Assembly (NCBI GenBank): GCA_963648085.1
Contig: CAVJDC010000001.1
Coordinates: 1-53,524 of the forward strand
DNA from: Anaerovoracaceae bacterium
GTDB lineage: Bacteria; Bacillota; Clostridia; Peptostreptococcales; Anaerovoracaceae
DNA: 53,524 nucleotides
Reading direction: 5' to 3'
The notes beneath the pieces were generated by a model. The model searched no databases. It was not told where the DNA came from and saw only the letters and a list, made by a program, of their open reading frames with translations. A program made the translations under genes and the position numbers. Below are positions 1 to 53,524 of this stretch, in pieces (position 1 is the first letter of the stretch; each line of letters begins with the position of its first letter).

Positions 1-1
1 G

Positions 2-184
2 CCATATATAGACTTTGATACCTCCATGAAAAATCAGCTGCGCAGCGGATATGGAAGGTACTTTATGGACGGCGTGCATCCAAACCCAGCAGGTCACAAG
101 CTGATTGCCGGCATTGCAAAGAAGGCATTTATAAAAATGGGACTTTTGCCAAAGCCTGAAGATGATGACCGGTTTGCGTTGTAA
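2..184 (+). CDS. SGNH/GDSL-family hydrolase, C-terminal fragment (5' end lies outside the window)
   Basis: Frame 2 is open from the window edge to TAA at 182-184. The translation ...GRYFMDGVHPNPAGHKLIAGIAKKAF... contains the block-V D-x-x-H motif (DGVH) typical of SGNH hydrolases. Confidence 0.6.
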   Translation, partial: PYIDFDTSMKNQLRSGYGRYFMDGVHPNPAGHKLIAGIAKKAFIKMGLLPKPEDDDRFAL

Positions 185-210
185 AGCTATAACGAAAGGA
201 AAAGTTTATT

Positions 211-1047
211 ATGAAGGATTTTGAGGATAATATAATAAAACTAAGAAAAATACTTGACGAGAGCAAGAAAATTGTTTTCTTTGGAGGTGCGGGCGTTTCG
301 ACAGAGAGTGGTGTGCCTGATTTTCGTTCAGAAAATGGACTTTGGAATGCAAAGACACGTTTCAATATGATGCCTGAAGAGATTGTAAGTCACTCATTTT
401 TTATGAGCAGAACTGATGATTTTTTCGAATATTATATGCAAAATCTCATTTTCACTGGAGTTGACCCAAATTCTACTCATTATGCACTTGCCGAGCTTGA
501 GAGACAAGGAAAACTGAGAGCAATCGTCACGCAGAATATCGATGGGCTTCATCAGGCTGCTGGAAATACCGAGGTTTATGAGCTTCATGGGACTATTGCA
601 AGATCTCATTGCATGGATTGCGGCAGAGAGTATGATCTTGACTATACTCTGGATAAGAGTCACTGGAAGCCGGGGACATGGACTCCATTGTGTGAAGACT
701 GCGGGGGAATCGTCAAGCCAGATGTAGTTCTTTATGAAGAGGCACTAGATGACAAGTGCCTGATGGGTGCGCTCCGTGCGATTGAAGAGGCTGACACGTT
801 GATAGTAGGCGGAACATCGCTTGTAGTTTATCCGGCAGCGGGGCTTATCAATTATTTTAGAGGAAAGCATCTTGTGCTGATAAACAAACAGGAGACAAAT
901 TTCGATAACCAGGCAGATCTGGTGATCCACGAGTCACTTGGAAAAGTATTTGCGGCGGCAGTTGATGGAATTGAGTTTGCGGAAAAGCCAGTAAAACTTG
1001 CGGATGGCAACGTGAGTGCAGCCGATTTGCCGGAAGACAAAGAGTAG
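211..1047 (+). CDS. cobB: NAD-dependent protein deacylase, Sir2 (sirtuin) family
   Basis: 278-aa ORF with a purine-rich SD (gaaaggaaaag) upstream. It has the GAGVSTESGVPDFRS NAD-binding motif, the QNIDGLH catalytic-His motif, and a Zn ribbon (CMDCG...CEDCGG). Confidence 0.93.
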   Translation: MKDFEDNIIKLRKILDESKKIVFFGGAGVSTESGVPDFRSENGLWNAKTRFNMMPEEIVSHSFFMSRTDDFFEYYMQNLIFTGVDPNSTHYALAELERQGKLRAIVTQNIDGLHQAAGNTEVYELHGTIARSHCMDCGREYDLDYTLDKSHWKPGTWTPLCEDCGGIVKPDVVLYEEALDDKCLMGALRAIEEADTLIVGGTSLVVYPAAGLINYFRGKHLVLINKQETNFDNQADLVIHESLGKVFAAAVDGIEFAEKPVKLADGNVSAADLPEDKE

Positions 1048-1157
1048 CCGAGGGCAGCTGTAGGATGGTCGGATTAGTGCGAGCTGGAGCCGAGGGCAGC
1101 TGCAGGATGGCCGGCTTGGTGTGAGCTGGAGCTGAGGGCAACTGCAGGATGGCCGGC
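1047..1157. repeat. Intergenic tandem repeat, 42-bp unit x 2.6 (gccgagggcagctgcaggatggccggcttggtgtgagctgga)
   Basis: Unit starts at 1047, 1089 and 1131 give an exact 42-bp period. The array begins on the last base of the cobB stop codon. It is GC-rich compared with the flanking A/T-rich spacer. Confidence 0.9.
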
Positions 1158-1233
1158 AAATCGTTGATGGTAAGAAAAAGAAATATGAAAAATATGAAAA
1201 AATAAAAAAATATAAAGGAAGGAACATAGATAA

Positions 1234-2013
1234 ATGAATATATTGGTGGCAAATGATGACGGAATTTTTGCGAAGGGCCTTCATGTCTTAGTGGAGGCTT
1301 TGGCTCGTGTGCCGGGAAGTAGGGTTTATGTGGTGGCACCAGACAGCCAGCGCAGTGCATGTGGTCATGGGATAAGTATGAACAAGATAGTGATGGTCAA
1401 TGATGAAGCTGTACCAGGTGCTGTGTGGGCACAGTCGATTTCAGGCACACCGGCTGACTGTGTGAAGTATGGCATAAAACACCTAAGGGACGAGCATGAT
1501 GTGGAGATAGATGTCGTATTTTCAGGAATAAATCACGGAGGAAACGTAGGAACAGACGTTTTTTACTCCGGAACAGTCTCGGCAGCTATAGAGGGAGTAT
1601 TTTGCGGAGTTCCTGCTGTCGCTGTGTCTGTGGGAACACATCAGCCGACTGATGAAATGCTTTACAATACTCAGAAGATAATATGCGAAATATGCGAAAA
1701 GGTCGTACCTAAGCTCGATAAAGGCACAGTTGTGAATGTCAATTTCCCAAAATGTGCACCAGAGGAAATCAAAGGACTCCGCGCTGCAAGATTAGGACCT
1801 AGAGAATACAACGAAAGCTTTGATATACTTGAGAATCCAAAGGGAATGAAATATTTTTGGTATACAGGCATACCGAAGGTATATGAAGATCTTCCAGACG
1901 GCATTGATACAGAAGAATTTCAAAATGGTTATATCACAGTGACGCCGCTTAAGATTGATATCACAGACGAGGAGCTGCTCGAAAGTGTATACGATTGGGG
2001 ATTGGAATATTAA
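1234..2013 (+). CDS. surE: 5'/3'-nucleotidase SurE
   Basis: The N-terminus MNILVANDDGI carries the DDG metal site. GINHGGNVGTDVFYSGTVSAAIEG is the SurE signature. The length, 259 aa, is typical. Confidence 0.95.
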   Translation: MNILVANDDGIFAKGLHVLVEALARVPGSRVYVVAPDSQRSACGHGISMNKIVMVNDEAVPGAVWAQSISGTPADCVKYGIKHLRDEHDVEIDVVFSGINHGGNVGTDVFYSGTVSAAIEGVFCGVPAVAVSVGTHQPTDEMLYNTQKIICEICEKVVPKLDKGTVVNVNFPKCAPEEIKGLRAARLGPREYNESFDILENPKGMKYFWYTGIPKVYEDLPDGIDTEEFQNGYITVTPLKIDITDEELLESVYDWGLEY

Positions 2014-2297
2014 AATAAAGGCTTGACTGGCTTGATGGAGACTGCATAGGCAGTGAGCTTGAGACCAAAGCACCGATTGACTGAAGAGGACAGTTGATGC
2101 AGGTGGGGGGAATTGGGCCAGTTGATTAAAAATAAAAGAGATGGAGGAAAATAACAACGAATTTTTTTAGAAATGTCATAACACTCGAAGACAGAGAAAA
2201 AATAAGCAGATATGTTGACGGCGCTGCAAATGGCCGCGCAAGCAGCTGCGCAAACGGCGGCACTGGCGGTCGTTACATTTTTCATGAGACATCTGGG

Positions 2298-3185
2298 ATG
2301 TCATATTCCTCGCTTTACATGTGGAGCAAGGAATATGCATATTCTTATGATATCATACAAGATCATCTGTGTGTTGCAGGGCTGAGCAACTTTGAAGGAG
2401 AGCCAGAGGCACCATTTTTGTTTCCTGCTCTTCCGGAAAATGGAATTTTTGAAGTGCCGCATTATCGCAAAATATTAGAAGAAATGGACAGGCGGTTTGA
2501 GGCGACGGGTAAGCCGTTTGTCATGCGGCTTATTCCCGAGGAAATCAAGAATGTGATGAATGATGCACGTCCAGACAGATATATCTTTATAGAGGATCCG
2601 TCAAATTATGATTATCTTTATAGCATAGAGCAGCTCTCAGCACTTCGAGGCAAGAGATTTCACGGCAAGAAAAATCACGTGAATCGTTTCGATAAAGAAT
2701 ATGAGGGAAGGTTTGCTATGGAAGATGTCTCAAGTGAAAATGCAGAAGAAATTCTTGAACTTGTCAAGCGTATCAATAAAAAGAAGGAACTTGACGGAAT
2801 CGAGGAAAAGCTGCTGCGTGATGAAGAGCGTATGATGGAAGAAATCATGAGCGAATATGATAAAATTGGTCTGGAGGGGATCCTTCTCAGGATAGACGGC
2901 AGAGCGGAAGGTATAGCATTTGGCGGAAGGCTTGGAAAGGATACGATAGTAGAGCATGTAGAAAAGGCAGATGTCGATTATTGTGGAATCTATCAAAAGC
3001 TAAACAACGAATTTTGCATCCGCATGAAGCAGCATTACACATATGTCAATCGTGAGGAAGATATGGGCATAGAAGGGCTGCGCCGCTCAAAGCTCTCATA
3101 CAAGCCGATACGACTCATAAAAAAATATATTGCACTGCATAAAGATGACGCAGAGGCGATGAATCTTTATGGATCGCCATTTTAA
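2298..3185 (+). CDS. DUF2156 domain protein (related to the lysyl-phosphatidylglycerol synthase C-terminal domain); the true N-terminus is probably upstream
   Basis: 295-aa ORF with LSALRGKRFHGKKNHVNRF and EKADVDYCGIYQKLNNEF segments typical of DUF2156. The frame stays open upstream to 2136 and encodes a family-like ITLEDREKISRYV segment without any ATG/GTG/TTG (see finding). Confidence 0.75.
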   Translation: MSYSSLYMWSKEYAYSYDIIQDHLCVAGLSNFEGEPEAPFLFPALPENGIFEVPHYRKILEEMDRRFEATGKPFVMRLIPEEIKNVMNDARPDRYIFIEDPSNYDYLYSIEQLSALRGKRFHGKKNHVNRFDKEYEGRFAMEDVSSENAEEILELVKRINKKKELDGIEEKLLRDEERMMEEIMSEYDKIGLEGILLRIDGRAEGIAFGGRLGKDTIVEHVEKADVDYCGIYQKLNNEFCIRMKQHYTYVNREEDMGIEGLRRSKLSYKPIRLIKKYIALHKDDAEAMNLYGSPF

Positions 3186-3230
3186 GTAGAAAGCCGCGGC
3201 TTCTATAAGTTGGAATAGTTTATGTTAAAA

Positions 3231-3272
3231 GCAGAGCACTGATCAAGCGAGCTTGGCAGTGCTCTGCTTTTT
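3231..3272 (+). terminator. Rho-independent terminator downstream of the DUF2156 gene
   Basis: An 11-bp perfect stem (gcagagcactg / cagtgctctgc) with a 15-nt loop is followed by ttttt. Confidence 0.75.
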
Positions 3273-3585
3273 GCATTCTGTAATTTCACTCATTCTTTGT
3301 CATCATTCATTTGGATTAGATCTCTGATGCTGTAAATAAAATGTAAACAAAAAAGAAACAAAAATGTAAAAGAGAATCATCAACATACTTACTATACTAC
3401 AACAAAAATTGCTAACACACAAAATGGAAAGAGTTACATATAGTTTGGTCTAGCTTGTGGAATTACACGAAAACAATTTGAAAAATTGTATCACATGAGT
3501 TAACATTCATCCATTACAATGGCTCAGGAAATTGAACGATGATGAAATTAAAATTCGATGAAATGATAGCGAAAGGAGGATCGCA

Positions 3586-6500
3586 ATGCAAAAGAATTTG
3601 TCTCAAAGGATGAATGAATATGTGAAAGAACATTTGCGCACGAAGAACAGGAGACGCTTTGTGACTGCCATGGCATGCATAGTAATATTTTGCACGGTCT
3701 ATGAGCTGATCCTTCCGGCTGTCACGATGAGTGCAGATATATATTGTGGAAAAGAAGAGCACACTCATAGTGCCGGATGCTATGAAAATGTGCTTATTTG
3801 TGGACAGGAAGAATCGGAATCACACGAGCATATTGACGAGTGCTATGAAGAGCAGTTTGTATGTGAGATAGAAGAGCACACTCACAGCATGAGCTGTCAT
3901 TCCAATCCCGACGCAGACATCGAGACGCAGGAGGATTGGGAGAAGACTATTCCTGCTGACCTTGGCGACAGCTGGGCAGAAAATGTAGTAGCTGTGGCTC
4001 AAAGACAGCTGGGATATTGCGAAAGCAGTGTAAACTATGAGGTAGATGATGACAATACTACCCGTGGATATACTCGTTATGGTGCATGGTATGGCGCCCC
4101 TTATGCAGATTGGGATGCTATGTTTGTGTCATTCTGTCTAAATTACGCGGGAGTACCTCAGGATCGTTTTCCTTATGAGGCAGACTGCGCTGATTGGATG
4201 CAGAATCTGCAAAAGGCAGGACTTTATGCTGCAGCTAAGGATTATACCCCAGTATCTGGTGATATTATTTTCTTTGAGAATGGCAGTGACAGCCTTTCTG
4301 ACCACGTGGGAATCGTATCAGAAGTAAAGACTGCAGACGGTGATGCAACTGTCTGTACTATTGAGGGAAATGTCGGAGATAAGGTTTCTAAGTGTGAGTA
4401 TGATCTGACAGACAAGGATATCTTAGGCTATGGCATTTTGCCTTTAAATTGCGAATGCTATGATGATGCCGGAAGCCGTATTTGTGATGACGACTGTGAT
4501 TGCGATTGTCATAAATCAGATGAGATCAAAGAGGCTGAAAGTAAAGAGGATACAAATAAAGATGCTGCAAGCAAAGAGAACGCAAGTAAAGATAATGCAA
4601 GCGAAGAGGACGGTGCAAAAGAGGGCGCGCAGGGTGCTTATTCGCTTAGCTGCAAGGGTGAGGACTATGAAATCATTCTTACGTGGAATGAGGAAGGAGT
4701 TCTGCCTGAAAATACTACAGTGACTGCTGCAGAGATTTCCCAGGACAGCGAGGAATATCAGAAATATTACGATGATACAGTGACTGCACTGCAGGAAAAA
4801 GGAAGCTTAGAAGAAGGTAAGGATTTTTCCTTCGCCCGTTATTTTGATATACAGCTCACTAGTGATGGAAAGAGTGTGGAACCAAATGGAACAGTTGATG
4901 TAACTGTTCGTTATGATGAATTGACCACAAATGACATGCAAGTAGGAACTATTCACTTTACCTCAGATGGCAGTGAAATCTTAGATGCTACTGCAGTTGA
5001 TGATGAGTCGGGTGGTACAGCGATTACAAACCAGCAGGACAGCTTTTCTGTCATTGGCAACTTCGGTTTCTACGATGCGATGGTGACTAGTGCAGATTCT
5101 ACGGCTACTGGTGCGACTCAGGCGACTGTAAAGCTAGAGTGGGCAGATGGCGAGGAACATGCGGAGTCTTACACTATTACGCTGAAAAAAAGCGATGATG
5201 ATTCAACAGTTGCCACTGCTGTGCTAAGTGCAGACAATAGCTACTCCTATACATTTACAGGGCTTTACGCCAACACGACCTACTATGTAGATTATGCGAT
5301 TGACGGCTACAAAACAACAGAATCAGCGACGACATCCGCAAGCACATCATGGACAAAGGCAAGCAGCTTATCGAGCGGCAATACCTATGTCTTGGTATAT
5401 AACAACTCAAATAGTGTTTCTACAAGCGACAGCAGTCTCGCACAAGGAAGCGCAACAGTGTCTGGCAATACGCTTACTAGTGACGTACCAGAGGCGATGC
5501 AGTGGAAGTATACCAACAGCAAGCTGCAAAATGCCAGCACAGGCACATATTTGACATTGAATGCAACTCAGTCAGGTTGGGGTTGGTGGTCGTCTTCTTA
5601 CACGTACAGCTGGGGCTTAGGCAACGGAACGAATATTACTTACAGTAATAATAAGATTTCCAGTACAGCAAATAATACAACACGCTATTTGCAAAATTAC
5701 AATGGTGCAGCAAGTGGGCAGAGTAGCGGCACTGCCTACACTTTATATCAGAAATCTGATATTACAGAGATGCAATTTACGATTAAAGCAGTGCAGGATG
5801 CAAGCGAAATCGTTGAACCAGACGACTATAATGCCACATATAATTTTGAACACAACAAGACGATCGATTCACTAAATGACGGAGCAGAAAATCCGGATAC
5901 AAGCCTTGCAGGACAGGACTTCTATCGCCTTTATCTCGACATGACCGGCAAGACGGAGCCTATAGACCTGGTGGTTGTAGTAGATGCGTCTGGCAGCATG
6001 ACTAAGACAGACATGACTGTAAATGGACAATCAGGTCAGACACGTGTCGCAGCGATAAACAATTTCATGAATGGCACGACAGGCAGCAGCTACAATAGCG
6101 ATGGCTTTGTTTCGAAATTCCTAAGCATGAACAGTGAAAATCAGATCTCGGTGGTCAGATTCTATGGTCCTACAGGAATCACTACAACTTCACCGAGCTA
6201 CAGCTATAGCAAAGACAGTGATGTGCGCTGCAACTGGACAAGCACGGTACAGTATGTAAACTGCTCAAATCAAAGCAACAATGGTACAAACTACGAAGCA
6301 GGACTGCTGCAGGCAAGCGCCCAATTTGAGAAGGTTGCTGACAGTGGTCACAAAAAGGTCATGATCTTCTTGTCTGATGGTGTGCCTACCTTTTATATTG
6401 ATGATAATGGCAGCAGACAGGGAACAGGTGTCTATGCAAACCAAACCAACGTCAGCAACTGTAAGCAGCCTTCAAAGGATGCTTTCGACGCCTTCCGCAA

Positions 6501-8847
6501 GAGTAATCCTGACGTAGATGTTTATACTGTCGGTGTTTCAGAAGATGTCACATCAGACGATCTGGACGGCTCACAAAGTCCAGAGGTTCTTCAGTATATG
6601 GCAAATAATGGCAATGGAACATTCTATGCAATCGAATCCGATATGAGTGAATTGACACTAAAGCTGCTGAACAATTGGTTCCCTTATAATGTTTCCATCA
6701 CTGACAAGCTGAGCAAATATGTCAGCTACTATGAGGATCAGCCAGACGTAAAGGTAACCATGAAAAATCGGGAGACTGGAGATGTGACCACACTTTATGA
6801 AAATGGAAAGGTCCTAGATACGAGCATCCTAAAGAACGTATATTACCTGCCAGATGATACAAGTACTGAACCAACTGGATCTACCGGCGTGGTGAGAGCA
6901 GTATTTGATTCTAGTTATCACATGAATCCAAACTATATTTATACGCTGTCATTTAATGTAAAGACCACACAGACAGCATATAATGAGTATGCAGATCATG
7001 ACAATAGCTATCAGAGCGTAACTGGTGATGCGGATACTGACTACGGCACAAACGCTACAAGCTCGAATCAGCCTGGGTTCCACTCAAACAATGCAGCGTG
7101 GGTGTCTTACACTGTGAAAGGAAATTCATATGATTCGGGATATAAGCACCCTGTAGTGCAGGTCTATAACAAGAGCAAGGATGATGACTCAACCCAGGAA
7201 GAGGGTCCAGCCCACGAAGATACCACACCTGAGTTTGAGCACAACAAGACGATCGACTCACTAAATGACGGAGTAGAAAATCCAGACACTAGTCTGGCAG
7301 GACAGGACTTTTATCGTCTTTATCTTGATATGACTGGCAAGAGCGAACCGATTGACCTGCTGCTTGTCGTAGATGGTTCGGGCAGTATGATGACTTATAG
7401 CGACATCGATGGACAGCGACGTGATGCTGCATTGAGCGATTTCGTGAATGGCACCGACACCGAGGAGGGTTTTGTTTCCTACTTCCTCGGATTAAATGAT
7501 GATAATAAAGTTTCAGTTATCCAGTTTGCTGGTGATGCTACGTACAACGGAGACTACAGCAGCAGCGGTAGTACTACCAACTATGGTTCCCTCGGGGGAA
7601 ATGGAGGAAATAATATATCTAAGAGCAGCTGGTCTGCGGACAAGGACAGCAGAGTGCTGATGGACTGGAAAACTGCAGAAGCTATTGGCACTACGGAAAT
7701 AGATACTACTGCACAGCAGTACCAAGGAACAAACTATGAAGCAGGTCTGAAGCTGGCAGCGACGCAGTTTAAAAGTGAAGCTGTTGCTGGTGACGGACAC
7801 CGCAAGATTATGCTGTTCCTGTCAGACGGTGCGCCTACTTACTTTATCATCGACCAAAATGATGTAGGAAAAAAATCTGCCTATAATGGATCGTCAAATA
7901 TGAAAGATACCGATCTTACTGCCAGCAACGTTGGAAAGAGATATGGTCATGGCTTCGGTACGGAATATGCTGACACAAAAGAAGCAACAATGCAGGCTTT
8001 CGATGACTTCGTGGCAGCCAATCCTACTGTTACAGTTCACACTGTTGGTGTCTCAGAAGATGTCACACAGGTAGTGTACGGTTCTGGAAACGATGGCGTA
8101 ATCAGCAGTCCAGAGGTTCTCCAATATATGGCTAAAAATGGCGGCGGCAATTACTATGCAGTTACTAATAGCTTCTCGACATTGAAGACGGATTTAAAAA
8201 ATGTTCTCTTCCCACATGATGTCACCATCACAGATATGCTGAGCAAGTATGTGCGTTATTATGGCACGCAGCCAGACGTAAAGGTGACGATGAAGGATAA
8301 TTCTGGAAATGAAACTGTCCTGTATGAAAATGGTGCCGTTACATCTGCTGCATCCGGAATCCTGACAGGTGTCACATATACAGATGGCGACACATCCGAT
8401 ATGCCTTCAAGCTCTACCGGAACAGTAAAAGCAATCTTTGACGAGAACTACTGCTTCGACCCGGCTTACGTATATACGCTGTCATTCAATGTCAAGACCA
8501 CGCAGACCGCATATAATGTATATAAGTCAAATGGCAGCAATTACAAAGATGTCATTGGTGATAAAGAAACAGACTATGGCACAAATACCACAAGCTCGGA
8601 AGAGCCTGGCTTCCATTCCAACACAAGAGCGTATGTCACCTATAGCGTCGACGACACTTCTTATACCAGAGAATATGACCATCCAGTCATCCAGGTTGAT
8701 ATCTATTCAGATATAAAGCTGCCAGAAACAGGCGGTATAGGCACCACACCATTCTATATAATAGGAGGTCTCCTTGCTGCCGCTGCTGGCGTCATACTGG
8801 TGACCAGAAAACGCATGAACAAAACTGATGAAGCATCAATCCGTTGA
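3586..8847 (+). CDS. LPXTG-anchored surface protein: N-terminal membrane segment, Cys/His-rich motif, CHAP-like domain (Cys replaced by Asp), two tandem vWFA (MIDAS) + Ig-like stalk modules, LPETG sorting signal
   Basis: 1753-aa ORF with SD aaaggagga upstream. N-terminal TM segment: FVTAMACIVIFCTVYELILPAV. CHAP-like block: YGAWYGAPYADWDAMFVSFC...GDIIFF...DHVGIV...TIEGNVGDKVS. Two MIDAS sets: DLVVVVDASGSM/GTNYEAGL/FLSDGVPT and DLLLVVDGSGSM/GTNYEAGL/FLSDGAPT. C-terminus: LPETGG + hydrophobic stretch + RKR. Confidence 0.9.
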   Translation: MQKNLSQRMNEYVKEHLRTKNRRRFVTAMACIVIFCTVYELILPAVTMSADIYCGKEEHTHSAGCYENVLICGQEESESHEHIDECYEEQFVCEIEEHTHSMSCHSNPDADIETQEDWEKTIPADLGDSWAENVVAVAQRQLGYCESSVNYEVDDDNTTRGYTRYGAWYGAPYADWDAMFVSFCLNYAGVPQDRFPYEADCADWMQNLQKAGLYAAAKDYTPVSGDIIFFENGSDSLSDHVGIVSEVKTADGDATVCTIEGNVGDKVSKCEYDLTDKDILGYGILPLNCECYDDAGSRICDDDCDCDCHKSDEIKEAESKEDTNKDAASKENASKDNASEEDGAKEGAQGAYSLSCKGEDYEIILTWNEEGVLPENTTVTAAEISQDSEEYQKYYDDTVTALQEKGSLEEGKDFSFARYFDIQLTSDGKSVEPNGTVDVTVRYDELTTNDMQVGTIHFTSDGSEILDATAVDDESGGTAITNQQDSFSVIGNFGFYDAMVTSADSTATGATQATVKLEWADGEEHAESYTITLKKSDDDSTVATAVLSADNSYSYTFTGLYANTTYYVDYAIDGYKTTESATTSASTSWTKASSLSSGNTYVLVYNNSNSVSTSDSSLAQGSATVSGNTLTSDVPEAMQWKYTNSKLQNASTGTYLTLNATQSGWGWWSSSYTYSWGLGNGTNITYSNNKISSTANNTTRYLQNYNGAASGQSSGTAYTLYQKSDITEMQFTIKAVQDASEIVEPDDYNATYNFEHNKTIDSLNDGAENPDTSLAGQDFYRLYLDMTGKTEPIDLVVVVDASGSMTKTDMTVNGQSGQTRVAAINNFMNGTTGSSYNSDGFVSKFLSMNSENQISVVRFYGPTGITTTSPSYSYSKDSDVRCNWTSTVQYVNCSNQSNNGTNYEAGLLQASAQFEKVADSGHKKVMIFLSDGVPTFYIDDNGSRQGTGVYANQTNVSNCKQPSKDAFDAFRKSNPDVDVYTVGVSEDVTSDDLDGSQSPEVLQYMANNGNGTFYAIESDMSELTLKLLNNWFPYNVSITDKLSKYVSYYEDQPDVKVTMKNRETGDVTTLYENGKVLDTSILKNVYYLPDDTSTEPTGSTGVVRAVFDSSYHMNPNYIYTLSFNVKTTQTAYNEYADHDNSYQSVTGDADTDYGTNATSSNQPGFHSNNAAWVSYTVKGNSYDSGYKHPVVQVYNKSKDDDSTQEEGPAHEDTTPEFEHNKTIDSLNDGVENPDTSLAGQDFYRLYLDMTGKSEPIDLLLVVDGSGSMMTYSDIDGQRRDAALSDFVNGTDTEEGFVSYFLGLNDDNKVSVIQFAGDATYNGDYSSSGSTTNYGSLGGNGGNNISKSSWSADKDSRVLMDWKTAEAIGTTEIDTTAQQYQGTNYEAGLKLAATQFKSEAVAGDGHRKIMLFLSDGAPTYFIIDQNDVGKKSAYNGSSNMKDTDLTASNVGKRYGHGFGTEYADTKEATMQAFDDFVAANPTVTVHTVGVSEDVTQVVYGSGNDGVISSPEVLQYMAKNGGGNYYAVTNSFSTLKTDLKNVLFPHDVTITDMLSKYVRYYGTQPDVKVTMKDNSGNETVLYENGAVTSAASGILTGVTYTDGDTSDMPSSSTGTVKAIFDENYCFDPAYVYTLSFNVKTTQTAYNVYKSNGSNYKDVIGDKETDYGTNTTSSEEPGFHSNTRAYVTYSVDDTSYTREYDHPVIQVDIYSDIKLPETGGIGTTPFYIIGGLLAAAAGVILVTRKRMNKTDEASIR
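5845..8697 (+). repeat. Intragenic tandem duplication of a ~1.3-1.5-kb vWFA-plus-stalk module (copy 1 5845-7164, copy 2 7234-8697)
   Basis: Both copies start with nearly identical DNA encoding FEHNKTIDSLNDG(A/V)ENPDTSLAGQDFYRLYLDMTGK(T/S)EPIDL. Both end with (K/D)HPV(V/I)QV. The copy starts are 1389 bp apart. Confidence 0.9.
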
Positions 8848-8873
8848 TATGACGGATTGGTGCTTTTAAGTTT
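8832..8873 (+). terminator. Probable terminator overlapping the stop codon of the LPETG protein gene
   Basis: A 13-bp stem (agcatcaatccgt / acggattggtgct, one G-U pair) with a 7-nt loop is followed by tttaagttt. Confidence 0.5.
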
Positions 8874-9416
8874 ATCGAAATGCCGCCCTTTTTTCATTTA
8901 AGAAGCTAGATGATGGAAAAAATACAAGAACTTAGTACAGATGCACTGTGTGAAAAAGCAGTCGAGTAAAAAAATTTTAAAGACAAAAATAATTTGACAT
9001 ATATTTAACATATCTCTTGAAAAAATAAATAAAAAGGATTATCATAACTACGGCAGTAAATTGAGACAATAAAATAGCATTTATCCTGAAAAATACGCCA
9101 ACTTTAAAGGATACATTTGTACAATTGACAAGACCATAAAATTTACAAATAATATAAACACAAATGGCATAAATATATAAACATATAAATAATATAAACA
9201 AAAATGACCCAACTACACAACTATATAACAAATGATATCGTTGGGACCTACCCTTGATATAGAATTATTTCACGTGTCTAAATATCACAAAAGGAGGGAT
9301 GAATTATTTTACTGCATCATGTCCGATAGTGGCATGATAAATGAATCAATCGTTTAAACACGATAAATGACTCGATCATCTATTAATGTAAGAAAAATGA
9401 CAAAGGACAAAAACTA

Positions 9417-12400
9417 ATGAAGAAAATGAAGAAAACATTATCTATTCTGCTAGTACTTTGCATGGCTGTTTCTATGTTTGCAGGTCTTGGTATCAGTGCA
9501 AACGCTGCGGAAGCAGTTTTAGCAGAAAACAATGCAGCTGGATATAATTCCGGCGTGGGTACAGAAAATGACCCATATATTATCGCTACTTCTAACCAGT
9601 TAGCATATCTTGCTAGTCAGGTTAACAGCGGAAATACCTATAGCGGCAAGTATTTTAAACTTGATTGCAATATTGATTTGAGCGGTGCTGCATGGACACC
9701 TATCGGAGGCGGCTCATCAGCATATGATTTTGCAGGCAGCTTTGATGGAAATAATAAAATAATATCCAATTTGAATATTAGCGCTGCTTCACAGGACAAT
9801 ATCGGACTTTTCGGAAGTGTTTCCGGCACTGTAAAAAAAGTTGTTGTCTCAAGCGGTTCAGTTGAAGGTGGTAAGAATACAGGCGCTGTTGTTGGTAAAA
9901 ATTACGGAACTGTAACGGACTGTTCTAATATAGGATGCTCAGTAACTTCAGCCGGCCTCGGACAGGGCGTTGGCGGTGTAGTTGGTTCTTGCTGGAACGA
10001 TGGCACGATAACTAACTGCTACAACAGTGCTGCAGTTTCCGGTACTGGCGCAAGTACTTATGCAGGCGGAATTGTCGGCAAAGCTGAGTCTTCAATCTCC
10101 GGATGCACAAATAGCGGCAGCGTAACTTCACTTAGTTATTGTGGCGGAATTGTTGGATATGCGGCAGTACATCCTGATAACTGCACCAACAGCAGTTCAA
10201 CTCCTTCAGATATTATGGGATATTTAGCTGCAGCAGATGCAAGTGATACTACAAATGTTACGAGCGGCGGATCTTATCATGTAATCGGAGATGCTACTTT
10301 TAATATAAGCACTGATGAACCAGTTTCTATAGTTGGTAACGGAACAGCATATCGTGTAAGTATTATCTATTCGACGGCAGCAAATCTCACAATTTCAGAC
10401 CTTAAAGTTTCTGGGCCGGCAACTGCTGCATCTAACATTATAGATTTTGCAGAGGGAACTTCAAATATTCTTAACATCGAAGGCACCAGCGTATTGGAAA
10501 ATGACAACACATCTCTTAACTGCGCTATGATTCATGTTGAAAATACAGCAGATCTTACTTCATCACTTGATATTTCAGGTGCCGGAACTCTTTATATGTA
10601 TAAAAACAGCATGGGAGCTGCTATCGGTGCAGACACAGGCGAGGCAAACGGTGCTGTTACTATCAATAGCGGAAATATTTTTATCAAGGGCAGCAAGACA
10701 GGTGCTCTTATAGGAAATGATACAACTACAAATACCGCACTTCAGAATCGTATAGGCGATATCACTATCAAGGGCGGAAATATCAATCTGGTAAATAAAG
10801 CACAGGGCGCAGGTATAGGCGGCAGCCGCATGTCTGTAGCTAAAAATTGTAAAATCGAAGGCGGAAATGTTACATTAGTTACAGATTATAATGCACCCGT
10901 AATCGGAGCCGGTGCTCAGAAAAAGAACGCTTCTGGTGCAAATGGCAATCTTATTGTAACCGGAGGATCTGTAAAGACTATGGTTACAAGCAATGGATAT
11001 TCGGGCTTTAATATCAATTCTTCAAAGAGCGAAGAAACAACAGATGTTGCTATCAAAGCAGACAAGACAAATGGAACTGATCCTGTATATCTCTATAAGC
11101 TTGATGTCAGCAATATAAGTCCAGTAGATGGTGAATATACAGTTCGCGTAGACAATGAGCAGAGTCCTTACTATAAAGGCGGTTTGCATCAGTATCATTA
11201 CACAGCAAGCACAACTTCTACGACAGCAAACTGGACACCGACAGCAGATAATTGTCTTTATCTCTATCTCACTGCAGGAAATCATAGTATAGATGTGAAC
11301 GGAACGACAGTTAATGTTGATTGGGATTCTTCTGCATCAAGCTTTACAACTTCTGCAGTAAATCCGTCCGATGAAGTAAGTTTGGCTGAAGAGGATGATG
11401 TAATTACAATATATCCGAAGGGTGATGGTGAGGTAGTTTATTGGTTAACGAACCCACAATTTAATTTCTTTCAGGTAACTTTCGAAAAAGGAAAAAAATA
11501 TCTCATTAATATGTCAGCGTATGATTCAAAAACACAAGCAGCAGAATTATACTTTAAAGCTAAAGAAGGTGGCTACAACGGAAGTCTTGATGGTGTGACA
11601 TTCATCATTCCTGATGGAACGACATTTTCTTACTTTGATGTTGGCTACAAAGAGAAAGTAGATTTTACTATCGAGGGTGCCAAGACTGAAAACGGATATG
11701 CCACTTTAAATCAGAAGACATATGATGGATATAAGGATAGCAATGGCAATATAACAGATTCAAAAGGTAATATATATACCGGAGCTGAATCAATGTTCCA
11801 AATTTATGATGATTCATCTTTGACAATTAAAAATTTGAATGTGGCTATAAATCCTGATCAAAAGCTCAATATAAAAGCTTTTGACCAGAGAGGTATATAT
11901 ACTGGCAGCAGCGCTCAATCGTCATATTATACTGGCACCGTGAATCTTGAAAATGTAAATATGACAGGATGCGCCAGACTAAAAAATTACATAATTTATG
12001 CAGCTGATGCTACATTAAATAATGTCAAATTCGATACAACGGATATTCCTTTCTATATGGGCACTACAAATGGAGCAAAAAAATCAACTCTTACGATAAA
12101 TTCAATCGATTATAGTTCCTGCACAGGAACAGCAATAAGTACGCAAGGTGATTTGAACGTTATGCTTAACCCGACTGGTGACATTAAAATAGGAGGCAGC
12201 ATAATTTCAAAGGCAGCGATAAAAGTTACTCCACAGGATGGCTATGACATTGAGAGTATGACGGTAAACGGAAAATCTGTCAGCGTCCCTACAAAGGAAA
12301 CTACACTTTCTGATGCAGTCACAAGTGGGCTGAACATCAAGATGACTCCTCCACCAGCAACTTATACATCTTCAATTACAGCTGATAAAGAAAGTTACAA

Positions 12401-13223
12401 AACTGGTGAAACTGTCACAGTTACAGCAGCTCTTACACCTGACTCTGCAGAAAGTCTTGCAAGCGGTGAAATGAAATTCACATATGATACAGAAAAGCTC
12501 GAATTCATTAATACAGCACCAAACACTACTGTTCTTGGCGACAATGCAAAGTCAAGTGTAAGTGAAGGCGTATGCGTTGCGTCATTTAAAACTGATTCTG
12601 GCAGTGAAGTTGCCGTTTCAGAAGACACTCCTCTCACACTGGCAACCTTCACATTTGAGGCAAAAGCTGTGGGTACCGCTGACTTCACTGTAACAAAAGC
12701 AGTCGCTTCCGCGAAAGAAAAGCTCACAGGAAGCACTGTTAATCTGCCGAAGAGTGCGACAAGTATCACATTGATAGCTAATAATATTAAGATAGATACA
12801 TTTGGATCTGATTATAAGCTTCTCAAATATAAAGCAGACGCTCTGCCTGAGTCAGGCAATGCTTATTATGTTGGCGATACAATGCTGACTTATGTTCCTG
12901 CATATTCTCAGGGTGACGATGCAGAAAAATACGTTTTCGTAGCACTTTATAAGGACGGGGAAGAACCTGCTGCACCTATGGTAGAGACAAAGACCGGCAC
13001 TTATGAGACTATCACGGCGACAGGAGACGTAAATAAGGACACTGAGGTAGATATAATCGATGCTCAGGTTGTTATGTACATAGTGGCCAGCAAATTTACA
13101 AGTGCCACTAACGGTATCGACTGGCTCAATAGTGACGTAAATGGCGACGGAGCAATAAATGCTCTTGATTCTCAGGCTATTCAGTATTATGTTCACTATG
13201 ACAAGTTTGGCACTTTCAATTAA
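9417..13223 (+). CDS. Secreted surface protein: signal peptide, GLUG-motif module, G-rich beta-helix-like region, cohesin-like domain, conserved spacer (X-like), dockerin
   Basis: 1268 aa. Signal peptide: MKKMKKTLSILLVLCMAVSMFAGLGISANA. GLUG-type repeats: NIGLFGSVSG, GVGGVVGS, YAGGIVGK, YCGGIVGY. Cohesin-like block: YKTGETVTVTAALTP...GEMKFTYDTEKLEF...LTLATFTFEAKAVGTADFTV. Dockerin loops: DVNKDTEVDIID and DVNGDGAINALD. Confidence 0.9.
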   Translation: MKKMKKTLSILLVLCMAVSMFAGLGISANAAEAVLAENNAAGYNSGVGTENDPYIIATSNQLAYLASQVNSGNTYSGKYFKLDCNIDLSGAAWTPIGGGSSAYDFAGSFDGNNKIISNLNISAASQDNIGLFGSVSGTVKKVVVSSGSVEGGKNTGAVVGKNYGTVTDCSNIGCSVTSAGLGQGVGGVVGSCWNDGTITNCYNSAAVSGTGASTYAGGIVGKAESSISGCTNSGSVTSLSYCGGIVGYAAVHPDNCTNSSSTPSDIMGYLAAADASDTTNVTSGGSYHVIGDATFNISTDEPVSIVGNGTAYRVSIIYSTAANLTISDLKVSGPATAASNIIDFAEGTSNILNIEGTSVLENDNTSLNCAMIHVENTADLTSSLDISGAGTLYMYKNSMGAAIGADTGEANGAVTINSGNIFIKGSKTGALIGNDTTTNTALQNRIGDITIKGGNINLVNKAQGAGIGGSRMSVAKNCKIEGGNVTLVTDYNAPVIGAGAQKKNASGANGNLIVTGGSVKTMVTSNGYSGFNINSSKSEETTDVAIKADKTNGTDPVYLYKLDVSNISPVDGEYTVRVDNEQSPYYKGGLHQYHYTASTTSTTANWTPTADNCLYLYLTAGNHSIDVNGTTVNVDWDSSASSFTTSAVNPSDEVSLAEEDDVITIYPKGDGEVVYWLTNPQFNFFQVTFEKGKKYLINMSAYDSKTQAAELYFKAKEGGYNGSLDGVTFIIPDGTTFSYFDVGYKEKVDFTIEGAKTENGYATLNQKTYDGYKDSNGNITDSKGNIYTGAESMFQIYDDSSLTIKNLNVAINPDQKLNIKAFDQRGIYTGSSAQSSYYTGTVNLENVNMTGCARLKNYIIYAADATLNNVKFDTTDIPFYMGTTNGAKKSTLTINSIDYSSCTGTAISTQGDLNVMLNPTGDIKIGGSIISKAAIKVTPQDGYDIESMTVNGKSVSVPTKETTLSDAVTSGLNIKMTPPPATYTSSITADKESYKTGETVTVTAALTPDSAESLASGEMKFTYDTEKLEFINTAPNTTVLGDNAKSSVSEGVCVASFKTDSGSEVAVSEDTPLTLATFTFEAKAVGTADFTVTKAVASAKEKLTGSTVNLPKSATSITLIANNIKIDTFGSDYKLLKYKADALPESGNAYYVGDTMLTYVPAYSQGDDAEKYVFVALYKDGEEPAAPMVETKTGTYETITATGDVNKDTEVDIIDAQVVMYIVASKFTSATNGIDWLNSDVNGDGAINALDSQAIQYYVHYDKFGTFN

Positions 13224-13338
13224 TAAAAAAGATAAAGTATAAGAACTTTGTGAAAAAACTGGCAAACAATTCGCAAAATTACATATGTTGTTCTCTCGTA
13301 AGATAGTTTCTCAATCTAATCTTACAGAGACATATATA

Positions 13339-13374
13339 AAGGGGCGGTGGCGGTGCCAAACCGCCTCTTTGTTT
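13339..13374 (+). terminator. Possible terminator between the 9417 and 13413 genes
   Basis: Hairpin aggggcggt / accgcctct (one mismatch) is followed by ttgttt. Confidence 0.45.
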
Positions 13375-13412
13375 AATAGTATATTTACTATATATTTTCA
13401 GGGAGAATTCTC

Positions 13413-16400
13413 ATGAAACAAAAGAACAAGATTGTGTCACTGCTTATGGCTGTAATGCTGCTGCTGTCCTTGCTGCAGACGACCTCCGTTGCTTTTGCAC
13501 AGGAAGGTTATGGCTTAGAAATGGGTGCGACAGAGGGTACTTTCATTATCGGTGACAATATTTCGATACCCATATATTTGAAGGGCACGGCAGGTGCCGA
13601 AGCGCCAGTCTCAGCTCAGGTGGAACTAAATTATTCTGCAGAATTATTGAGATTGACTGGTGTCACCGCTGGAAATCTCACAAATTTTCGCGACACAACG
13701 GAAACTGCAGGCAGCATAATATTATCTTACTATGATTATACCGGTACATTTGATTCTGAAGGGAAGCTGCTGATAGCGACATTGAATTTTGCTGCTGTTG
13801 CATCAGGAAATACAGCAGTTAAATGTATAAATGGCATCGTTACAGAAAAAGAGAATCCTGCAGCAATTACTATTACAGAGCTTGGCAGCGAGCAGATTGC
13901 GATAGGCTCTTATCCATGGGAAGGAAAAGGTACGGAGAATGTTCCGTATCTCATAAAGACCGCAGATGATCTTGTCACATTGGCTCGCTTTGTAAATGAA
14001 TTGAAATTTGATTTTAAAGGCATTTATTTTAAGGTGACCAATGACATCGATCTGTCAAGTGTATGCGGTGAAACTACGAAAAATTGGCAGCCTATAGGCT
14101 GCGTTGATGAGTATGAGTCTGGAACCCATGGTTCTTCAACTATCATTTATCCTTCTTCGGCTGCGCCATTTGGCGGAAATTTTGACGGCGGAGGATACGA
14201 AATAAAGAATCTTTATTATAAGAATTCGGATACATCCAGTCAACAAGTAAGTAACTGCTTTGTCGGTTTGTTTGGATATGTACTTGATGCAAATATAAAG
14301 AATGTGACTGTGAACGGAAGCATAGAATGTTATGCATATGCCGGAGGTATTGCCGCATGGGCAGATGGGGAAGTAAATATTTCTGGCTGCACAAATAAAG
14401 TAAGCATAAAGACATATGCAGGTAATGCAGGTGGGATAGCGGGAAATACCATAAGCGAATATAAACTGACATCACCAGAAAAGGTATACCATAAGGAAAC
14501 AACTCTTATCATTGCCGATTGCGTAAATTATGGTGAAATTCGTGCAAATAAGACCGGATATGTTGGCGGTATAGCCATGCATGCGACCGAAATACGCAGA
14601 TGTGCAAATCACGGTGTGCTGTATAGCTTCTCATCAGCATATGGCATTTCCTATTTGTGTACAATTGATCGCTGCTATAATGACGGCGAAGTGTCCTCTG
14701 TCAGCGGCATTGCATCAGGCATTGGAGGATCGACCGTCACAAATTGCTACAATACAGGAAGCATTACATCTACGCGAAACAATTCCGATACTGGTTATCT
14801 GGCAGTTGGAATCTCATACACAGCGGACTATATCGCAAATTGTTATAATGTAGGCACACTCACATCTACCAGCAAGGGGAATCATGACATGTCGGTTCTC
14901 GGAGGTGTTTTTCCTATAGCTGCTAAGGTAACATCTCAGGAAAACAATTATTATCTTGATACGGTGAAGGCTGCTCCTGACGGATATACTTATATTGGTA
15001 TATCTCAGACATCAGAGCAACTCAAAGCACTTGCTCCCACACTCGGAGAAGCATTCTTTGAGGACAGCAGCAATGTAAATAACGGCTATCCTATTTTAGA
15101 CTGGCAGGCCGGTGATGTATATGATGTGGAATTTTCCCTTGTAAATGATGATAGTGGCGTTTCTTATGTCAATATCAACAATAAAAAAATCGACACAAAG
15201 CTGCGTTACTTGGATGGCTCTTCCGTAGTATTCTCAATAGAGGGATATAATACAGGAAAATACAAGGTTGGCAGTGTAATCCTTAATAATGAAACAGATT
15301 TGCTGCCATCTACAGACGGTACATATTCGTTTACTGTGACAACGGACAGTATCATACAGATTTCTATAGTTAAAAAAAGTTCTGAAGAAGCATCTGGCGG
15401 CAGCAATTCCAACGTATACTCAGGAAGTCTTTCTGGTGATAAAAAGTGGGATGGGACAAAAGTTGATGTTAGCTGGTATATAGGCCATGAGGATGATACG
15501 ACATATGAAATCTCAACTGCTGCAGAGCTGATGGGTGCAGCGGCACTTGTCAATGGCCTTGTGAATGAAGACTGTAAAGTTTATACATCTGAAACAGAAT
15601 ATCATGATGCCTCATGGTGGAATGATAAAGCCAACGGATGGGTGAATGAAAATACAACTGATGGATCCGGAGGCAGTGGCCTCAACATGTCTACAGACAC
15701 TTATCACTACGGAGTGGAGGATTTTAACGGAAAGACGATAAAACTCACTTCAAATCTTGATATGGGCGGAATATATGATGAAAGTTCCGACACTTGGTCT
15801 GGTCCAAACTTTATGCCTATCGGCGGGCAGTATCTTATGAAGGATGAAGAAAGCAGCACAAAGCTTAGCTCGTCATTCTGCGGAACGTTTGATGGCGATG
15901 GTCATTATGTATACAATATTTATTGTGATCGTCATTGCTCTAATGGCAATTTCGGTGACGGTCAGAGTGTCGGTCTCATAGGTCGTCTCGGAGTCCACGA
16001 CAATGACCCTGAAGAAATCCGTCCGACAAATCCGACGGTTCGAAATGTAGGCGTAACGGGATATATTTATGCGAACCGCAGCATTGGCGGAATTGTGGGA
16101 AAGACTGGAAAAACAGCATACAACAATGAAAATCTGGAAAAAGTGACTGACGGTTATGCGGTCATCGAAAATTGCGTAAACTATGCTCGTATTATAGGTA
16201 CCGACGCGAAAGGAACTGCCGGCGTAGTCGGCGCATTCTGGAATGGCGGAATTTGTCAAAATTGCTACAACATGGGCAATGTTACTGGCGGCTGGCCATC
16301 TGGCGGAATTGCAGGAACAAACGAAAATACCCTTCTTAGCTGTTATAATGCTGGTATGATTGATTCAACCTCGGGTGACAACTGGGCAGAGGCTATCGGG

Positions 16401-18044
16401 TCGTACAATGGAGACTTTAACCATTTTGTTGTCAACTGCTGGTGGCTAGAGGGAACCTCGACTGACGGAGGTTATTTTAACAGAAAAACAGATGATCTGG
16501 CATCAAATTCTATGACAGCAGATTCTATGAAGGATGCTTCCTTTGTAACAACGCTTGGATCCGCTTATGATGTGGATACAGATGGAAAAATAAATGGTGG
16601 CTATCCTGTGCTTAAATGGCAGCTGACAAATGAAGATAGTCAAGACAAAGATGACACAGGCGGCGGAGACACTGGCGGCGGAGACACAGGCGGCGGAGAC
16701 ACAGGCGGTGGAGACACAGGCGGTGGCGATACAGGCGGCGGTGACACTGGCGGTGGAGACACAGGCGGTGGCGATACAGGCGGCGGTGACACTGGCGGCA
16801 CAGGAGGCGGCGGCACTGATTCTAAAACAGATACCGATAATGAGCCTGTCGAAAAAAGAGATGCTGTTATAATTGACTCGAGTACTACAGTGACTGATGA
16901 TAGTGCTAATGTTGATGTCACTGCGGACGCAGTCAAGAAAAGTATAAATGAAGCGAAAAAATCAGAAGCCACAAAGCTTATCATAAAGACGGATAAAAGT
17001 GGTAAGAATGCTGATGATACTCAGATCACGATTCCAGCGGCTGCTGCAAAGGATATTGCAGATTCAAAGCTCACTCTGAGAATCGAAACAGCGGACGGCA
17101 GTATATTGACGCTTGATAAAGATTTCATAAAGAGTGTCAGCACGCAGATCGGAAGTGATGACCTGCATATTGTAATCACTGCGAAGACAGCGAAAGAAGC
17201 TTCAGAAGCTGTCAAGAGTTCAGGTATAAGTGCAGCGGATGCAGCAAATGCAAACATTTTCGAAGTACAGATGTTTGCGGGAAGTAAGCAGATTAAAGAA
17301 TTTAAGGGAAAAATAACGCTTGATCTGCGAGCACCGTCAGGCCTGAAGGCAGGAGACACAAATGATGTATATCGGGTCGACGCAGATGGCAAGTCAGAAA
17401 AGCACACCGGCAATGTCAAGTCAGAAAACGAAATACTTGTCTCAGAGGTGACAGCATCAGGGATGGGTACATTCCTGGTTCTTGCTCCTAAGGGACTTCC
17501 ATTTACGGATGTTTCAGGTCATTGGGCGATAGACGCCATTACATATGTCTACAATAACGGACTCTTTAATGGTGTCAGCGATACACTTTTTGCACCAAAT
17601 TCTACTATGACGCGTGCGATGCTTGTGACAGTTCTTTATAGAATGGAAAAGACCCCTGCTGTCACTGAAGGCAGAAGCTTCAGCGATGTCAAGTCAGGGA
17701 CATGGTATACGGACGCTGTCAGTTGGGCTTCATCGCATGAGATTGTAAAGGGCTTTGATGATGGAACGTTTGGTCCTAATAAGGATATAACGAGAGAGCA
17801 AATGGCTGCCATCTTGATGCGTTATGCTGAGTATAAGGGATACGATGTCAGCAAAACGGCTGATATTTCAGCTTATACGGATGCCTCGAAGGTAGGAAGC
17901 TGGGCACTTGACGATATGCGCTGGGCAGTTGGCTCAGGTCTGATCACTGGTATAGACAGCAAAACACTCGCACCTAAGGGCAATGCTACTCGCGCTCAGG
18001 TGGCGACTATCCTTATGCGCTTTCAGCAGAATATCGCTAAGTAG
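13413..18044 (+). CDS. SLH-anchored scaffold-like surface protein: signal peptide, N-terminal cohesin-like domain, two GLUG-motif modules, (GGDTG)n linker, three SLH repeats
   Basis: 1543 aa. Signal peptide ends in ...SVAFAQE. Cohesin-like block: GYGLEMGATEGTFIIGDNISIPIYLKG...LLIATLNFAAVASGNTAVKC. GLUG repeats: FVGLFGYV, YAGGIAAW, AGGIAGN, YVGGIAMH, SIGGIVGK. SLH repeats: FTDVSGHWAIDAITYVYNNGLFNG, FSDVKSGTWYTDAVSWASSHEIVKG, YTDASKVGSWALDDMRWAVGSGLITG. Confidence 0.9.
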   Translation: MKQKNKIVSLLMAVMLLLSLLQTTSVAFAQEGYGLEMGATEGTFIIGDNISIPIYLKGTAGAEAPVSAQVELNYSAELLRLTGVTAGNLTNFRDTTETAGSIILSYYDYTGTFDSEGKLLIATLNFAAVASGNTAVKCINGIVTEKENPAAITITELGSEQIAIGSYPWEGKGTENVPYLIKTADDLVTLARFVNELKFDFKGIYFKVTNDIDLSSVCGETTKNWQPIGCVDEYESGTHGSSTIIYPSSAAPFGGNFDGGGYEIKNLYYKNSDTSSQQVSNCFVGLFGYVLDANIKNVTVNGSIECYAYAGGIAAWADGEVNISGCTNKVSIKTYAGNAGGIAGNTISEYKLTSPEKVYHKETTLIIADCVNYGEIRANKTGYVGGIAMHATEIRRCANHGVLYSFSSAYGISYLCTIDRCYNDGEVSSVSGIASGIGGSTVTNCYNTGSITSTRNNSDTGYLAVGISYTADYIANCYNVGTLTSTSKGNHDMSVLGGVFPIAAKVTSQENNYYLDTVKAAPDGYTYIGISQTSEQLKALAPTLGEAFFEDSSNVNNGYPILDWQAGDVYDVEFSLVNDDSGVSYVNINNKKIDTKLRYLDGSSVVFSIEGYNTGKYKVGSVILNNETDLLPSTDGTYSFTVTTDSIIQISIVKKSSEEASGGSNSNVYSGSLSGDKKWDGTKVDVSWYIGHEDDTTYEISTAAELMGAAALVNGLVNEDCKVYTSETEYHDASWWNDKANGWVNENTTDGSGGSGLNMSTDTYHYGVEDFNGKTIKLTSNLDMGGIYDESSDTWSGPNFMPIGGQYLMKDEESSTKLSSSFCGTFDGDGHYVYNIYCDRHCSNGNFGDGQSVGLIGRLGVHDNDPEEIRPTNPTVRNVGVTGYIYANRSIGGIVGKTGKTAYNNENLEKVTDGYAVIENCVNYARIIGTDAKGTAGVVGAFWNGGICQNCYNMGNVTGGWPSGGIAGTNENTLLSCYNAGMIDSTSGDNWAEAIGSYNGDFNHFVVNCWWLEGTSTDGGYFNRKTDDLASNSMTADSMKDASFVTTLGSAYDVDTDGKINGGYPVLKWQLTNEDSQDKDDTGGGDTGGGDTGGGDTGGGDTGGGDTGGGDTGGGDTGGGDTGGGDTGGTGGGGTDSKTDTDNEPVEKRDAVIIDSSTTVTDDSANVDVTADAVKKSINEAKKSEATKLIIKTDKSGKNADDTQITIPAAAAKDIADSKLTLRIETADGSILTLDKDFIKSVSTQIGSDDLHIVITAKTAKEASEAVKSSGISAADAANANIFEVQMFAGSKQIKEFKGKITLDLRAPSGLKAGDTNDVYRVDADGKSEKHTGNVKSENEILVSEVTASGMGTFLVLAPKGLPFTDVSGHWAIDAITYVYNNGLFNGVSDTLFAPNSTMTRAMLVTVLYRMEKTPAVTEGRSFSDVKSGTWYTDAVSWASSHEIVKGFDDGTFGPNKDITREQMAAILMRYAEYKGYDVSKTADISAYTDASKVGSWALDDMRWAVGSGLITGIDSKTLAPKGNATRAQVATILMRFQQNIAK
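16653..16805 (+). repeat. In-frame 15-bp tandem repeat x ~10 encoding (DTGGG)n
   Basis: gacacaggcggcgga units differ only by synonymous changes, and a 45-bp higher-order unit is visible. The antisense ORF 16640-16984 (PPVSP repeats) is an artefact of this array. Confidence 0.95.
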
Positions 18045-18068
18045 AAAAAGATAAAAAAGGATGATGAA

Positions 18069-19976
18069 ATGATGACAAAATGCAGAAAATTTTTATCTGT
18101 CCTGCTGGTGCTATGTATGACTATTTCTATGTTGACAGGATATAGTATGAGTGCAAGTGCAGAGGATGAGGAAAATAATGTAACTACAATCTACTGGGTT
18201 AGTGAGAAAAATGCATCTTATTCGAATCCTGAAGGTACAGGTGATATTATATCTCTTTCAAGTCTTCCTGACGGCACGTACAGAATCGACGCAGAATCAT
18301 TCGAAAAAGGCGGAATTCTGTCAAGCTTATGTATCGGAGCAGCCACAGGAACCGATTATGTCAAAGTATATATACCAGACGGAGCAGGGATTGCAGAAAT
18401 AAGAAACGGTGATGAAAATGGCTCAGCAAAAGGAGCATCGGAATTTATAATCGATGCGGAGGGTGGAACAGTTTATGAGTCATCCGACCACTTTTCCCGC
18501 GGCACTGCGCTTTTCAGATACAATATAAGCGATGATGTACTTAATGCAGATGGCGTGAAATATAATACCAAATTTGTAGTACAAAATATGCATCTTGTCC
18601 TGACTGCAGATGTAAGAAGTGATGCTCAAAAGGATACAGTAATCTTTGATGTAGAAAAGACAAAGTCATTTGAGTTATATAATGTAACTGTGACAGGATG
18701 CAAAAATATGGCAGAAGATGGAAACGTGGTGCAAGCTCCGTATGAAACAAGATTTGATAATGTATGTTTTGATGCAGCGACTCAGGCATGTATAGCATAT
18801 TCGAAACGAAATACAAGCAATAAAATTTATATTTACTCATGTGACTTCAGTTCGTGTACAAAAAATGCAATCGCCAGGCCGAAAGGTTCTTATGTAGGCA
18901 ATTTTGATGTTATTTTTGTTCCAACAGGTGAGGTAAATATAAATGGCAAAATCCAAGGACGTGTCATTTTAGGCATAGACGAAAAAAACCCAGTCGCTCC
19001 AGTCGCTATTATAGTGGATGATAAGGCAGTGTCCATTCCGGCATATGGTGGAGATCTTTTTGACTTTAGAGGTAATGAAAAGAACTTCAGAATCACACTT
19101 CTCACATCCTATGCCGCATCTGTTTCCGGTGATAGAGAAGGATATGCAGTCGGTGAAACAGTTAATGTTACGGCCGCTTTTACTCCAACTGATGCAGACA
19201 TTCTTGCAAGTGGTGAGTTGAAATTCAGTTACGATAAAGATAAATTGGATTTCTTGTCAGTATCTTCAAATGAGTCACTTCTAGGTAACGATGCACGGGC
19301 AACCTGTGATGAAAATAATGCTGTCTGCACTGCGTCATTTAAGACTGCTTCCGGCAGCGAGATCAACGCAGAAAAAGGCAAACAAATCATTCTTGCAACC
19401 TTCAGTTTTATTGCAAAAAAAGCAGGAACGGCTGCTTTCACTGTGACTAAAGCTGCTGCATCTGCAAAGGAAGACGTTCGCGGGAGAGTTGCTATAAAGC
19501 CAGCAAGCGCAGCAAGTATCGATATTTTGCAAAGCAGAATCAGCACAAGCAAATTCGCAGCAGATTATGTGATGCTCAAATATACTGCTGCGGCAAAGCC
19601 TTCTGAGGGCAATGCATATTTTGTCGGCGATACAGCTCTGACATATGTTCCTGCATATGCAGAAAGAAATGACGAGTATGTTTTCGTAGCTCTTTATCAA
19701 GAAAAGAATGTCCCGACTTCACCTGAAGCAGAAGAAAAAACAGGTACTTACACAATCATCGATTCGGCGACAGGAGATGCAAATCACGACGGAGCGACAA
19801 ATATAGCAGACACTCAGACAGTCATGTACATGACCAGAAGCACATTCAACAGCAAAACAACTGGCTTAGATTGGCTGAACAGTGATGTGAATGGCGATGG
19901 GGTGGTAAATTCACTTGATGCTAAGGCTATCCAATATTATGCTCACTACAAGAAATTTGGCGAGTTTAGTAATTAA
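18069..19976 (+). CDS. Secreted protein: signal peptide, beta-helix-like region, cohesin-like domain, conserved spacer (X-like), dockerin; paralogue of the C-terminal half of the 9417-13223 product
   Basis: 635 aa, starting 24 bp after the 13413 gene with SD aaaagga. Signal peptide: ...LTGYSMSASAEDE. Cohesin-like block: YAVGETVNVTAAFTP...GELKFSYDKDKLDF...IILATFSFIAKKAGTAAFTV. Dockerin loops: DANHDGATNIAD and DVNGDGVVNSLD. Confidence 0.9.
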   Translation: MMTKCRKFLSVLLVLCMTISMLTGYSMSASAEDEENNVTTIYWVSEKNASYSNPEGTGDIISLSSLPDGTYRIDAESFEKGGILSSLCIGAATGTDYVKVYIPDGAGIAEIRNGDENGSAKGASEFIIDAEGGTVYESSDHFSRGTALFRYNISDDVLNADGVKYNTKFVVQNMHLVLTADVRSDAQKDTVIFDVEKTKSFELYNVTVTGCKNMAEDGNVVQAPYETRFDNVCFDAATQACIAYSKRNTSNKIYIYSCDFSSCTKNAIARPKGSYVGNFDVIFVPTGEVNINGKIQGRVILGIDEKNPVAPVAIIVDDKAVSIPAYGGDLFDFRGNEKNFRITLLTSYAASVSGDREGYAVGETVNVTAAFTPTDADILASGELKFSYDKDKLDFLSVSSNESLLGNDARATCDENNAVCTASFKTASGSEINAEKGKQIILATFSFIAKKAGTAAFTVTKAAASAKEDVRGRVAIKPASAASIDILQSRISTSKFAADYVMLKYTAAAKPSEGNAYFVGDTALTYVPAYAERNDEYVFVALYQEKNVPTSPEAEEKTGTYTIIDSATGDANHDGATNIADTQTVMYMTRSTFNSKTTGLDWLNSDVNGDGVVNSLDAKAIQYYAHYKKFGEFSN

Positions 19977-20064
19977 TTTGCCACATTTAGCGACCAAATT
20001 TTATCGAGTCTGGCAGCGAATGAGTTTATTGTAAACTTGCCGTGTAGGTTCAAATCAAAATTAG

Positions 20065-20109
20065 AGCACCTAAGGTGACCTCGAAAGGGCAGCCTTAGGT
20101 GCTATTTTT
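20065..20109 (+). terminator. Rho-independent terminator ending the 13413-19976 transcription unit
   Basis: An 11-bp perfect stem (agcacctaagg / ccttaggtgct) with a 17-nt loop is followed by attttta. Confidence 0.8.
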
Positions 20110-20374
20110 AAGGAATTCACGCAGGGCCGGGTCTATACTAGAAAAATTCAGGCAGTGAAAAAATCCCAAATCTTTAAACACACAAACTATAAGCAGAAAA
20201 ATAATTTGTATGCAATGATACAATATTATTGATTTATTTTTAATAGATGTTAAACTATAAGTGGTTGGAAATAATGTCAGAGAGCAGCATGCATAAGCAC
20301 GAATCTAGAGGCAAGATGCACTCGAGAATAAAGGGTTATGGGACGAGCGCAGAGGCTGTAATCGCAGCATGCGG

Positions 20375-20468
20375 CTTGTAGATTTCAGCTCGCGCTTGCA
20401 GATTGCAGATTGCAGATTTCGGCTCGCAATTGCAGATTGCAGATTTCAGCTTGCAGCTTTTGCAATTG
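20375..20468. repeat. Intergenic compound repeat (units ~20-34 bp with nested ttgcaga heptamers) upstream of thiolase
   Basis: Reiterations: cttgtagatttcagctcgcg / cttgcagattgcagattgcagatttcggctcgca / attgcagattgcagatttcagcttgca. Confidence 0.8.
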
Positions 20469-20529
20469 ATATGTGACATTTTCCTGCCAGTATAAAGGTA
20501 AATCCCCCGTTGACGAAGGAGGTACAGAC

Positions 20530-21708
20530 ATGAAGGAAGTTGTTATAGTAAGTGCAGTAAGAACACCGATTGGCCGTTTTGGAAAGTCACTAAATGGTGT
20601 AGGTGCTGTAGATCTTGGTGCTGCAGCTATGAAGGAAGCTGTCAAGCGTGCAGGAATCGAGCCAGAGCAGATTGATGAAGTTGTCTTCGGATGCGTACTC
20701 CAGGCAGGTCAGGGGCAGAGTGTTGCCAGACTTGCAGCTATGGGAGCAGGGATTCCAAAGGAAGTACCTGCCTTTACGATAAACAAAATGTGCGGCTCAG
20801 GTCTGAGATCTGTCAGCCTCGCAGCACAGATGATCAAGGCAGGGGATGCAGATATCGTCCTTGCAGGCGGCACAGAATCTATGTCTATGGCGCCATATCT
20901 CGTTCCAAAGACAAGATGGGGCGCACGTATGGGAAATACAGTTATGGAAGATGCGATGCTCAAGGATGGCCTGACAGATACATTCAGCGGACTTCATATG
21001 GGTATCACAGCAGAAAATGTTGCAGAGCAGTGGGATATATCAAGAGAAGCTATGGATGATTTTTCATATCAGTCACAGCAGAAGGCTGAGGCTGCTATCA
21101 AGGCAGGAAAATTTAAGGACGAGATCGTTCCTGTTGAAGTTCCACAGTGGGATGGAAGCAAGGTTACAGTAGACACAGACGAGCATCCTATTTTTGGAAT
21201 CGGAAGAGAAGCATTTGATGGTGCAAAGCCTGCTTTCAAGGCTGATGGAAAAGTTACAGCATTGAACGCTTCAGGTATAAATGATGGAGCTTCCGCTCTT
21301 ATAGTTATGTCTGCAGAAAAGGCAGAAGAGCTTGGCATCAAGCCTATGTGCAAGATAAAGTCATATGCTTCAGCAGGAGTAGAGCCTTCAATCATGGGTA
21401 TAGGACCTGTCCCCGCTACTAGAAAGGCACTTGAAAAGGCAGGCCTTGACCTCGCAGATATCGACCTCATCGAAGCAAATGAAGCATTTGCAGCACAGTC
21501 ACTCGCAGTAGGCAAGGATCTTGGTTTTGATCCAGAAAAGCTAAATGTAAATGGCGGAGCAATAGCACTCGGACATCCTATCGGTGCATCAGGTGCCAGA
21601 ATCCTGACATCACTCCTTTACGAAATGGAAAGAAGAGGCTCAAAGTATGGTCTTGCTACACTTTGCATCGGCGGCGGCATGGGAACTGCTATGATCGTTG
21701 AAAAATAA
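20530..21708 (+). CDS. thl: Acetyl-CoA C-acetyltransferase (thiolase II)
   Basis: I chose the ATG at 20530 because SD gaaggagg lies 7-8 nt upstream and [18 protein letters not shown] is the canonical thiolase N-terminus. Other motifs: [10 protein letters not shown] (active-site Cys), [18 protein letters not shown]. The ORF-track start at 20473 is a spurious extension. Confidence 0.95.
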
Positions 21709-21751
21709 AGACCTCTGATGCGATATCGCAAAAGATTTTGACAGAGACGAA

Positions 21752-21781
21752 AGCCTCGGGGCGCTGCTCCGGGGCTTTTTG
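21752..21781 (+). terminator. Rho-independent terminator after thiolase
   Basis: A GC-rich 10-bp stem (agcctcgggg / ctccggggct, two G-U pairs) with a 5-nt loop is followed by ttttt. Confidence 0.7.
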
Positions 21782-21825
21782 AAACAGCAGCAAGGCGGCA
21801 AATTGACGGGGGAGTGAGGCAGCCA

Positions 21826-23013
21826 ATGGAAAAGAGAATCAATCTAAAAGCTTATGCAAAGATAAATCTTTCGCTTGACGTGACTGGACGCAGGGAAGAC
21901 GGATATCATGAAGTTGCAATGGTGATGCAAGCAATCAATCTATATGATGAAGTGAGCGTAATCCTTAAATCAAAGACGGGTGGAGCATATGATAATGATG
22001 ATAATACATGCATCGAAGCATCTTATGAAGCATCTTATGGAGAAATCAACTTACATTTTCAGGCTGGGAAAGATTGGAATGGCGATATAGAGGAGATACC
22101 ATGTGACGGGCGAAATACAGCATATAAAGCTGCCGAAATCATGCTCGAAGAGTTTCAAAGATTTAGGAGCTTCGATGCAGAGACTAGAGCAGAGACTAGA
22201 AGAACTGAAGCCGCAAATGCAGATGAAGGCGCTGGAATTTCGACACGAGGAAATGCAGCTGTGTACACAGACCTCGAGACAGGCGATAAGGCAGATATAT
22301 GCATCGAGGCGGATAATAAGGCAGATACAGACATCGAGACATGTGATAAGTCTGATGTGGATATTGAGATAAATATTGTCAAAAATATTCCTATGGCGGC
22401 GGGCCTTGCGGGAGGAAGTGCAGACGCAGCAGGAGTGATCATGGCACTAAACAAGATGCTGGGGCTTGATTTTTCCCTTACAAGACTTTGCGAGCTGGCA
22501 GTTCGCGTCGGTGCAGATGTACCATTTTGTATTATGGCAGTCGCAGCCGTATATGGTAAAGAGCTTGGAATTGGCGGAGGTACGACATGTGCACTTGCTG
22601 AAGGAATCGGGGAAGTACTCACTCCACTTCGCAGCGTAAAATTTGACGTTATACTAGCCAAGCCTCCAGTGTCGGTATCTACAAAGACGATCTATACAAT
22701 GCTCGATTCAACTCAGATTAACCGTCATCCAAACAACGCAAAGCTCATAAAAGGATTGGATACAGGTTCATTTGGCCTTATCAAAGAATCTATGTACAAT
22801 GTACTTGAACCAGTTACATTTGATATTGTGCCTCAGAGCGAAACACTCAAGGAGCAGATGTCAGGCCGCGCCAGCTTTGCGGTCATGATGAGCGGAAGCG
22901 GACCGACAGTATTTTCACTCTATACAGACAGGAAAAGTGCCATCGCAGCAGAAAAAAACCTTCGTAAGCTCAAGGAAGAAGGATATTCTGTCATATTGAC
23001 AGAGACATTGTAG
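21826..23013 (+). CDS. ispE: 4-diphosphocytidyl-2-C-methyl-D-erythritol kinase (IspE) with unusually long acidic insertions
   Basis: N-terminal motif KAYAKINLSLDVTGRREDGYHEV. GHMP-kinase motif IPMAAGLAGGSADAAG. C-terminal motif MSGSGPTVF. I prefer the ATG at 21826 over the GTG at 21814, which abuts the SD. At 395 aa it is about 100 aa longer than typical IspE proteins. Confidence 0.85.
   Translation: MEKRINLKAYAKINLSLDVTGRREDGYHEVAMVMQAINLYDEVSVILKSKTGGAYDNDDNTCIEASYEASYGEINLHFQAGKDWNGDIEEIPCDGRNTAYKAAEIMLEEFQRFRSFDAETRAETRRTEAANADEGAGISTRGNAAVYTDLETGDKADICIEADNKADTDIETCDKSDVDIEINIVKNIPMAAGLAGGSADAAGVIMALNKMLGLDFSLTRLCELAVRVGADVPFCIMAVAAVYGKELGIGGGTTCALAEGIGEVLTPLRSVKFDVILAKPPVSVSTKTIYTMLDSTQINRHPNNAKLIKGLDTGSFGLIKESMYNVLEPVTFDIVPQSETLKEQMSGRASFAVMMSGSGPTVFSLYTDRKSAIAAEKNLRKLKEEGYSVILTETL
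22270..22368 (+). repeat. In-frame degenerate 30-33-bp tandem repeat x ~3.3 inside ispE, encoding D(L/I)ETxDKxD-type acidic units
   Basis: Units: gacctcgagacaggcgataaggcagatatatgc / atcgaggcggataataaggcagatacagac / atcgagacatgtgataagtctgatgtggat / attgag... Two perfect 12-bp duplications lie elsewhere in the gene, at 22015-22038 (EASYEASY) and 22177-22200 (AETRAETR). Confidence 0.8.
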
Positions 23014-23180
23014 GGGTGAGCTTTTTAAGGTATAAAATAAGCAGATCGATTTGATATGTCGCTAGCACTAAAACTAAATAAGAAATTAATTGCGACACAA
23101 TTGTAAAGCAAAATGTTGAAAAATGCTTTACGCTGTGTTCCAGTATATATACCAAAAGGTACAAGAAGGGAGTGAATAGT

Positions 23181-23444
23181 ATGGCACAGTCTATGGTTAA
23201 TTTTCGTATGGACTCCGATTTAAAAAAATCAATGGAGCAAACTTGCCAGGAAATGGGAATGTCAATGACTACTGCATTTACAATCTTTGCCAAAAAGGTC
23301 AGCAGAGAAAAACGTATACCTTTCGAAGTTTCAGCAGATTCTTTTTATTCTGAAAACAATATAAGATATTTAAGCAAGGTTATTTCAGATATTGAATCAG
23401 GAAAAGTAAGACTGACAGAACATAGTTTGATTGAAGAGGACTAA
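23181..23444 (+). CDS. RelB/DinJ-family type II antitoxin-like protein (no adjacent toxin gene)
   Basis: 87 aa from the ATG at 23181, with SD agaagggag 8 nt upstream. VNFRMDSDLKKSMEQTCQEMGMSMTTAFTIFAKKVSREKRIPFEV matches the ribbon-helix-helix DinJ/RelB pattern (RxDxxLK...G...S.A...F...V......PF). Confidence 0.7.
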   Translation: MAQSMVNFRMDSDLKKSMEQTCQEMGMSMTTAFTIFAKKVSREKRIPFEVSADSFYSENNIRYLSKVISDIESGKVRLTEHSLIEED

Positions 23445-23663
23445 AATAACCAAAAGTGATGTCGCATGGTTGATAAAGACTGTGTGGGGTCACTTTTTTT
23501 TGATATTGTATTATTTCGCATCTTGTATACACAGTACAATTCGATTATAATGATAAATAAGAATGTCTTGTCTTGGGCATTCAGAAACTAAATAGATGCT
23601 AATAAAGATATGAAATTATTAAAGCGAATTGATGCCTTTGGTGAAGTGCACCAATGCCGAGAC

Positions 23664-23796
23664 GATGCTTCTGAGGCAGATTCTAAATGATGGAATGATG
23701 CTTCTGAGGCAGATTCTCAGTGCTGAACTGATGCTTCTGATGCAGAGTCTTGGCATTGAGCAGATGTCCTTTGATGAAGAGCCTCGGCGTTGATCC
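23664..23796. repeat. Intergenic tandem repeat, 33-bp unit x 4 (decaying) upstream of the GntR gene
   Basis: gatgcttctgaggcagattct... units start at 23664, 23697, 23730 and 23763, an exact 33-bp period. The last copy is diverged. Confidence 0.85.
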
Positions 23797-23914
23797 GAAG
23801 CTTTCGATGCAGTTTTATTAGACAGCTGCTTGCAAATATGTGCATGCGCCCCTCATGGGATGTTTAAGGTTTTCGATTAGCTTTAAAATAGAGTATGAAT
23901 AGGAGAGTGCGAAA

Positions 23915-24586
23915 GTGATTAGTATTAATGTTCAGCAGCATAAGCCGCTTAGGGAATTGGTTTATGATCAGCTCAGAATGCTTATTATGACAGGAAACAT
24001 CAAGCCTGGCACAAGAATGATGGAAATTGAGCTTGCGGAAAGTATGGGAGTGAGCAGAACTCCAGTTCGTGAAGCTATCAGACAGCTCGAAAAGGATGGT
24101 CTCGTGACTATCGAAGCGAGACGTGGGGCATATGTTTCAGACATATCACCAAATGATTTTGACAATATGATGATAGTGAGAGAACCGCTTGAAGGTCTTG
24201 CAGCATATCTGGCAACCCAAAATATGACAGAAGACCAAATCGCAGAGCTTAGAGCTGCTTCCGCAAGATGCAGAGAAGCTATCGAGCATGGAAATCAAGA
24301 AGAACTCACAGAAGCTGACCAAAAGTTCCATGATCTGATAAATCAAGGCAGCGGAAATAGATATCTGATTTCGTTATGCCACGACTTGCAAGAGAAGGTC
24401 ACAAGATTTAGATATATTTATTTTAAGTCAAGCAAGCGTGCCCAGGATATTACGGAGGAACACAGCACTATACTTGAAGCAATTGAAAGAAGAGATGCTG
24501 ATGCAGCAAGAGACTGCACCATCAGACATATAGAAAATCTCAGACAAGCGATAAAAAATGATGAGGACTTCAATCCAATCAGATAG
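23915..24586 (+). CDS. GntR-family transcriptional regulator (FadR subfamily, FCD C-terminal domain)
   Basis: GTG start with SD aggagag 7 nt upstream. The winged-HTH segment is ELAESMGVSRTPVREAIRQLEKDGLV. The helical C-terminal domain carries His/Asp residues typical of FCD domains. Confidence 0.9.
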   Translation: MISINVQQHKPLRELVYDQLRMLIMTGNIKPGTRMMEIELAESMGVSRTPVREAIRQLEKDGLVTIEARRGAYVSDISPNDFDNMMIVREPLEGLAAYLATQNMTEDQIAELRAASARCREAIEHGNQEELTEADQKFHDLINQGSGNRYLISLCHDLQEKVTRFRYIYFKSSKRAQDITEEHSTILEAIERRDADAARDCTIRHIENLRQAIKNDEDFNPIR

Positions 24587-24666
24587 CTGAGGACAAAAAA
24601 TTAACTGCTGCACTCTCGTGACTTTGATCGTGCGATACTTCATGGCATGAAAACTAAGGAGGCAAT

Positions 24667-25821
24667 ATGAGCGAATACAAGACAGACAGATCCTTTGAAA
24701 TAGGACCTATCAGACCTCCAAGTGAGGCATCAAGCCTGCTGCTTCAGATCACGCAGGGATGCACGTGGAATAAGTGCCGATTCTGTACAGTTTACAGAGG
24801 ATCGACATTTCATGTGATAAAGCCTGATGATGTTAAAAAGAACATAGACAGCATGGCTTACTTCCGCGATATCATAAGTGATGCTGCTTCATCGGACGGC
24901 AGGATTGTCAAGGAGAAGCTATATGCTCACATTGAAAAATTCACGCAGAGTGAGCTCGAGTGCTTTTATATGGTCTACAATTGGCTGGCAAGTGGAGGCG
25001 AATCAGTATTTCTTCAAGACGGAAATTCCATAGCCCTGAAGCCAGAAAAGCTCGCAGATATACTTATATATCTTAGAGAAAAATTTCCTCATATAAAGCG
25101 AGTGACGACATATGGCAGGGCAGAGACTCTTTCAAGATGGTCATTAGAGCAATGGAAGCTTTTGAGAGAAAGCGGTCTTGACCGCATACATTCAGGCTTC
25201 GAGTCAGGCTCCGACAATGTCCTTAGGATGATAAACAAAGGATTGACACAAGAACAGCAAATAGACGGCGGAAGAAAGATAAAAGAAGCTGGAATGGAGC
25301 TGTCCGTGTATTTCATGCCAGGAATCGGAGGCAAGGAATTTACAGAAGAAAACGCACACGATACAGCATATGTAGTAAATCAGATAAATCCTGATTTTGT
25401 AAGACTGAGGACATTTGTATTGAAGCTGGAATCTGAGATGCTTGGCATGCTGCAGAGTGGCGAATTTACAGAATTGTCTGACATTGAGAAGCTTAGAGAG
25501 ATACGAGATCTCGTGGCATTTATCGAGACTACGCAAACTCATGTAGTCAGCGACCACATAGTGAATCTTGTCGGTTCCCTTGCACATCCTATAAGTGAAA
25601 AAGAGACGATGCTCGCAACGATAGATGAGATATTGAATCTGCCGCAGCATGAGCAGAGAATGTATCAGCTTGCTCGTCGCTATGGGATGGTTGAGGAATA
25701 TAAGCATATGAGTGCGGTTTCACCATCGCAGCGCAGCAGATTTGAATCTATTATCGAAAAAAATCCTCAGCCAGAGCAATGGGAGTCCTACCTCAATGCA
25801 ATTCTCCGGAGGTATGTCTAA
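24667..25821 (+). CDS. Radical SAM enzyme (function unknown), probably co-transcribed with the GntR regulator
   Basis: 384 aa with SD aaggagg upstream. N-terminal segment IGPIRPPSEASSLLLQITQGCTWNKCRFCTVY carries the Cys cluster (C-x4-C-x2-C spacing). It starts 80 bp after the GntR stop. Confidence 0.85.
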   Translation: MSEYKTDRSFEIGPIRPPSEASSLLLQITQGCTWNKCRFCTVYRGSTFHVIKPDDVKKNIDSMAYFRDIISDAASSDGRIVKEKLYAHIEKFTQSELECFYMVYNWLASGGESVFLQDGNSIALKPEKLADILIYLREKFPHIKRVTTYGRAETLSRWSLEQWKLLRESGLDRIHSGFESGSDNVLRMINKGLTQEQQIDGGRKIKEAGMELSVYFMPGIGGKEFTEENAHDTAYVVNQINPDFVRLRTFVLKLESEMLGMLQSGEFTELSDIEKLREIRDLVAFIETTQTHVVSDHIVNLVGSLAHPISEKETMLATIDEILNLPQHEQRMYQLARRYGMVEEYKHMSAVSPSQRSRFESIIEKNPQPEQWESYLNAILRRYV

Positions 25822-26000
25822 TATTACAGAAAAAAGACATTGTTTTTTCTATAACAACAAGATTTCTTTATATAATCATCACAAAAGAGGTTTAATATAT
25901 AAACCGTAGCAAGGAGAAGAGCAACTCCTAGTTACAAATTCTTTTCATAAAAATCTCTCCAACAAAAATCAAAAGTAGAACAGAACCAAAACAAATGCTG

Positions 26001-26036
26001 ACAACAGCGAGGTGAACTCCTTCACCTCGCTGTTGT
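26001..26036. other. Strong 16-bp hairpin of ambiguous orientation in a gene-less region
   Basis: acaacagcgaggtgaa / ttcacctcgctgttgt with a 4-nt loop. No T-run follows on the + strand. A moderately T-rich tail (catttgttttgg) follows on the - strand. Confidence 0.6.
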
Positions 26037-26136
26037 TACGTATAATCACAGATAATATCCCCGACAAATCACACGGGTGTCATTCCGAATCATCCAATCT
26101 GAAGAATCTCAAATATCGAACAGCAAGATAATAGCT

Positions 26137-26181
26137 GCCGCATCTGTTGATTTGATAAATCAACAGATGCGGCATTTTTAT
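26137..26181 (+). terminator. Rho-independent terminator-like element with no recognisable upstream gene
   Basis: A 17-bp perfect stem (gccgcatctgttgattt / aaatcaacagatgcggc) with a 3-nt loop is followed by atttttatt. Confidence 0.65.
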
Positions 26182-26300
26182 TATAAAGAATGAATGTACA
26201 TACACGCAAGAATACTCAAAAGACGTTAGTATATCAAGAAACGTCAAACAACTATGTGACGAAATTATGACAAATGTGTTTGATTTACGAAAAGTAATTA

Positions 26301-26329
26301 TTGACAATGATAAAACAGTACATTAAAAT
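26301..26329 (+). promoter_or_regulatory. Near-consensus sigma-A-type promoter candidate (TTGACA-17 nt-TAAAAT), orphan
   Basis: TTGACA at 26301-26306, an exactly 17-nt spacer, and TAAAAT at 26324-26329. The nearest downstream + strand gene starts 1.2 kb away at 27532. Confidence 0.35.
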
Positions 26330-27195
26330 ATATGTGAGTTGGAAATAGTTGCACAAGAATAAAAAGAATATGTTCTGCATACACTAAATTCGCAATTCGC
26401 ATTTTCCGTTAAAAGGAAATGTCTATAAACTTGCTGCGCTTAATTTATTAATAATGGGTCAATGTTCGTATAAAACAGCGAGCGAAGGCTCTTTTTGTTG
26501 TTATATCGAGTGCGACTTTGCATTTTGGCAAGGTAAAATCCTGTTTTGAAAGGGGGCTTGCGTATTTTTTGGAAATAGAGTGCTTTTAGAATGGTAAATA
26601 TATAAAGGCTCGGCACCCAGGTATTTTTGGTTCTTCACGTTTTTCTCGGGGATTTCATATAAAAAAGTCTGAGTTTTTATACATTTATCATTCAGCACAT
26701 GGCCATATGGTCAGATACGCAGCTTATGCGGTGCTGCGTATGCTTGCCGTATGACTGGATTTCAAAAGAAATGCATGTTGGATATGGACAGAATCATCGC
26801 TTTCCTTTGTGATTCCGCCCGTATCATGCTATGGAATGGTTGTCCGCAATGGCATAAGATGCATCTTTCGTATGACTGGTATATGTGACCTATGTATCAT
26901 CATTTTATATCGCACTTGGTGACATATGTGACAGGATGCAAGTTATCGAAAGATGGAATGCTTTAAAAAGCTGTGATACATGGTCGCCATGTAATGCCAC
27001 GACATGGTGATTCTCACACTATAGGAAGCATTATACGTGAGGCTGAATATTTGCTTCAGATGTCAGAGGGAGATCGCAAGACAGCAAAATCGCAGCTGCT
27101 GCGAAGTAAGTCTGATACCTCGGCAAATTGAAAGCGGATCCGCTTATATCCAAATGAACCATCACCTAGTAAGAACGTGTGCATATCTAGCTCGG

Positions 27196-27411
27196 CATCT
27201 TGACGAGTGACACATCACATATCATCTTGACGAGTGATATATCACATATCATCTTGATGCGTGACATATCACATACCATCTTGACGCGTGACATATCACA
27301 TGCCATCTTGACGCGTGACATATCACATACCATCTTGACGCGTGACATATCACATACCATCTTGACGCGTGATATATCACATATCATCTTGACGAGTGAC
27401 ACGCCACATAT
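27196..27411. repeat. Intergenic tandem repeat, 27-bp unit x 8 (catcttgacgcgtgacatatcacatac), 120 bp upstream of the 27532 gene
   Basis: Eight head-to-tail copies with an exact 27-bp period. Each has TTGA(C/T)G and a 12-bp near-palindrome GTGACATATCAC, which is the perfect palindrome GTGATATATCAC in copies 2 and 7. There are no spacers between copies. Confidence 0.95.
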
Positions 27412-27531
27412 CGTTTTGCCAAGCAGATTGTCATATGAAAAAGACATGCAGCACAGAAGGATAAATGCAAAAGCTAGAATTTAGCTTTTGAAAAATGAAG
27501 GTTATTAGAAGATTGCGAAAGGAGAAATGAT

Positions 27532-28521
27532 TTGAGAGCAAAAAAGATACTCAGTCTGTTACTCGTACTTGCAATGATGCTCACTCTTTCGAGCACTATG
27601 GCTTTTGCCAGCACAGGCGCCACAATCGCTGCTGAGTCAGTATCTGCCGCAGCAGATGCCGAAACAGTTCAGGTGCCTATCAAGCTTACTGCCGCTGACA
27701 GCGGGGTAGCGACGATGAACCTTGCAATTACGCTTACAGGCGCAAGCTTTACAATGGACAATACAAATACCACAGCAACTGCAGACAGCGCACTTACGGG
27801 TCTGTGCAGCTCAAATGTTGTTGATGGCACACTCTACATCGCTTATGCTGCGATAGAGAACACAACAGCTCCTGCTACACTCGTGACTTTGACTTTACCA
27901 GCTCCTGCAGCAGGTACACAGTACACTGTCAATGTTGCTAAGGGATCTGCAAATGGGACACCGACTATAAGCTATTTTGCAGATAATGCTTTCACTCAGA
28001 TCGATGAAGTTACATTTACAAGCGGAATCGTATCTAAGGAGGAAGCCACAGAGCCTGAGACAGGATTTGTAGGTACACTTATAGAACCTGTCGCAGATTA
28101 CTTTACAACAGCAGGCATCACTACATCATTTGTAAACGGAAACTCTTACTCAGCAGGAGATACCTTCACAGTAGCATGTGAAAATCCTTGCTTAGTAGCT
28201 ATCTCGACAGACAATGGAACTTCGTGGATTTCGCTTGCAGCTGCAGAGACGGAGACCGCAAATACATACCTCTTTGCATTACCTGCAGATCTGAACGGAG
28301 CATTCCAGGTAGAGATGGCGATGAAGGGTGATCTCAATTACGACGGCGTGGTTAAAGTAACTGACGTTTCTCGACTTCAGAAAATCAATATAAAGGCTCT
28401 TGAGATGCCAGTTGGGTTTGACGCGCTGGCTTCAGATTTTAACGCAGACGGTACAATTGCTGTTAGCGACTGTAGTATTCTGATGAAAATCAATATAAAA
28501 GCAGAAGCCGCAGCTTGGTAA
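27532..28521 (+). CDS. Small secreted cohesin-like + spacer + dockerin protein
   Basis: TTG start with SD aaaggagaaa 5 nt upstream. Signal peptide: MRAKKILSLLLVLAMMLTLSSTMAFA. Cohesin-like block: ETVQVPIKLTAADSGVATMNLAITL...TLYIAYAAIENTTAPATLVTLTL. Dockerin loops: DLNYDGVVKVTD and DFNADGTIAVSD. Confidence 0.85.
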   Translation: MRAKKILSLLLVLAMMLTLSSTMAFASTGATIAAESVSAAADAETVQVPIKLTAADSGVATMNLAITLTGASFTMDNTNTTATADSALTGLCSSNVVDGTLYIAYAAIENTTAPATLVTLTLPAPAAGTQYTVNVAKGSANGTPTISYFADNAFTQIDEVTFTSGIVSKEEATEPETGFVGTLIEPVADYFTTAGITTSFVNGNSYSAGDTFTVACENPCLVAISTDNGTSWISLAAAETETANTYLFALPADLNGAFQVEMAMKGDLNYDGVVKVTDVSRLQKINIKALEMPVGFDALASDFNADGTIAVSDCSILMKINIKAEAAAW

Positions 28522-28559
28522 AATTGGTAATTTTTTGAGTTAAAAAAGGTAAAAATATT

Positions 28560-28946
28560 ATGAAAAGAAAATTTATTTCTATAGTTCTATGTTTAGCAAT
28601 GATGATAACTGCTATGGCTGTGCCATCATACGCTGCTGCAGACCAAGACCCAGTAGATGGTTTAGGACTTCAGCTTCTTAGAACAGATGAAAATTCCAAC
28701 GTTATACCCAACGATACTATACTAGTAAATGACACAGAAGATACCCCTTTCTATGCTTCTATGATTATGGATGAAACGTGGCATATATCAGGCGGTCAAG
28801 GTTATATTACAGAAGAACCAGCAGGTTTCAAATATGAACTTGAAAATGCCATGAAAGGTAAAAAATCTTCGATAGACTACAACAAAAATTATGGATCTGC
28901 TGACAAAAATGATAAATTTGAAGATGGTGTAGGTGTTTGGGTATGA
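28560..28946 (+). CDS. Signal peptide + N-terminal part of a cohesin-like domain, ended by an in-frame TGA; same frame as the next ORF
   Basis: 128 codons. Signal peptide: MKRKFISIVLCLAMMITAMAVPSYAAA. The ORF ends ...GVGVWV-TGA at 28944-28946, and the next ORF continues in the identical frame with no other stop between them. Confidence 0.7.
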   Translation: MKRKFISIVLCLAMMITAMAVPSYAAADQDPVDGLGLQLLRTDENSNVIPNDTILVNDTEDTPFYASMIMDETWHISGGQGYITEEPAGFKYELENAMKGKKSSIDYNKNYGSADKNDKFEDGVGVWV

Positions 28947-28997
28947 TACGAAAATATTGGTGCAGATGTTGAAAACGAAAAAGAATTAATACTTTTC

Positions 28998-31900
28998 GTG
29001 TGCCACGTTCCTGCAGGAACACCTTCTGGTCAGTATTCGCTTACTATTTTCGCCAATGAAATTTTAAACAAGGATTCAGAATTAGTAGGAGCAACTGATT
29101 CTACTCTTACAATCAACGTAGTCAACACTGACGAAAAGACTATCACAGTAAATGGTACAGAAAAGAACATCACTCAGCTTCTCGCAAGTGATTCTGCCGA
29201 AGCTCTTGCTGAAGATGCTTCATTCGTAAAGGGTGGAAATACTACTGTAAAAGTTGCTGCAGGTGAAAAGGTTGTACCTTTCTCTGCTCTTGGTTTAGCA
29301 GGCGACGAGTGCTGCATCTCTGTAAATGGAGGAGAAATCAACTACTCTGCTGCAGATATGAATAACATGTTCGTTTATATCGATGACACTGGCGCAGTTC
29401 TTACAGGTCACAAGGGTGCAGCAGCAGGCGGCTTCCTGTTCTGGAAGGGCGTAACTTCAATCGATGACAAAGATCATGCTTATACGAATGCAGTTACAAC
29501 TCCAGCTACTTGCGGTGTAGATGGTAAGATAGAATATCACTGCGCAAACAAGATTAGCGTAACTAGCAAGGCTGGCGAAGCATGTGACGCAGTAAATGCT
29601 GCTATGACTGAAACAATCAGCAAGGAAACAGTTGCTCATTCTTATGGCCAGTTCACTATTGATAAAGCAGCTACTTGCTCAGAGGCTGGTTCTAAGTCTA
29701 GAAGCTGTACACTTTGCGGAAACTTAGATACAGTAGAAATCCCAGCTACAGGCAATCACACTTGGGTGGCTGACGGTGAACCAGAAGTTACAGCTGATGG
29801 TACTGTACAGCACCAGAAGTGCGAAGTATGCGGCACACAAGGTCCAGACAAGACAACTGGAAATAACAAGTTCTATCTCACAGCTACAAAGATTTATACA
29901 GTTGAAAATAAGGGTACTGACAGTGCTGCAGCAGCAGCTGACCAGACTTGTGCAGCAAATAAGCATGAGAATGGTGACTATGGTATCGAATCTGGCAAGT
30001 TAGTAGACGTAGAATTCCGTCTCCAGACTACTTCTGATGCAAGCTTCTTACAGGGTCTCGATTCTACTATCAAATATGATAAGGAAAATCTCCAGCTCAT
30101 AAGCGTTTCATATGACAAGGGCCTCACAAATAAGGTTACTGTTAAGAATGATGAAGCAGCTGGCACATACAGAATCCAGACTTTGGATGCAGAATATGCA
30201 TTTGATGGTACTGACGATTATCTCCTCGCTACACTTACATTCATGCTGAAGAATGATGACGTAGCTAGTGGTACTTGCCTCCCTGTAGATTTTGAAGAGG
30301 GAAGCGTAAACCAGAACTGCATGTACAGTGATGGTAGCTCAAACTATCCAGTAACTGAAGGTATCGGATTCACAAATGTTACTGAATATACAGTAACTTG
30401 GGACTGGAACCACCAGCCACTAGTAGCTGGCGAAGAAGATCCAGAAGATCAGGTTGATTCTTATGCTGTAGGCAAGAAAATTACTAAGCCAACTAATCCT
30501 ACAAGAACAGGCTTCGAATTCAAGGGTTGGGATGCAAATGATGATGGCGTAGTAGATGCTTCTGATGAAATCGCAGCTGAAATGCCAGCTAAGGATCTCA
30601 CATACAAGGCTATCTGGGAAGCTAAGACTTATGACGTAGTATTCAACCACGGTAACCACGGTACACTTGCAGGTGAAGATGCTAATGGTAAGGTAACTGT
30701 TAAAACTGAATATGGTCAGGAACCAACAGCTCCAGAAGTAACTCCAGCAGCTGGTTATGAATTCGCAGGTTGGAATCCAGAAATCGCAGAAGTTGTTGGC
30801 GAAAATCCTACTCTCGAATATACAGCAACTTATAATGCTCTTCCACAGTCTTTGAAGATCAACTTCACATCTGATGATGCTATAAAACTTCCTGCAAATA
30901 TCGATAAGGAAGTTGCTACCGACGCAGCCTTTGAAGAAGCTATTCCAGCAATCGAAGGTTATACAGCTAAGATCGTTGCAGTTGATCCTGAAAATGCTGG
31001 AATCACAGTTGATGATGCTGCTGATACAGCAGTAGCAGGCACTATGATAGCAGGCGGAATCACAGTTACTGTAAAGTATAGTCCAAATCAGGTTGATATC
31101 ACATTCAACGAGGGCGACCACGGTACTATCGCTGATGCTGACGACAACGGAAACAAAGTAGTTCCTACAGACTACAACAAGACTCCAGAAGCTCCAGCAG
31201 TAACTCCAGATGAGGGTTATGAATTCACAGGTTGGAATCCAGAAATCAACCCAGCAACTGGTGAAACTACTTATACTGCACAGTACAAGGCTATAGCATA
31301 TGATCTCGTTATCAAGCATGCAGCTGCAGATGATTCAGAAGTTCCAGCTGATTATACTGCAAAGGTAGACTTCGGCTCAGAAATCAGCTACGCTATCCCA
31401 GAAAAGACTGGTTACACAGCTAAGATTACTGCTGCTACAGACGGCGCTGGAATCACAGTTGATGAAAATAATGATACAGAAGTAGCAGGCATTATGCCAG
31501 CTAAGAATGTAGAAGTTACAGTAACATACACTCCTGTAAGCTACGATATCACATTTAAGCCAGGCGACCACGGTACTATCGATGGTGCTGGCGCTGATGG
31601 AAACAAAGTAGTTCCTACAGACTACAGCAAGACTCCAGAAGATCCAGCAGTAAATCCAAATACTGGTTATGAATTTGACGGTTGGACTCCAGAAGTAGTT
31701 CCAGCAACTGGTGAAACTACTTATACAGCTACTTATGTTGTAGCAGGCGCTAAGAATATCGTAGTAGAAGATTACATGTATGCAACTACAGACATGTACA
31801 TGATCAGAATCCCTAAGATGGGTGAAGGTTATGACGTTTCTTATGACGGCAACAAAATGTTCATCTCAGAAGATGAAAACTACAAGATCGATGGCAAGTC

Positions 31901-32231
31901 AGTATTTGTATATCTGATCCCTAAGACAGACTTTGATGATCACGGAATCGACTATGTAATCAGCAAGCTTTCTGCTGCAGATGGTTCTGCATGCATCAAG
32001 ATCGACTACAACAAGGATACAGATGAAAATAAGAATGGCGTAATCGATAACAACGATGCTACTCAGGTTTACCAGCTCCTCATCTCTCACGGTGACTGCT
32101 ACACTAACGGCCAGGTTAGCATAGAAAGACGTCTCGAAAGTGATACAAATACTGCTACAGCTGACGCTACTTACAGAGGAAGCCTCAAGGATGTAGAAGA
32201 TATCATCGCTGCTCGTGGTACTGCTTACTAA
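28998..32231 (+). CDS. Large surface protein body: end of first cohesin-like domain, Cys-rich repeats, second cohesin-like domain, Listeria-Bacteroides-type repeats, conserved spacer, atypical dockerin-like C-terminus. Probably the 3' part of one 28560-32231 gene
   Basis: The ORF-track GTG start has no SD and no signal peptide. Second cohesin-like block: KLVDVEFRLQTTSDASFLQGLDSTIKYDKENLQLISV...YLLATLTFMLKND. Four repeats carry (T/A/E)G(F/Y)EF(K/A/T/D)GW. Ca-loop-like segment: DENKNGVIDNND. Confidence 0.8.
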   Translation: MCHVPAGTPSGQYSLTIFANEILNKDSELVGATDSTLTINVVNTDEKTITVNGTEKNITQLLASDSAEALAEDASFVKGGNTTVKVAAGEKVVPFSALGLAGDECCISVNGGEINYSAADMNNMFVYIDDTGAVLTGHKGAAAGGFLFWKGVTSIDDKDHAYTNAVTTPATCGVDGKIEYHCANKISVTSKAGEACDAVNAAMTETISKETVAHSYGQFTIDKAATCSEAGSKSRSCTLCGNLDTVEIPATGNHTWVADGEPEVTADGTVQHQKCEVCGTQGPDKTTGNNKFYLTATKIYTVENKGTDSAAAAADQTCAANKHENGDYGIESGKLVDVEFRLQTTSDASFLQGLDSTIKYDKENLQLISVSYDKGLTNKVTVKNDEAAGTYRIQTLDAEYAFDGTDDYLLATLTFMLKNDDVASGTCLPVDFEEGSVNQNCMYSDGSSNYPVTEGIGFTNVTEYTVTWDWNHQPLVAGEEDPEDQVDSYAVGKKITKPTNPTRTGFEFKGWDANDDGVVDASDEIAAEMPAKDLTYKAIWEAKTYDVVFNHGNHGTLAGEDANGKVTVKTEYGQEPTAPEVTPAAGYEFAGWNPEIAEVVGENPTLEYTATYNALPQSLKINFTSDDAIKLPANIDKEVATDAAFEEAIPAIEGYTAKIVAVDPENAGITVDDAADTAVAGTMIAGGITVTVKYSPNQVDITFNEGDHGTIADADDNGNKVVPTDYNKTPEAPAVTPDEGYEFTGWNPEINPATGETTYTAQYKAIAYDLVIKHAAADDSEVPADYTAKVDFGSEISYAIPEKTGYTAKITAATDGAGITVDENNDTEVAGIMPAKNVEVTVTYTPVSYDITFKPGDHGTIDGAGADGNKVVPTDYSKTPEDPAVNPNTGYEFDGWTPEVVPATGETTYTATYVVAGAKNIVVEDYMYATTDMYMIRIPKMGEGYDVSYDGNKMFISEDENYKIDGKSVFVYLIPKTDFDDHGIDYVISKLSAADGSACIKIDYNKDTDENKNGVIDNNDATQVYQLLISHGDCYTNGQVSIERRLESDTNTATADATYRGSLKDVEDIIAARGTAY

Positions 32232-32409
32232 TATCAAGAGCTTGAGACTCTAAGGATAATGATTATATATTTATCGTAATTATCCTGAAATATTTTAAAA
32301 CAAATCCTCTACTTAGATTAAGTTTTTCACGCATGTATTGAGAGCTATTTCCTTTTAAGTTAATAGCTTCTGACGCTTAAAATAAGGACGGATTAGAAAA
32401 TGCAATGTT

Positions 32410-32435
32410 CGCCGGGTGCCTGCGGGTGCCCGGCG
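32410..32435 (+). terminator. GC-rich hairpin, possible terminator of the 27532-32231 unit
   Basis: cgccgggtgcc / gggtgcccggcg forms an 11-bp stem with two G-U pairs and a 4-nt loop. A T-run (tatttt) begins 8 nt downstream, so the geometry is imperfect. Confidence 0.4.
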
Positions 32436-32573
32436 GATAGGTATTTTCATCAGAAAGAGCATGCCATGTGAAAAATGTGGCGTGCGCTTTGTGTTGAAAA
32501 TAGAAAAATGCGACACAGCTAAATATTTAGGCCAGATGGAGTGTGAAAAAGGAGTGCGAAAAAGGAGGTTTCG

Positions 32574-34211
32574 GTGTTTAGGTTGAGAAAAATGATTTCA
32601 ATCGTGCTGATTTTCAGCATGGTCTTGTGTGTGAATATACCTATATTTTCACAGGCGGCAGAAAAGGCTGAGTATGTCATTGATGTAGAGCTTGATGTAA
32701 ATGGCAGCATGCCAAAGAGCTTGAAGGTCGGTGATACTCTAAATGTCAAGGTATATCTGAGCCACAATGGCGAAAATCCTGAGGAAGAATTCTACAATAT
32801 CTGGGGAATCGATTATATCATGGATCTAGGCAGTGGCTTTAAGTACAATGAAGATCTCAAGGGTACACCTCTTATCACGGAAAATGGAGGTACCGTCAGA
32901 TATCTCAAGCCGTCTCTTATTAAATGGCAAAATGGCGCAGGCATATATGGGCTTCAATCAACTGAAGCAGTCTACATGGACATTACGATGAAAGGTATCG
33001 ACGTATATCCAGAAAATGGAAGAATTGAGCTCTTCTCATTTTCCTGTGATGTGGAATCGACAGACAGCCTGGAGATAACGTCTGTCTTTGGTGAGGTTTA
33101 TGAAGATAGAGAAATAATCAAGGTAGATGGAAAAAACCAGTTCAAAGAGGATTATACGCTTGAAAATGGCAGAGTGAGCGCAGACAGCTACGATTTTTCT
33201 ATAAAGAAGGCTGATGATTCAAGCAAGACAGATGGCAAGACCGACGGCAAGACCGACGGCAGCGGCACTGTCGTAAAGCCTGAAGACGGGTCTGGCAACG
33301 GCTCGGGAGATGGATCAGGCAACGGGTCTGGCAACGGCTCGGGAGATGGATCAGGCAACGGCTCAGGCAACGGCTCCGGAGATGAGAATGGAAACGGCTC
33401 TGGCGATGGTTCTGGCGATGAGAATGGAAACGGCTCCGGAGATGGCTCTGGCGATGAGAATGGCAATGGCAATACTGACGGCACAAAGCCCGCACTAAAC
33501 AAGACAGATCACAAGGCATATCTCAGTGGTTATGATTCTGATGGTGACGGAGTGGCTGAGCTTGTGAAGCCGCTTGGACTTATCACAAGAGCTGAAGTAG
33601 CAACTATGCTTTACAGACTTCTTGATGACAGCTCTGCTGCGAAGTATAAGACATCGTCAAATAGCTTTTCAGACGTACCTGCTAATGCATGGTACTGTGA
33701 GGCTGTCTCCACACTTAGCAATGCAGGTGTCATCTCGGGATACAAGGATGGCACATTCCGCCCAAATGGAAAGATTACGAGAGCTGAAGTAGCAAAGATG
33801 CTTTATTGTCTGCTCGACGATGCCACTATCAGTGCATCATCGTCAAACAGTGCATCATCGTCAAACAGTGCATCATCGTCAAGCTCGACTGCTGGCAGAT
33901 TTAGCGATGTAAGCTCCGAATGGTGGTACTTCGGATATGTATCTACTCTCTCAAATGCCGGAATCATAAATGGATATACAGACGGCACATTCAGACCAAA
34001 TGGTCAGATAAAGCGTGCAGAAGCTGTCTCTATGATAAATAAACTACTTGGACGAGGCACCATAACAGCTTCAGGTATGCTTAGCAGCATGAAGAACTTC
34101 ACAGACAACAGTGATACTGCACAATGGTACTATGCTGCAGTTCAGGAAGCAGCAAATGGTCACACTTACGAGATGAATGGCGCTTCTGAGCATTGGATAG
34201 CACTGAGTTAA
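32574..34211 (+). CDS. SLH-anchored surface protein with N-terminal cohesin-like domain and G/S/N/D-rich linker
   Basis: GTG start with SD aaggagg 5 nt upstream. Signal peptide: ...VNIPIFSQAAEK. The N-terminal beta-rich domain (VGDTLNVKVYLSHNG...RIELFSFSCDV) is cohesin-like, but this call is less certain. SLH repeats: FSDVPANAWYCEAVSTLSNAGVISGYKDGTFRPNGKITRAEVAKML and FSDVSSEWWYFGYVSTLSNAGIINGYTDGTFRPNG, plus a degenerate first repeat. Confidence 0.85.
   Translation: MFRLRKMISIVLIFSMVLCVNIPIFSQAAEKAEYVIDVELDVNGSMPKSLKVGDTLNVKVYLSHNGENPEEEFYNIWGIDYIMDLGSGFKYNEDLKGTPLITENGGTVRYLKPSLIKWQNGAGIYGLQSTEAVYMDITMKGIDVYPENGRIELFSFSCDVESTDSLEITSVFGEVYEDREIIKVDGKNQFKEDYTLENGRVSADSYDFSIKKADDSSKTDGKTDGKTDGSGTVVKPEDGSGNGSGDGSGNGSGNGSGDGSGNGSGNGSGDENGNGSGDGSGDENGNGSGDGSGDENGNGNTDGTKPALNKTDHKAYLSGYDSDGDGVAELVKPLGLITRAEVATMLYRLLDDSSAAKYKTSSNSFSDVPANAWYCEAVSTLSNAGVISGYKDGTFRPNGKITRAEVAKMLYCLLDDATISASSSNSASSSNSASSSSSTAGRFSDVSSEWWYFGYVSTLSNAGIINGYTDGTFRPNGQIKRAEAVSMINKLLGRGTITASGMLSSMKNFTDNSDTAQWYYAAVQEAANGHTYEMNGASEHWIALS
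33226..33472 (+). repeat. In-frame low-complexity tandem repeats encoding (KTDG)3 and (GSGNGSGD / GSGDENGN)n linker
   Basis: 12-bp gacggcaagacc units are followed by ~24-48-bp ggctcgggagatggatcaggcaac-type units. The antisense ORFs at 33188-33519 are artefacts of this array. Confidence 0.9.
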
Positions 34212-34295
34212 CATTGGATAGAACTGAGTCAACGTTGAATAGCACTGAGTTAACATTGGATAGAACTGAGTCAACGTTGAATAGCACTGGGTTAA
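34191..34295. repeat. Tandem repeat, 21-bp unit x 5 (42-bp higher-order unit), starting inside the last 7 codons of the 32574 gene
   Basis: Units: cattggatagcactgagttaa (34191-34211, encoding HWIALS-stop), cattggatagaactgagtcaa, cgttgaatagcactgagttaa, cattggatagaactgagtcaa, cgttgaatagcactgggttaa. Confidence 0.92.
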
Positions 34296-34378
34296 GCATA
34301 GTATCAGAGCACATATGATTTCTGGAAGATTATATTTAGGAAGATTGTGCAAAATATCGGATGAAAGGAGTTTTATCG

Positions 34379-37300
34379 ATGAAAGTAAACCTACGAAAGA
34401 TGCTGGCATTGGTTCTTTGCTTTGCGATGGCTTTCTCACTTTGCAGTGGGCTTGTTGTCTCGAATGCTGCTGCTGAGAGAAAAACGATCAGCACTACGTA
34501 TATGAACTGTGGTGTAAATAAGCATCTAAAGACTGAGATATCGGCAAACTTTATCGGAGATTATCAGATTTCAGGCAGTTTGTCCACAAAGGAAAGCAGA
34601 GAGGATTGCGTGGATGAAAATAAGGACGGCATGTGTGACATCTGCAATACAGCTTTATCTTCGGAAGAAAATCCTCAATTCAAATATGTTTTCAGTCTCG
34701 AGTATGATGAGGATGATGACTCTCTCGTAAAGATTACGGTATCTATTGTACGGACAGATATTCAGGACGGAGCAACTTATCTTATAAGAGGCATAGACTT
34801 CACATCAAGATTCGGCGAGGGTCTTTCACCTGTATATACTTCAAGTGACAAGAAAGATTCCGAATTTGCGGAGGTACTCATTCCTAGTGCATATATGGAA
34901 AACAATGTAGAAGTTCCTATTACCGTAAATGAAGGAAAAGGCGACAAATCAGGAAATCTGAAATATCAGGCAAAGAATCCGGATACTTTGTCTAACCCTG
35001 ATGTAAATCAATATCTGCAGCTGACTTTTGATAATCTTGAACAAATGCAGCGAGGCGGCGGCTATATCACGATGAACAAAGAGCAGCCTATTTACTCCTT
35101 CAAGATAAAAAAAGATGACCTTTCAAACGGCCTAAAGAATATGGACGTCTATAAAGAAAAATTTCTGATATATCTGCCTCTTGACGGAACAAAATATACT
35201 GGCGATGGTGAAGATATCGACCTTGCTACGCCAAAGCTGATATATGATCCAAATGGCACTGTCCTGACATATAAAAATATGTCATATGGGAAAAATTGCC
35301 CGGAATCAGTATATATGGAAGAATATCCGAAAGTGGATGGTAAGTATCAGGAAGTCACGAGCCTCATTTCGTCAAACAATATGGTCACTCCTACCGGTTA
35401 TACTTTTGACGGATGGCATGTGAAGACTTCTACTGGCATGACAGAAGCTAAGCTCGATATTTCACGCAAAAATCCACTCGTCATGAATACGACCTGGTAT
35501 CTCATCGCAAAATGGGAGCCTATCAAATATACAGCTACATATGTAAATAAATATGGCACGGAGGTTCCTACAGATAATCCTATATATCTCACTGTAGAAG
35601 ATCCAACTATTGATGATGATAAGGTACCGGATGTTCCGACGATAAATGGTTATACGGGGAAATGGCAGGACAATCCATTTGATCCTTCAAAGCCGTCAAA
35701 TGTAATTATCAAACCAGAATATACGCCTATAGAATATACGATAACATATGATGCTGCGGGAGGCACTATTGTCGAGGGCAATGATTCTCCTCAGTCTTAT
35801 ACTGTTGAAGATAAGATTACCCTCAGGACTGCTGCCCGCAAGGGATATACCTTCAAGGGATGGACCGTGGAAGGTTCTTCTGTCCAGCAGACAGGTGCTA
35901 GACTTGACAACTGGGGAAATACGATTTCTAAGTCCACGACTACAGTAGGTCCAAGCAAGTATGGCAATGTAAAGCTTACTGCGATATGGGAAAAAAATAG
36001 TTATACAGTTACATGGAAAGGCGGAAATAAGGGCACGGTAAAGAATACTTCCGGCAAGATGGTAACATCCTTTACACAGACTGTTCCTTATGGAGAGACG
36101 CTGGTATTTCCGGACGCTGCAAGAGCAGAAGCCAAGATTGATGGTTGGAGTGTCGATGACAGCGGAGATAAAGAACTTGACGCCGATGGCAAGGGAATAC
36201 AGACAGAGACAGCAGGAGGAGTTAATGTCATAAAAGGACAGCTGCCTGCTATGCCTGATGCAAATATTACTATTACAGTAATCTGGGATGCGACAAGATA
36301 TCCTCTTACTGTAAATTATGTAATGTCAGACAAATCTACAGTTCCTGCCAAGGACAAGGACGGGAATGATGTTAAAAGCGGTGAAGCAATCACTTATGAA
36401 TATGAGCAGGAATATTCTATAAAAACGCCTCAGTTTACTGGTTATACCGCAAGCCGCACATATATAAATGGCACGATGCCTGCAGAGCCAAAGACTGAAG
36501 TTGTCACTTATACTCCAAATAATCACAAGATAGAATGGAATGCAGATGGCGGCAAGGTAAATGATAAAAATAATAATAATAATCCAGTTTCTTCTTACTC
36601 AGAGTCAGTAGTCTATGGCCAGGATCTTGGTAAAATAACTACTCCTTCTGACCCTGTAAGAGATGGTTATACTTTTGATGGCTGGACTGCTAAGGATGGC
36701 GACAAGGAGATAACTCCTAAGGATCTGCTTAAGAACGGATCGAAGATGCCAGACAAGGATTACACATTCACTGCTAAGTGGAAAGCTATCCCATATACCA
36801 TAGCACTGAATCTTAATGGCGGAGAGTTAGATGACGATGCATGGACTGTATATAAGGATGGAGATCCTGTTCGTGATGAGCTTGTAGACGGAGAATCGAA
36901 TGAGCTTGCACCTATAGAATATTGGATGAACTATAGTGCAGATTCTACTGAGAAGCTTCCGACTGCTGCTCGCAGTGGATATTCGCTTAAAGGATGGAAG
37001 GTCACTGTAGTGCTTCCTGACAGGCAGACTGCAGTGCCAAGCTGGATATTGGGCAAGACTTATTCGAAGAATTATTCTTTAAATGGAACTTATGGATATG
37101 TAAGACTCGATGCTGTATGGGGTTCAGGAAGCAGCAGCAGATCTGATTCAAATACTACTCCAGATAAAGATACGGATACGGATACGGATCCGACTGAACC
37201 AGACAAAAAGACAGATATTTTAGATACAGCAAATCATTATTCATATCTCTGCGGATATGACAAGAATAAAGATGGCATAGCTGAAGTGATCCAGCCGGAG

Positions 37301-37933
37301 AAGTCTATTACCAGAGCGGAGATTGCTACAGTATTCTTTAGACTATTAGATGATGACGTTCGCACAAAATATCTCACAAAGACAAATAGTTATTCTGACG
37401 TGGATGCAATCTGGTGGTACAATACAGCAATTTCAACTCTCACAAATGCGGGAATTATCAATGGCTACAAGGATGGAACTTTCCGCCCTCAGACTCCTGT
37501 CACAAGAGCTGAGCTTGCAGTCATGCTCACTAGATTCCTCAAGACAGAGCTTCAGCAGCAAACTGAAGACGCTGGATTTGCGGACGTTTCAGTGACGACT
37601 CACTGGGCATACAAGGAAATCTGTATCGCAGCAAATGCAGGTCTCATTGAAGGATATACAGTAAATGGCACAAAGCTCTTCAAGCCAGAAAAGGATATCA
37701 CAAGAGCAGAGACTGCTACTATGATAAACAGAATCCTTAATAGAAATCCAAAGTCAACTACTGATCTTCTCAAAAGCATGAAGAAATTCTACGACAACAG
37801 CAACACTTCCGCATGGTACTATCTCGCTATGCAGGAAGCTTCAAACAGCCACGACTACGTGCGCGACATATATGGCACAGAGACATGGACTGAGCTGATC
37901 GAAAGCCCAGACTGGCTGGCTTATGAGAAGTAG
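34379..37933 (+). CDS. SLH-anchored surface protein with N-terminal cohesin-like domain and multiple Listeria-Bacteroides-type repeats
   Basis: I chose the ATG at 34379 because SD aaaggag lies 8 nt upstream. Signal peptide: MKVNLRKMLALVLCFAMAFSLCSGLVVSNAAA. Repeats: TGYTFDGWHV, KGYTFKGWTV, DGYTFDGWTA, SGYSLKGWKV. C-terminal SLH repeats: YSDVDAIWWYNTAISTLTNAGIINGYKDGTFRPQ and FADVSVTTHWAYKEICIAANAGLIEGY. Confidence 0.88.
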   Translation: MKVNLRKMLALVLCFAMAFSLCSGLVVSNAAAERKTISTTYMNCGVNKHLKTEISANFIGDYQISGSLSTKESREDCVDENKDGMCDICNTALSSEENPQFKYVFSLEYDEDDDSLVKITVSIVRTDIQDGATYLIRGIDFTSRFGEGLSPVYTSSDKKDSEFAEVLIPSAYMENNVEVPITVNEGKGDKSGNLKYQAKNPDTLSNPDVNQYLQLTFDNLEQMQRGGGYITMNKEQPIYSFKIKKDDLSNGLKNMDVYKEKFLIYLPLDGTKYTGDGEDIDLATPKLIYDPNGTVLTYKNMSYGKNCPESVYMEEYPKVDGKYQEVTSLISSNNMVTPTGYTFDGWHVKTSTGMTEAKLDISRKNPLVMNTTWYLIAKWEPIKYTATYVNKYGTEVPTDNPIYLTVEDPTIDDDKVPDVPTINGYTGKWQDNPFDPSKPSNVIIKPEYTPIEYTITYDAAGGTIVEGNDSPQSYTVEDKITLRTAARKGYTFKGWTVEGSSVQQTGARLDNWGNTISKSTTTVGPSKYGNVKLTAIWEKNSYTVTWKGGNKGTVKNTSGKMVTSFTQTVPYGETLVFPDAARAEAKIDGWSVDDSGDKELDADGKGIQTETAGGVNVIKGQLPAMPDANITITVIWDATRYPLTVNYVMSDKSTVPAKDKDGNDVKSGEAITYEYEQEYSIKTPQFTGYTASRTYINGTMPAEPKTEVVTYTPNNHKIEWNADGGKVNDKNNNNNPVSSYSESVVYGQDLGKITTPSDPVRDGYTFDGWTAKDGDKEITPKDLLKNGSKMPDKDYTFTAKWKAIPYTIALNLNGGELDDDAWTVYKDGDPVRDELVDGESNELAPIEYWMNYSADSTEKLPTAARSGYSLKGWKVTVVLPDRQTAVPSWILGKTYSKNYSLNGTYGYVRLDAVWGSGSSSRSDSNTTPDKDTDTDTDPTEPDKKTDILDTANHYSYLCGYDKNKDGIAEVIQPEKSITRAEIATVFFRLLDDDVRTKYLTKTNSYSDVDAIWWYNTAISTLTNAGIINGYKDGTFRPQTPVTRAELAVMLTRFLKTELQQQTEDAGFADVSVTTHWAYKEICIAANAGLIEGYTVNGTKLFKPEKDITRAETATMINRILNRNPKSTTDLLKSMKKFYDNSNTSAWYYLAMQEASNSHDYVRDIYGTETWTELIESPDWLAYEK

Positions 37934-38028
37934 ATAAGATGCTTCAAAAGAGTGCGCAAGCTCTTGCGCGGCTCTAGTACTCAGTACAGAAAATAGCATC
38001 AGTAAAGAAAATAGCATAAGGCGATATA

Positions 38029-38065
38029 CAAGCCAGCACTCTCAGGGGTGCTGGCTTGTTGTTTT
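38029..38065 (+). terminator. Rho-independent terminator after the 34379 gene
   Basis: An 11-bp perfect stem (caagccagcac / gtgctggcttg) with an 8-nt loop is followed by ttgtttt. Confidence 0.8.
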
Positions 38066-38068
38066 CGG

Positions 38069-38236
38069 GGTGGCGCTGCCGACGAGCACTGCTGGCTGGC
38101 ACCACAGACTAGCGAAAGGGGGTGGCGCTGCCGACGAGCGCTGCTGGCTAGCACCACAGACTAGCGAAAGGGGGTGGCGCTGCTGGCTGGCAAAATCGAG
38201 TGAAATTGCTTGGCTAAAAGCCTGGCGCTGCCGACG
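38069..38236. repeat. Intergenic tandem repeat, 52-bp unit x ~2.5 plus a partial extra copy (ggtggcgctgccgacgagcactgctggctggcaccacagactagcgaaaggg)
   Basis: Unit starts at 38069, 38121 and 38173 give an exact 52-bp period. The third copy carries an internal deletion. A further tggcgctgccgacga fragment lies at 38222-38236. The array is GC-rich. Confidence 0.9.
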
Positions 38237-38346
38237 AAATGATGTATACATTGAAATGTATTTTAAATAGCGAAAAAAACTGTTATAATAGCACAAAGGT
38301 TATTGCGAGAAGATATCTGAGATATTGGAAATATTGATGATTTTGA

Positions 38347-38544
38347 GATATCAAGTATATCAGGCATATCAAGTTATGTCAGGCATATCAAGTTATGTCA
38401 GGCATATCAAGTTATGTTGGGCATATCAAGTTATGTCAGGCATATCAAGTTATGTTGGGCATATCCAAATATGTTAGGGATATCAAGTATATCAGGCATA
38501 TCGGATATACCAACAAGCATATCAAGTATATTTAGGATATCAGG
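38347..38544. repeat. Intergenic tandem repeat, 19-bp unit x ~10 (ggcatatcaagttatgtca), ending 28 bp before the SDR gene start
   Basis: catatcaag cores occur at 38365, 38384, 38403, 38422, 38441 and 38460 (exact 19-bp period). Degenerate copies flank them on both sides at 38347-38364 and 38479-38544. Confidence 0.92.
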
Positions 38545-38572
38545 ATAAGGAGAATACTAGGAGGTATATTAA

Positions 38573-39373
38573 ATGGGAATCTTGACAGGTAAGACAGTTA
38601 TCATAACTGGAGGCGGAAGAGCCGTTCTTTCAAATGGTAAAGCAGGCGCTATAGGATATGGAATAGCTACAGCATATGCGAAGGAAGGTGCAAATGTAGT
38701 TGTTACTGGAAGAAATTTGAAGAAGCTTGAAGAAGCTAAGGAAGAACTCGAGCGTCTGTATGGAACAAAAGTACTTCCGATCCAAGCAAATGTAGCAGCT
38801 GGTGAAGACAATGAAGCTATTGTAAAGAATGTCATAGATACCACAGTTAAGGAATTTGGCGGGATAGATGTATTGATAAATAGTGCTCAGGCATCTGCAT
38901 CTGGAGTTACACTGGCAGATCACACGACAGATCAGTTTAATCTTGCTATTTATTCTGGTCTTTATGCTGCATTTTATTATATGCGTGCATGCTATCCATA
39001 TCTTGCAAAGGCAAAGGGAAGCGTGATAAATTTTGCATCTGGAGCAGGATTATTTGGAAATTATGGTCAGTGTGCATATGCTGCTGCGAAGGAGGGCATA
39101 AGAGGTCTTACTCGTGTGGCAGCGACAGAATGGAGCAAGGATGGCATAAATGTAAATGTTATATGTCCGCTTGCATGGACAGCTCAGCTTGAAAATTTCA
39201 AGAGAGATTATCCTGAAGCATATGAACAGAATGTACATACTCCACCGATGGGTTACTTTGGCGATCCTGAAGAAAGCATCGGCCGCGTATGCGTACAGTT
39301 AGCGACTCCAGACTTCAAGTATATGACTGGAGAGACTATTACTCTCGAAGGCGGACTTGGTCTGCGTCCATAA
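38573..39373 (+). CDS. SDR-family (short-chain dehydrogenase/reductase) oxidoreductase
   Basis: 266 aa with SD aggagg 8 nt upstream. The Gly-rich NAD(P) loop is TGGGRAVLSNGKAGAIGYGIA, which is longer than the canonical TGxxxGIG. Catalytic Ser...YAAAK is present. Confidence 0.92.
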   Translation: MGILTGKTVIITGGGRAVLSNGKAGAIGYGIATAYAKEGANVVVTGRNLKKLEEAKEELERLYGTKVLPIQANVAAGEDNEAIVKNVIDTTVKEFGGIDVLINSAQASASGVTLADHTTDQFNLAIYSGLYAAFYYMRACYPYLAKAKGSVINFASGAGLFGNYGQCAYAAAKEGIRGLTRVAATEWSKDGINVNVICPLAWTAQLENFKRDYPEAYEQNVHTPPMGYFGDPEESIGRVCVQLATPDFKYMTGETITLEGGLGLRP

Positions 39374-39457
39374 GAAAATTTCTGGGTTGTCACAGAGCTG
39401 CGAAAAGCTGCAGAGTTGTGAGAGTCACGAAGTCGTGAAGTGAAACAGAATGATAAA

Positions 39458-39487
39458 ATGCTCGCCCGACATGGGCGGGCATTTTTT
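39458..39487 (+). terminator. Rho-independent terminator after the SDR gene
   Basis: atgctcgccc / gggcgggcat forms a 10-bp stem with one mismatch and a 5-nt loop, followed by ttttt. Confidence 0.65.
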
Positions 39488-39530
39488 ATGGGGAAGGAAA
39501 GCTTTACACATGGAAGCTTCGCGTAAACGC

Positions 39531-39655
39531 AAGGTTTCTTGCGGCGGAAAGTTTCTTGCGGCGGAAAGTTTCCTGCGGTGTAAAGTTTCCGGCATTGACA
39601 TGAAGTTTCCTGCGGTGTAAAGTTTCCGGCATTGACATGAAGTTTCCTGCGGTGA
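39531..39655. repeat. Intergenic compound tandem repeat: 17-bp unit x 3, then 37-bp unit x 2 (aaagtttccggcattgacatgaagtttcctgcggtgt)
   Basis: aa(a/g)gtttc cores occur at 39531, 39548, 39565, 39582, 39603, 39619 and 39640. Each 37-bp unit contains TTGACA (39595-39600 and 39632-39637). Confidence 0.88.
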
Positions 39656-39979
39656 TGATAATACTGATGATAATAATGCAGCGCCTGATAGTTACTGTCT
39701 TTACAGGCATGCGGGTTCATCAAATTGCTGGAATTCTTTTAAATGAATAGTGTTTAGAATGTGTGGCGTCAGGTGTTGTTCATTTTGAAGGAGAAATATG
39801 CAGAGCAAGATGTTTTTTATTATAAATTTCACAAATCTGTAACAATTTAATGATAGAATGAACACAGGTCGGGTTATGAATGCACAGCACCAGACTTTTG
39901 CAAGTTAGCAGTGACAAAGTTGTAAAGTGCTGCTATAACCACTATAAATCGGACAAATAGAGTATTTAGTTGCATTGCG

Positions 39980-40070
39980 GCATTTCGGGCTAGTTACGGA
40001 TAGAAGCTGTGTGCTGCAGCATTTCGAGCTAGTTACGGATAGAAGCTGTGTGCTGCGGCATTTTGAGTCG
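39980..40070. repeat. Intergenic tandem repeat, 39-bp unit x 2.3 (gcatttcgggctagttacggatagaagctgtgtgctgcg)
   Basis: Unit starts at 39980, 40019 and 40058 give an exact 39-bp period. Confidence 0.88.
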
Positions 40071-40293
40071 AGTGCGTCGAAGTACGATATAGATGCAGCT
40101 GATTAAGATTGCGGCATATGATGTAAGGCTTTGAAATGATTGTATACTCAGAGACGTATTGTGGAGCATTGAAGTGATTGAGGGTAAATTGAGTATCTGA
40201 GTGCAAAATGGTAGATTGCGAGCAAAATGCCGACCAAAAAAGTAGGTAAAAGATTGAGATACGAGGACGATGAGGATCGGCTTCGTGTTTTGG

Positions 40294-40377
40294 CATGTCT
40301 AGGATGAGGACATTTTAGAGACATGTCTAAGATGAGGACATTTTAGAGACATGTCTAAGATGAGGACTTTTTAGAGA
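40294..40377. repeat. Tandem repeat, 28-bp unit x 3 (catgtctaagatgaggacattttagaga), abutting the SD of the giant gene
   Basis: Unit starts at 40294, 40322 and 40350. Unit junctions create the perfect 10-bp palindrome AGACATGTCT. The last copy runs into agagaggggaagcag-ATG (40388). Confidence 0.92.
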
Positions 40378-40387
40378 GGGGAAGCAG

Positions 40388-43300
40388 ATGTCAAACTTTT
40401 CAAAAAAGCTTGTAGCATGGGTAACATTTGTATTTATAAGTTTATCGACGGTGGGCAGCATCACAGCTGTTCCTGTTTCGGCAGCTGTAAAGACAGATTC
40501 TGCTTCACATGTAAACTCTAGCAGTTTCACTGCATCGGAGCACAGCGCTAAAGCGAGCGCTGAAAATATCAATGAAGATGATGAGGAAGGTGACGGAGCT
40601 TTCGCCAGACTTGCGGAGTCCAGTCTGAGTGGAAATCTTTCGGAACTTATTCTTGGAGACTACTTTAATCTTACAAATGGAAATGGTGACAAGGACACTT
40701 CGAAGGATAGTGCAGACAAGGCTTCTGTCAAGTCGGACTCGGGCAAGGATTCCGATGTGTCAAGTTCAGATAAAGCTTCTGCACTTAGTGTGAGCGAGGT
40801 TGATGCTGACAGCAGCGAGGGCGATTCTAAGTCTGACAGTGGTAAGGACACTTCCGAGTCTGATCAGAGTGAGAATGATGAGATTGATCAAAGTGAGATT
40901 GAGTTGAAGGAAGATACAGTTGCAAGTGCCCTTAGGAATGGAGATACAGCGGAGGCTATAAGATATTATATTAGCAGCACTACGCCAAAGACATATAATC
41001 TTGATAAAGACACTCATGGTATGATATATGTCAAAAATCCGGAATCTTCCAGAAAAGTTGGGTTCACAAATGCTTTGACTCTTGCCCCTGCGGACTCAAA
41101 AGAAAGCGTTTCGTGCACAAATCTGACTATTCAGAGTATGATTGAAAGCGATGACGAAAATATATGGAAACCGGTGAGACTTACTTTAGAGGGCCTGAAA
41201 ATCACATCGCCGGCTGAAGACTATCCGGATTTGCAGAATGTGAACGAAGGTTCAGATTCTGATGGTGCGCAGACGCAAACCTCTGAGATAGACACTACGG
41301 GATCAGATAGTATATTATATTTCGATACATCGGGATACAAATTCAATAAAAAGCCAGAGGCAAATGAATATACTCAAGATCTCAAGCTGAATTCAAATAT
41401 TGTGCTGAATGTAAATAAGCCTGGACAGACAGGTCTTAGGTCAAGGCAGATGGCATATTATGTTGACTCATCTACAGGGGAAAATATACATATCAGATCC
41501 AAGCTGCGTATTAATAACTATGAGTACAGTAAATACTATTCATTGATAATAAATGCCTCAAATGGTGCGGCAGGCATTGAAGGATTGTATGTCGTATGTG
41601 AATACAATGGCAGGAAGAAAAATATACCTCCAGAGATGAGCGCAGACGGGAAAAATTATGCAGTTGGCCAGGGGGTCATCCTAAGGGCAGATGAGAATTC
41701 TGCGCATCTTTCTACGGAGAGAAATAAAGAAAATCCGGAAGACTCATACTTTATGTTTGATACATCTCAGATGAAGGATGGGGAAGATGCAAAAGAAAAT
41801 CTGGATAAAAATGGAATTTTCGTATCTGTAGATGGCGGAGAAAATACGGAAGTTGCCGGATCGACATATATAAGAGGAGGCTTTAGTGGTAAGTCTACAA
41901 AGCCAATGACCGAATATCAGGATGCAGAAGGAAATGCCGTAAATCCTGTAGTGAGAATTTGGTTGGGCAGCGGTAAGGATCATTATTTCGAAATCAATGG
42001 GGAACTCTTCGAAGTTGCGTGGGATGCAGACAGTGAAAGCTTCAAGATGAAGGATATTTATGAAGTCACAACTGTTGGAAATGATGAAGAAGCATCAAAG
42101 AAAGTGACTTATAGCACGGAGCACTTCAAGGACAAGACTGACGAGGAGGCAAAGTCTGTAAAAGCGACTGAGGGTACTGAAGTAAAGGTAAGAGTCGAGG
42201 CAAAAGCTGATTATTATGTGAAGGGCATAAAGGTTGAAAAGGTAAAGTCAGAGTCGGACGGTGGCGATACAGATGATATTGGCACTGGTGATACAGGATC
42301 AGAAGGCACGGGCAGTGACGGCTCTGAAGGCACTGGCGGAAAGACTGACGGCGAGGGCTCTGAAGGCACTGGTGATACAGGATCAGAAGGCACGGGCAGT
42401 GACGGCTCTGAAGGCACTGGCGGAAAGACTGACGGCGAGGGCTCTGAAGGCACTGGTGATACAGGATCAGAAGGCACGGGCAGTGACGGCTCTGAAGGCA
42501 CTGGCGGAAAGACTGACGGCGAGGGCTCTGAAGGCACTGGTGATACAGGATCAGAAGGCACGGGCAGTGACGGCTCTGAAGGCACTGGCGGTGACGGTGC
42601 AGGTGAAAAGGAATCTCTAGAGGTTGAGGTTACAAAGAGCAATGACAGTACATCGGCTGGAGAAGCTGACGAAAAGAGCGGCCCGAAGTGGGCGGAGTAC
42701 ACTTTCGAGATGCCTGCGGGTGATGTAGAAGTTACACCTATATATGGCGAGAGACAGTCATATAAAATCGGTGCTATTTCCGTAAAGTGCGGGGACAAGT
42801 ATCTCACTGAGGACGATGAGATAGAGGCACAGCTTTCTGCTGTAAGTGTTGAGAGCATCGAAAGAAAGTCAAACGCTGAGGATACAGACTCTGAGAGCGG
42901 TAAGGATGAAGACTCTGAGAGCGGTAAAGATGAGGGCTCTGAAAGCAGTAAGAACACAATCAGGGACTCGGAGGATTCTGCATTCAAGCAGGGAGAAGAC
43001 GTGCTTAAGGAAGGTGATACTGTCACTCTTAAGATAGAACCGAGCCTATTTTGGACGGTCACATCTGCAAAATATACATACAAGGATAAGGACGGAAATA
43101 TACAGGAGCAGGTGCTGACTGGAGAAAATAATAAATATGTGATTACGATGCCAGGCAGTGATATCGACTTTGAGTTTGAATGCTATGAAGCACCAAGCAC
43201 GAAGATTGTCTTTGCAGATGATGTGACGGATCATGACACTGATGCGCCAGATGTGTCATGTGAAAATGGGATAAGCAAACTCAAGAAGAATGGCAAGACG

Positions 43301-46300
43301 AATTATATCATTAAAAATGGCGACACTGCGGATATTACGATATTAAGATCGTGGGCACGTGGATATGCGGATGCATGGTATCTTTCTTCGATGTATTATA
43401 CATATGAGTATACTATAGATGGCAGCAGCACAGAAAGTGGCAGCGCTGAAGGTAACAGTGATGCAGAAGATGGCAGCAGCACAGAAAGTGAAAGCACAGA
43501 TGGCAGCACAGTAACTACTGGCGAAGGACGTGCCGACATTTCTGAAGAAGAGATACTTGCTGCGACAGATAGAAGCTATCATGCTAAAACTGGTGATAAG
43601 TACAAGGATAAAGTCACTAAAATATATGAGAAGGGTGCACTTGAAGAAAAGACAAGCCTGACGCTTGATACTTCAAAAATTATAGATACAATTGCAAAGG
43701 AAAATAGTATCAGTGATGAGAACAGAACTAGTATCAGGATAAAGAAAGTCACATATCATGCGGCATATAAGAAATATTATGCTGTGAAGATTTTTGAAGG
43801 AACAGTCAAAGCCGGCACTGATACAGATGACAATGAGATAAGACGAATTGAAGTAACAAATGCTGACGGAAGTCCTTTTTATAGATATTATGGCGTAGAT
43901 GGAATAGAGAATAACGAAGACAACAATTCTGGTGCTTCAACTCCTTATCGTCTTCAGAACTTCAAATCGACGAGTAAAACTTATTCCTACACCAACGAGT
44001 ATTATCTTAGGGCGGGACAGAAGGTTCATCTTAGAATCTGGAATGACGACTCATATATAACAACACTAGATTCAGTGACATTGACTGACTCTGATGGAAA
44101 AGTCATCCAAACTCTGACAGAGTACGCAGATAAACTGGATTATAAAGACGAAGGATACATCTGGATAGCTGATGACAATTCCAAGGTATATACCAGTTAT
44201 GTGACTATAACTATGCCTGCAAGTGATGTTACGGTAGATGCAGATTATTCATTTTATAAGATTAAGCACAATTCATTTGAGCATGGGGAATATTATTGGA
44301 CTGGTTCTGATTACAAGAGGGGAACCGACAATAGAGGTGTAGGCTCTGGATATCCCAACACGATTGCATTTATCAAACCTGATGCTGGATATAAGCTTCA
44401 ATATGTCAAGATAGAAAAGGAAGTCAAAGATCCCGAGACAGGAGAAGTGAAGACTGATCCTAAGACAGGAGAAGTACTGTGGGAAACAGATGAAGAGCTA
44501 GAAGCTCTGTGCAATGACAAGCTAGATGAGAATGGGAATGTTGCCGAGGCAGTATACACATATGATACTGAAAAGGGAGTATATACCCACGAGATTAAAT
44601 TTAACATGCCAGCGCACAACATAAGGGTTACTCCTGTGATGTACAATGCGACTGAATATGATGTAAATATCGAGTCTAGTGAGGCTGGAAATATATGCGT
44701 AGAGGAAGTCAGCCGCGTTTTGAAGGAGGAACAGAACATTGCCGGCAAAGTGACGCCAGCGATAAAGGATATCACTTATAGCCGGGCAGATCATGCTGAT
44801 GATCCTGATGCAGGTCGTGTTGGCATGAAAGCTATGCCAAATTATACCGTAAAGCTAAGTGTATCGCTAAATGACAATTTCCGCCTTAAGAAGGTTGTCG
44901 TAAAGGATGCAGATGGAAACGAAGTGAAGGTCAGTGACGCTGATACGACTGCACCTTATTTTGTGATGCCTGAAAAATCAGTTACAGTTTCGATGGAATA
45001 TGAAAAGCGTTTCACGGCTAAAATCGACGAAACTGTCGAAAATGGAACCTTAGCGATAAAGACAGACAGCGAGGAATCAAACATCATCGCATTGCCGGCA
45101 GATGCCGAATGCACTGTAAATTATACTTCTGCCGAGGGATATGGTCTGAGCCGCATGTGGTATACATATGTGAAGGACTCTGACGAGGGTACTCAGAGCG
45201 AAGGCGGAGATTCGCAAGGTACGGGTGATGCTTCACAGGGTACAGGCGGAGATTCGCAGAGTACAGAGGTTGAGATTACACGAAATGCGGAAGGCATATA
45301 TGCGTTTAAGATGCCTGCGCAGGACATCGTGATTCATGCGCAGTTTAGCAAGCTTCACACAGTTAAGGTTTCACCTGACATTCAGAAGGGCGTTTTATAT
45401 ATAGCTTCAAATGTTCTTCAGGCTACTACGAGTGCTGATATTGAAAAGGATGGACTGCAGGAGCTGCAGGCTGCAAAGGACAATGAAATTTCTGTTGTGG
45501 TAGTGCCTAGAAATGAAAATTATAGTCTCAAGAAGATATATTATGTCACAGATAAGTCTGATGATCAGCGGACTGGAGAGACTGGAGAGTCCGGCGAGAC
45601 TGGAAGAACTGGAGAGACTGGAGGAACTGGAGGAACATCGACAGCCATTAACTCTGAAACAGTCATTTATCCTGACGAGAAGGGTGACTTCAAGTTTACT
45701 ATGCCAGATGCAAATGTGACTATATATGCAGAATTTGAAAACAATGGAAAAGCATATAAGATCACCTCTGATTTTGACAATGATGAGAGGACTGAGGCGG
45801 GTCATCTTTTCCGTGGTGCTGTGCTGTCGGCTGACAAGGATGCAGAAGATTACATTTCTATAAGTGTCTTGGACAGTGAATCAGCATCAGGAACTGGCAG
45901 CGGAGAATCAGGAACTGGCAGCGGCACCGCTGGAACTGGCGGTGGAACTTCAGGAACTGACGGTGAAACTTCTGGGAGTGCGGAGGCATCTGAAGGGCAG
46001 ACCGTGATTGTTGCTGTAAAGGATATGGATCGCGGCGAGTATTATACGGGTTATGGCGCGATAAGATATAAGTATAGATACAACAATAAGGAAATCACAG
46101 GTATCGCAGATATTTCTGAGTGCGATGCATCGGGAAATGCCTTAGACAAGACTCAGATGCAGGAGGCTTTGTGTACTTTGGAATGTGCGGACGAGGAGAG
46201 GATCCATTATTATACATTTACTATGCCTGATGCCGATGTTGAAGTCTGTGTAAGATATACAAAGGCAAATGAGTGGGATGGACTTACTATAGATGTCAGC

Positions 46301-49300
46301 TGGTTTGACCCGGATGAGGATGAATATTACATCAGTACGGGTGCTCAGCTGATGGGTCTTGCTGCGCTCGTAAATGGTATATATAATGACGAAATCGATG
46401 TAGTGATAGGTGACGATACGTCAAAGACAGAAGCAAAGATATCTGACAGCGACTCAGGACGTGGTACAGGCAAAAGCCTGATAGTGGATCATAAAGAAAT
46501 CATGGAAGAAGATCCGTCAAGCAGCAACAAAGTCAGTTCAAATGTCTACCATTATGGCGAATATTCATTTGTAGGCAAATATGTATATATTGACAGCGAC
46601 CTGGATATGGGCGGAGAAAATCAATATGCACGTTACATGCCTATAGGCGGCCAGTATCTCATGAACTATAAGGACATAGACGAGAATGAAGGTATAGGTG
46701 ATACTCACTTAAGCTCATCCTTCTCAGGTGTGCTAGATGGCCTTGGACATACTATCTGCAATGTATGGTGTGACAGATATGTGGCGGGTGAAAATTACGG
46801 CGACAGTCAGTCTATCGGAATAGTCGGACGTCTAGGTGTCCATGAGAATGATGAGGAAGCGCTCTGGCCTACAAATCCTACAGTCAGAAATATAGTGCTC
46901 GGCACGAGAGCTGAAGGAAACAGCACTGCAGACTCAAATATAAGAGGAAGACGTTCTGTCGGCGGCATTGTCGGAAAAATCGGCAAGTCGAGTACAGACG
47001 GCATAGGCGGAATTGTTGAAAATTGCATAAATAAAGCTTCCATATGGGCGACAGACAAGCAGGGTACCGGCGGTGTGATCGGTGCGGCAGAAAATGGCGG
47101 ATATACAGCGCACTGCGCAAACTTTGGAAAGGTTGAAAATACACTTTCAGATTCTGCGGGCATGGCTGGAGGTATCGCCGGCCGAAACGAAAATGATATC
47201 CTAAGCTGCTTCAATATCGGGACGATAAAGAAGCCAAGTGGATACTCAAGCAGTGCTATGGCTATAGGTACGAATAATTTAGGATCTCCTAGCATATCTC
47301 ACACTTATTATCTTGCCTCAAGTGCAGCTGGCGGAGGATATTATAAGAGCGCTTCGCTTTCTGATATGATAGCAGACTGCAAGAAAAGTACATCGTATAT
47401 GAAATCGAAGGATTTCGTTGATGAACTCAACTATGCCGGAGATGTATGGTTTAGCTCGTCTGAAGCAAATAGCGAAGAAAATGAAAATGACGGATATCCT
47501 ATTCTGTTCTATCAGACGTCAGACAGAACCAAAAAATGCACATCAAAGGTGAAGATCACGGTGGCAGATACTGAGGGCGGATCTGTAACGGTTGAAACTC
47601 TCTATGGTGCGATGCATGATATCGGGAAATCTGAGAAAGTTTCATGTGGGACAACTGTCAAGCTCTCAAGCAAGACAGAGTCAGGAAAGGTACTTGATTA
47701 TTATACGATCAATGGCGTGAAATTTGAAGGTGATATGGCATTCATAACGGAGGACACTGAGATCGGTGCGATATTTAGAAGTGTATCTCCTGTCAAGCTA
47801 TATCTGCCAGAGAGTCCTGACAAGTTCCCAAGTGATTATTATTATCTTACAATCAGGAAGAATGGTACGGAGGTCGATAGTGAAGGCAAATTCATAAATA
47901 TCACGAGCAAGACTGTACCTTCAAGCGTGACGACAGAGCTGGCAATGGACGAATATCTCTATCCATATGCGTATGTCATAAATGATAAGGATCAGGGCGC
48001 TTCGGTGAATGCTGGCGGCGAAGTCACATATGATGCAGAAAATGGCGGAAGCATCCATACAGACGAATGGGGCAAGTATATCATAGTTTATGAGGGTGAC
48101 AATCTCCAGTTCAGAGCACAGCTGAAGGAGACTGCACTCAATCATGGCACGCAGCATCTGACAAATTCCTTCACATTCACGGTGACATATTATTCTACGG
48201 AGCGTGATGCGGGCGGCATAGATACAGCAAAGAAATCGACTGGTGAAGGTTCTGCGATGAATATCGGTGGTAAATATGCACCGAAAAGTGATTCTAAGTG
48301 GGGGCTTCTTACAGTAAATCTGGAGGAAGGCATCAGGCACTGGATAAGTGAACCAGTAAGCTGGGATGAAACTGGCGATATAACTGGTACAGCAGGCTCG
48401 AGAGTATCTGGATATTATGATATAAGCTGGTATAAGGTTGACACGGAGGGAAATCCGCTGTCCACTTCATATGATATATCGACACCTTATCAGCTTGCGG
48501 GCGTATCATATCTTGTAAACTACGGTGTGACATATACAGACGCAAATGGTGACGAGAAGAAGAAGTCTGTCGATTTTGACGGAATTACTCTAAATCTTAC
48601 AGCTGACATTTCACTTGCAAATCCAGATTACGATGGTGTGCTTGGTACTTGCTACTGGGTTCCTATAGGAGCGGGGACTGCAGATTACGCAATTGACTAT
48701 TCTACCAATATAAATAATAAAGAATATTCCATGAAATATGGCGGCAGCACTACACCATTCAGAGGAACATTTGAGGGAAATGGACATACTGTATATCTGA
48801 GTACGTATTATACGAGTGCAGCTGGTAATATTGGTATTTCACATGCAAAGGGACTTTTCGGCTATGTCGAGGGCACTGTGAGAAATGTGACTATAGATGC
48901 TGCGCAAGGTCCTGTAGCGGCAGGTGACGTCACTGGCAAATATCTGGGCACAGTGGCAGGCTGTCTGGCAGGCGGTGAAATCTCAGGCTGTCAGAACAAT
49001 CTTAAAGTAGTATCTGGAGACAGTGTTGACAATGCAAAAACTGGCGGAATTGGCGGTATAGTAGGCGTGATGCACAACGGCACTATAAGTGGATGCACAA
49101 ACAACGCCAAGATAGGCAAATTTACCAGAAGTGTCAGATGTGGAGGCATCGTAGGATATCAGACAGGAGGCACGGTCAAAGATTGTACAAATACAAAGAA
49201 TGGAACTGTATTTGCTTCGAGTTATTTCGATAGCAGATTTAATGATAATTGCAGCTATGCTGGCGGTATCATAGGATATCAGGATGGCAGGTACAGTGGT

Positions 49301-52300
49301 ACATTTGGCGAGATCACCGGATGTAAGAACTACGGAAATATAAATGCAGATGGCAGCTGTGTCGGTGGTATAGTGGGATACTCGACTGCAGGCGTGTCTG
49401 ATTGTGAGAATCATGCCGACATCGGTCTAAATGAGGATATAGATTTGGATAGCGAATCTGAAGATGACGAGGACAAAAAGGATGATGATTCTTTAGTCGA
49501 TGCTAAGGCAAGCTATATCGGCGGAATCGGCGGATATATCATTGGTAAAGAAACAACAGTGACATCTGGCACATCTGATACAACTTATTCGTCTGGAACA
49601 ACTGATTCATCTGGAACAACTGACGTAACCGAGACGACGGTAGTTTCTGTGAGAAACAATCACAATTATGGCAAGGTTCAGGGAAGCCAGTATGTAGGAG
49701 GAATCGCAGGGCAGGTTCAGGGACGTGCAGAAAATTGCACAAATGAAAAAGGTGCTGATATCACTGGAGTTCAATATGTAGGCGGAATCGGTGGATATGC
49801 AGCAGGAACTACTTCATGCGACAACTATGCAAATGTAATAGCTTCCGACGGATTTGTGGATAAGGAACAAAGTGCGCCTCAATTTGTCGGCGGTCTTGGC
49901 GGTTATGTGGGAAATGTAAGCAATTGCAGCAATCATGGCAATGTTGAAGTTACATCCAAGCTGTCTAAAGATATCCAAAATATCTACGAGATAGATAAGA
50001 ATTATAGTGACAAAGATAGCCGCAATGTATTCATAACAAAATATGCTGAGAAGAACCAGAATGTGAGTCTTGCTGTCGGCGGACTTGCAGGACATCTCAG
50101 AGGAAGCCTCAGCGATTGCGAAAACCACGGAACAGTAACTGCTGCATCTTCATGCAGTGTCGGTGGTGTAGCTGGAGCTGGATCTAAGTTTGATATCAGC
50201 AATATACAGAACTTCGGATCTGTCACGGGCGGTTCGTGTACAGCCGGAATTGCTGGGTCTGTAGAGCTTCTTTCAGGCGGAACAGGAGAAGGCAAGAATG
50301 GCCAGATGACTAGCTGCATAAATCTTTCATCAGCAGTTATCACAGGCGGTCATTATACTGGAGGCCTCATCGGATATGTTACGGCACAAAACTCCAACGG
50401 TATAAACGTAATCCTGACAAATAACTATGGCGATGTAAGTGGCGGTGACTATGTCGGTGGTCTTATAGGATGTATGGCTGACTCAGGCATCGGTTCAAAT
50501 ATGAGTGATGCATATATCGGCTCTGATGATGGTACGTGCAACAACGGCGGTACTGTCACAGGCGGAAGCTACGTTGGCGGTATAGTCGGCATGATGAGCA
50601 GAGGCAATGTGAGATATTGTCTGAATCTGGGAGAGTCGGACAATGTCAAGGTAGACAGTTACAGTACGCCTTATGAGGATGAAAATAAAGAAGGAGCGAC
50701 AGTCGTGAATGCGTCAGGCACTTCAGGAGAGATTGCAAGTGCAGCAGTAATCGGCGGCAAGTCAGCAATCGACGATGGCAGCAAGGGCGAGTATGTCGGC
50801 GGTATCGTAGGATGGCTGAAGGGCGGAAGCTCCGATGGAAGCACAGCCGGCAATTCATTCATGTACAATTGCGGAAATTGCGGTTCTGTCAGCAGTGAAG
50901 GCAGGGATGCGGACTTTGTAGGCGGAGTTGCAGGAAAAGTGCAGGGAGATATCTTCCTTTCAAGAAGCCGTGAAGGCAGCATAGATGCTCCATATGCGAA
51001 GCATAAGGGAGGCGTTGCAGGCGAGGTTACAGGAGAGACAAGCTATTGCTACAGCACTAGCGGGTTCAAAAATACTTCTGGAGGCGAGAGCAGCTCGGGT
51101 GGTGAAGCATATCTGGTCGGAACGGCTGGAAGTGCAGTCAGCTACTGTTACACTACAGGAAGCAGTATCTTTGAAGATGGTTCGCCAAGTTCTGCAGCAT
51201 GCTTTACAAGTGTGACCACGGCGACTGCAGCTGCCGTGCTTGAAGATCTCAGTACCGATTTCAAGAAGGACCTTACACCAAACAAGAAGACAGACAAAAT
51301 CTATGCGGAAGGAAATTTCATAGATGATGACGTAAAAATCAACAGTGGTCTTCCAATCCTAAGCTGGGAAAGCAAAATGTATACGAGCATAACCTTCTAT
51401 GATTACACTGGAAGTACGATTCTCGGCACAGTAGTTGGGGCAAAAGGTTCTATATCGACAAGTGGAATCGGACATGGAAATCAGCCTCCTCAGAAGGCAG
51501 AGGATGAGGAATATACATATTCATATGAATGGGCTGGATGGTCACTTTCACCACAAACTGACACATCTGTGACACCTGCCACAATAAACCCGGCATCGTG
51601 TGAGGGTGTGGCTAACCTGTACTCAGTATGGAAGCTAGTGAAGACTCCGAAGGAACAGAAACAAGAAGAGCCAGAAGATAATCCTGAAAAAAGGCCTAGT
51701 TCGAAGCCAAAAGTAAATCCGAGCCCGACGCCGACACCTGATCCGACCCCAGATGATAATCCAAAGCCGTCAGATGACAATAATAAAAATAATGACGGAA
51801 ATGGCAATGGCAATGGCAACGGAAACGGCAATGGCAACGGCAACGGAAACGGCAATGGAAATGGCAGCGGAAATGGAAATGGCAGCGGCAATGGCAGCGG
51901 CAACGGAACTGGCAACGGAACTGGCGATGGGACAGGAAGTGGAACTAGCAATGGCGCAAATGGAACCTCTACGGGAGGCGCAGCTGCTGCAGGTTCTACA
52001 ACTTCAGGCTCAAATGGTGACTCAAATGTAAATAGTAAGCAATCTGATGACGGCGAGCAGGCAGATGAGTCAACTAAAGTCGGAGTGAGCGACAAGATCT
52101 CAAGTATCAAGTCAAAGACGACGAAACTTGTGGAAATCGATGATCCTTCAGGTGGACAGGCTGGCTCGGGAAGCGATGCTGACAAAGCCCCTGAGGAGGA
52201 TATGTCGAGATGGGCGCGCATCATCTTATATATGTTGATCATATTCCTAGTCGGCGGTGCAGTGCAGCGTTATATCAGATTTAAAAAAGATACATTATAG
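40388..52300 (+). CDS. Giant (3970-aa) secreted GLUG-motif surface protein with acidic/low-complexity repeat linkers, Pro-rich and (NG)n stalk, and a C-terminal transmembrane anchor
   Basis: Signal peptide: MSNFSKKLVAWVTFVFISLSTVGSITAVPVSA. Many GLUG-type repeats: SVGGIVGK, GTGGVIGA, MAGGIAGR, TGGIGGIVG, RCGGIVGY, YAGGIIGY, YVGGIAGQ, YVGGIGGY, FVGGLGGY, YTGGLIGY, YVGGLIGC, YVGGIVGM. C-terminus: PSPTPTPDPTPDDNPKP, then NGNGNG..., then WARIILYMLIIFLVGGAVQRYIRFKK. No LPXTG or SLH. Confidence 0.9.
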   Translation: MSNFSKKLVAWVTFVFISLSTVGSITAVPVSAAVKTDSASHVNSSSFTASEHSAKASAENINEDDEEGDGAFARLAESSLSGNLSELILGDYFNLTNGNGDKDTSKDSADKASVKSDSGKDSDVSSSDKASALSVSEVDADSSEGDSKSDSGKDTSESDQSENDEIDQSEIELKEDTVASALRNGDTAEAIRYYISSTTPKTYNLDKDTHGMIYVKNPESSRKVGFTNALTLAPADSKESVSCTNLTIQSMIESDDENIWKPVRLTLEGLKITSPAEDYPDLQNVNEGSDSDGAQTQTSEIDTTGSDSILYFDTSGYKFNKKPEANEYTQDLKLNSNIVLNVNKPGQTGLRSRQMAYYVDSSTGENIHIRSKLRINNYEYSKYYSLIINASNGAAGIEGLYVVCEYNGRKKNIPPEMSADGKNYAVGQGVILRADENSAHLSTERNKENPEDSYFMFDTSQMKDGEDAKENLDKNGIFVSVDGGENTEVAGSTYIRGGFSGKSTKPMTEYQDAEGNAVNPVVRIWLGSGKDHYFEINGELFEVAWDADSESFKMKDIYEVTTVGNDEEASKKVTYSTEHFKDKTDEEAKSVKATEGTEVKVRVEAKADYYVKGIKVEKVKSESDGGDTDDIGTGDTGSEGTGSDGSEGTGGKTDGEGSEGTGDTGSEGTGSDGSEGTGGKTDGEGSEGTGDTGSEGTGSDGSEGTGGKTDGEGSEGTGDTGSEGTGSDGSEGTGGDGAGEKESLEVEVTKSNDSTSAGEADEKSGPKWAEYTFEMPAGDVEVTPIYGERQSYKIGAISVKCGDKYLTEDDEIEAQLSAVSVESIERKSNAEDTDSESGKDEDSESGKDEGSESSKNTIRDSEDSAFKQGEDVLKEGDTVTLKIEPSLFWTVTSAKYTYKDKDGNIQEQVLTGENNKYVITMPGSDIDFEFECYEAPSTKIVFADDVTDHDTDAPDVSCENGISKLKKNGKTNYIIKNGDTADITILRSWARGYADAWYLSSMYYTYEYTIDGSSTESGSAEGNSDAEDGSSTESESTDGSTVTTGEGRADISEEEILAATDRSYHAKTGDKYKDKVTKIYEKGALEEKTSLTLDTSKIIDTIAKENSISDENRTSIRIKKVTYHAAYKKYYAVKIFEGTVKAGTDTDDNEIRRIEVTNADGSPFYRYYGVDGIENNEDNNSGASTPYRLQNFKSTSKTYSYTNEYYLRAGQKVHLRIWNDDSYITTLDSVTLTDSDGKVIQTLTEYADKLDYKDEGYIWIADDNSKVYTSYVTITMPASDVTVDADYSFYKIKHNSFEHGEYYWTGSDYKRGTDNRGVGSGYPNTIAFIKPDAGYKLQYVKIEKEVKDPETGEVKTDPKTGEVLWETDEELEALCNDKLDENGNVAEAVYTYDTEKGVYTHEIKFNMPAHNIRVTPVMYNATEYDVNIESSEAGNICVEEVSRVLKEEQNIAGKVTPAIKDITYSRADHADDPDAGRVGMKAMPNYTVKLSVSLNDNFRLKKVVVKDADGNEVKVSDADTTAPYFVMPEKSVTVSMEYEKRFTAKIDETVENGTLAIKTDSEESNIIALPADAECTVNYTSAEGYGLSRMWYTYVKDSDEGTQSEGGDSQGTGDASQGTGGDSQSTEVEITRNAEGIYAFKMPAQDIVIHAQFSKLHTVKVSPDIQKGVLYIASNVLQATTSADIEKDGLQELQAAKDNEISVVVVPRNENYSLKKIYYVTDKSDDQRTGETGESGETGRTGETGGTGGTSTAINSETVIYPDEKGDFKFTMPDANVTIYAEFENNGKAYKITSDFDNDERTEAGHLFRGAVLSADKDAEDYISISVLDSESASGTGSGESGTGSGTAGTGGGTSGTDGETSGSAEASEGQTVIVAVKDMDRGEYYTGYGAIRYKYRYNNKEITGIADISECDASGNALDKTQMQEALCTLECADEERIHYYTFTMPDADVEVCVRYTKANEWDGLTIDVSWFDPDEDEYYISTGAQLMGLAALVNGIYNDEIDVVIGDDTSKTEAKISDSDSGRGTGKSLIVDHKEIMEEDPSSSNKVSSNVYHYGEYSFVGKYVYIDSDLDMGGENQYARYMPIGGQYLMNYKDIDENEGIGDTHLSSSFSGVLDGLGHTICNVWCDRYVAGENYGDSQSIGIVGRLGVHENDEEALWPTNPTVRNIVLGTRAEGNSTADSNIRGRRSVGGIVGKIGKSSTDGIGGIVENCINKASIWATDKQGTGGVIGAAENGGYTAHCANFGKVENTLSDSAGMAGGIAGRNENDILSCFNIGTIKKPSGYSSSAMAIGTNNLGSPSISHTYYLASSAAGGGYYKSASLSDMIADCKKSTSYMKSKDFVDELNYAGDVWFSSSEANSEENENDGYPILFYQTSDRTKKCTSKVKITVADTEGGSVTVETLYGAMHDIGKSEKVSCGTTVKLSSKTESGKVLDYYTINGVKFEGDMAFITEDTEIGAIFRSVSPVKLYLPESPDKFPSDYYYLTIRKNGTEVDSEGKFINITSKTVPSSVTTELAMDEYLYPYAYVINDKDQGASVNAGGEVTYDAENGGSIHTDEWGKYIIVYEGDNLQFRAQLKETALNHGTQHLTNSFTFTVTYYSTERDAGGIDTAKKSTGEGSAMNIGGKYAPKSDSKWGLLTVNLEEGIRHWISEPVSWDETGDITGTAGSRVSGYYDISWYKVDTEGNPLSTSYDISTPYQLAGVSYLVNYGVTYTDANGDEKKKSVDFDGITLNLTADISLANPDYDGVLGTCYWVPIGAGTADYAIDYSTNINNKEYSMKYGGSTTPFRGTFEGNGHTVYLSTYYTSAAGNIGISHAKGLFGYVEGTVRNVTIDAAQGPVAAGDVTGKYLGTVAGCLAGGEISGCQNNLKVVSGDSVDNAKTGGIGGIVGVMHNGTISGCTNNAKIGKFTRSVRCGGIVGYQTGGTVKDCTNTKNGTVFASSYFDSRFNDNCSYAGGIIGYQDGRYSGTFGEITGCKNYGNINADGSCVGGIVGYSTAGVSDCENHADIGLNEDIDLDSESEDDEDKKDDDSLVDAKASYIGGIGGYIIGKETTVTSGTSDTTYSSGTTDSSGTTDVTETTVVSVRNNHNYGKVQGSQYVGGIAGQVQGRAENCTNEKGADITGVQYVGGIGGYAAGTTSCDNYANVIASDGFVDKEQSAPQFVGGLGGYVGNVSNCSNHGNVEVTSKLSKDIQNIYEIDKNYSDKDSRNVFITKYAEKNQNVSLAVGGLAGHLRGSLSDCENHGTVTAASSCSVGGVAGAGSKFDISNIQNFGSVTGGSCTAGIAGSVELLSGGTGEGKNGQMTSCINLSSAVITGGHYTGGLIGYVTAQNSNGINVILTNNYGDVSGGDYVGGLIGCMADSGIGSNMSDAYIGSDDGTCNNGGTVTGGSYVGGIVGMMSRGNVRYCLNLGESDNVKVDSYSTPYEDENKEGATVVNASGTSGEIASAAVIGGKSAIDDGSKGEYVGGIVGWLKGGSSDGSTAGNSFMYNCGNCGSVSSEGRDADFVGGVAGKVQGDIFLSRSREGSIDAPYAKHKGGVAGEVTGETSYCYSTSGFKNTSGGESSSGGEAYLVGTAGSAVSYCYTTGSSIFEDGSPSSAACFTSVTTATAAAVLEDLSTDFKKDLTPNKKTDKIYAEGNFIDDDVKINSGLPILSWESKMYTSITFYDYTGSTILGTVVGAKGSISTSGIGHGNQPPQKAEDEEYTYSYEWAGWSLSPQTDTSVTPATINPASCEGVANLYSVWKLVKTPKEQKQEEPEDNPEKRPSSKPKVNPSPTPTPDPTPDDNPKPSDDNNKNNDGNGNGNGNGNGNGNGNGNGNGNGSGNGNGSGNGSGNGTGNGTGDGTGSGTSNGANGTSTGGAAAAGSTTSGSNGDSNVNSKQSDDGEQADESTKVGVSDKISSIKSKTTKLVEIDDPSGGQAGSGSDADKAPEEDMSRWARIILYMLIIFLVGGAVQRYIRFKKDTL
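42281..42592 (+). repeat. In-frame 84-bp tandem repeat, 3 identical copies + 1 partial, encoding GTGDTGSEGTGSDGSEGTGGKTDGEGSE
   Basis: The units starting at 42281, 42365 and 42449 read identically, base for base. The fourth copy (42533-) diverges after ~55 bp. The antisense ORF 42214-43083 is an artefact. Confidence 0.95.
51794..51945 (+). repeat. In-frame 6-bp microsatellite-like repeat encoding (NG)n / (SGNG)n / (TGNG)n
   Basis: ggaaatggcaatggcaatggcaacggaaacggc... The antisense ORF 51490-52242 (PLPFP repeats) is an artefact. Confidence 0.9.
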
Positions 52301-52334
52301 CATACTGCTGCCAGAGACACAAAAAATAGCAAGA

Positions 52335-52444
52335 AAACATTGGAAAAAAAGATTGACAAAAAAACATTGGTAAAATAAAATCGGTAAAACAACATTGGTA
52401 AAAAAACATTGGTAAAAAAACATTGGTAAAACAACATTGGTAAT
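52335..52444. repeat. Intergenic tandem repeat, 14-bp unit (acattggtaaaaaa), 4 tight copies plus 2-3 looser copies at 27-28-bp spacing
   Basis: acattgg cores occur at 52337, 52364, 52392, 52406, 52420 and 52434. Confidence 0.9.
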
Positions 52445-52674
52445 GCAGACTGTCATATGCATTGTCATACAGACTGTTATGTAGATTGCCGCATGGATTG
52501 CCCTGAATAATGCCTAGGAAGATGGCAGTATGTATATTCGGAATACTTACTGCAATCTTCCATGTGTGTTGTAAATCATGATGCAGCGAAATAGCGATAG
52601 CTTTGCTGTGAAGAGTTTTTCCTTGATATTTAAAAATCTCGATGGAAGACTTTCAAAGAAGGAGGAGGAATATA

Positions 52675-53524
52675 GTGAAAGAGTTTAAGAAGATCATTGC
52701 ACTTCTTTTGGCTGTGACGACGATATGTACGCTCACGCCAGCAACCTCTCTGGCTGCTGTGACAGCGGGGGATGCTGCCATGACTGCAGGTCAAGATGCT
52801 GCCATGTCTGCAGAGGATGATGATTCTGATGTGCTGGCAGCGGAAGATAGTGCTGTGCTGGCAGAGGAAGATACTGCTGTGCTGGCAGCGTCTGATAAAG
52901 ACAATGCTGTCAGTGATGGGAAGGTTACCTCAAGTGAGTATCTTATAGGTGAAGGTCTTGGCAATGGCACAAGTACTATTACTACTGGAGGTAAATACTA
53001 TATAGACAATCAGTCTATGGGTCTGATAACCATCAATACTGAGGAAGCAGTTGAGATCATCGGTGTGGACGAAAGCATAGCGGGTGAAGGAAAGACTTAT
53101 ACTCTCAATCCTGTCGGTGACCATGTAAAGGGGACAAAGGATGATAACGGCAACGTATATACAGATGGTGTATCTTACGCTGAGAGACTTGCATTTAAGT
53201 ATGGCGATGGTGTAGGCAGTGCAAATTTGACATTGCAAAATGTAAGTATATCCCTCACTGCAGCTGTCCCTAATGACGCTACGACAACAACTTCATATGG
53301 TTATACATATTATTCGAATACAGAATGGCGCGACATGTTTGATTTCAATCAGTGCAAGGATATAAATGTCCATTTTGCTGGAACAAACCTGCTTGACATG
53401 GACACAAATGCAAACTATCGCTGCATCTTCCACGTAGTCGAAGGACAGAATGCAAACTTTGTCGGTGAGGGTGATTCTGTAGTTTATCTCTACTCAAGGG
53501 AGCAGGGAGCAGGTATCGGCTCTC
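52675..53524 (+). CDS. Secreted surface protein, 5' part (continues beyond the window); related to the beta-helix-like region of the 9417-13223 product
   Basis: GTG at 52675 with SD aaggaggagg 6-7 nt upstream, and the frame is open to the window end. Signal peptide: VKEFKKIIALLLAVTTICTLTPATSLAA. TTGGKYYIDNQSMGLITINTEEAVEIIGVD and VVYLYSREQGAGIGS parallel SGGSYHVIGDATFNISTDEPVSIVGNG and LYMYKNSMGAAIGA of the 9417 protein. Confidence 0.8.
   Translation, partial: MKEFKKIIALLLAVTTICTLTPATSLAAVTAGDAAMTAGQDAAMSAEDDDSDVLAAEDSAVLAEEDTAVLAASDKDNAVSDGKVTSSEYLIGEGLGNGTSTITTGGKYYIDNQSMGLITINTEEAVEIIGVDESIAGEGKTYTLNPVGDHVKGTKDDNGNVYTDGVSYAERLAFKYGDGVGSANLTLQNVSISLTAAVPNDATTTTSYGYTYYSNTEWRDMFDFNQCKDINVHFAGTNLLDMDTNANYRCIFHVVEGQNANFVGEGDSVVYLYSREQGAGIGS

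Follow-up and report, generated by a model that had tools for sequence, protein, structure and literature searches.

Unrelated Tandem-Repeat Arrays at High Density in the Spacers and Genes of an Anaerovoracaceae Chromosome Segment

What has placed so many short tandem-repeat arrays in the spacers of an apparently ordinary bacterial chromosome, each built from a unit of its own? The question is raised by a 53,524-nt segment of an Anaerovoracaceae genome (the window), for which a preliminary description had listed eleven intergenic arrays with 2.3–10 copies each. All eleven are recovered by Tandem Repeats Finder (TRF), together with a weak twelfth at 9147–9228, and the copy range is corrected to 2.0–8.3. 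Each array taken alone is an ordinary variable-number tandem repeat (VNTR); what is of interest is the lineage as a whole. The explanation that we consider probable is that these are locus-specific minisatellites (VNTRs), produced as tandem duplication or slippage, or the tolerance of its products, increased throughout a clade, and then filtered by selection.

Arrays in spacers and genes

The twelve intergenic arrays called by TRF all lie in spacers between plus-strand ORFs, and their units are contiguous, head to tail, without the unique spacers of a CRISPR array. The first (42-bp × 2.7, GC-rich, 1046–1157) begins at the stop codon of cobB and lies within the cobB–surE spacer, where neither a terminator nor a plus-strand promoter was found. 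Just 5' of the LPG-synthase-C ORF, sequence comparison reveals a degenerate 12-bp proto-array of about four GGCGCTGCAAAT-like units (2220–2267), for which TRF gives no call on the window. The weak, AT-rich array at 9147–9228 (40-bp × 2.0) has a TRF score of 101 and 78% matches. Three arrays precede genes at some distance: a 34-bp × 2.4 array with an inner heptamer TTGCAGA (20376–20458), 72 nt 5' of the thiolase ATG (20530); a 33-bp × 2.6 array (23664–23750), 165 nt 5' of a GntR/FCD regulator gene; and the largest, a 27-bp × 7.6 array (27196–27401, score 335), which closes a 1.7-kb stretch without genes, 131 nt 5' of a dockerin-protein gene, and has a perfect 12-nt palindrome, GTGATATATCAC, inside its unit. 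The 21-bp × 5.0 (or 42-bp × 2.5) array at 34191–34295, in an operon-internal spacer with no detectable promoter or terminator, begins in the final 18–20 nt of ORF 32574–34211, whose stop codon lies within the first unit; it and the array at 1046 are the two that abut or overlap a stop codon.

The remaining arrays surround the SDR gene and the gene for a 3970-aa surface protein. A GC-rich 52-bp × 2.2 array (38067–38183) stands directly 3' of the terminator of the SLH-protein gene (38028–38059), and a 19-bp × 8.3 array (38348–38502) occupies the predicted 5' leader of the SDR gene, with a promoter-like TTTAAA-16-TGnTATAAT at 38262–38289 on its 5' side. Just 3' of the SDR terminator (39464–39480) is a compound array (39534–39654) of 17-bp × 5.4 and 37-bp × 2.4 repeats, the 37-bp part being 100% identical. 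In the long spacer 5' of the 3970-aa gene there is a 39-bp × 2.4 array (39976–40067), followed by a 28-bp × 3.0 array (40294–40377) that ends 11 nt before the ATG and abuts the ribosome-binding site. An A-rich 14-bp × 7.9 array (52334–52443) lies 3' of the same gene. Unit matches are 78–96% within most of the intergenic arrays, and nested periods (21/42, 17/37, 19/57 and 8/16/78) suggest that duplication occurred in several rounds.

Promoter and terminator scans served only for placing the arrays, and promoter-like matches are at chance level (7, against 5.8 ± 2.5 expected in shuffled sequence). With this reading, the 37-bp unit contains a weak promoter-like TTGACA-17-TAAAGT (10/12 matches), promoter-like sites in the compound array region being at 39595–39623 and 39632–39659, and the 14-bp array holds a near-consensus TTGACA-17-TAAAAT at 52353–52381 (11/12 matches), formed from its first, degenerate units with the remaining units 3' of the site. 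No array lies between −35 and −10 elements. An invertible-promoter architecture was also considered and rejected, as two large spacers have no flanking inverted repeats and contain terminator hairpins only.

The preliminary description had called the units unrelated, and this holds: the maximum pairwise local-alignment score among the 12 units is 18, against a mean maximum of 18.4 in the shuffled null. Among 30 units drawn from the home species and a sister species, no 5-mer or 6-mer is shared more than in the null, and the candidate motifs TTGAC, GACAT, TGCGGC and GGA were discarded, none being above shuffle expectation. In 1.56 Mb searched, no unit has a match outside its own locus and the orthologous position in strains of the same species.

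That the arrays function by themselves as RNA or DNA elements (iterons bound by a protein, structured RNAs of leaders or 3' ends, or sponge-like RNAs) is very improbable. Three of them fold somewhat better than permuted-unit controls (z = −2.3 for 27196 on the minus strand, −2.2 for 23664 on the plus strand and about −2 for 40294 on both), the 27-bp unit has its palindrome, and arrays in 3' positions are GC-rich (66–69%, against about 37% for other intergenic DNA) and so loosely REP-like. On both strands, however, z is near 0 for nine of the twelve arrays, the whole window has no Rfam match at the gathering score, the units share no motif, and array sequence is not conserved between the sister species even at the same site. 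The likeness to REP/BIME sequences consists of the extragenic site and the GC-richness of some 3'-side units, but REPs form one palindromic family with hundreds of dispersed copies, while the units here are locus-specific, mostly non-palindromic and head to tail. At relaxed thresholds, Rfam matches in the 1.7-kb gap were limited to spurious hairpins of microRNA type, and no tRNA or tmRNA genes are found in the window.

Arrays also occur inside genes, and the coding repeats cited earlier (15-bp, 84-bp and 6-bp in surface proteins, 12-bp and 30-bp in ispE) are all present in the TRF output. The period is divisible by three in all nine coding arrays, compared with five of the 12 intergenic ones. 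Eight of the nine fall in large proteins of surface type (SLH, Flg_new, cohesin/dockerin context) or in the partial protein with which the window ends, and the ninth is in IspE. On the plus strand, in-frame repeats of 15/45 bp (× 3.3–9.8) are found in a 1543-aa surface protein (16652–16798), and of 36 bp (× 5.1) in a 545-aa protein (33286–33470) that also has a perfect 18-bp × 2.9 repeat (33830–33882); in the strain sequence L001 the latter two have 4.2 and 3.9 copies, respectively. The 3970-aa protein, likewise encoded on the plus strand, contains a perfect in-frame 84-bp × 3.7 repeat (42281–42591; 100% matches, TRF score 622) and, near its C-terminus, an in-frame 6/12/18/24-bp repeat of AATGGC type (51795–51930). 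Across the 84-bp repeat, alignments of L001 and L002 show a gap at 42339–42533, which points to fewer copies or to assembly collapse in these two.

The in-frame 12-bp and 30-bp repeats of IspE, a GHMP kinase, form a lineage-specific insert (22015–22350, plus strand). The protein has 399 aa in the home species and 388–415 aa in its sister; the outgroup proteins, of 347 and 313 aa, have shorter inserts or none. In the home and sister species the repeat inserts stand in the same two loops but differ in their units, and in the sister species the copy number varies between strains. Overall, the arrays are found after terminators, in 5' leaders, in operon-internal spacers (cobB–surE, leuC–leuD, p545–SLH) and in the loops of IspE. 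Beyond surface genes, their neighbours or hosts are cobB, surE, thl, gntR, the SDR gene, leuA, leuC/leuD and leuB, with ispE as an internal host.

Density and restriction to a narrow clade

The density had been described as striking, and comparison bears this out. With the conservative automatic criterion used for density counts, 10 intergenic arrays pass in the 53.5 kb of the window, against 13 in 1.22 Mb from 80 other Clostridia/Lachnospiraceae loci, i.e. 1.87 versus 0.11 per 10 kb (about 17-fold), so the density is far higher than is typical of Clostridia. At the baseline rate 0.57 arrays would be expected (Poisson P = 6 × 10^-10). When all arrays are counted the values are 3.9 and 0.29 per 10 kb. 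The split into coding and intergenic DNA takes stop-to-stop ORFs of 150 codons or more as coding; it is crude but errs against the excess. Thirty second-order Markov simulations of the window gave no array, compared with 21 in the real sequence (period at least 10, score at least 80). Arrays make up 17.6% of the intergenic DNA of the window, and in the literature searched no account of Lachnospiraceae or Clostridia rich in repeats came up.

In a same-species strain, the adjoining 9.8 kb on the left side (leuA-leuC-leuD-leuB-GDSL) contain five more arrays, so the excess is not limited to surface-protein genes. Two of the five are in the leuC–leuD spacer, which measures 310 bp compared with 72 bp in the sister species.

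In the sister species, whose genes are about 80% identical in nucleotide sequence, arrays are just as abundant, but the same spacers hold other units. The block cobB-surE-LPGsyn-thl-ispE-gntR-rSAM contains 3–5 intergenic arrays in the home and sister species, one in an outgroup with 74% identity in the radical SAM protein, and none in an outgroup at 71%. In a third, more distant outgroup (67%), only the gntR–rSAM part is kept and there are no arrays in 21 kb. With 0–2 arrays per 21 kb in the syntenic outgroups, the trait is limited to a narrow clade. One homologue of the SDR protein, with 86% identity (L109), lacks synteny and does not count among the outgroups; when GTDB genomes were scanned for this protein, the best 80 among 501 matches were all at or below 85% identity and did not include the home species.

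No array is common to the two species. The cobB–surE spacer of the sister species has an unrelated 54/18-bp array, and before the 3970-aa gene the home 28-bp array is replaced, between conserved flanks, by an unrelated 20-bp × 2.5–3.7 array whose unit is visibly derived from its own 3' flank. The recurrence of arrays at the same positions in both species (before the ribosome-binding site of the giant gene and after the cobB stop) could reflect site-specific selection or only permissive sites.

Copy number between strains

Most arrays that are comparable across strains vary in copy number (20376, 38348, 39566, 39976, 40294, 2220, leuC–leuD and 38067). The length differences are whole units, namely +78 (2 × 39), +28, +37, −38 (2 × 19), +84 and +120 bp (the last two being multiples of 12), and the flanks of the varying arrays are 98–100% identical between strains. 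The proto-array at 2220–2267 is extended by 84 bp in L100 and by 120 bp in L101 with a 12/24-bp unit (TRF 24 bp × 3.9 and × 6.0), so that an array is absent, × 3.9 or × 6.0 depending on the strain. At 20376, L098 has at least 5.2 copies, its contig ending inside the array. The array at 38067 occurs in rearranged 52/39-bp versions in L001 and L003, and the 19-bp array has 6.3 copies in L003 versus 8.3 in the window. L003 has 3.3 copies at the compound array, of which L002 has the 17-bp part only. At 39976, L001 is two units longer (4.4 copies, +78 bp) and L002 and L003 have 2.4 copies each; at 40294 there are 4.0 in L002 versus 3.0 in the window. Copy number is equal at 23664 (in L098), at 34191 (in L001) and at 1046 in L099, L100 and L101, with one unit fewer at 1046 in the Logan unitig L102. 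No second strain was found for the array at 27196, a JGI metagenome scan with its 27-bp unit giving no match, and the strain comparison likewise does not extend to 52334.

Judging by their contig names, the home and sister sequences are short-read metagenome assemblies, in which the exact copy numbers of the longer arrays may be mis-assembled. It is nevertheless scarcely credible that the arrays are assembly artefacts. Short-read unitigs do break at array edges, the Logan contigs L004–L006 stopping exactly at 38502 and L111 at about 1060, and the assemblies of two strains lack or collapse the perfect 84-bp repeat. However, the same arrays and unit variants are seen again in assemblies made independently from different samples with different assemblers (NCBI MAGs, ENA MEGAHIT contigs, Logan), distinguishing substitutions in most units allow the placement of reads, and the outgroups that lack arrays include assemblies with contig names suggesting long reads. 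Assemblers, moreover, tend to collapse repeats rather than to invent them.

The preliminary description had proposed that the lineage may have an unusually high rate of slippage or tandem duplication. This is partly supported: the clade restriction, the unrelated units, the whole-unit changes, the frame pattern and the IspE inserts all fit it, and the three checks that it had named as able to refute it, on density, on copy-number variation and on assembly artefacts, turned out in its favour. Higher formation is nevertheless hard to tell apart from weaker purging. Formation would be ordinary and retention unusual if purging were poor in the clade (small effective population, weak selection for compact spacers, or a lost deletion-promoting pathway), the arrays then being neutral debris. 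We regard this as unlikely as the main cause. In its favour, the 78–96% unit identity of most intergenic arrays means that many are of some age, spacers exceed those of relatives in length (leuC–leuD as above, and gntR–rSAM with 80–162 bp compared with 22–43 bp), and clade restriction fits equally well as under higher formation. On the other hand, copy number differs at most arrays with flank divergence of 0–2%, and new arrays appear within the species, indicating ongoing gain and loss; three arrays are perfect (100%) and so very recent (37 bp × 2.4, 84 bp × 3.7 and 18 bp × 2.9); and the lack of any array common to both species indicates that loss is also efficient.

The minisatellite reading given at the outset implies the following sequence of events. 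Local sequence would be duplicated in tandem in place, creating a new array, which would then expand and contract by replication slippage or unequal sister-strand exchange. Across the roughly 100 kb sampled from the home and sister species, their clade would generate or retain duplications of this kind at some 15 times the frequency of its relatives, by a process apparently blind to sequence, strand and gene function. Selection would remove harmful arrays, leaving survivors in spacers and, in frame, in tolerant regions of proteins such as surface-protein linkers and the IspE loops. The cause may be a change in replication or repair in the ancestor of the clade, and most arrays would be neutral passengers.

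Regulation and comparison with known systems

As an alternative, the preliminary description had proposed contingency loci. The contingency repeats of Haemophilus, Neisseria and Campylobacter mostly have units of 1–9 bp, in ORFs or between −35 and −10, where a change of one unit acts as an on/off switch. The arrays resemble them in being slippage-prone repeats beside surface-protein genes, with copy number variable within the species, but differ in that the units are 14–52 bp, the coding arrays keep frame and half of the arrays flank housekeeping genes. A preferential association with surface or host-interaction genes, as expected of contingency loci, is not seen. Closer in unit size are the promoter repeats and MIRU-VNTRs of Mycobacterium tuberculosis (PMC12817950): these have intergenic units of tens of bp, some in operons or promoters, with strain-variable copy number and a plausible route to changed expression. 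In that species a mapped promoter is repeated (PMC12817950), while here only two arrays have promoter-like hexamers and most are outside promoter positions. MIRUs are also sequence-related dispersed families, unlike the unrelated units here.

That the arrays were selected as copy-number-variable regulatory spacers of either type, especially for surface-protein genes, is quite unlikely. It would be consistent with the polymorphic copy number, with the 28-bp array abutting the ribosome-binding site of the 3970-aa gene and the independent, equally variable 20-bp array there in the sister species, with the hexamers of the 37-bp unit and the 14-bp array and the 19-bp array in a predicted leader, and with the long-unit promoter repeats documented as phase-variable in M. 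tuberculosis (PMC12817950). Yet arrays are as frequent after terminators (38067, 39534), in housekeeping operon spacers and inside IspE; promoter-like matches do not exceed the shuffle level; and no array is out of frame in a gene or lies between −35 and −10. The units have no common motif that a regulator might recognise, and there is no variation among the strains compared at 23664, at 34191 or, in four assemblies, at 1046. The contingency proposal is not supported. Incidental effects on expression, which could differ between strains, are probable for a few arrays: by their position and sequence these are the 28-bp array at the ribosome-binding site, and the 37-bp and 14-bp arrays with their promoter-like hexamers.

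VNTR loci are used for strain typing by MLVA, e.g. in Yersinia pestis, Bacillus anthracis and Burkholderia pseudomallei, and replication slippage or unequal exchange is the accepted mechanism of bacterial VNTRs. The arrays have the character of such minisatellites: direct head-to-tail units of 10–100 bp (14–52 bp here), an own unit for each locus, whole-unit differences between strains, and positions both between genes and in frame within them. The difference lies in density, about 2 per 10 kb in intergenic arrays, and in the confinement to one narrow clade. In E. coli, whole-genome alignment gave only 18 variable minisatellite loci (PMC2884548).

A further parallel is found in the Borg elements of archaea (PMC9879509). 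There too, unique and independently arisen arrays pervade intergenic and coding DNA, turn over rapidly between close relatives, and hardly occur in the genomes closest for comparison; the periods of coding arrays are always multiples of three, extracellular proteins are their main hosts, homologous proteins have different repeats at the same place (as in IspE here), and genes are almost all on one strand. However, Borg repeats are essentially perfect and their units A-enriched (PMC9879509), whereas most arrays here have 78–96% matches and the arrays are poorer in A (30.1%) than other intergenic DNA (35.0%), with 31.9% in coding DNA. Borgs are also archaeal extrachromosomal elements, while the window is to all appearance part of an ordinary bacterial chromosome with housekeeping genes.

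A bolder and more tentative proposal, which we hold to be possible but somewhat doubtful, is a genome-wide and still active minisatellite burst in a narrow, uncultured clade of gut Clostridia, affecting intergenic DNA, operon spacers and the loops of housekeeping enzymes, forming a bacterial-chromosome counterpart of the Borg repeats and caused by a heritable change in replication or repair, e.g. a slippage-prone replicase or the loss of a helicase or exonuclease by which tandem duplication is normally held down. The sample is one chromosomal neighbourhood, with about 62 kb from the home and about 40 kb from the sister species, from which a genome-wide statement is an extrapolation. If the proposal is true, the cause could be found by comparing array-rich with array-poor syntenic lineages. 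Orthologous genes that stand in an array-rich setting in two species and in an array-free one in their nearest syntenic relatives amount to a natural experiment on how the rate of tandem duplication is controlled, a question posed equally by the Borg repeats. At a practical level, the arrays break short-read assemblies of this organism and distort or inflate gene calls, through spurious ORFs that run across them and through variable N-termini, and they are good potential markers for strain typing.

Density and placement of the arrays

Tandem Repeats Finder (TRF), run over the whole window, recovered all 11 intergenic arrays of the preliminary description, with essentially the same coordinates and periods, as well as its coding repeats and a weak twelfth array (9147–9228, 40 bp × 2.0) absent from its list. 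Pfam agrees with its gene identities (Sir2/CobB, SurE, thiolase, the GHMP kinase IspE, GntR/FCD, radical SAM, SDR and cohesin/dockerin proteins). The twelve arrays are spread over 9 of the 19 spacers and take up 17.6% of the intergenic DNA of the window. No array (period ≥10, score ≥80) arises in 30 second-order Markov simulations of the window, against 21 in the real sequence. The density, earlier called striking, was compared with a baseline of 80 loci (1.22 Mb) from other Lachnospiraceae/Clostridia genomes, anchored on the SDR protein, under identical TRF settings and the same crude coding mask. There are 13 intergenic arrays in the baseline (0.11 per 10 kb, with a maximum of two per locus) and 10 in the window (1.87 per 10 kb), with respective densities of 0.10 and 1.45 per kb of non-coding DNA; two more window arrays, masked by spurious antisense ORFs, are outside this count. 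Per 10 kb the excess is about 17-fold (0.57 arrays expected at the baseline rate, Poisson P = 6e-10), and coding plus intergenic arrays stand at 3.9 vs 0.29 per 10 kb. The excess is statistically strong and the arrays are real. An alignment of E. coli genomes gave only 18 variable minisatellite loci (PMC2884548).

The units are unrelated, as originally claimed. All-against-all local alignment (both strands, rotation allowed) gave similarities at the level of shuffled units, no 5- or 6-mer is repeated above shuffle expectation among 30 units from the species of the window (the home species) and its sister species, and each unit is confined to its own locus and the orthologous locus in same-species strains (1.56 Mb searched).

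Promoters and terminators were placed by consensus scans, which predict sites and are no evidence of function. The arrays at 38067–38183 (52 bp × 2.2) and 39534–39654 (17 bp × 5.4 / 37 bp × 2.4) lie directly 3' of intrinsic terminators. The array at 38348–38502 (19 bp × 8.3) is downstream of TTTAAA-16-TGnTATAAT and so probably inside the SDR 5' leader; those at 1046–1157 (42 bp × 2.7, cobB-surE spacer) and 34191–34295 (21 bp × 5.0) occupy spacers without a + strand promoter or terminator and are therefore probably operon-internal. One array (20376–20458, 34 bp × 2.4) is upstream of thiolase, and another (40294–40377, 28 bp × 3.0) stops 11 nt short of the giant surface-protein gene (3970 aa), counted to its start codon; the others are at 23664–23750 (33 bp × 2.6), 27196–27401 (27 bp × 7.6), 39976–40067 (39 bp × 2.4) and 52334–52443 (14 bp × 7.9). 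The 37-bp unit holds a promoter-like TTGACA-17-TAAAGT, and in the 14-bp array the opening units, which are degenerate, make up TTGACA-17-TAAAAT; promoter-like matches are no commoner than in shuffled sequence. TTGAC, suspected by eye as a shared motif, is not above shuffle expectation among the 30 units. With permuted units as controls there is no general array structure (fold z near 0 for 9 of 12, and about −2 for 27196 on the minus strand, 23664 and 40294), and base composition shows no A-enrichment.

Every array passes the defining tests of a VNTR or minisatellite, and the arrays fail those for contingency simple-sequence repeats, MIRU/REP families and CRISPR arrays. Contingency loci, the alternative offered in the preliminary description, are unsupported and highly doubtful as a general explanation, although single arrays near the ribosome-binding site of the giant gene, or with promoter-like hexamers, could alter expression; promoter repeats in M. 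tuberculosis are a precedent (PMC12817950). Each 28-bp unit (40294–40390) has a Shine-Dalgarno-like GAGGA, an ATG 12 nt on and a 7-codon ORF (MSKMRTF) followed by a stop, and its start (cATGTCTAAG) resembles the true start region of the giant gene (gATGTCAAAC). Judged by sequence, this array looks like a reiterated, putative decoy translation start.

Variation among strains and species

Same-species contigs (three NCBI MAGs and several Logan unitigs, flanks 98–100% identical) were obtained by exact-protein look-ups. In these short-read assemblies, compared at arrays other than 27196 and 52334, copy number varies at most comparable arrays: between the window and another strain it is 2.4 and 4.4 for the 39-bp array, 3.0 and 4.0 for the 28-bp, 2.4 and 3.3 for the 37-bp, 8.3 and 6.3 for the 19-bp, and 2.4 and at least 5.2 for the 34-bp array upstream of thiolase. 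The 52-bp array (2.2 in the window) is rearranged in other strains, a 38-bp leuC-leuD array left of the window has 3.3 and 5.7 copies in two strains, and a degenerate 12-bp stretch at 2220–2267, uncalled by TRF in the window, is 24 bp × 3.9 and × 6.0 in two strains. Length differences are whole unit multiples (+78, +28, +37, −38, +84 and +120 bp). The arrays at 23664, 34191 and 1046 (the last in four assemblies) are invariant among the strains compared. Since independent assemblies contain the same arrays, an assembly artefact is very unlikely; short-read unitig ends coincide exactly with array edges (window 38502 and ~1060), which shows that the arrays are genuine in the reads and an obstacle to assembly.

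The sister species has the same gene order (SDR 94% identical, coding DNA ~77–84%) and is equally array-rich, with units unrelated to those of the home species. Its periods are 54/18 bp between cobB and surE, 27 bp downstream of the LPG-synthase gene, 12/25/50 bp downstream of ispE, 37 bp in the spacer of gntR and the radical SAM gene, and 28/32 bp farther along; a 16-bp array precedes the SDR start, and one of 20 bp × 2.5–3.7 lies directly upstream of the ribosome-binding site in front of the giant gene. Alignment of this last spacer shows conserved flanks with two unrelated arrays at an identical position, the sister 20-bp unit being a recognisable derivative of its own 3' flank. No array is older than the split of the two species, yet both are full of arrays, which implies high rates of array birth and death in both.

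Outgroups were graded by the identity of their radical SAM protein to that of the home species. Named homologues of the home protein, in Anaerovoracaceae-type taxa, reach only ~50%, whereas the SDR gene points to Lachnospiraceae. The two closer ones share the syntenic block GDSL-cobB-surE-LPGsyn-thl-ispE-gntR-rSAM. At 74% identity there are two weak arrays in 21 kb, at 71% TRF finds none (contig names suggest long-read assemblies), and at 67%, where the gntR-rSAM portion of the block alone is retained, there are none. The trait is therefore limited to the home and sister clade, as sampled in one chromosomal neighbourhood (~62 kb and ~40 kb, respectively).

Proposed formation and filtering of the arrays

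The excess is not limited to the surface-protein locus. A same-species contig reaching 9.8 kb left of the window (leuA, leuC, leuD, leuB, GDSL lipase) carries five further arrays, two of them in the leuC-leuD spacer, which measures 310 bp there and 72 bp in the sister species. The housekeeping kinase IspE reaches 399 aa in the window because of two repeat-containing inserts; in sister IspE both loops likewise carry inserts, made of different units (415 and 388 aa by strain, with varying copy number), and outgroup proteins are 347 and 313 aa. Among coding arrays (score ≥80) the period is divisible by three in nine of nine, vs 5 of 12 intergenic ones.

Tandem duplication and slippage would act on local sequence at a raised rate, and purifying selection would then filter the resulting arrays; we favour this explanation with moderate confidence. 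Locally derived, unrelated units in all non-coding positions and tolerant loops, the frame filter, nested periods, whole-unit strain polymorphism, complete turnover between the two sister species and the sharp clade boundary are all expected under it. The preliminary suggestion of unusual slippage or duplication agrees with this pattern, from which we infer the raised rate itself. The closest rival, in which arrays form at an ordinary rate and are poorly purged, is rather unlikely, as perfect arrays and within-species polymorphism point to ongoing activity.

The arrays are thus VNTR minisatellites, a known kind, and their density is unusual and clade-restricted. They resemble the repeats of Borg elements (PMC9879509) in independent origins, rapid turnover, rarity in comparison genomes, arrays beginning in the ends of ORFs, extracellular proteins with in-frame repeats, and homologues that carry different repeats at one and the same position, but are imperfect, not A-rich and on a bacterial chromosome. 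We found no repeat-rich Clostridia lineage of this kind in an incomplete search of the literature, which is absence of evidence. What gives the arrays their value is the contrast of sister lineages rich and poor in them, rather than any one array.

Other features of the region

The LPG-synthase-C-domain protein has 295 aa in the home species, 324 aa in outgroups (L113, 5207–6181) and 368–410 aa by the gene calls of the sister species, where the ORF (L104, 6927–8159) starts 9 bp past surE and reads through a 42-bp × 3.3–4.3 array; the 12-bp repeat region of the home species (within 2013–2298) is just upstream of the ORF, in another frame. The N-terminus seems remodelled or mis-called owing to repeats. 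Upstream of the SDR gene, Shine-Dalgarno-like AAGGAG and AGGAGG are 12 nt apart (38545–38572), and a sister 16-bp × 2.7 array (L007, 9948–9990; AATATTAGGAGCAAAG) reiterates AGGAG directly before the SDR start codon. In sister assembly GCA_964570415.1 (L008, 10984–15874) the giant gene start is called only at 15874, after three small antisense ORFs (~11290 in other sister strains); the gene may be disrupted, frameshifted or mis-assembled.

A block of ~16 kb (3586–19976) between the LPG-synthase-C and thiolase genes encodes four large surface proteins, three of 1753, 1268 and 1543 aa and one of 635 aa with cohesin and dockerin domains. The two flanking genes are adjacent in the sister species and outgroups, so that the block looks like a species-specific insertion. 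A 1.7-kb stretch without a convincing ORF (25822–27531, no Rfam match) has two strong hairpin terminators (26001–26036 and 26136–26174), a near-consensus promoter TTGACA-17-TAAAAT (26301–26329), ~0.9 kb of unique sequence and then the 27-bp array. In the sister species a 2.2-kb gap takes this position, without nucleotide similarity inside it, and outgroups have sporulation genes (SipL, SpoIIR) after the radical SAM gene instead; the stretch is perhaps a long leader, perhaps a non-coding RNA not yet described. A small ORF with a RelB antitoxin domain (23172–23444; 90 aa by ORF finder, 87 aa as called in home strain L098) has no evident toxin gene beside it, and may be an orphan antitoxin.

In three SDR homologues unrelated to this lineage (P0001, P0009 and P0010, from other metagenome assemblies), internal tandem duplications of 11–150 residues of the enzyme core bring the length to 311–415 aa; they reflect either assembly loops or true duplications within the gene. 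All large ORFs of the window are on the + strand, and GC skew (maximum +0.27) and A>T skew are strongly positive throughout (1–53524), as expected of a leading-strand segment of a Bacillota chromosome.

What the first reader, a model, noticed from the sequence alone, without database searches (positions are those of the whole stretch)
9417..19976. Cohesin / X-dockerin / SLH gene trio whose cargo looks like adhesin modules, not enzymes
Seen in sequence: the 13413-18044 product has a signal peptide, an N-terminal cohesin-like domain and three C-terminal SLH repeats. Both flanking products (9417-13223 and 18069-19976) end with a cohesin-like domain, a ~110-aa conserved spacer (GNAY[YF]VGDT[MA]LTYVPAY...YVFVALY) and a dockerin with two canonical EF-hand-like loops (D-x-N-x-D-x-x-x-[DN]-x-x-D). 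Established knowledge: in cellulosomes such as that of Acetivibrio thermocellus, an X-module/dockerin dyad docks onto cohesins of SLH-anchored proteins. Inference: this is a cohesin-dockerin surface assembly. However, I see no glycoside hydrolase, CBM or other catalytic signature. The passengers are GLUG-motif and G-rich beta-helix-like regions. Every X-Doc protein also carries its own cohesin, so head-to-tail chaining into surface fibrils anchored on the SLH protein is conceivable. A non-enzymatic, possibly self-polymerising cohesin-dockerin system would be unusual.
Basis: partly seen in the sequence, partly recalled or inferred. Interest (0 to 1): 0.8.

Follow-up and report, generated by a model that had tools for sequence, protein, structure and literature searches.

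The report
Cohesin-dockerin surface display of beta-helix cargo
Three neighbouring genes of an uncultured gut-type Firmicute (nearest relative a Lachnospiraceae MAG) encode a wall-anchored protein and two plug-in proteins that very probably snap together through cellulosome-type cohesin-dockerin connectors to display beta-helix binding modules rather than recognisable enzymes; this is a rare, conserved variant of a known assembly principle, not a new principle.

Summary
Pfam finds Cohesin and Dockerin_1 above the gathering cutoff at the C-termini of P1 (9417-13223) and P3 (18069-19976). It finds three SLH repeats in P2 (13413-18044). P2's N-terminus also passes the Pfam Cohesin cutoff when scanned alone. 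An AF2 model of the P3 module matches solved cohesins (TM 0.72-0.78) and shows a small beta-sandwich "X" before the dockerin.

The Coh-X-Doc triad is a rare family: 11 clusters in 5.8 billion proteins, and five further loci. In all seven distinct loci with enough flanking DNA it lies next to a large SLH protein with the P2-type N-terminal cohesin.

A cargo block carried by P1 here is fused inside the SLH protein in three other loci, which supports P1 docking on P2.

No catalytic or CBM family was detected. However, the G-rich block is a confidently modelled beta-helix whose only structural neighbour, a weak one, is Cthe_2159, a polysaccharide-lyase-like carbohydrate binder. So "adhesin, not carbohydrate-related" is not secure.

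Dockerins without CAZyme cargo are common, and proteins that bind their own dockerin are documented (Amy4). Which cohesin binds which dockerin, and whether chains form, could not be tested.

Verdict: real, a new variant of a known kind, of moderate interest.

The parts
9417..13223 (+). P1, 1268 aa. Secreted plug-in protein: signal peptide, GLUG-type region, beta-helix block 2, block 3, then Coh-X-Doc.
   Evidence: ORF; Pfam; module map
9534..10286 (+). P1 residues 40-290. GLUG-type beta-solenoid unit, an extremely common building block of giant surface proteins.
   Evidence: Glug 18.6 bits, sub-cutoff. 35,009 representative proteins match at E<=1e-3, with up to 25 matched stretches per protein. 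Glug found in 24 of 33 relatives.
10239..11366 (+). P1 residues 275-650, 'block 2'. G-rich right-handed beta-helix of about 250 aa plus a C-terminal beta-sandwich of about 110 aa. No Pfam family.
   Evidence: AF2 pLDDT 93.2, pTM 0.92. Only probable PDB neighbour is 4phb Cthe_2159. No profile hit in PDB or Pfam. Found fused inside SLH proteins of L001, L006 and L007.
11364..12371 (+). P1 residues 650-985, 'block 3'. Passenger shared with P3 residues 31-345 (26% identity). Fold not determined.
12357..12779 (+). P1 cohesin (A3 class).
   Evidence: Pfam 33.5 bits; family HMM 189.7 bits
12786..12980 (+). P1 X module (about 65 aa, YVPAY motif).
   Evidence: family HMM 103.7 bits; alignment
13005..13220 (+). 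P1 dockerin with two Ca-loop repeats.
   Evidence: Pfam 37 bits; HMM 130.4 bits
13413..18044 (+). P2, 1543 aa. SLH-anchored protein with a distal N-terminal cohesin and two GLUG-type passengers.
13503..13916 (+). P2 N-terminal cohesin (A2 class, residues 31-168).
   Evidence: Pfam 27.6 bits when scanned alone; hhalign 96.7%; HMM cross-hits
13923..15122 (+). P2 GLUG-type region 1 (residues 171-570).
   Evidence: 30% identity to P1 46-286
15420..16622 (+). P2 GLUG-type region 2 (residues 670-1070).
   Evidence: 52-53% identity to the SLH proteins L001_638 and L007_597. 39% identity to the giant ORF, residues 1962-2380.
16653..16799 (+). 15-bp tandem repeat, 9.8 copies, encoding the (DTGGG)n flexible linker of P2.
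   Evidence: translation
17490..18041 (+). P2: three SLH repeats (cell-wall anchor).
   Evidence: Pfam 134.9 bits, three stretches
18069..19976 (+). P3, 635 aa. Short paralogue of P1: signal peptide, block-3-like passenger, then Coh-X-Doc. Its start codon lies 24 bp after the P2 stop.
19104..19532 (+). P3 cohesin (A3 class).
   Evidence: Pfam 30.7 bits. AF2 block-mean pLDDT mostly 85-96. Foldseek TM 0.72-0.78 to solved cohesins.
19539..19718 (+). P3 X module, a predicted six-stranded beta-sandwich.
   Evidence: HMM 85.2 bits; AF2 block-mean pLDDT 73-94
19755..19970 (+). P3 dockerin.
   Evidence: Pfam 26.1 bits; HMM 126.8 bits; AF2 confidence low
27532..28521 (+). 329-aa secreted protein with a dockerin of a different class. 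A possible ligand for the A3 cohesins (inference).
   Evidence: Dockerin_1 22.9 bits, exactly at the cutoff. Only 13 bits to the family dockerin HMM. N-terminus not demonstrably a cohesin.

Best explanation
The trio is a small, non-cellulosomal cohesin-dockerin system that displays proteins on the cell surface of an uncultured Firmicute (nearest relative a Lachnospiraceae MAG).

P2 is exported and held on the wall by its three C-terminal SLH repeats. A pre-SLH domain and a (DTGGG)n linker project it outward. It carries two GLUG-type beta-solenoid passengers and ends distally in an N-terminal cohesin.

P1 and P3 are secreted. Their invariant C-terminal cohesin-X-dockerin triad plugs them, through the Ca-binding dockerin, onto a cohesin. 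The most likely target is the P2 N-terminal cohesin, which is the only SLH-linked cohesin in the window.

The cohesin inside each triad then offers a further socket. It could take a second dockerin class (for example ORF 27532-28521), as in the two-tier CipA scheme, or another X-Doc, which would extend a chain.

The cargo is beta-solenoid: GLUG units and a polysaccharide-lyase-like beta-helix with a beta-sandwich. It most likely binds a polysaccharide or glycan ligand, making the complex an extendable adhesive or ligand-capturing layer.

Shown: domain identities, the cohesin fold, the cargo fold, conservation of the triad, synteny, and the fused-versus-split cargo pattern. Inferred: who binds whom, and what the cargo binds.
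For: - Domains.
- Cohesin fold, and the same Coh-X-Doc domain order as the CipA C-terminus (3kcp, 4fl4).
- The triad is inherited as one unit in all 13 family members, while the N-terminal parts vary. Between P1 and P3 the triad is more conserved than the cargo: Coh 51.5%, X 57.8%, Doc 61.6%, against 26% for the passenger.
- Synteny: the Coh-X-Doc gene lies zero or one gene upstream of a large protein (1,500-2,100 aa where complete) with an A2-class N-terminal cohesin, and C-terminal SLH wherever the C-terminus is held, in the window, L004, L001/L002, L003, L005, L006 and L007. These include Lachnospiraceae and Anaerovoracaceae MAGs.
- Fusion argument: P1 block 257-646 is about 32% identical to an internal segment of the SLH proteins of L001, L006 and L007. 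The cargo is covalently anchored there and dockerin-borne here.
- Cargo: no catalytic family in the trio or in 33 relatives, which instead carry Glug, Flg_new_2, Peptidase_M26_N, Dockerin_1, SLH, Big_2 and LRR. Block 2 is a confident beta-helix whose nearest structure is the carbohydrate-binding Cthe_2159 (PMC6712302; PMC9210967).
- The same GLUG-2 module also sits on a membrane-anchored 3970-aa protein in the window, so the way this cargo is anchored is interchangeable.
Against: - No binding was tested, and no multimer prediction was available.
- The dockerin part of the model is low confidence (block-mean pLDDT 43-67).
- Five related loci also carry a small SLH protein of about 405-430 aa with a third cohesin-like class. 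That protein could be the true X-Doc receptor there, and a copy could lie elsewhere in this genome.
- The similarity to Cthe_2159 is weak (E 0.03, TM 0.44, 17% identity). Pfam PF14262 does not hit block 2.
- Lack of a Pfam hit does not exclude a new enzyme family on a beta-helix scaffold.
- A terminator-like hairpin at 13349-13365 between P1 and P2 may mean P1 is transcribed separately.
Confidence: 0.65

Rival explanations
1. Self-polymerising fibre. The X-Doc of one P1 or P3 molecule binds the A3 cohesin of the next. This builds head-to-tail chains whose base is docked on the P2 cohesin, giving a non-covalent, pilus-like adhesive fibril.
For: - Every family member keeps one A3 cohesin directly fused to X-Doc.
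- Most related loci show more cohesins than dockerins. L001 has one dockerin and four cohesin or cohesin-like domains.
- There is an experimental precedent for a cohesin binding the dockerin of its own protein: Amy4 (PMC4611034).
Against: - The A2 and A3 cohesins are only 16% identical, which suggests different specificities. If X-Doc binds A2, it is less likely to bind A3 as well.
- The CipA C-terminus has the same Coh-X-Doc order and does not self-polymerise (established knowledge of the A. thermocellus cellulosome).
- A second dockerin class exists in the window that could occupy A3.
- No binding data.
Confidence: 0.2
2. A cellulosome-like degradative complex with unrecognised enzymes. The polysaccharide-lyase-like beta-helix (block 2), and possibly block 3 or the GLUG regions, are catalytic on pectin, mucin glycans or another polymer. 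The cohesin-dockerin scaffold would then concentrate enzymes on the surface, as in amylosomes or the proposed mucinolysomes.
For: - The only structural neighbour of block 2 belongs to the pectate-lyase superfamily (PMC6712302).
- Block 2 has invariant Lys, Asn, Ser and His positions (K122, K150, N76, N252, S244, H317).
- Cellulosome-type scaffolds for starch and mucin substrates are documented (PMC4611034; PMC12997984).
Against: - No GH, PL, CE or peptidase catalytic family in the trio or in 33 relatives.
- The papers read describe Cthe_2159 as a binder, with lyase function only putative (PMC6712302, PMC9210967).
- No invariant acidic cluster of the kind that binds Ca2+ in pectate lyases appears among the conserved columns. 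The 3D arrangement could not be inspected.
Confidence: 0.12
3. The three proteins do not bind each other. Their cohesins and dockerins engage partners encoded elsewhere, for example a small Coh-SLH anchor like those in the related loci. On this reading the clustering reflects only co-regulation of surface proteins.
For: - Small SLH proteins with a third cohesin-like class occur in five related loci.
- The window is rich in unrelated surface proteins: LPXTG-VWA, Flg_new and SLH proteins.
Against: - The gene pair is strictly adjacent in seven distinct loci across families.
- The fused-versus-split cargo pattern.
- No small Coh-SLH gene was found in the window or in the stretch of L004 held.
Confidence: 0.08

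Closest known systems
Acetivibrio thermocellus CipA C-terminus (Coh9-X-DocII) docking on the SLH anchors SdbA, OlpB and Orf2p
   Same: It has the same domain order, cohesin then a small beta-sandwich X then dockerin, at the C-terminus of a secreted protein. Its partner is an SLH-anchored protein that bears a cohesin. 3kcp and 4fl4 are among the top fold matches over about 325 columns.
   Different: - One cohesin per protein instead of nine, and no CBM3.
- No dockerin-bearing CAZymes were found.
- The anchor P2 carries large passengers and has its cohesin at the far N-terminus.
- The X module shows no sequence similarity to the CipA X module. In the profile search, the best-matched stretch on 3kcp_A (E 0.006) is a 53-residue piece of the cohesin part of the profile, not X or the dockerin.
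- The cohesin fold resembles type I cohesins best (6kgf, 4ums, 3ul4).
Ruminococcus bromii amylosome protein Amy4
   Same: Cargo, cohesin and dockerin sit on one polypeptide. Its cohesin binds its own dockerin and those of other proteins, and it docks on a wall-anchored scaffoldin (PMC4611034).
   Different: The Amy4 cargo is a GH13 amylase. Its anchor Sca2 is sortase-linked, not SLH-linked. There is no X module.
Non-cellulosomal cohesin-dockerin systems: Clostridium perfringens GH84C/NanJ toxin complexes, and rumen metagenome dockerin proteins
   Same: Cohesin and dockerin are used outside cellulose degradation. The C. perfringens Coh-FN3 pair (2w1n) is the top fold hit. Most rumen dockerin proteins lack CAZy modules (PMC6487960).
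   Different: The C. perfringens partners are glycoside hydrolases and sialidases. Here no catalytic module is detected, and the system has a dedicated SLH anchor in a conserved gene cluster.
Cthe_2159 (PF14262) and beta-solenoid adhesin regions such as L. reuteri SRRP-BR
   Same: A right-handed beta-helix on a surface or secreted protein of a gut or plant-fibre Firmicute. Cthe_2159 binds cellulose and polygalacturonate (PMC6712302), and relatives are proposed adhesive domains (PMC9210967). 4phb is the only probable fold match of block 2.
   Different: No sequence-level membership. The TM-score is only 0.44. Block 2 has an extra C-terminal beta-sandwich and its own motifs (LYxYK, IKGSKTG, GGLHxYxY).

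Membership tests
Cohesin (PF00963) | Profile match above Pfam's gathering cutoff | tested here: met
   P1 33.5 bits and P3 30.7 bits. P2 residues 1-176 score 27.6 bits when scanned alone. The cutoff is 24.1.
Cohesin (PF00963) | Nine-stranded beta-sandwich (jelly-roll) fold | tested here: met
   P3 cohesin: block-mean pLDDT mostly 85-96, Foldseek TM 0.72-0.78 to 6kgf, 4ums, 5nrm and 3ul4.
Cohesin (PF00963) | Ca-dependent binding of a cognate dockerin | not testable with these tools
   Needs ELISA, ITC or a multimer prediction.
Dockerin type I (PF00404) | Profile match above the cutoff, and two duplicated Ca-binding loop and helix segments | tested here: met
   P1 37 bits and P3 26.1 bits, cutoff 22.9. 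The loops are D-V-N-K-D-T-E-V-D-I-I-D and D-V-N-G-D-G-A-I-N-A-L-D in P1, and the second segment is nearly invariant across the family.
Dockerin type I (PF00404) | Folded helix-loop-helix pair | tested here: inconclusive
   Two helices are predicted, but block-mean pLDDT is only 43-67.
SLH domain (PF00395) | Three tandem SLH repeats at one terminus | tested here: met
   134.9 bits, three stretches at the P2 C-terminus.
Type II X-dockerin dyad (CipA / ScaA type) | Small beta-sandwich X module immediately before the dockerin | tested here: met
   A module of about 60-65 aa by the HMM, six predicted strands, block-mean pLDDT 73-94. The domain order matches 3kcp.
Type II X-dockerin dyad (CipA / ScaA type) | Homology of the X module and dockerin to known type II X-Doc | tested here: not met
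   In the family-profile search of PDB the best-matched stretch on 3kcp_A (E 0.006) is a 53-residue piece of the cohesin part of the profile. The best dockerin hits are R. flavefaciens group I and type I dockerins.
Type II X-dockerin dyad (CipA / ScaA type) | Binds a type II cohesin on an SLH anchor, with X contributing to the interface | not testable with these tools
   Supported only by synteny and the fusion argument.
Cellulosome | Dockerin-bearing CAZymes and a CBM-bearing scaffoldin | tested here: not met
   No GH, PL, CE or CBM family in the trio, in the other large window ORFs scanned, or in 33 cargo relatives.
Glug (PF07581) | Profile match above the cutoff | tested here: inconclusive
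   P1 itself scores 18.6 bits, below the 20.5 cutoff. However, 24 of 33 relatives of the same region match, best E 1.5e-80.
Cthe_2159 (PF14262) | Profile match | tested here: not met
   No PF14262 hit in 16 block-2 sequences even at E<=1.
Cthe_2159 (PF14262) | Right-handed beta-helix superposable on 4phb | tested here: inconclusive
   Probability 0.98, but E 0.031, TM 0.44 and rmsd 8.7 over 273 columns.
Amy4-type self-binding cohesin-dockerin protein | Cohesin and dockerin on one polypeptide | tested here: met
   P1 and P3.
Amy4-type self-binding cohesin-dockerin protein | The protein's own cohesin recognises its own dockerin | not testable with these tools
   Needs a binding assay.

The most novel reading that the evidence does not exclude
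P1 and P3 polymerise head-to-tail, the X-Doc of one molecule binding the A3 cohesin of the next, on the tip cohesin of the SLH-anchored P2. This would build a non-covalent, Ca-dependent, modular adhesive fibre of beta-helix lectin-like units. It would be a third way, besides sortase pili and fibrillar adhesins, for a Gram-positive cell to extend an adhesin from its surface.
Probability: 0.15. Interest if true: 0.75.

Novelty: new variant of a known kind. Interest (0 to 1): 0.45.

Why it matters
Cohesin-dockerin pairs are usually studied as enzyme organisers. Here there is a compact, conserved and rare gene set in which the connectors appear to mount binding-type beta-helix cargo on an S-layer-type anchor. 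The same cargo is found fused to the anchor in some genomes and dockerin-borne in others.

That gives a clean natural test case for two questions: why bacteria split surface proteins into dockable parts, and whether one-cohesin/one-dockerin proteins chain.

It also defines three things that can be tested directly:
- an A2 cohesin class that Pfam misses in full-length scans;
- a structurally distinctive beta-helix domain (block 2).

The practical value is a small set of probably orthogonal cohesin-dockerin pairs for protein-assembly engineering.

Tried and rejected
- Single-sequence PDB search and BLASTP of the P2 N-terminus against the P1 cohesin found nothing significant.
- Word-indexed homologue searches with the P2 N-terminus, alone and as alignment A2, returned nothing.
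- The A2 profile against PDB gave only spurious proteasome alpha-subunit hits over 60 columns; I rejected these.
- Sequence searches of the three passengers against PDB gave nothing meaningful. One call failed through a frame error.
- The block-2 profile found nothing in PDB or Pfam.
- Block 2 against the viral structure library gave only low-probability tail-fibre noise.
- I tested whether the 329-aa dockerin protein (27532-28521) starts with a cohesin. This was not supported: hhalign probability 0.5% and 0.1%.
- I considered a mirror-tree comparison of the dockerin against each cohesin class. I dropped it because, with about seven loci and all the modules genetically linked, it cannot discriminate.
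- The C. lentocellum minimal system (PMC13487519) is enzyme-based and not a close analogue.

Full report
**1. Observation**

- P1: Pfam gives Cohesin at 988-1100 (33.5 bits, cutoff 24.1) and Dockerin_1 at 1203-1258 (37 bits, cutoff 22.9).
- P3: Cohesin at 355-466 (30.7 bits) and Dockerin_1 at 569-621 (26.1 bits).
- P2: three SLH repeats (134.9 bits).

The full-length scan did not report a cohesin in P2. Its first 176 residues scanned alone score 27.6 bits for PF00963 (E 3.8e-6), above the cutoff. Two independent tests agree:

- A profile of the N-termini of P2-like proteins aligns to a profile of the family's Pfam-positive cohesins with 96.7% probability (E 3e-10, 115 columns).
- An HMM built only from those N-termini hits the cohesins of P1 (E 4e-8) and P3 (E 8e-5) and of their relatives along its full length.

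P1 and P3 share a C-terminal block of about 440 aa at 44% identity. All three N-termini read as Sec signal peptides; this was judged by eye.

An AF2 model of the P3 module has mean pLDDT 77. Block-mean pLDDT is mostly 85-96 for the cohesin, 73-94 for X and 43-67 for the dockerin. It superposes on solved cohesins at TM 0.72-0.78. Among its best multi-domain matches are the C. perfringens Coh-FN3 pair (2w1n) and the CipA Coh9-X-DocII fragment (3kcp, 4fl4).

**2. How widespread, and in what context**

The Coh-X-Doc triad is a rare family.

- There are 11 clusters among 5.8 billion proteins, none above 51% identity to P3.
- There are three loci in 185,579 species genomes: a Lachnospiraceae MAG at 76% identity, an unclassified bacterium, and an Anaerovoracaceae MAG.
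- There are two loci in the JGI metagenomes.

The Lachnospiraceae MAG carries the same trio of 1270, 1509 and 647 aa.

In every distinct locus with enough flanking DNA, the Coh-X-Doc gene lies zero or one gene upstream of a large protein that starts with the A2-class cohesin. These proteins are 1,500-2,100 aa where complete, and end in SLH repeats wherever the C-terminus is held; L003 and L005 are cut by the contig end. The loci are the window, L004, L001/L002, L003, L005, L006 and L007.

Across the family the triad is inherited as one unit while the N-terminal parts vary. They can be a second cohesin, a beta-helix or GLUG units. Between P1 and P3 the triad is far more conserved than the passenger: Coh 51.5%, X 57.8%, Doc 61.6%, against 26%.

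Five related loci also have a small SLH protein of about 405-430 aa with a third cohesin-like class. In L001 this scores 21.5 bits, below the cutoff. The window, and the stretch of L004 that is held, lack it.

**3. A fusion argument for P1 docking on P2**

P1 residues 257-646 are about 32% identical, over roughly 400 aa, to an internal segment of the SLH-anchored proteins of L001, L006 and L007.

So the same cargo is covalently part of the cohesin-SLH protein in those genomes. In the window and in L004 it is carried by the dockerin protein next door. This is the classic fused-versus-split pattern expected of physically associated partners.

P2 itself looks like a fusion of two parts:
- the N-terminal part (cohesin plus GLUG region) of the L001 1608-aa protein;
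- the GLUG-2 plus SLH protein L001_638 (52% identity).

**4. What the cargo is**

Pfam and NCBIfam find no GH, PL, CE, CBM or peptidase catalytic family in the trio.

An exhaustive HMMER search with P1 residues 30-985 found 35,009 cluster representatives at E<=1e-3. Nearly all match the roughly 220-aa N-terminal GLUG-type unit, which gives up to 25 matched stretches in proteins of 2,000-7,800 aa.

In 33 sampled relatives Pfam reports the following, again with no catalytic domain:
- Glug in 24
- Flg_new_2 in 7
- Peptidase_M26_N, named by Pfam as the N-terminal region of M26 IgA1 proteases, in 6
- Dockerin_1 in 6
- SLH, Big_2, MBG and LRR in 1 each

GLUG cargo on a dockerin is therefore a recurring architecture. 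Only two of the 150 best hits carry this specific triad.

The 'G-rich' block 2 (P1 275-650) has no Pfam family and no PDB relative by profile. It folds very confidently (pLDDT 93.2, pTM 0.92) into a beta-helix of about 250 aa plus a beta-sandwich of about 110 aa.

Its single probable structural neighbour is 4phb, Cthe_2159 of C. thermocellum: probability 0.98, but E 0.031, TM 0.44 and 17% identity. Nothing in the viral structure library matches.

Cthe_2159 is described as a polysaccharide-lyase-like (PL9-like) beta-helix that binds cellulose and polygalacturonate (PMC6712302). A survey of fibrillar adhesins treated a relative as a candidate adhesive domain akin to the L. reuteri SRRP binding region (PMC9210967).

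'No CBM or enzyme signature' holds at the sequence level only. A glycan-binding role is the best guess, and a lytic role is not excluded.

**5. Mechanism**

Most likely (confidence 0.65):
- P2 is fixed to the wall by SLH and presents its cohesin at the distal tip.
- P1 and P3 dock on a cohesin through X-Doc, most probably the P2 cohesin.
- Their own A3 cohesin is a second-tier socket.

Two features fit a CipA-like two-tier logic. The A2 and A3 cohesins are only 16% identical. The window also holds a second dockerin class, on the 329-aa protein at 27532-28521: Dockerin_1 at the cutoff, and only 13 bits to the family dockerin HMM.

The alternative use of A3 is head-to-tail chaining. This stays possible (confidence 0.2), and the excess of cohesins over dockerins in related loci favours it. 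It cannot be decided here.

Operon signals are weak evidence only. There is an 11/12 promoter-like site at 9125-9153, a terminator-like hairpin at 13349-13365 between P1 and P2, and only 24 bp between P2 and P3.

**6. Comparison with what is known**

The assembly principle and the Coh-X-Doc order match the CipA C-terminus docking on SLH anchors. Membership in the type II X-Doc family fails at the sequence level. In the family-profile search of PDB, the best-matched stretch on 3kcp_A is a 53-residue piece of the cohesin part of the profile. The best dockerin matches are R. flavefaciens group I and type I dockerins.

R. bromii Amy4 is a precedent for a cargo-cohesin-dockerin protein whose cohesin binds its own dockerin (PMC4611034).

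Dockerins without CAZyme cargo are the majority in a rumen metagenome: 24.3% carried CAZy modules and 63.5% had no known function (PMC6487960).

What is new:
- the specific conserved triad and its X module;
- the A2 cohesin class at the tip of passenger-bearing SLH proteins;
- the exclusively beta-solenoid cargo;
- the fused-versus-split evolutionary pattern.

**7. Verdict**

The feature is real and well supported, and the domain reading is correct. The functional reading is partly supported. I rate it a new variant of a known kind, interest 0.45.

The most novel reading that remains open is a self-assembling cohesin-dockerin adhesive fibre: probability about 0.15, interest about 0.75 if true.

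Noticed in passing
window 40388-52300 (+): A 3970-aa ORF with no Pfam hit at E<=0.01. It has a signal peptide, a C-terminal (GN)n low-complexity tract and a transmembrane anchor. It carries the same GLUG-2 module as P2 (residues 1962-2380, 39% identity) and further GLUG-like units at about 2678-3500. The same cargo family therefore sits on three anchor types in one window: SLH, dockerin and membrane anchor.
   Followed up: partly
window 27532-28521 (+): A 329-aa secreted protein with a C-terminal dockerin of a different class (Pfam 22.9 bits, exactly at the cutoff) and an unassigned beta-rich N-terminus. TIG is weak, and a cohesin is not supported by hhalign. It is a candidate ligand for the A3 cohesins.
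   Followed up: partly
window 16653-16799: A 15-bp tandem repeat (9.8 copies, 86% matches) encoding the (DTGGG)n linker of P2. The P2 orthologue in the related MAG is 34 aa shorter (1509 aa), so the copy number may vary.
   Followed up: partly
window 3586-8847 (+): A 1753-aa LPXTG-anchored protein with two VWA plus DUF7604 units (226.7 bits), an fn3-like segment and a weak TIGR02594-like N-terminal region. It is a sortase-anchored adhesin-type protein immediately upstream of the trio.
   Followed up: no
window 28998-37933 (+): Three more large surface proteins: Flg_new repeats (28998-32231), a 545-aa SLH protein (32574-34211), and a Flg_new + MucBP(weak) + SLH protein (34361-37933). The window is a surface-protein island.
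   Followed up: no
window 20376-20458: Heptamer TTGCAGA repeated about 9 times (also scored as 27- and 34-bp periods) in the intergenic region upstream of the thiolase gene at 20473-21708.
   Followed up: no
L001 6629-7897, L003 6769-8055, L005 1953-3299, L006 5617-6909, L007 11266-12480: Small SLH proteins of about 405-430 aa with a third, divergent cohesin-like N-terminal domain (Pfam Cohesin 21.5 bits, below the cutoff, in L001) and a G/S-rich linker. They are present in five related loci, and absent from the window and from the stretch of L004 held.
   Followed up: partly
window 13413-13940 (P2 N-terminus): A point of method. hmmscan of full-length P2 reported no cohesin at E<=0.1, yet the isolated N-terminus passes the Pfam cutoff. 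Cohesins at the tips of long repetitive surface proteins may be systematically under-annotated; the precomputed Pfam lists for the P2-like proteins in L001 show only SLH.
   Followed up: partly
window 9147-9228: AT-rich imperfect direct repeats (periods 17, 21 and 40) overlapping the best promoter-like site (9125-9153) upstream of P1.
   Followed up: no

Follow-up and report, generated by a model that had tools for sequence, protein, structure and literature searches.

Genes and domains of the locus

The window (the whole stretch of DNA that was analysed, 53,524 nucleotides) contains four neighbouring open reading frames, P1 to P4, all on the plus strand and located exactly where a previous sequence-only reading had placed them (Table 1). 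Their order, P1-P2-P3-P4, is kept in two species, with the same housekeeping genes on either side, and the host is a gut-type Lachnospiraceae bacterium. The gene family is very narrow, having been found in just two Lachnospiraceae species; a GTDB scan returned only one true orthologous locus, and two metagenome scans did not find the family. Our comparisons cover these two species (A and B) and about a dozen contigs, mostly MAGs. P1 and P2 are separated by 38 bp in the window and by 38-82 bp across loci, and the terminator-like hairpin after P2 would close a P1-P2 transcription unit. Strains differ in the copy number of the tandem repeat upstream of P1, for which TRF counts 7.6 copies in the window, 10.0 copies in L009 and 3.3 copies in L017. 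This repeat was not found in species B.

Table 1. Features in and around the P1-P4 locus, numbered from the first base of the window.
Feature	Position	Strand	Description
27-bp tandem repeat	27196..27401	.	Upstream of P1; TRF
P1, 329 aa	27532..28521	+	Signal peptide aa 1-26; N-terminal beta domain (P1N) aa 28-172; spacer 'X' aa 173-262; dockerin aa 265-329
Allelic cassette, 0.77 kb	28345..29115	+	P1 dockerin from first Ca loop to stop, intergenic spacer, P2 aa 1-185
P2, 1223 codons	28560..32231	+	Interrupted by in-frame stop in the window
P2 N-terminal domain (P2N, aa 27-186)	28638..29117	+	Putatively cohesin-like, hypervariable
In-frame TGA, P2 codon 129	28944..28946	+	Replaces Cys codon
P2 second domain (P2c, aa 470-612)	29967..30395	+	Probable cohesin; homology to cohesin of D
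P2 Listeria-Bacteroides (Flg_new) repeat region	30387..31724	+	Pfam, TIGR02543
P2 C-terminal module (aa 1058-1223)	31731..32228	+	Candidate docking end; Ca-loop-like motif 32022-32057
Terminator-like hairpin after P2	32406..32439	+	15-pair stem, 9 G-C, then T-run; consensus scan only
P3, 545 aa	32574..34211	+	Signal peptide; N-domain (P3N) 32655-33218; linker 33219-33488; SLH 33489-34208
P4, 1184-1190 aa	34379..37933	+	Signal peptide; N-region (P4N) 34472-35395; Flg_new repeats; SLH 37208-37930
Terminator-like hairpin after P4	38028..38059	+	Consensus scan

Domain searches of the four proteins revealed no GH, CE, PL, CBM or other enzyme domain, and NCBIfam added nothing to the other searches apart from the TIGR02543 match in P2. 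The Pfam content of cluster 1, the other cohesin-dockerin cluster of the window, is limited to VWA, DUF7604, LPXTG anchor, fn3, GLUG, Cohesin, Dockerin_1 and SLH. A cellulosome or amylosome would be recognized by dockerin-bearing enzymes and/or a scaffoldin with a CBM; P1-P4 do not have this composition, and the domains of cluster 1 are of structural and adhesion types only.

The C-terminus of P1 is a dockerin (PF00404, type I-like), by which we mean two repeats of about 22 residues, each consisting of a 12-residue EF-hand-like Ca loop followed by a helix, with an HMM score above the gathering threshold. Within the whole of P1, residues 265-319 score 22.9 bits against Dockerin_1, exactly the cutoff value; searched as an isolated segment they reach 24.4 bits. 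The two Ca loops read DLNYDGVVKVTD and DFNADGTIAVSD. The matches among PDB sequences are almost all to chains that bear a dockerin (E = 2e-3 to 7e-3); against the Pfam-verified dockerins of cluster 1 genes B and D, hhalign gives 86.7% and Smith-Waterman comparison z = 7.1. Preceding it, spacer 'X' is beta-rich. P1N does not match Pfam Cohesin at threshold; its similarity to the cohesin of B (Smith-Waterman z = 4.1; BLASTP E = 0.069 at B 1072-1099, within that cohesin) is a weak sign that it may be cohesin-like, and an AF2 model built from five sequences (pLDDT 37) was too low in confidence for a meaningful Foldseek search. Of the architecture previously proposed for P1, therefore, the signal peptide and dockerin are confirmed and the evidence for the cohesin-like domain is weak.

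We regarded a domain as a cohesin (PF00963) if it scored above the 24.1-bit gathering threshold or showed clear homology to a verified cohesin, the fold being a nine-stranded jelly-roll beta-sandwich. P2c, at 19.5 bits (E = 1.2e-3), falls below the cutoff, but BLASTP aligns it with residues 358-458 of D, within the Pfam-verified cohesin of that protein (E = 4e-4), and Smith-Waterman comparison with this cohesin gives z = 9.7. The hhalign value for P2c is 25%, and its identity as a cohesin is reasonably supported. For P2N, a profile of six alleles found the cohesin 5n5p_A as its best PDB match (E = 0.064 over 100 aa), which is a hint only, as the profile searches against the PDB with P1N, P2c, P3N, P4N and the P2 C-terminus gave nothing, or noise at E ~0.05-2. 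Comparison of P2N with P2c gave z = 3.6, and P2N may, on this weak evidence, be cohesin-like. Thus, of the two cohesin-like domains attributed to P2 beforehand, the second is upheld and the first is faint. It should be added that hhalign is insensitive between shallow profiles: even for a pair of genuine Pfam cohesin groups it reported no more than 0.6%, so negative hhalign results carry no weight.

The Listeria-Bacteroides-type repeats of P2 were confirmed, in three to four copies (Pfam Flg_new, E = 4.7e-19; Flg_new_2, E = 7e-16; TIGR02543). The C-terminal module, which is 72% identical between the two species, was expected to be a dockerin. This was not borne out: Pfam gave no dockerin even at E <= 10 and the PDB profile search gave none, comparison with the dockerin of B yielded z = 2.6, and in place of two repeats there is a single loop-like motif, which is 12 aa long in species A (DENKNGVIDNND) and 14 residues long in species B (DENKGTNQTVDNND). 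Similarly, the supposed resemblance of the P2 spacer to the X spacer of cluster 1 was not detectable (z = 0.0). The idea that this second cluster is akin to the first is supported by the homology of the P1 dockerin with the dockerins of B and D, by that of P2c with the cohesin of D and by the two SLH anchors; a common X spacer finds no support.

P3 and P4 both end in tandem SLH repeats, as had been proposed (PF00395; E = 4.3e-37 and 6.6e-28, respectively, with two full matches and flanking half-repeats in each), and these regions match structures of the S-layer protein Sap (E = 9e-13). We classify both proteins as SLH anchors on this basis. The P3 linker is composed of Gly, Ser, Asn and Asp, and the N-terminal region of P4 is Cys-rich as well as beta-rich. 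The suggestion that P3 and P4 share an N-terminal domain finds no support, the likeness of their motifs being at chance level (z = 0.4; hhalign 1.2%). Searched by phmmer against 1.84 billion representative proteins, P3N found only its species B orthologue (P0001), and the full-length P3 search returned mostly SLH matches with a single true orthologue; phmmer of all domains against 120 SLH proteins from that search gave no matches. A chimeric P3N+P4N query was uninformative, missing even the known orthologue. The AF2 model of P3N is of low confidence (pLDDT 50.2, pTM 0.49). In Foldseek, where the lowest E was 2.4e-3, it retrieved jelly-roll beta-sandwiches. Cohesins were the most numerous of these, with 18 among the first 50 matches and the cohesin-like module 2jh2 of C. 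perfringens at E = 2.5e-3 and TM 0.46, but alpha-2-macroglobulin receptor domains, pilins and CBMs scored equally. P3N is probably, as modelled, a cohesin-like jelly roll. The proposal of cohesin-like heads on the SLH proteins is therefore weakly sustained for P3N, the low-confidence model of which did not overturn it, and is not sustained for P4N, which had no significant match in Pfam, PDB profile, hhalign or Smith-Waterman comparisons.

A more sceptical interpretation, which we consider quite improbable, is that the locus contains one dockerin and one cohesin only, P2, P3 and P4 being ordinary adhesins or S-layer-associated proteins with unrelated beta-sandwich heads, and that the P1 dockerin binds P2c or the cohesins of cluster 1. 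Pfam Cohesin does indeed stay below threshold throughout P1-P4, P4N matches nothing and resembles P3N no more than by chance, P3N has no relatives beyond its species B orthologue and its best structural matches extend to receptor domains, pilins and CBMs; species B, moreover, lacks cluster 1 at this position. Yet species B nevertheless keeps a polymorphic dockerin, and P2c and the cohesins of cluster 1 are invariant between strains while the dockerin varies (see below), which makes them a poor fit as its partners. Furthermore, related bacteria have small SLH proteins that are laid out like P3 and contain a cohesin recognized by Pfam (P0002-P0004, P0017).

An in-frame stop codon in P2

Contrary to the sequence-only reading, P2 is not one open frame in the window. 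The codon that is TGA here is TGC (Cys) in L017, which is 99.3% identical, and TGT in L011; the stop differs from the L017 codon by one substitution, C to A, and P2 orthologues are intact, at 1206-1239 aa. As the LPXTG protein encoded at 3586-8847 ends on TGA, this codon is a true stop in the genome. For the same reason, and with the other genes free of internal stops, an alternative genetic code in which TGA specifies an amino acid was rejected. Selenocysteine insertion is also unlikely: L017 has TGC, and an Rfam scan of 26000-29300, the TGA site included, gave no match and no SECIS-type family. A hairpin does follow the TGA (-11.5 kcal/mol, z = -2.4).

The strain in the window either lacks full-length P2 or carries a base error in its assembly. 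It might be argued from the single substitution, from the genuine use of TGA as a stop elsewhere in the window and from the lack of a signal peptide in the frame that would restart at GTG 28998 that P2 is now a pseudogene and the locus is decaying, leaving the cluster non-functional in this strain. We find this very unlikely. The TGA is the sole disabling change in 3.7 kb, and the other genes of the locus, none of them disrupted, share 99-100% identity with their counterparts in sister strains. Furthermore, the stop may be an error of the contig consensus, and read-through or selenocysteine insertion is conceivable at a TGA that aligns with Cys and precedes a hairpin, although no Rfam family was matched nearby.

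The allelic cassette of the P1 dockerin and P2N

A 0.77-kb cassette that spans the end of P1 and the start of P2 defies alignment between strains whose remaining sequence is 98-100% identical. When the window is compared with L009, for example, the two flanks are 97.9% and 98.3% identical and nothing aligns in between. Of seven pairs compared within species, six break at P1 aa 265-276, where the dockerin starts, and at P2 aa 167-187, where P2N ends; the seventh, γ1 and γ2, aligns without interruption. Species B shares these narrow breakpoint zones, and this recurrence of the junctions across aligned loci is one reason for rejecting MAG chimerism as their source. The other is the recurrence of the alleles themselves: in species B, γ1 and γ2 were each found in four distinct cluster member proteins from several sources and contigs (α and β in one or two), and the dockerin alleles of the window and of L009 were each seen in a second contig.

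The cassettes fall into three classes, of which α and β occur in both species. The class of the dockerin equals that of P2N in every locus, a perfect match that is expected from linkage alone since the two adjoin in the DNA and a single recombination tract would transfer both, whether or not they ever touch. Apart from the dockerin, P2N is also the one domain of the locus to vary within species. Identity of the flanks tracks species (65-77% between and 92-100% within, the latter range holding for P1N, the rest of P2, P3 and P4), whereas identity within the cassette tracks class, at 62-73% within and 27-43% between classes for the dockerin and 48-77% and 23-33% for P2N. In species B there are four discrete dockerin alleles and intermediates are absent.

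Within species, dS is 0.006-0.015 in the flanks and saturated in the cassette. Between species, however, class α differs by a dS of 0.53-0.85, as against 0.75-0.84 for the flanks. Members of one class have thus diverged between the species as far as the flanks have, which indicates that the polymorphism predates the separation of the two species. Within classes, dN/dS is 0.11-0.17 in the dockerin and 0.38-0.51 in P2N, showing that purifying selection acts inside each class. We took as marks of trans-species balanced polymorphism classes common to both species, divergence between classes far above that of the flanks, divergence within classes close to it and purifying selection, and across two species and about 12 contigs all of these are seen. 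This suggests a matched binding pair that is kept variable by selection. The earlier proposal of several specificities thus finds a concrete form in at least three co-varying allele classes of the P1 dockerin and P2N. Its corollary, that the dockerin-like C-termini should be conserved in orthologues, needs qualification, as no part of P1 is less conserved than the dockerin; in view of the within-class dN/dS, this reflects allelic variation and not decay.

The cassette could instead be a hot-spot of exposed epitopes, in which the distal tip of the structure is polymorphic under pressure from phage or host antibody, the partner of the dockerin is monomorphic and encoded elsewhere, and the co-variation is a matter of DNA neighbourhood. 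Dockerin and P2N are indeed contiguous across the short intergenic gap, and linkage alone explains their association; P2N would be the most distal part if P2 docked by its C-terminus; and its dN/dS is higher than that of the dockerin. We nonetheless judge this account unlikely. In each of the two species the tract begins and ends at domain boundaries, and no other domain of the locus besides P2N varies. A dockerin that is so divergent between classes is unlikely to hold on to one monomorphic partner. Known dockerins contact cohesin via the helix segment following each Ca loop, and the differences between the alleles include this segment and appear in parallel in the two repeats. For α and β dockerins, the helix segments of the two repeats agree with each other at 6-8 of 14 positions but with those of other classes at only 0-4 of 14, a symmetry to be expected if one partner is contacted by both repeats. 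In class γ, by contrast, the second loop is degenerate and the repeats show little symmetry.

Proposed assembly and related systems

We favour, with a probability of roughly 0.55, the interpretation that P1-P4 form an SLH-anchored, non-enzymatic cohesin-dockerin surface assembly in which the P1 dockerin and P2N constitute an allelic specificity cassette. In such an assembly, P3 and P4 would be anchors, held on the cell wall by their SLH domains and presenting their N-terminal domains. P2 would be a long secreted stalk of Listeria-Bacteroides repeats that carries the P2c cohesin and, distally, the putative cohesin-like domain P2N, and P1 a small secreted adaptor made up of a cohesin-like domain, the spacer and the dockerin. 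We infer that the P1 dockerin would plug, with Ca2+, into P2N, whose coding sequence follows immediately in the same putative operon. The two would be inherited jointly as the 0.77-kb cassette, in at least three ancient classes, such that each strain has a matched plug and socket and the population several mutually divergent pairs. P2 may in turn use its conserved C-terminus to dock on P3 or P4; this link is conjecture, because that C-terminus is not recognized as a dockerin and the length of its Ca-like loop shifts between species. The pairing of SLH anchors with dockerin-bearing clients in the earlier reading is likewise conjectural. Diversity might be maintained by strain-specific assembly or recognition, or by escape from phage or antibody with the interface left intact.

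Clostridia possess SLH-anchored scaffoldins such as SdbA, OlpB and Orf2p of Acetivibrio (Clostridium) thermocellum, which combine a type II cohesin with X-dockerin partners. The system described here resembles these in its secreted protein with a C-terminal dockerin after a beta-rich spacer and, by analogy, in its SLH-anchored proteins with putative N-terminal cohesin-type modules and a possible hierarchical logic of docking. It differs from them in that P1-P4 have no glycoside hydrolase, CBM or other enzyme domain, in its stalks of Listeria-Bacteroides repeats, in cohesin-like modules that are mostly sub-threshold, in an X spacer without detectable similarity and in having one interface that is allelic.

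In Ruminococcus flavefaciens, ScaC is a small protein composed of a cohesin and a dockerin. An adaptor scaffoldin encoded in the sca cluster, it is reported to vary in sequence from strain to strain and has served as a measure of strain diversity (PMC4081043). As in the sca cluster, genes for putative adaptor and anchor scaffoldins are clustered here, and the best of our weak structural and sequence matches are Ruminococcus cohesins (5n5p, 8ajy, 4iu3, 2zf9). Our locus differs in belonging to the Lachnospiraceae, in SLH anchoring and in the absence of enzymes. In contrast to ScaC, moreover, a dockerin and the cohesin-like domain of the neighbouring gene are replaced jointly, with sharp bounds and with classes that cross species, and we found no report of such a joint cassette replacement in the literature on dockerins with balancing selection. 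Another Lachnospiraceae member, Cellulosilyticum lentocellum, encodes ClcD and ClcC (Clole_2598/2599) in adjacent dockerin and cohesin genes, and their binding has been shown experimentally (PMC13487519). The likeness to P1 and P2 is one of gene layout; that pair has cellulase activity, and polymorphism is unreported for it.

Polymorphic loci of cognate pairs are also known from CdiA-CT/CdiI and other toxin-immunity cassettes and from the IdsD/IdsE self-recognition system of Proteus. As in those loci, a variable C-terminal segment and the product of the next gene appear to be swapped together behind a sharp, conserved junction, and many mutually exclusive cognate pairs would exist in one species. 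The analogy is one of working and not of family, as there are no toxin or immunity domains here, both partners are secreted structural modules (a dockerin and a predicted beta-sandwich) and evidence of antagonism is absent.

A stronger claim, which we put forward tentatively and hold to be considerably less probable than the assembly itself, is that the cassette is a lock-and-key determinant of identity, with mutually incompatible specificities maintained by long-term balancing selection since before the two species separated. If so, strains may build surface complexes from 'self' parts only, or use them in kin recognition; alternatively, the exposed tip may escape phage or antibody while the interface is retained.

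Cohesin-dockerin pairs are the textbook case of modular, high-affinity assembly and are widely used in synthetic biology, and their specificities are usually compared between species or between paralogues. If the lock-and-key interpretation is correct, this would be the first allelic, trans-species switching of specificity in a cohesin-dockerin system. A single pair that otherwise identical strains exchange as a unit of 0.77 kb would provide ready-made orthogonal, co-evolved pairs, with 23-43% identity between classes, and the same locus would then offer a direct route to mapping the determinants of specificity. As most of the modules described here escape current domain models, similar systems are probably under-counted. 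For the gut Lachnospiraceae themselves, the locus points to a part for such assemblies in the individuality of strains and not in the digestion of fibre.

Gene layout and the stop codon in P2

The four ORFs that make up the second cluster (27532-37933 of the window), P1 to P4, lie where the sequence-only reading placed them and all run in the same direction, but the frame of P2 is broken by an in-frame TGA. Signal-peptide-like N-termini could be read from all four translations. Because terminator-like hairpins follow both P2 and P4, and because only 38 bp separate P1 from P2, the layout points to P1-P2 and P3-P4 as separate transcription units. The intergenic spacers are unusually repeat-rich.

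Features of the second cluster and its flanks (window positions unless a locus is named)
Feature	Position	Strand	Remarks
27-bp tandem repeat (CATCTTGACGCGTGACATATCACATAC)	27196-27401; L009 9611-9881; L017 1291-1378		~130 bp upstream of P1
P1	27532-28521	+	329 aa ORF
P2	28560-32231	+	ORF with in-frame TGA
In-frame TGA in P2	28944-28946	+	replaces Cys codon
Hairpin 3' of P2	32406-32439		terminator-like
P3	32574-34211	+	545 aa ORF
Tandem repeat between P3 and P4	34191-34295		21/42 bp, 5 copies
P4	34361 or 34379 to 37933	+	1190 or 1184 aa ORF
Hairpin 3' of P4	38028-38059		terminator-like
Tandem repeat downstream of P4	38067-38183		52 bp, 2.2 copies
Tandem repeat downstream of P4	38348-38502		19 bp, 8.3 copies

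Retrieval yielded nine copies of the locus that are complete or nearly so, together with shorter fragments (L010, L015, L016 and L018). The copies fall into species A (the window, L017 and L009; DNA ~98-99% identical among themselves) and species B (L001-L003, L004, L011, L012, L013 and L014), with about 70-84% identity between the two. Gene order is the same in all copies: GntR, radical-SAM, P1, P2, P3, P4, SDR. The 27-bp repeat upstream of P1 is present in 7.6 copies in the window, 10.0 in L009 and 3.3 in L017 and is lacking in species B; it may represent a variable regulatory array, or assembly may have collapsed it.

TGA is a normal stop in the window, since it terminates the LPXTG gene at 3586-8847, in which the anchor motif occupies the extreme C-terminus (aa 1711-1745 of 1753), and no other window gene contains an internal stop. 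An intact P2 of 1206-1239 aa is encoded by all eight other loci that span the whole gene. L017, which is 99.3% identical to the window and carries the same cassette, has TGC (Cys) at this codon, so that one C-to-A change separates the two strains here, and L011 has TGT. Given the normal stop, the intact loci and the one-base difference from L017, the P2 TGA is most likely either a consensus error or a nonsense mutation peculiar to this strain. A hairpin of -11.5 kcal/mol begins 2 nt into the TGA codon (z = -2.4), and an Rfam scan of the surrounding region matched no family; recoding at this position seems remote.

Domains of P1 to P4

The dockerin proposed at the C-terminus of P1 was borne out. 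It scores 22.9-24.4 bits in Pfam at aa 265-319 (cutoff 22.9), and almost every PDB sequence that it matches is a dockerin-bearing chain (best E = 2e-3). It also shares homology with the dockerins that Pfam verifies in genes B and D of the first cluster (hhalign 86.7%; Smith-Waterman z = 7.1). Similarly, the Listeria-Bacteroides repeats described in P2 were found as Flg_new, which also occurs in P4, and the SLH domains predicted at the C-terminal ends of P3 and P4 were both present. The C-terminal dockerin ascribed to P2 was not detectable by Pfam or by PDB profile search; this module is 72% conserved, and its Ca-like loop differs in length between the two species (12 versus 14 residues).

The cohesin-like domains attributed to all four proteins fared unevenly, and none of the four exceeded the Pfam Cohesin threshold. 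We accept aa 470-612 of P2 as a putative cohesin, on a sub-threshold Pfam score (19.5 bits, E = 1.2e-3) and a match to the verified cohesin of D (BLASTP E = 4e-4, z = 9.7). The N-terminal domain of P2 (P2N) is weakly cohesin-like: with a six-allele profile its best PDB match was the cohesin 5n5p_A, at an E of 0.064 that is the noise level of such searches, and it gave z = 3.6 against P2's own cohesin. The corresponding domain of P1 likewise points weakly to a cohesin: its alignment to that of B reaches z = 4.1, and a short BLASTP match falls inside the same B domain (E = 0.069). For the N-terminal domain of P3 (P3N), no relative beyond its own orthologue was found among 1.84 billion representative proteins. 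Its low-confidence AF2 model (pLDDT 50, pTM 0.49) matched jelly-roll sandwiches in Foldseek (best E = 2.4e-3); cohesins were the largest group (18 of the top 50 matches, among them 2jh2, a cohesin-like module of C. perfringens), and the others included alpha-macroglobulin receptor domains, pilins and CBMs. The case for a cohesin in P3N is weak to moderate. The N-terminal domain of P4 matched nothing in domain, profile or alignment comparisons. The motif likeness on which a domain shared by P3 and P4 had been proposed is at chance level (z = 0.4), as is that between the P2 spacer and the spacer of the first cluster (z = 0.0).

Related bacteria encode small proteins (~400 aa) in which SLH domains come after a Pfam cohesin (P0002-P0004 and P0017); thus, the layout proposed for P3 has precedent. 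The low-complexity linker of P3 (33219-33488) consists of (G-S/N/D)n in species A, and species B has a Q/N/D/K-rich repeat in its place; linker length also differs among strains (P3 is 510-551 aa). A chimeric query of the P3 and P4 N-terminal domains gave zero matches although a 66%-identical orthologue (P0001) was in the same collection, so the word pre-filter of that search evidently can miss true homologues.

A polymorphic tract across the P1-P2 junction

Within each species the whole locus is 92-100% identical, with the exception of one tract. Between the window and L009, flanks that are 97.9% and 98.3% identical enclose a segment (28345-29115) without any alignment, which comprises the P1 dockerin, the intergenic spacer and P2N. 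In six of the seven within-species comparisons the left break falls at P1 aa 265-276, the start of the first dockerin Ca loop, and the right break at P2 aa 167-187, immediately ahead of the invariant VVNTDEK motif with which P2N ends; the seventh pair, γ1 vs γ2, aligns straight through. The tract versions form three classes: α (window, L017, L004 and L011), β (L009 and L012) and γ, with γ1 in L001 and γ2 in L013 and L014. Identity within classes is 62-73% for the dockerin and 48-77% for P2N, and between classes 27-43% and 23-33%, respectively. In every locus the class of the dockerin matches that of P2N, so that the earlier idea of several specificities finds a counterpart in three co-varying classes. 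Furthermore, 13 distinct public P1 sequences (P0121-P0133; two from species A and 11 from species B) contain six discrete dockerin sequences and zero intermediates: both species have an α and a β form, and species B also has γ1 and γ2. The polymorphism as such is firmly supported.

The classes are older than the species split, because between-species dS in class α (0.53-0.85) equals that of the flanks (0.75-0.84), and different classes within one species are saturated, against a flank dS of 0.006-0.015. Both halves of the cassette are under purifying selection within classes (dN/dS 0.11-0.51), so that the versions represent functional alleles rather than decay. For α and β, dockerin repeat 1 agrees in its helix segment with repeat 2 of its own class at 6-8 of 14 positions and with other-class repeats at 0-4 of 14, a pattern expected if both repeats face one partner.

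Outside the cassette (29140-32228), P2 has within-species dN/dS of 1.7-3.2, on small counts. Of the 14 differences that separate the window from L017, seven are bunched at P2 nt 2573-2589. The pattern resembles gene conversion among the Flg_new repeats, or noise from their assembly.

The first cluster and a proposed surface assembly

P1, B and D have homologous dockerins, and P2 and D homologous cohesins; the two clusters therefore share parts. The 'same organisational logic' once seen in both holds in outline, as a cohesin-spacer-dockerin client beside an SLH protein. In species A the first cluster (genes A-D, 3586-19976, 16.4 kb) lies between LPG-synthase and thiolase genes. It is accessory, through insertion or deletion, since these two genes adjoin in species B (L011 923-3886); the second cluster is conserved. 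At 13223-13413, the B dockerin is followed by the N-terminus of the SLH protein C, in the same gene-order geometry as the P1-dockerin/P2N junction. A 3970-aa protein (40388-52300) starts with a signal peptide, contains a Gly/Asn-rich tract and has a hydrophobic anchor at its C-terminus. It has no Pfam match at E <= 0.01, and it has repeat blocks in common with B and C that reach 39% identity over 439 aa.

The most economical model of the second cluster is a cellulosome-style, enzyme-free surface assembly. P3 and P4 would be the SLH anchors, P2 a long repeat stalk bearing cohesins, and P1 a small adaptor of cohesin-like domain, spacer and dockerin, the last docking on P2N as its predicted partner. 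Four points argue indirectly for this pairing: P2N is the only other module of the locus that varies within species, its variation tracks that of the dockerin, domain boundaries delimit the tract at either end in both species, and P1 and P2 appear to share an operon. The main caveat is linkage, as adjacent segments co-transfer with or without interaction. Beyond the predicted docking of P1 on P2N, the attachment of P2 to P3 or P4 is inferred, as is the reason for the maintained diversity.

Non-cellulosomal cohesin-dockerin systems and SLH anchoring are already known kinds. A Lachnospiraceae precedent exists in which adjoining dockerin and cohesin genes encode products that bind (PMC13487519), and in R. 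flavefaciens the scaffoldin adaptor ScaC is known to be polymorphic among strains (PMC4081043). A full-text search covering part of the literature returned no report combining a dockerin with balancing selection. What appears to be new is an allelic, trans-species cassette that exchanges a dockerin together with the cohesin-like domain of the neighbouring gene.
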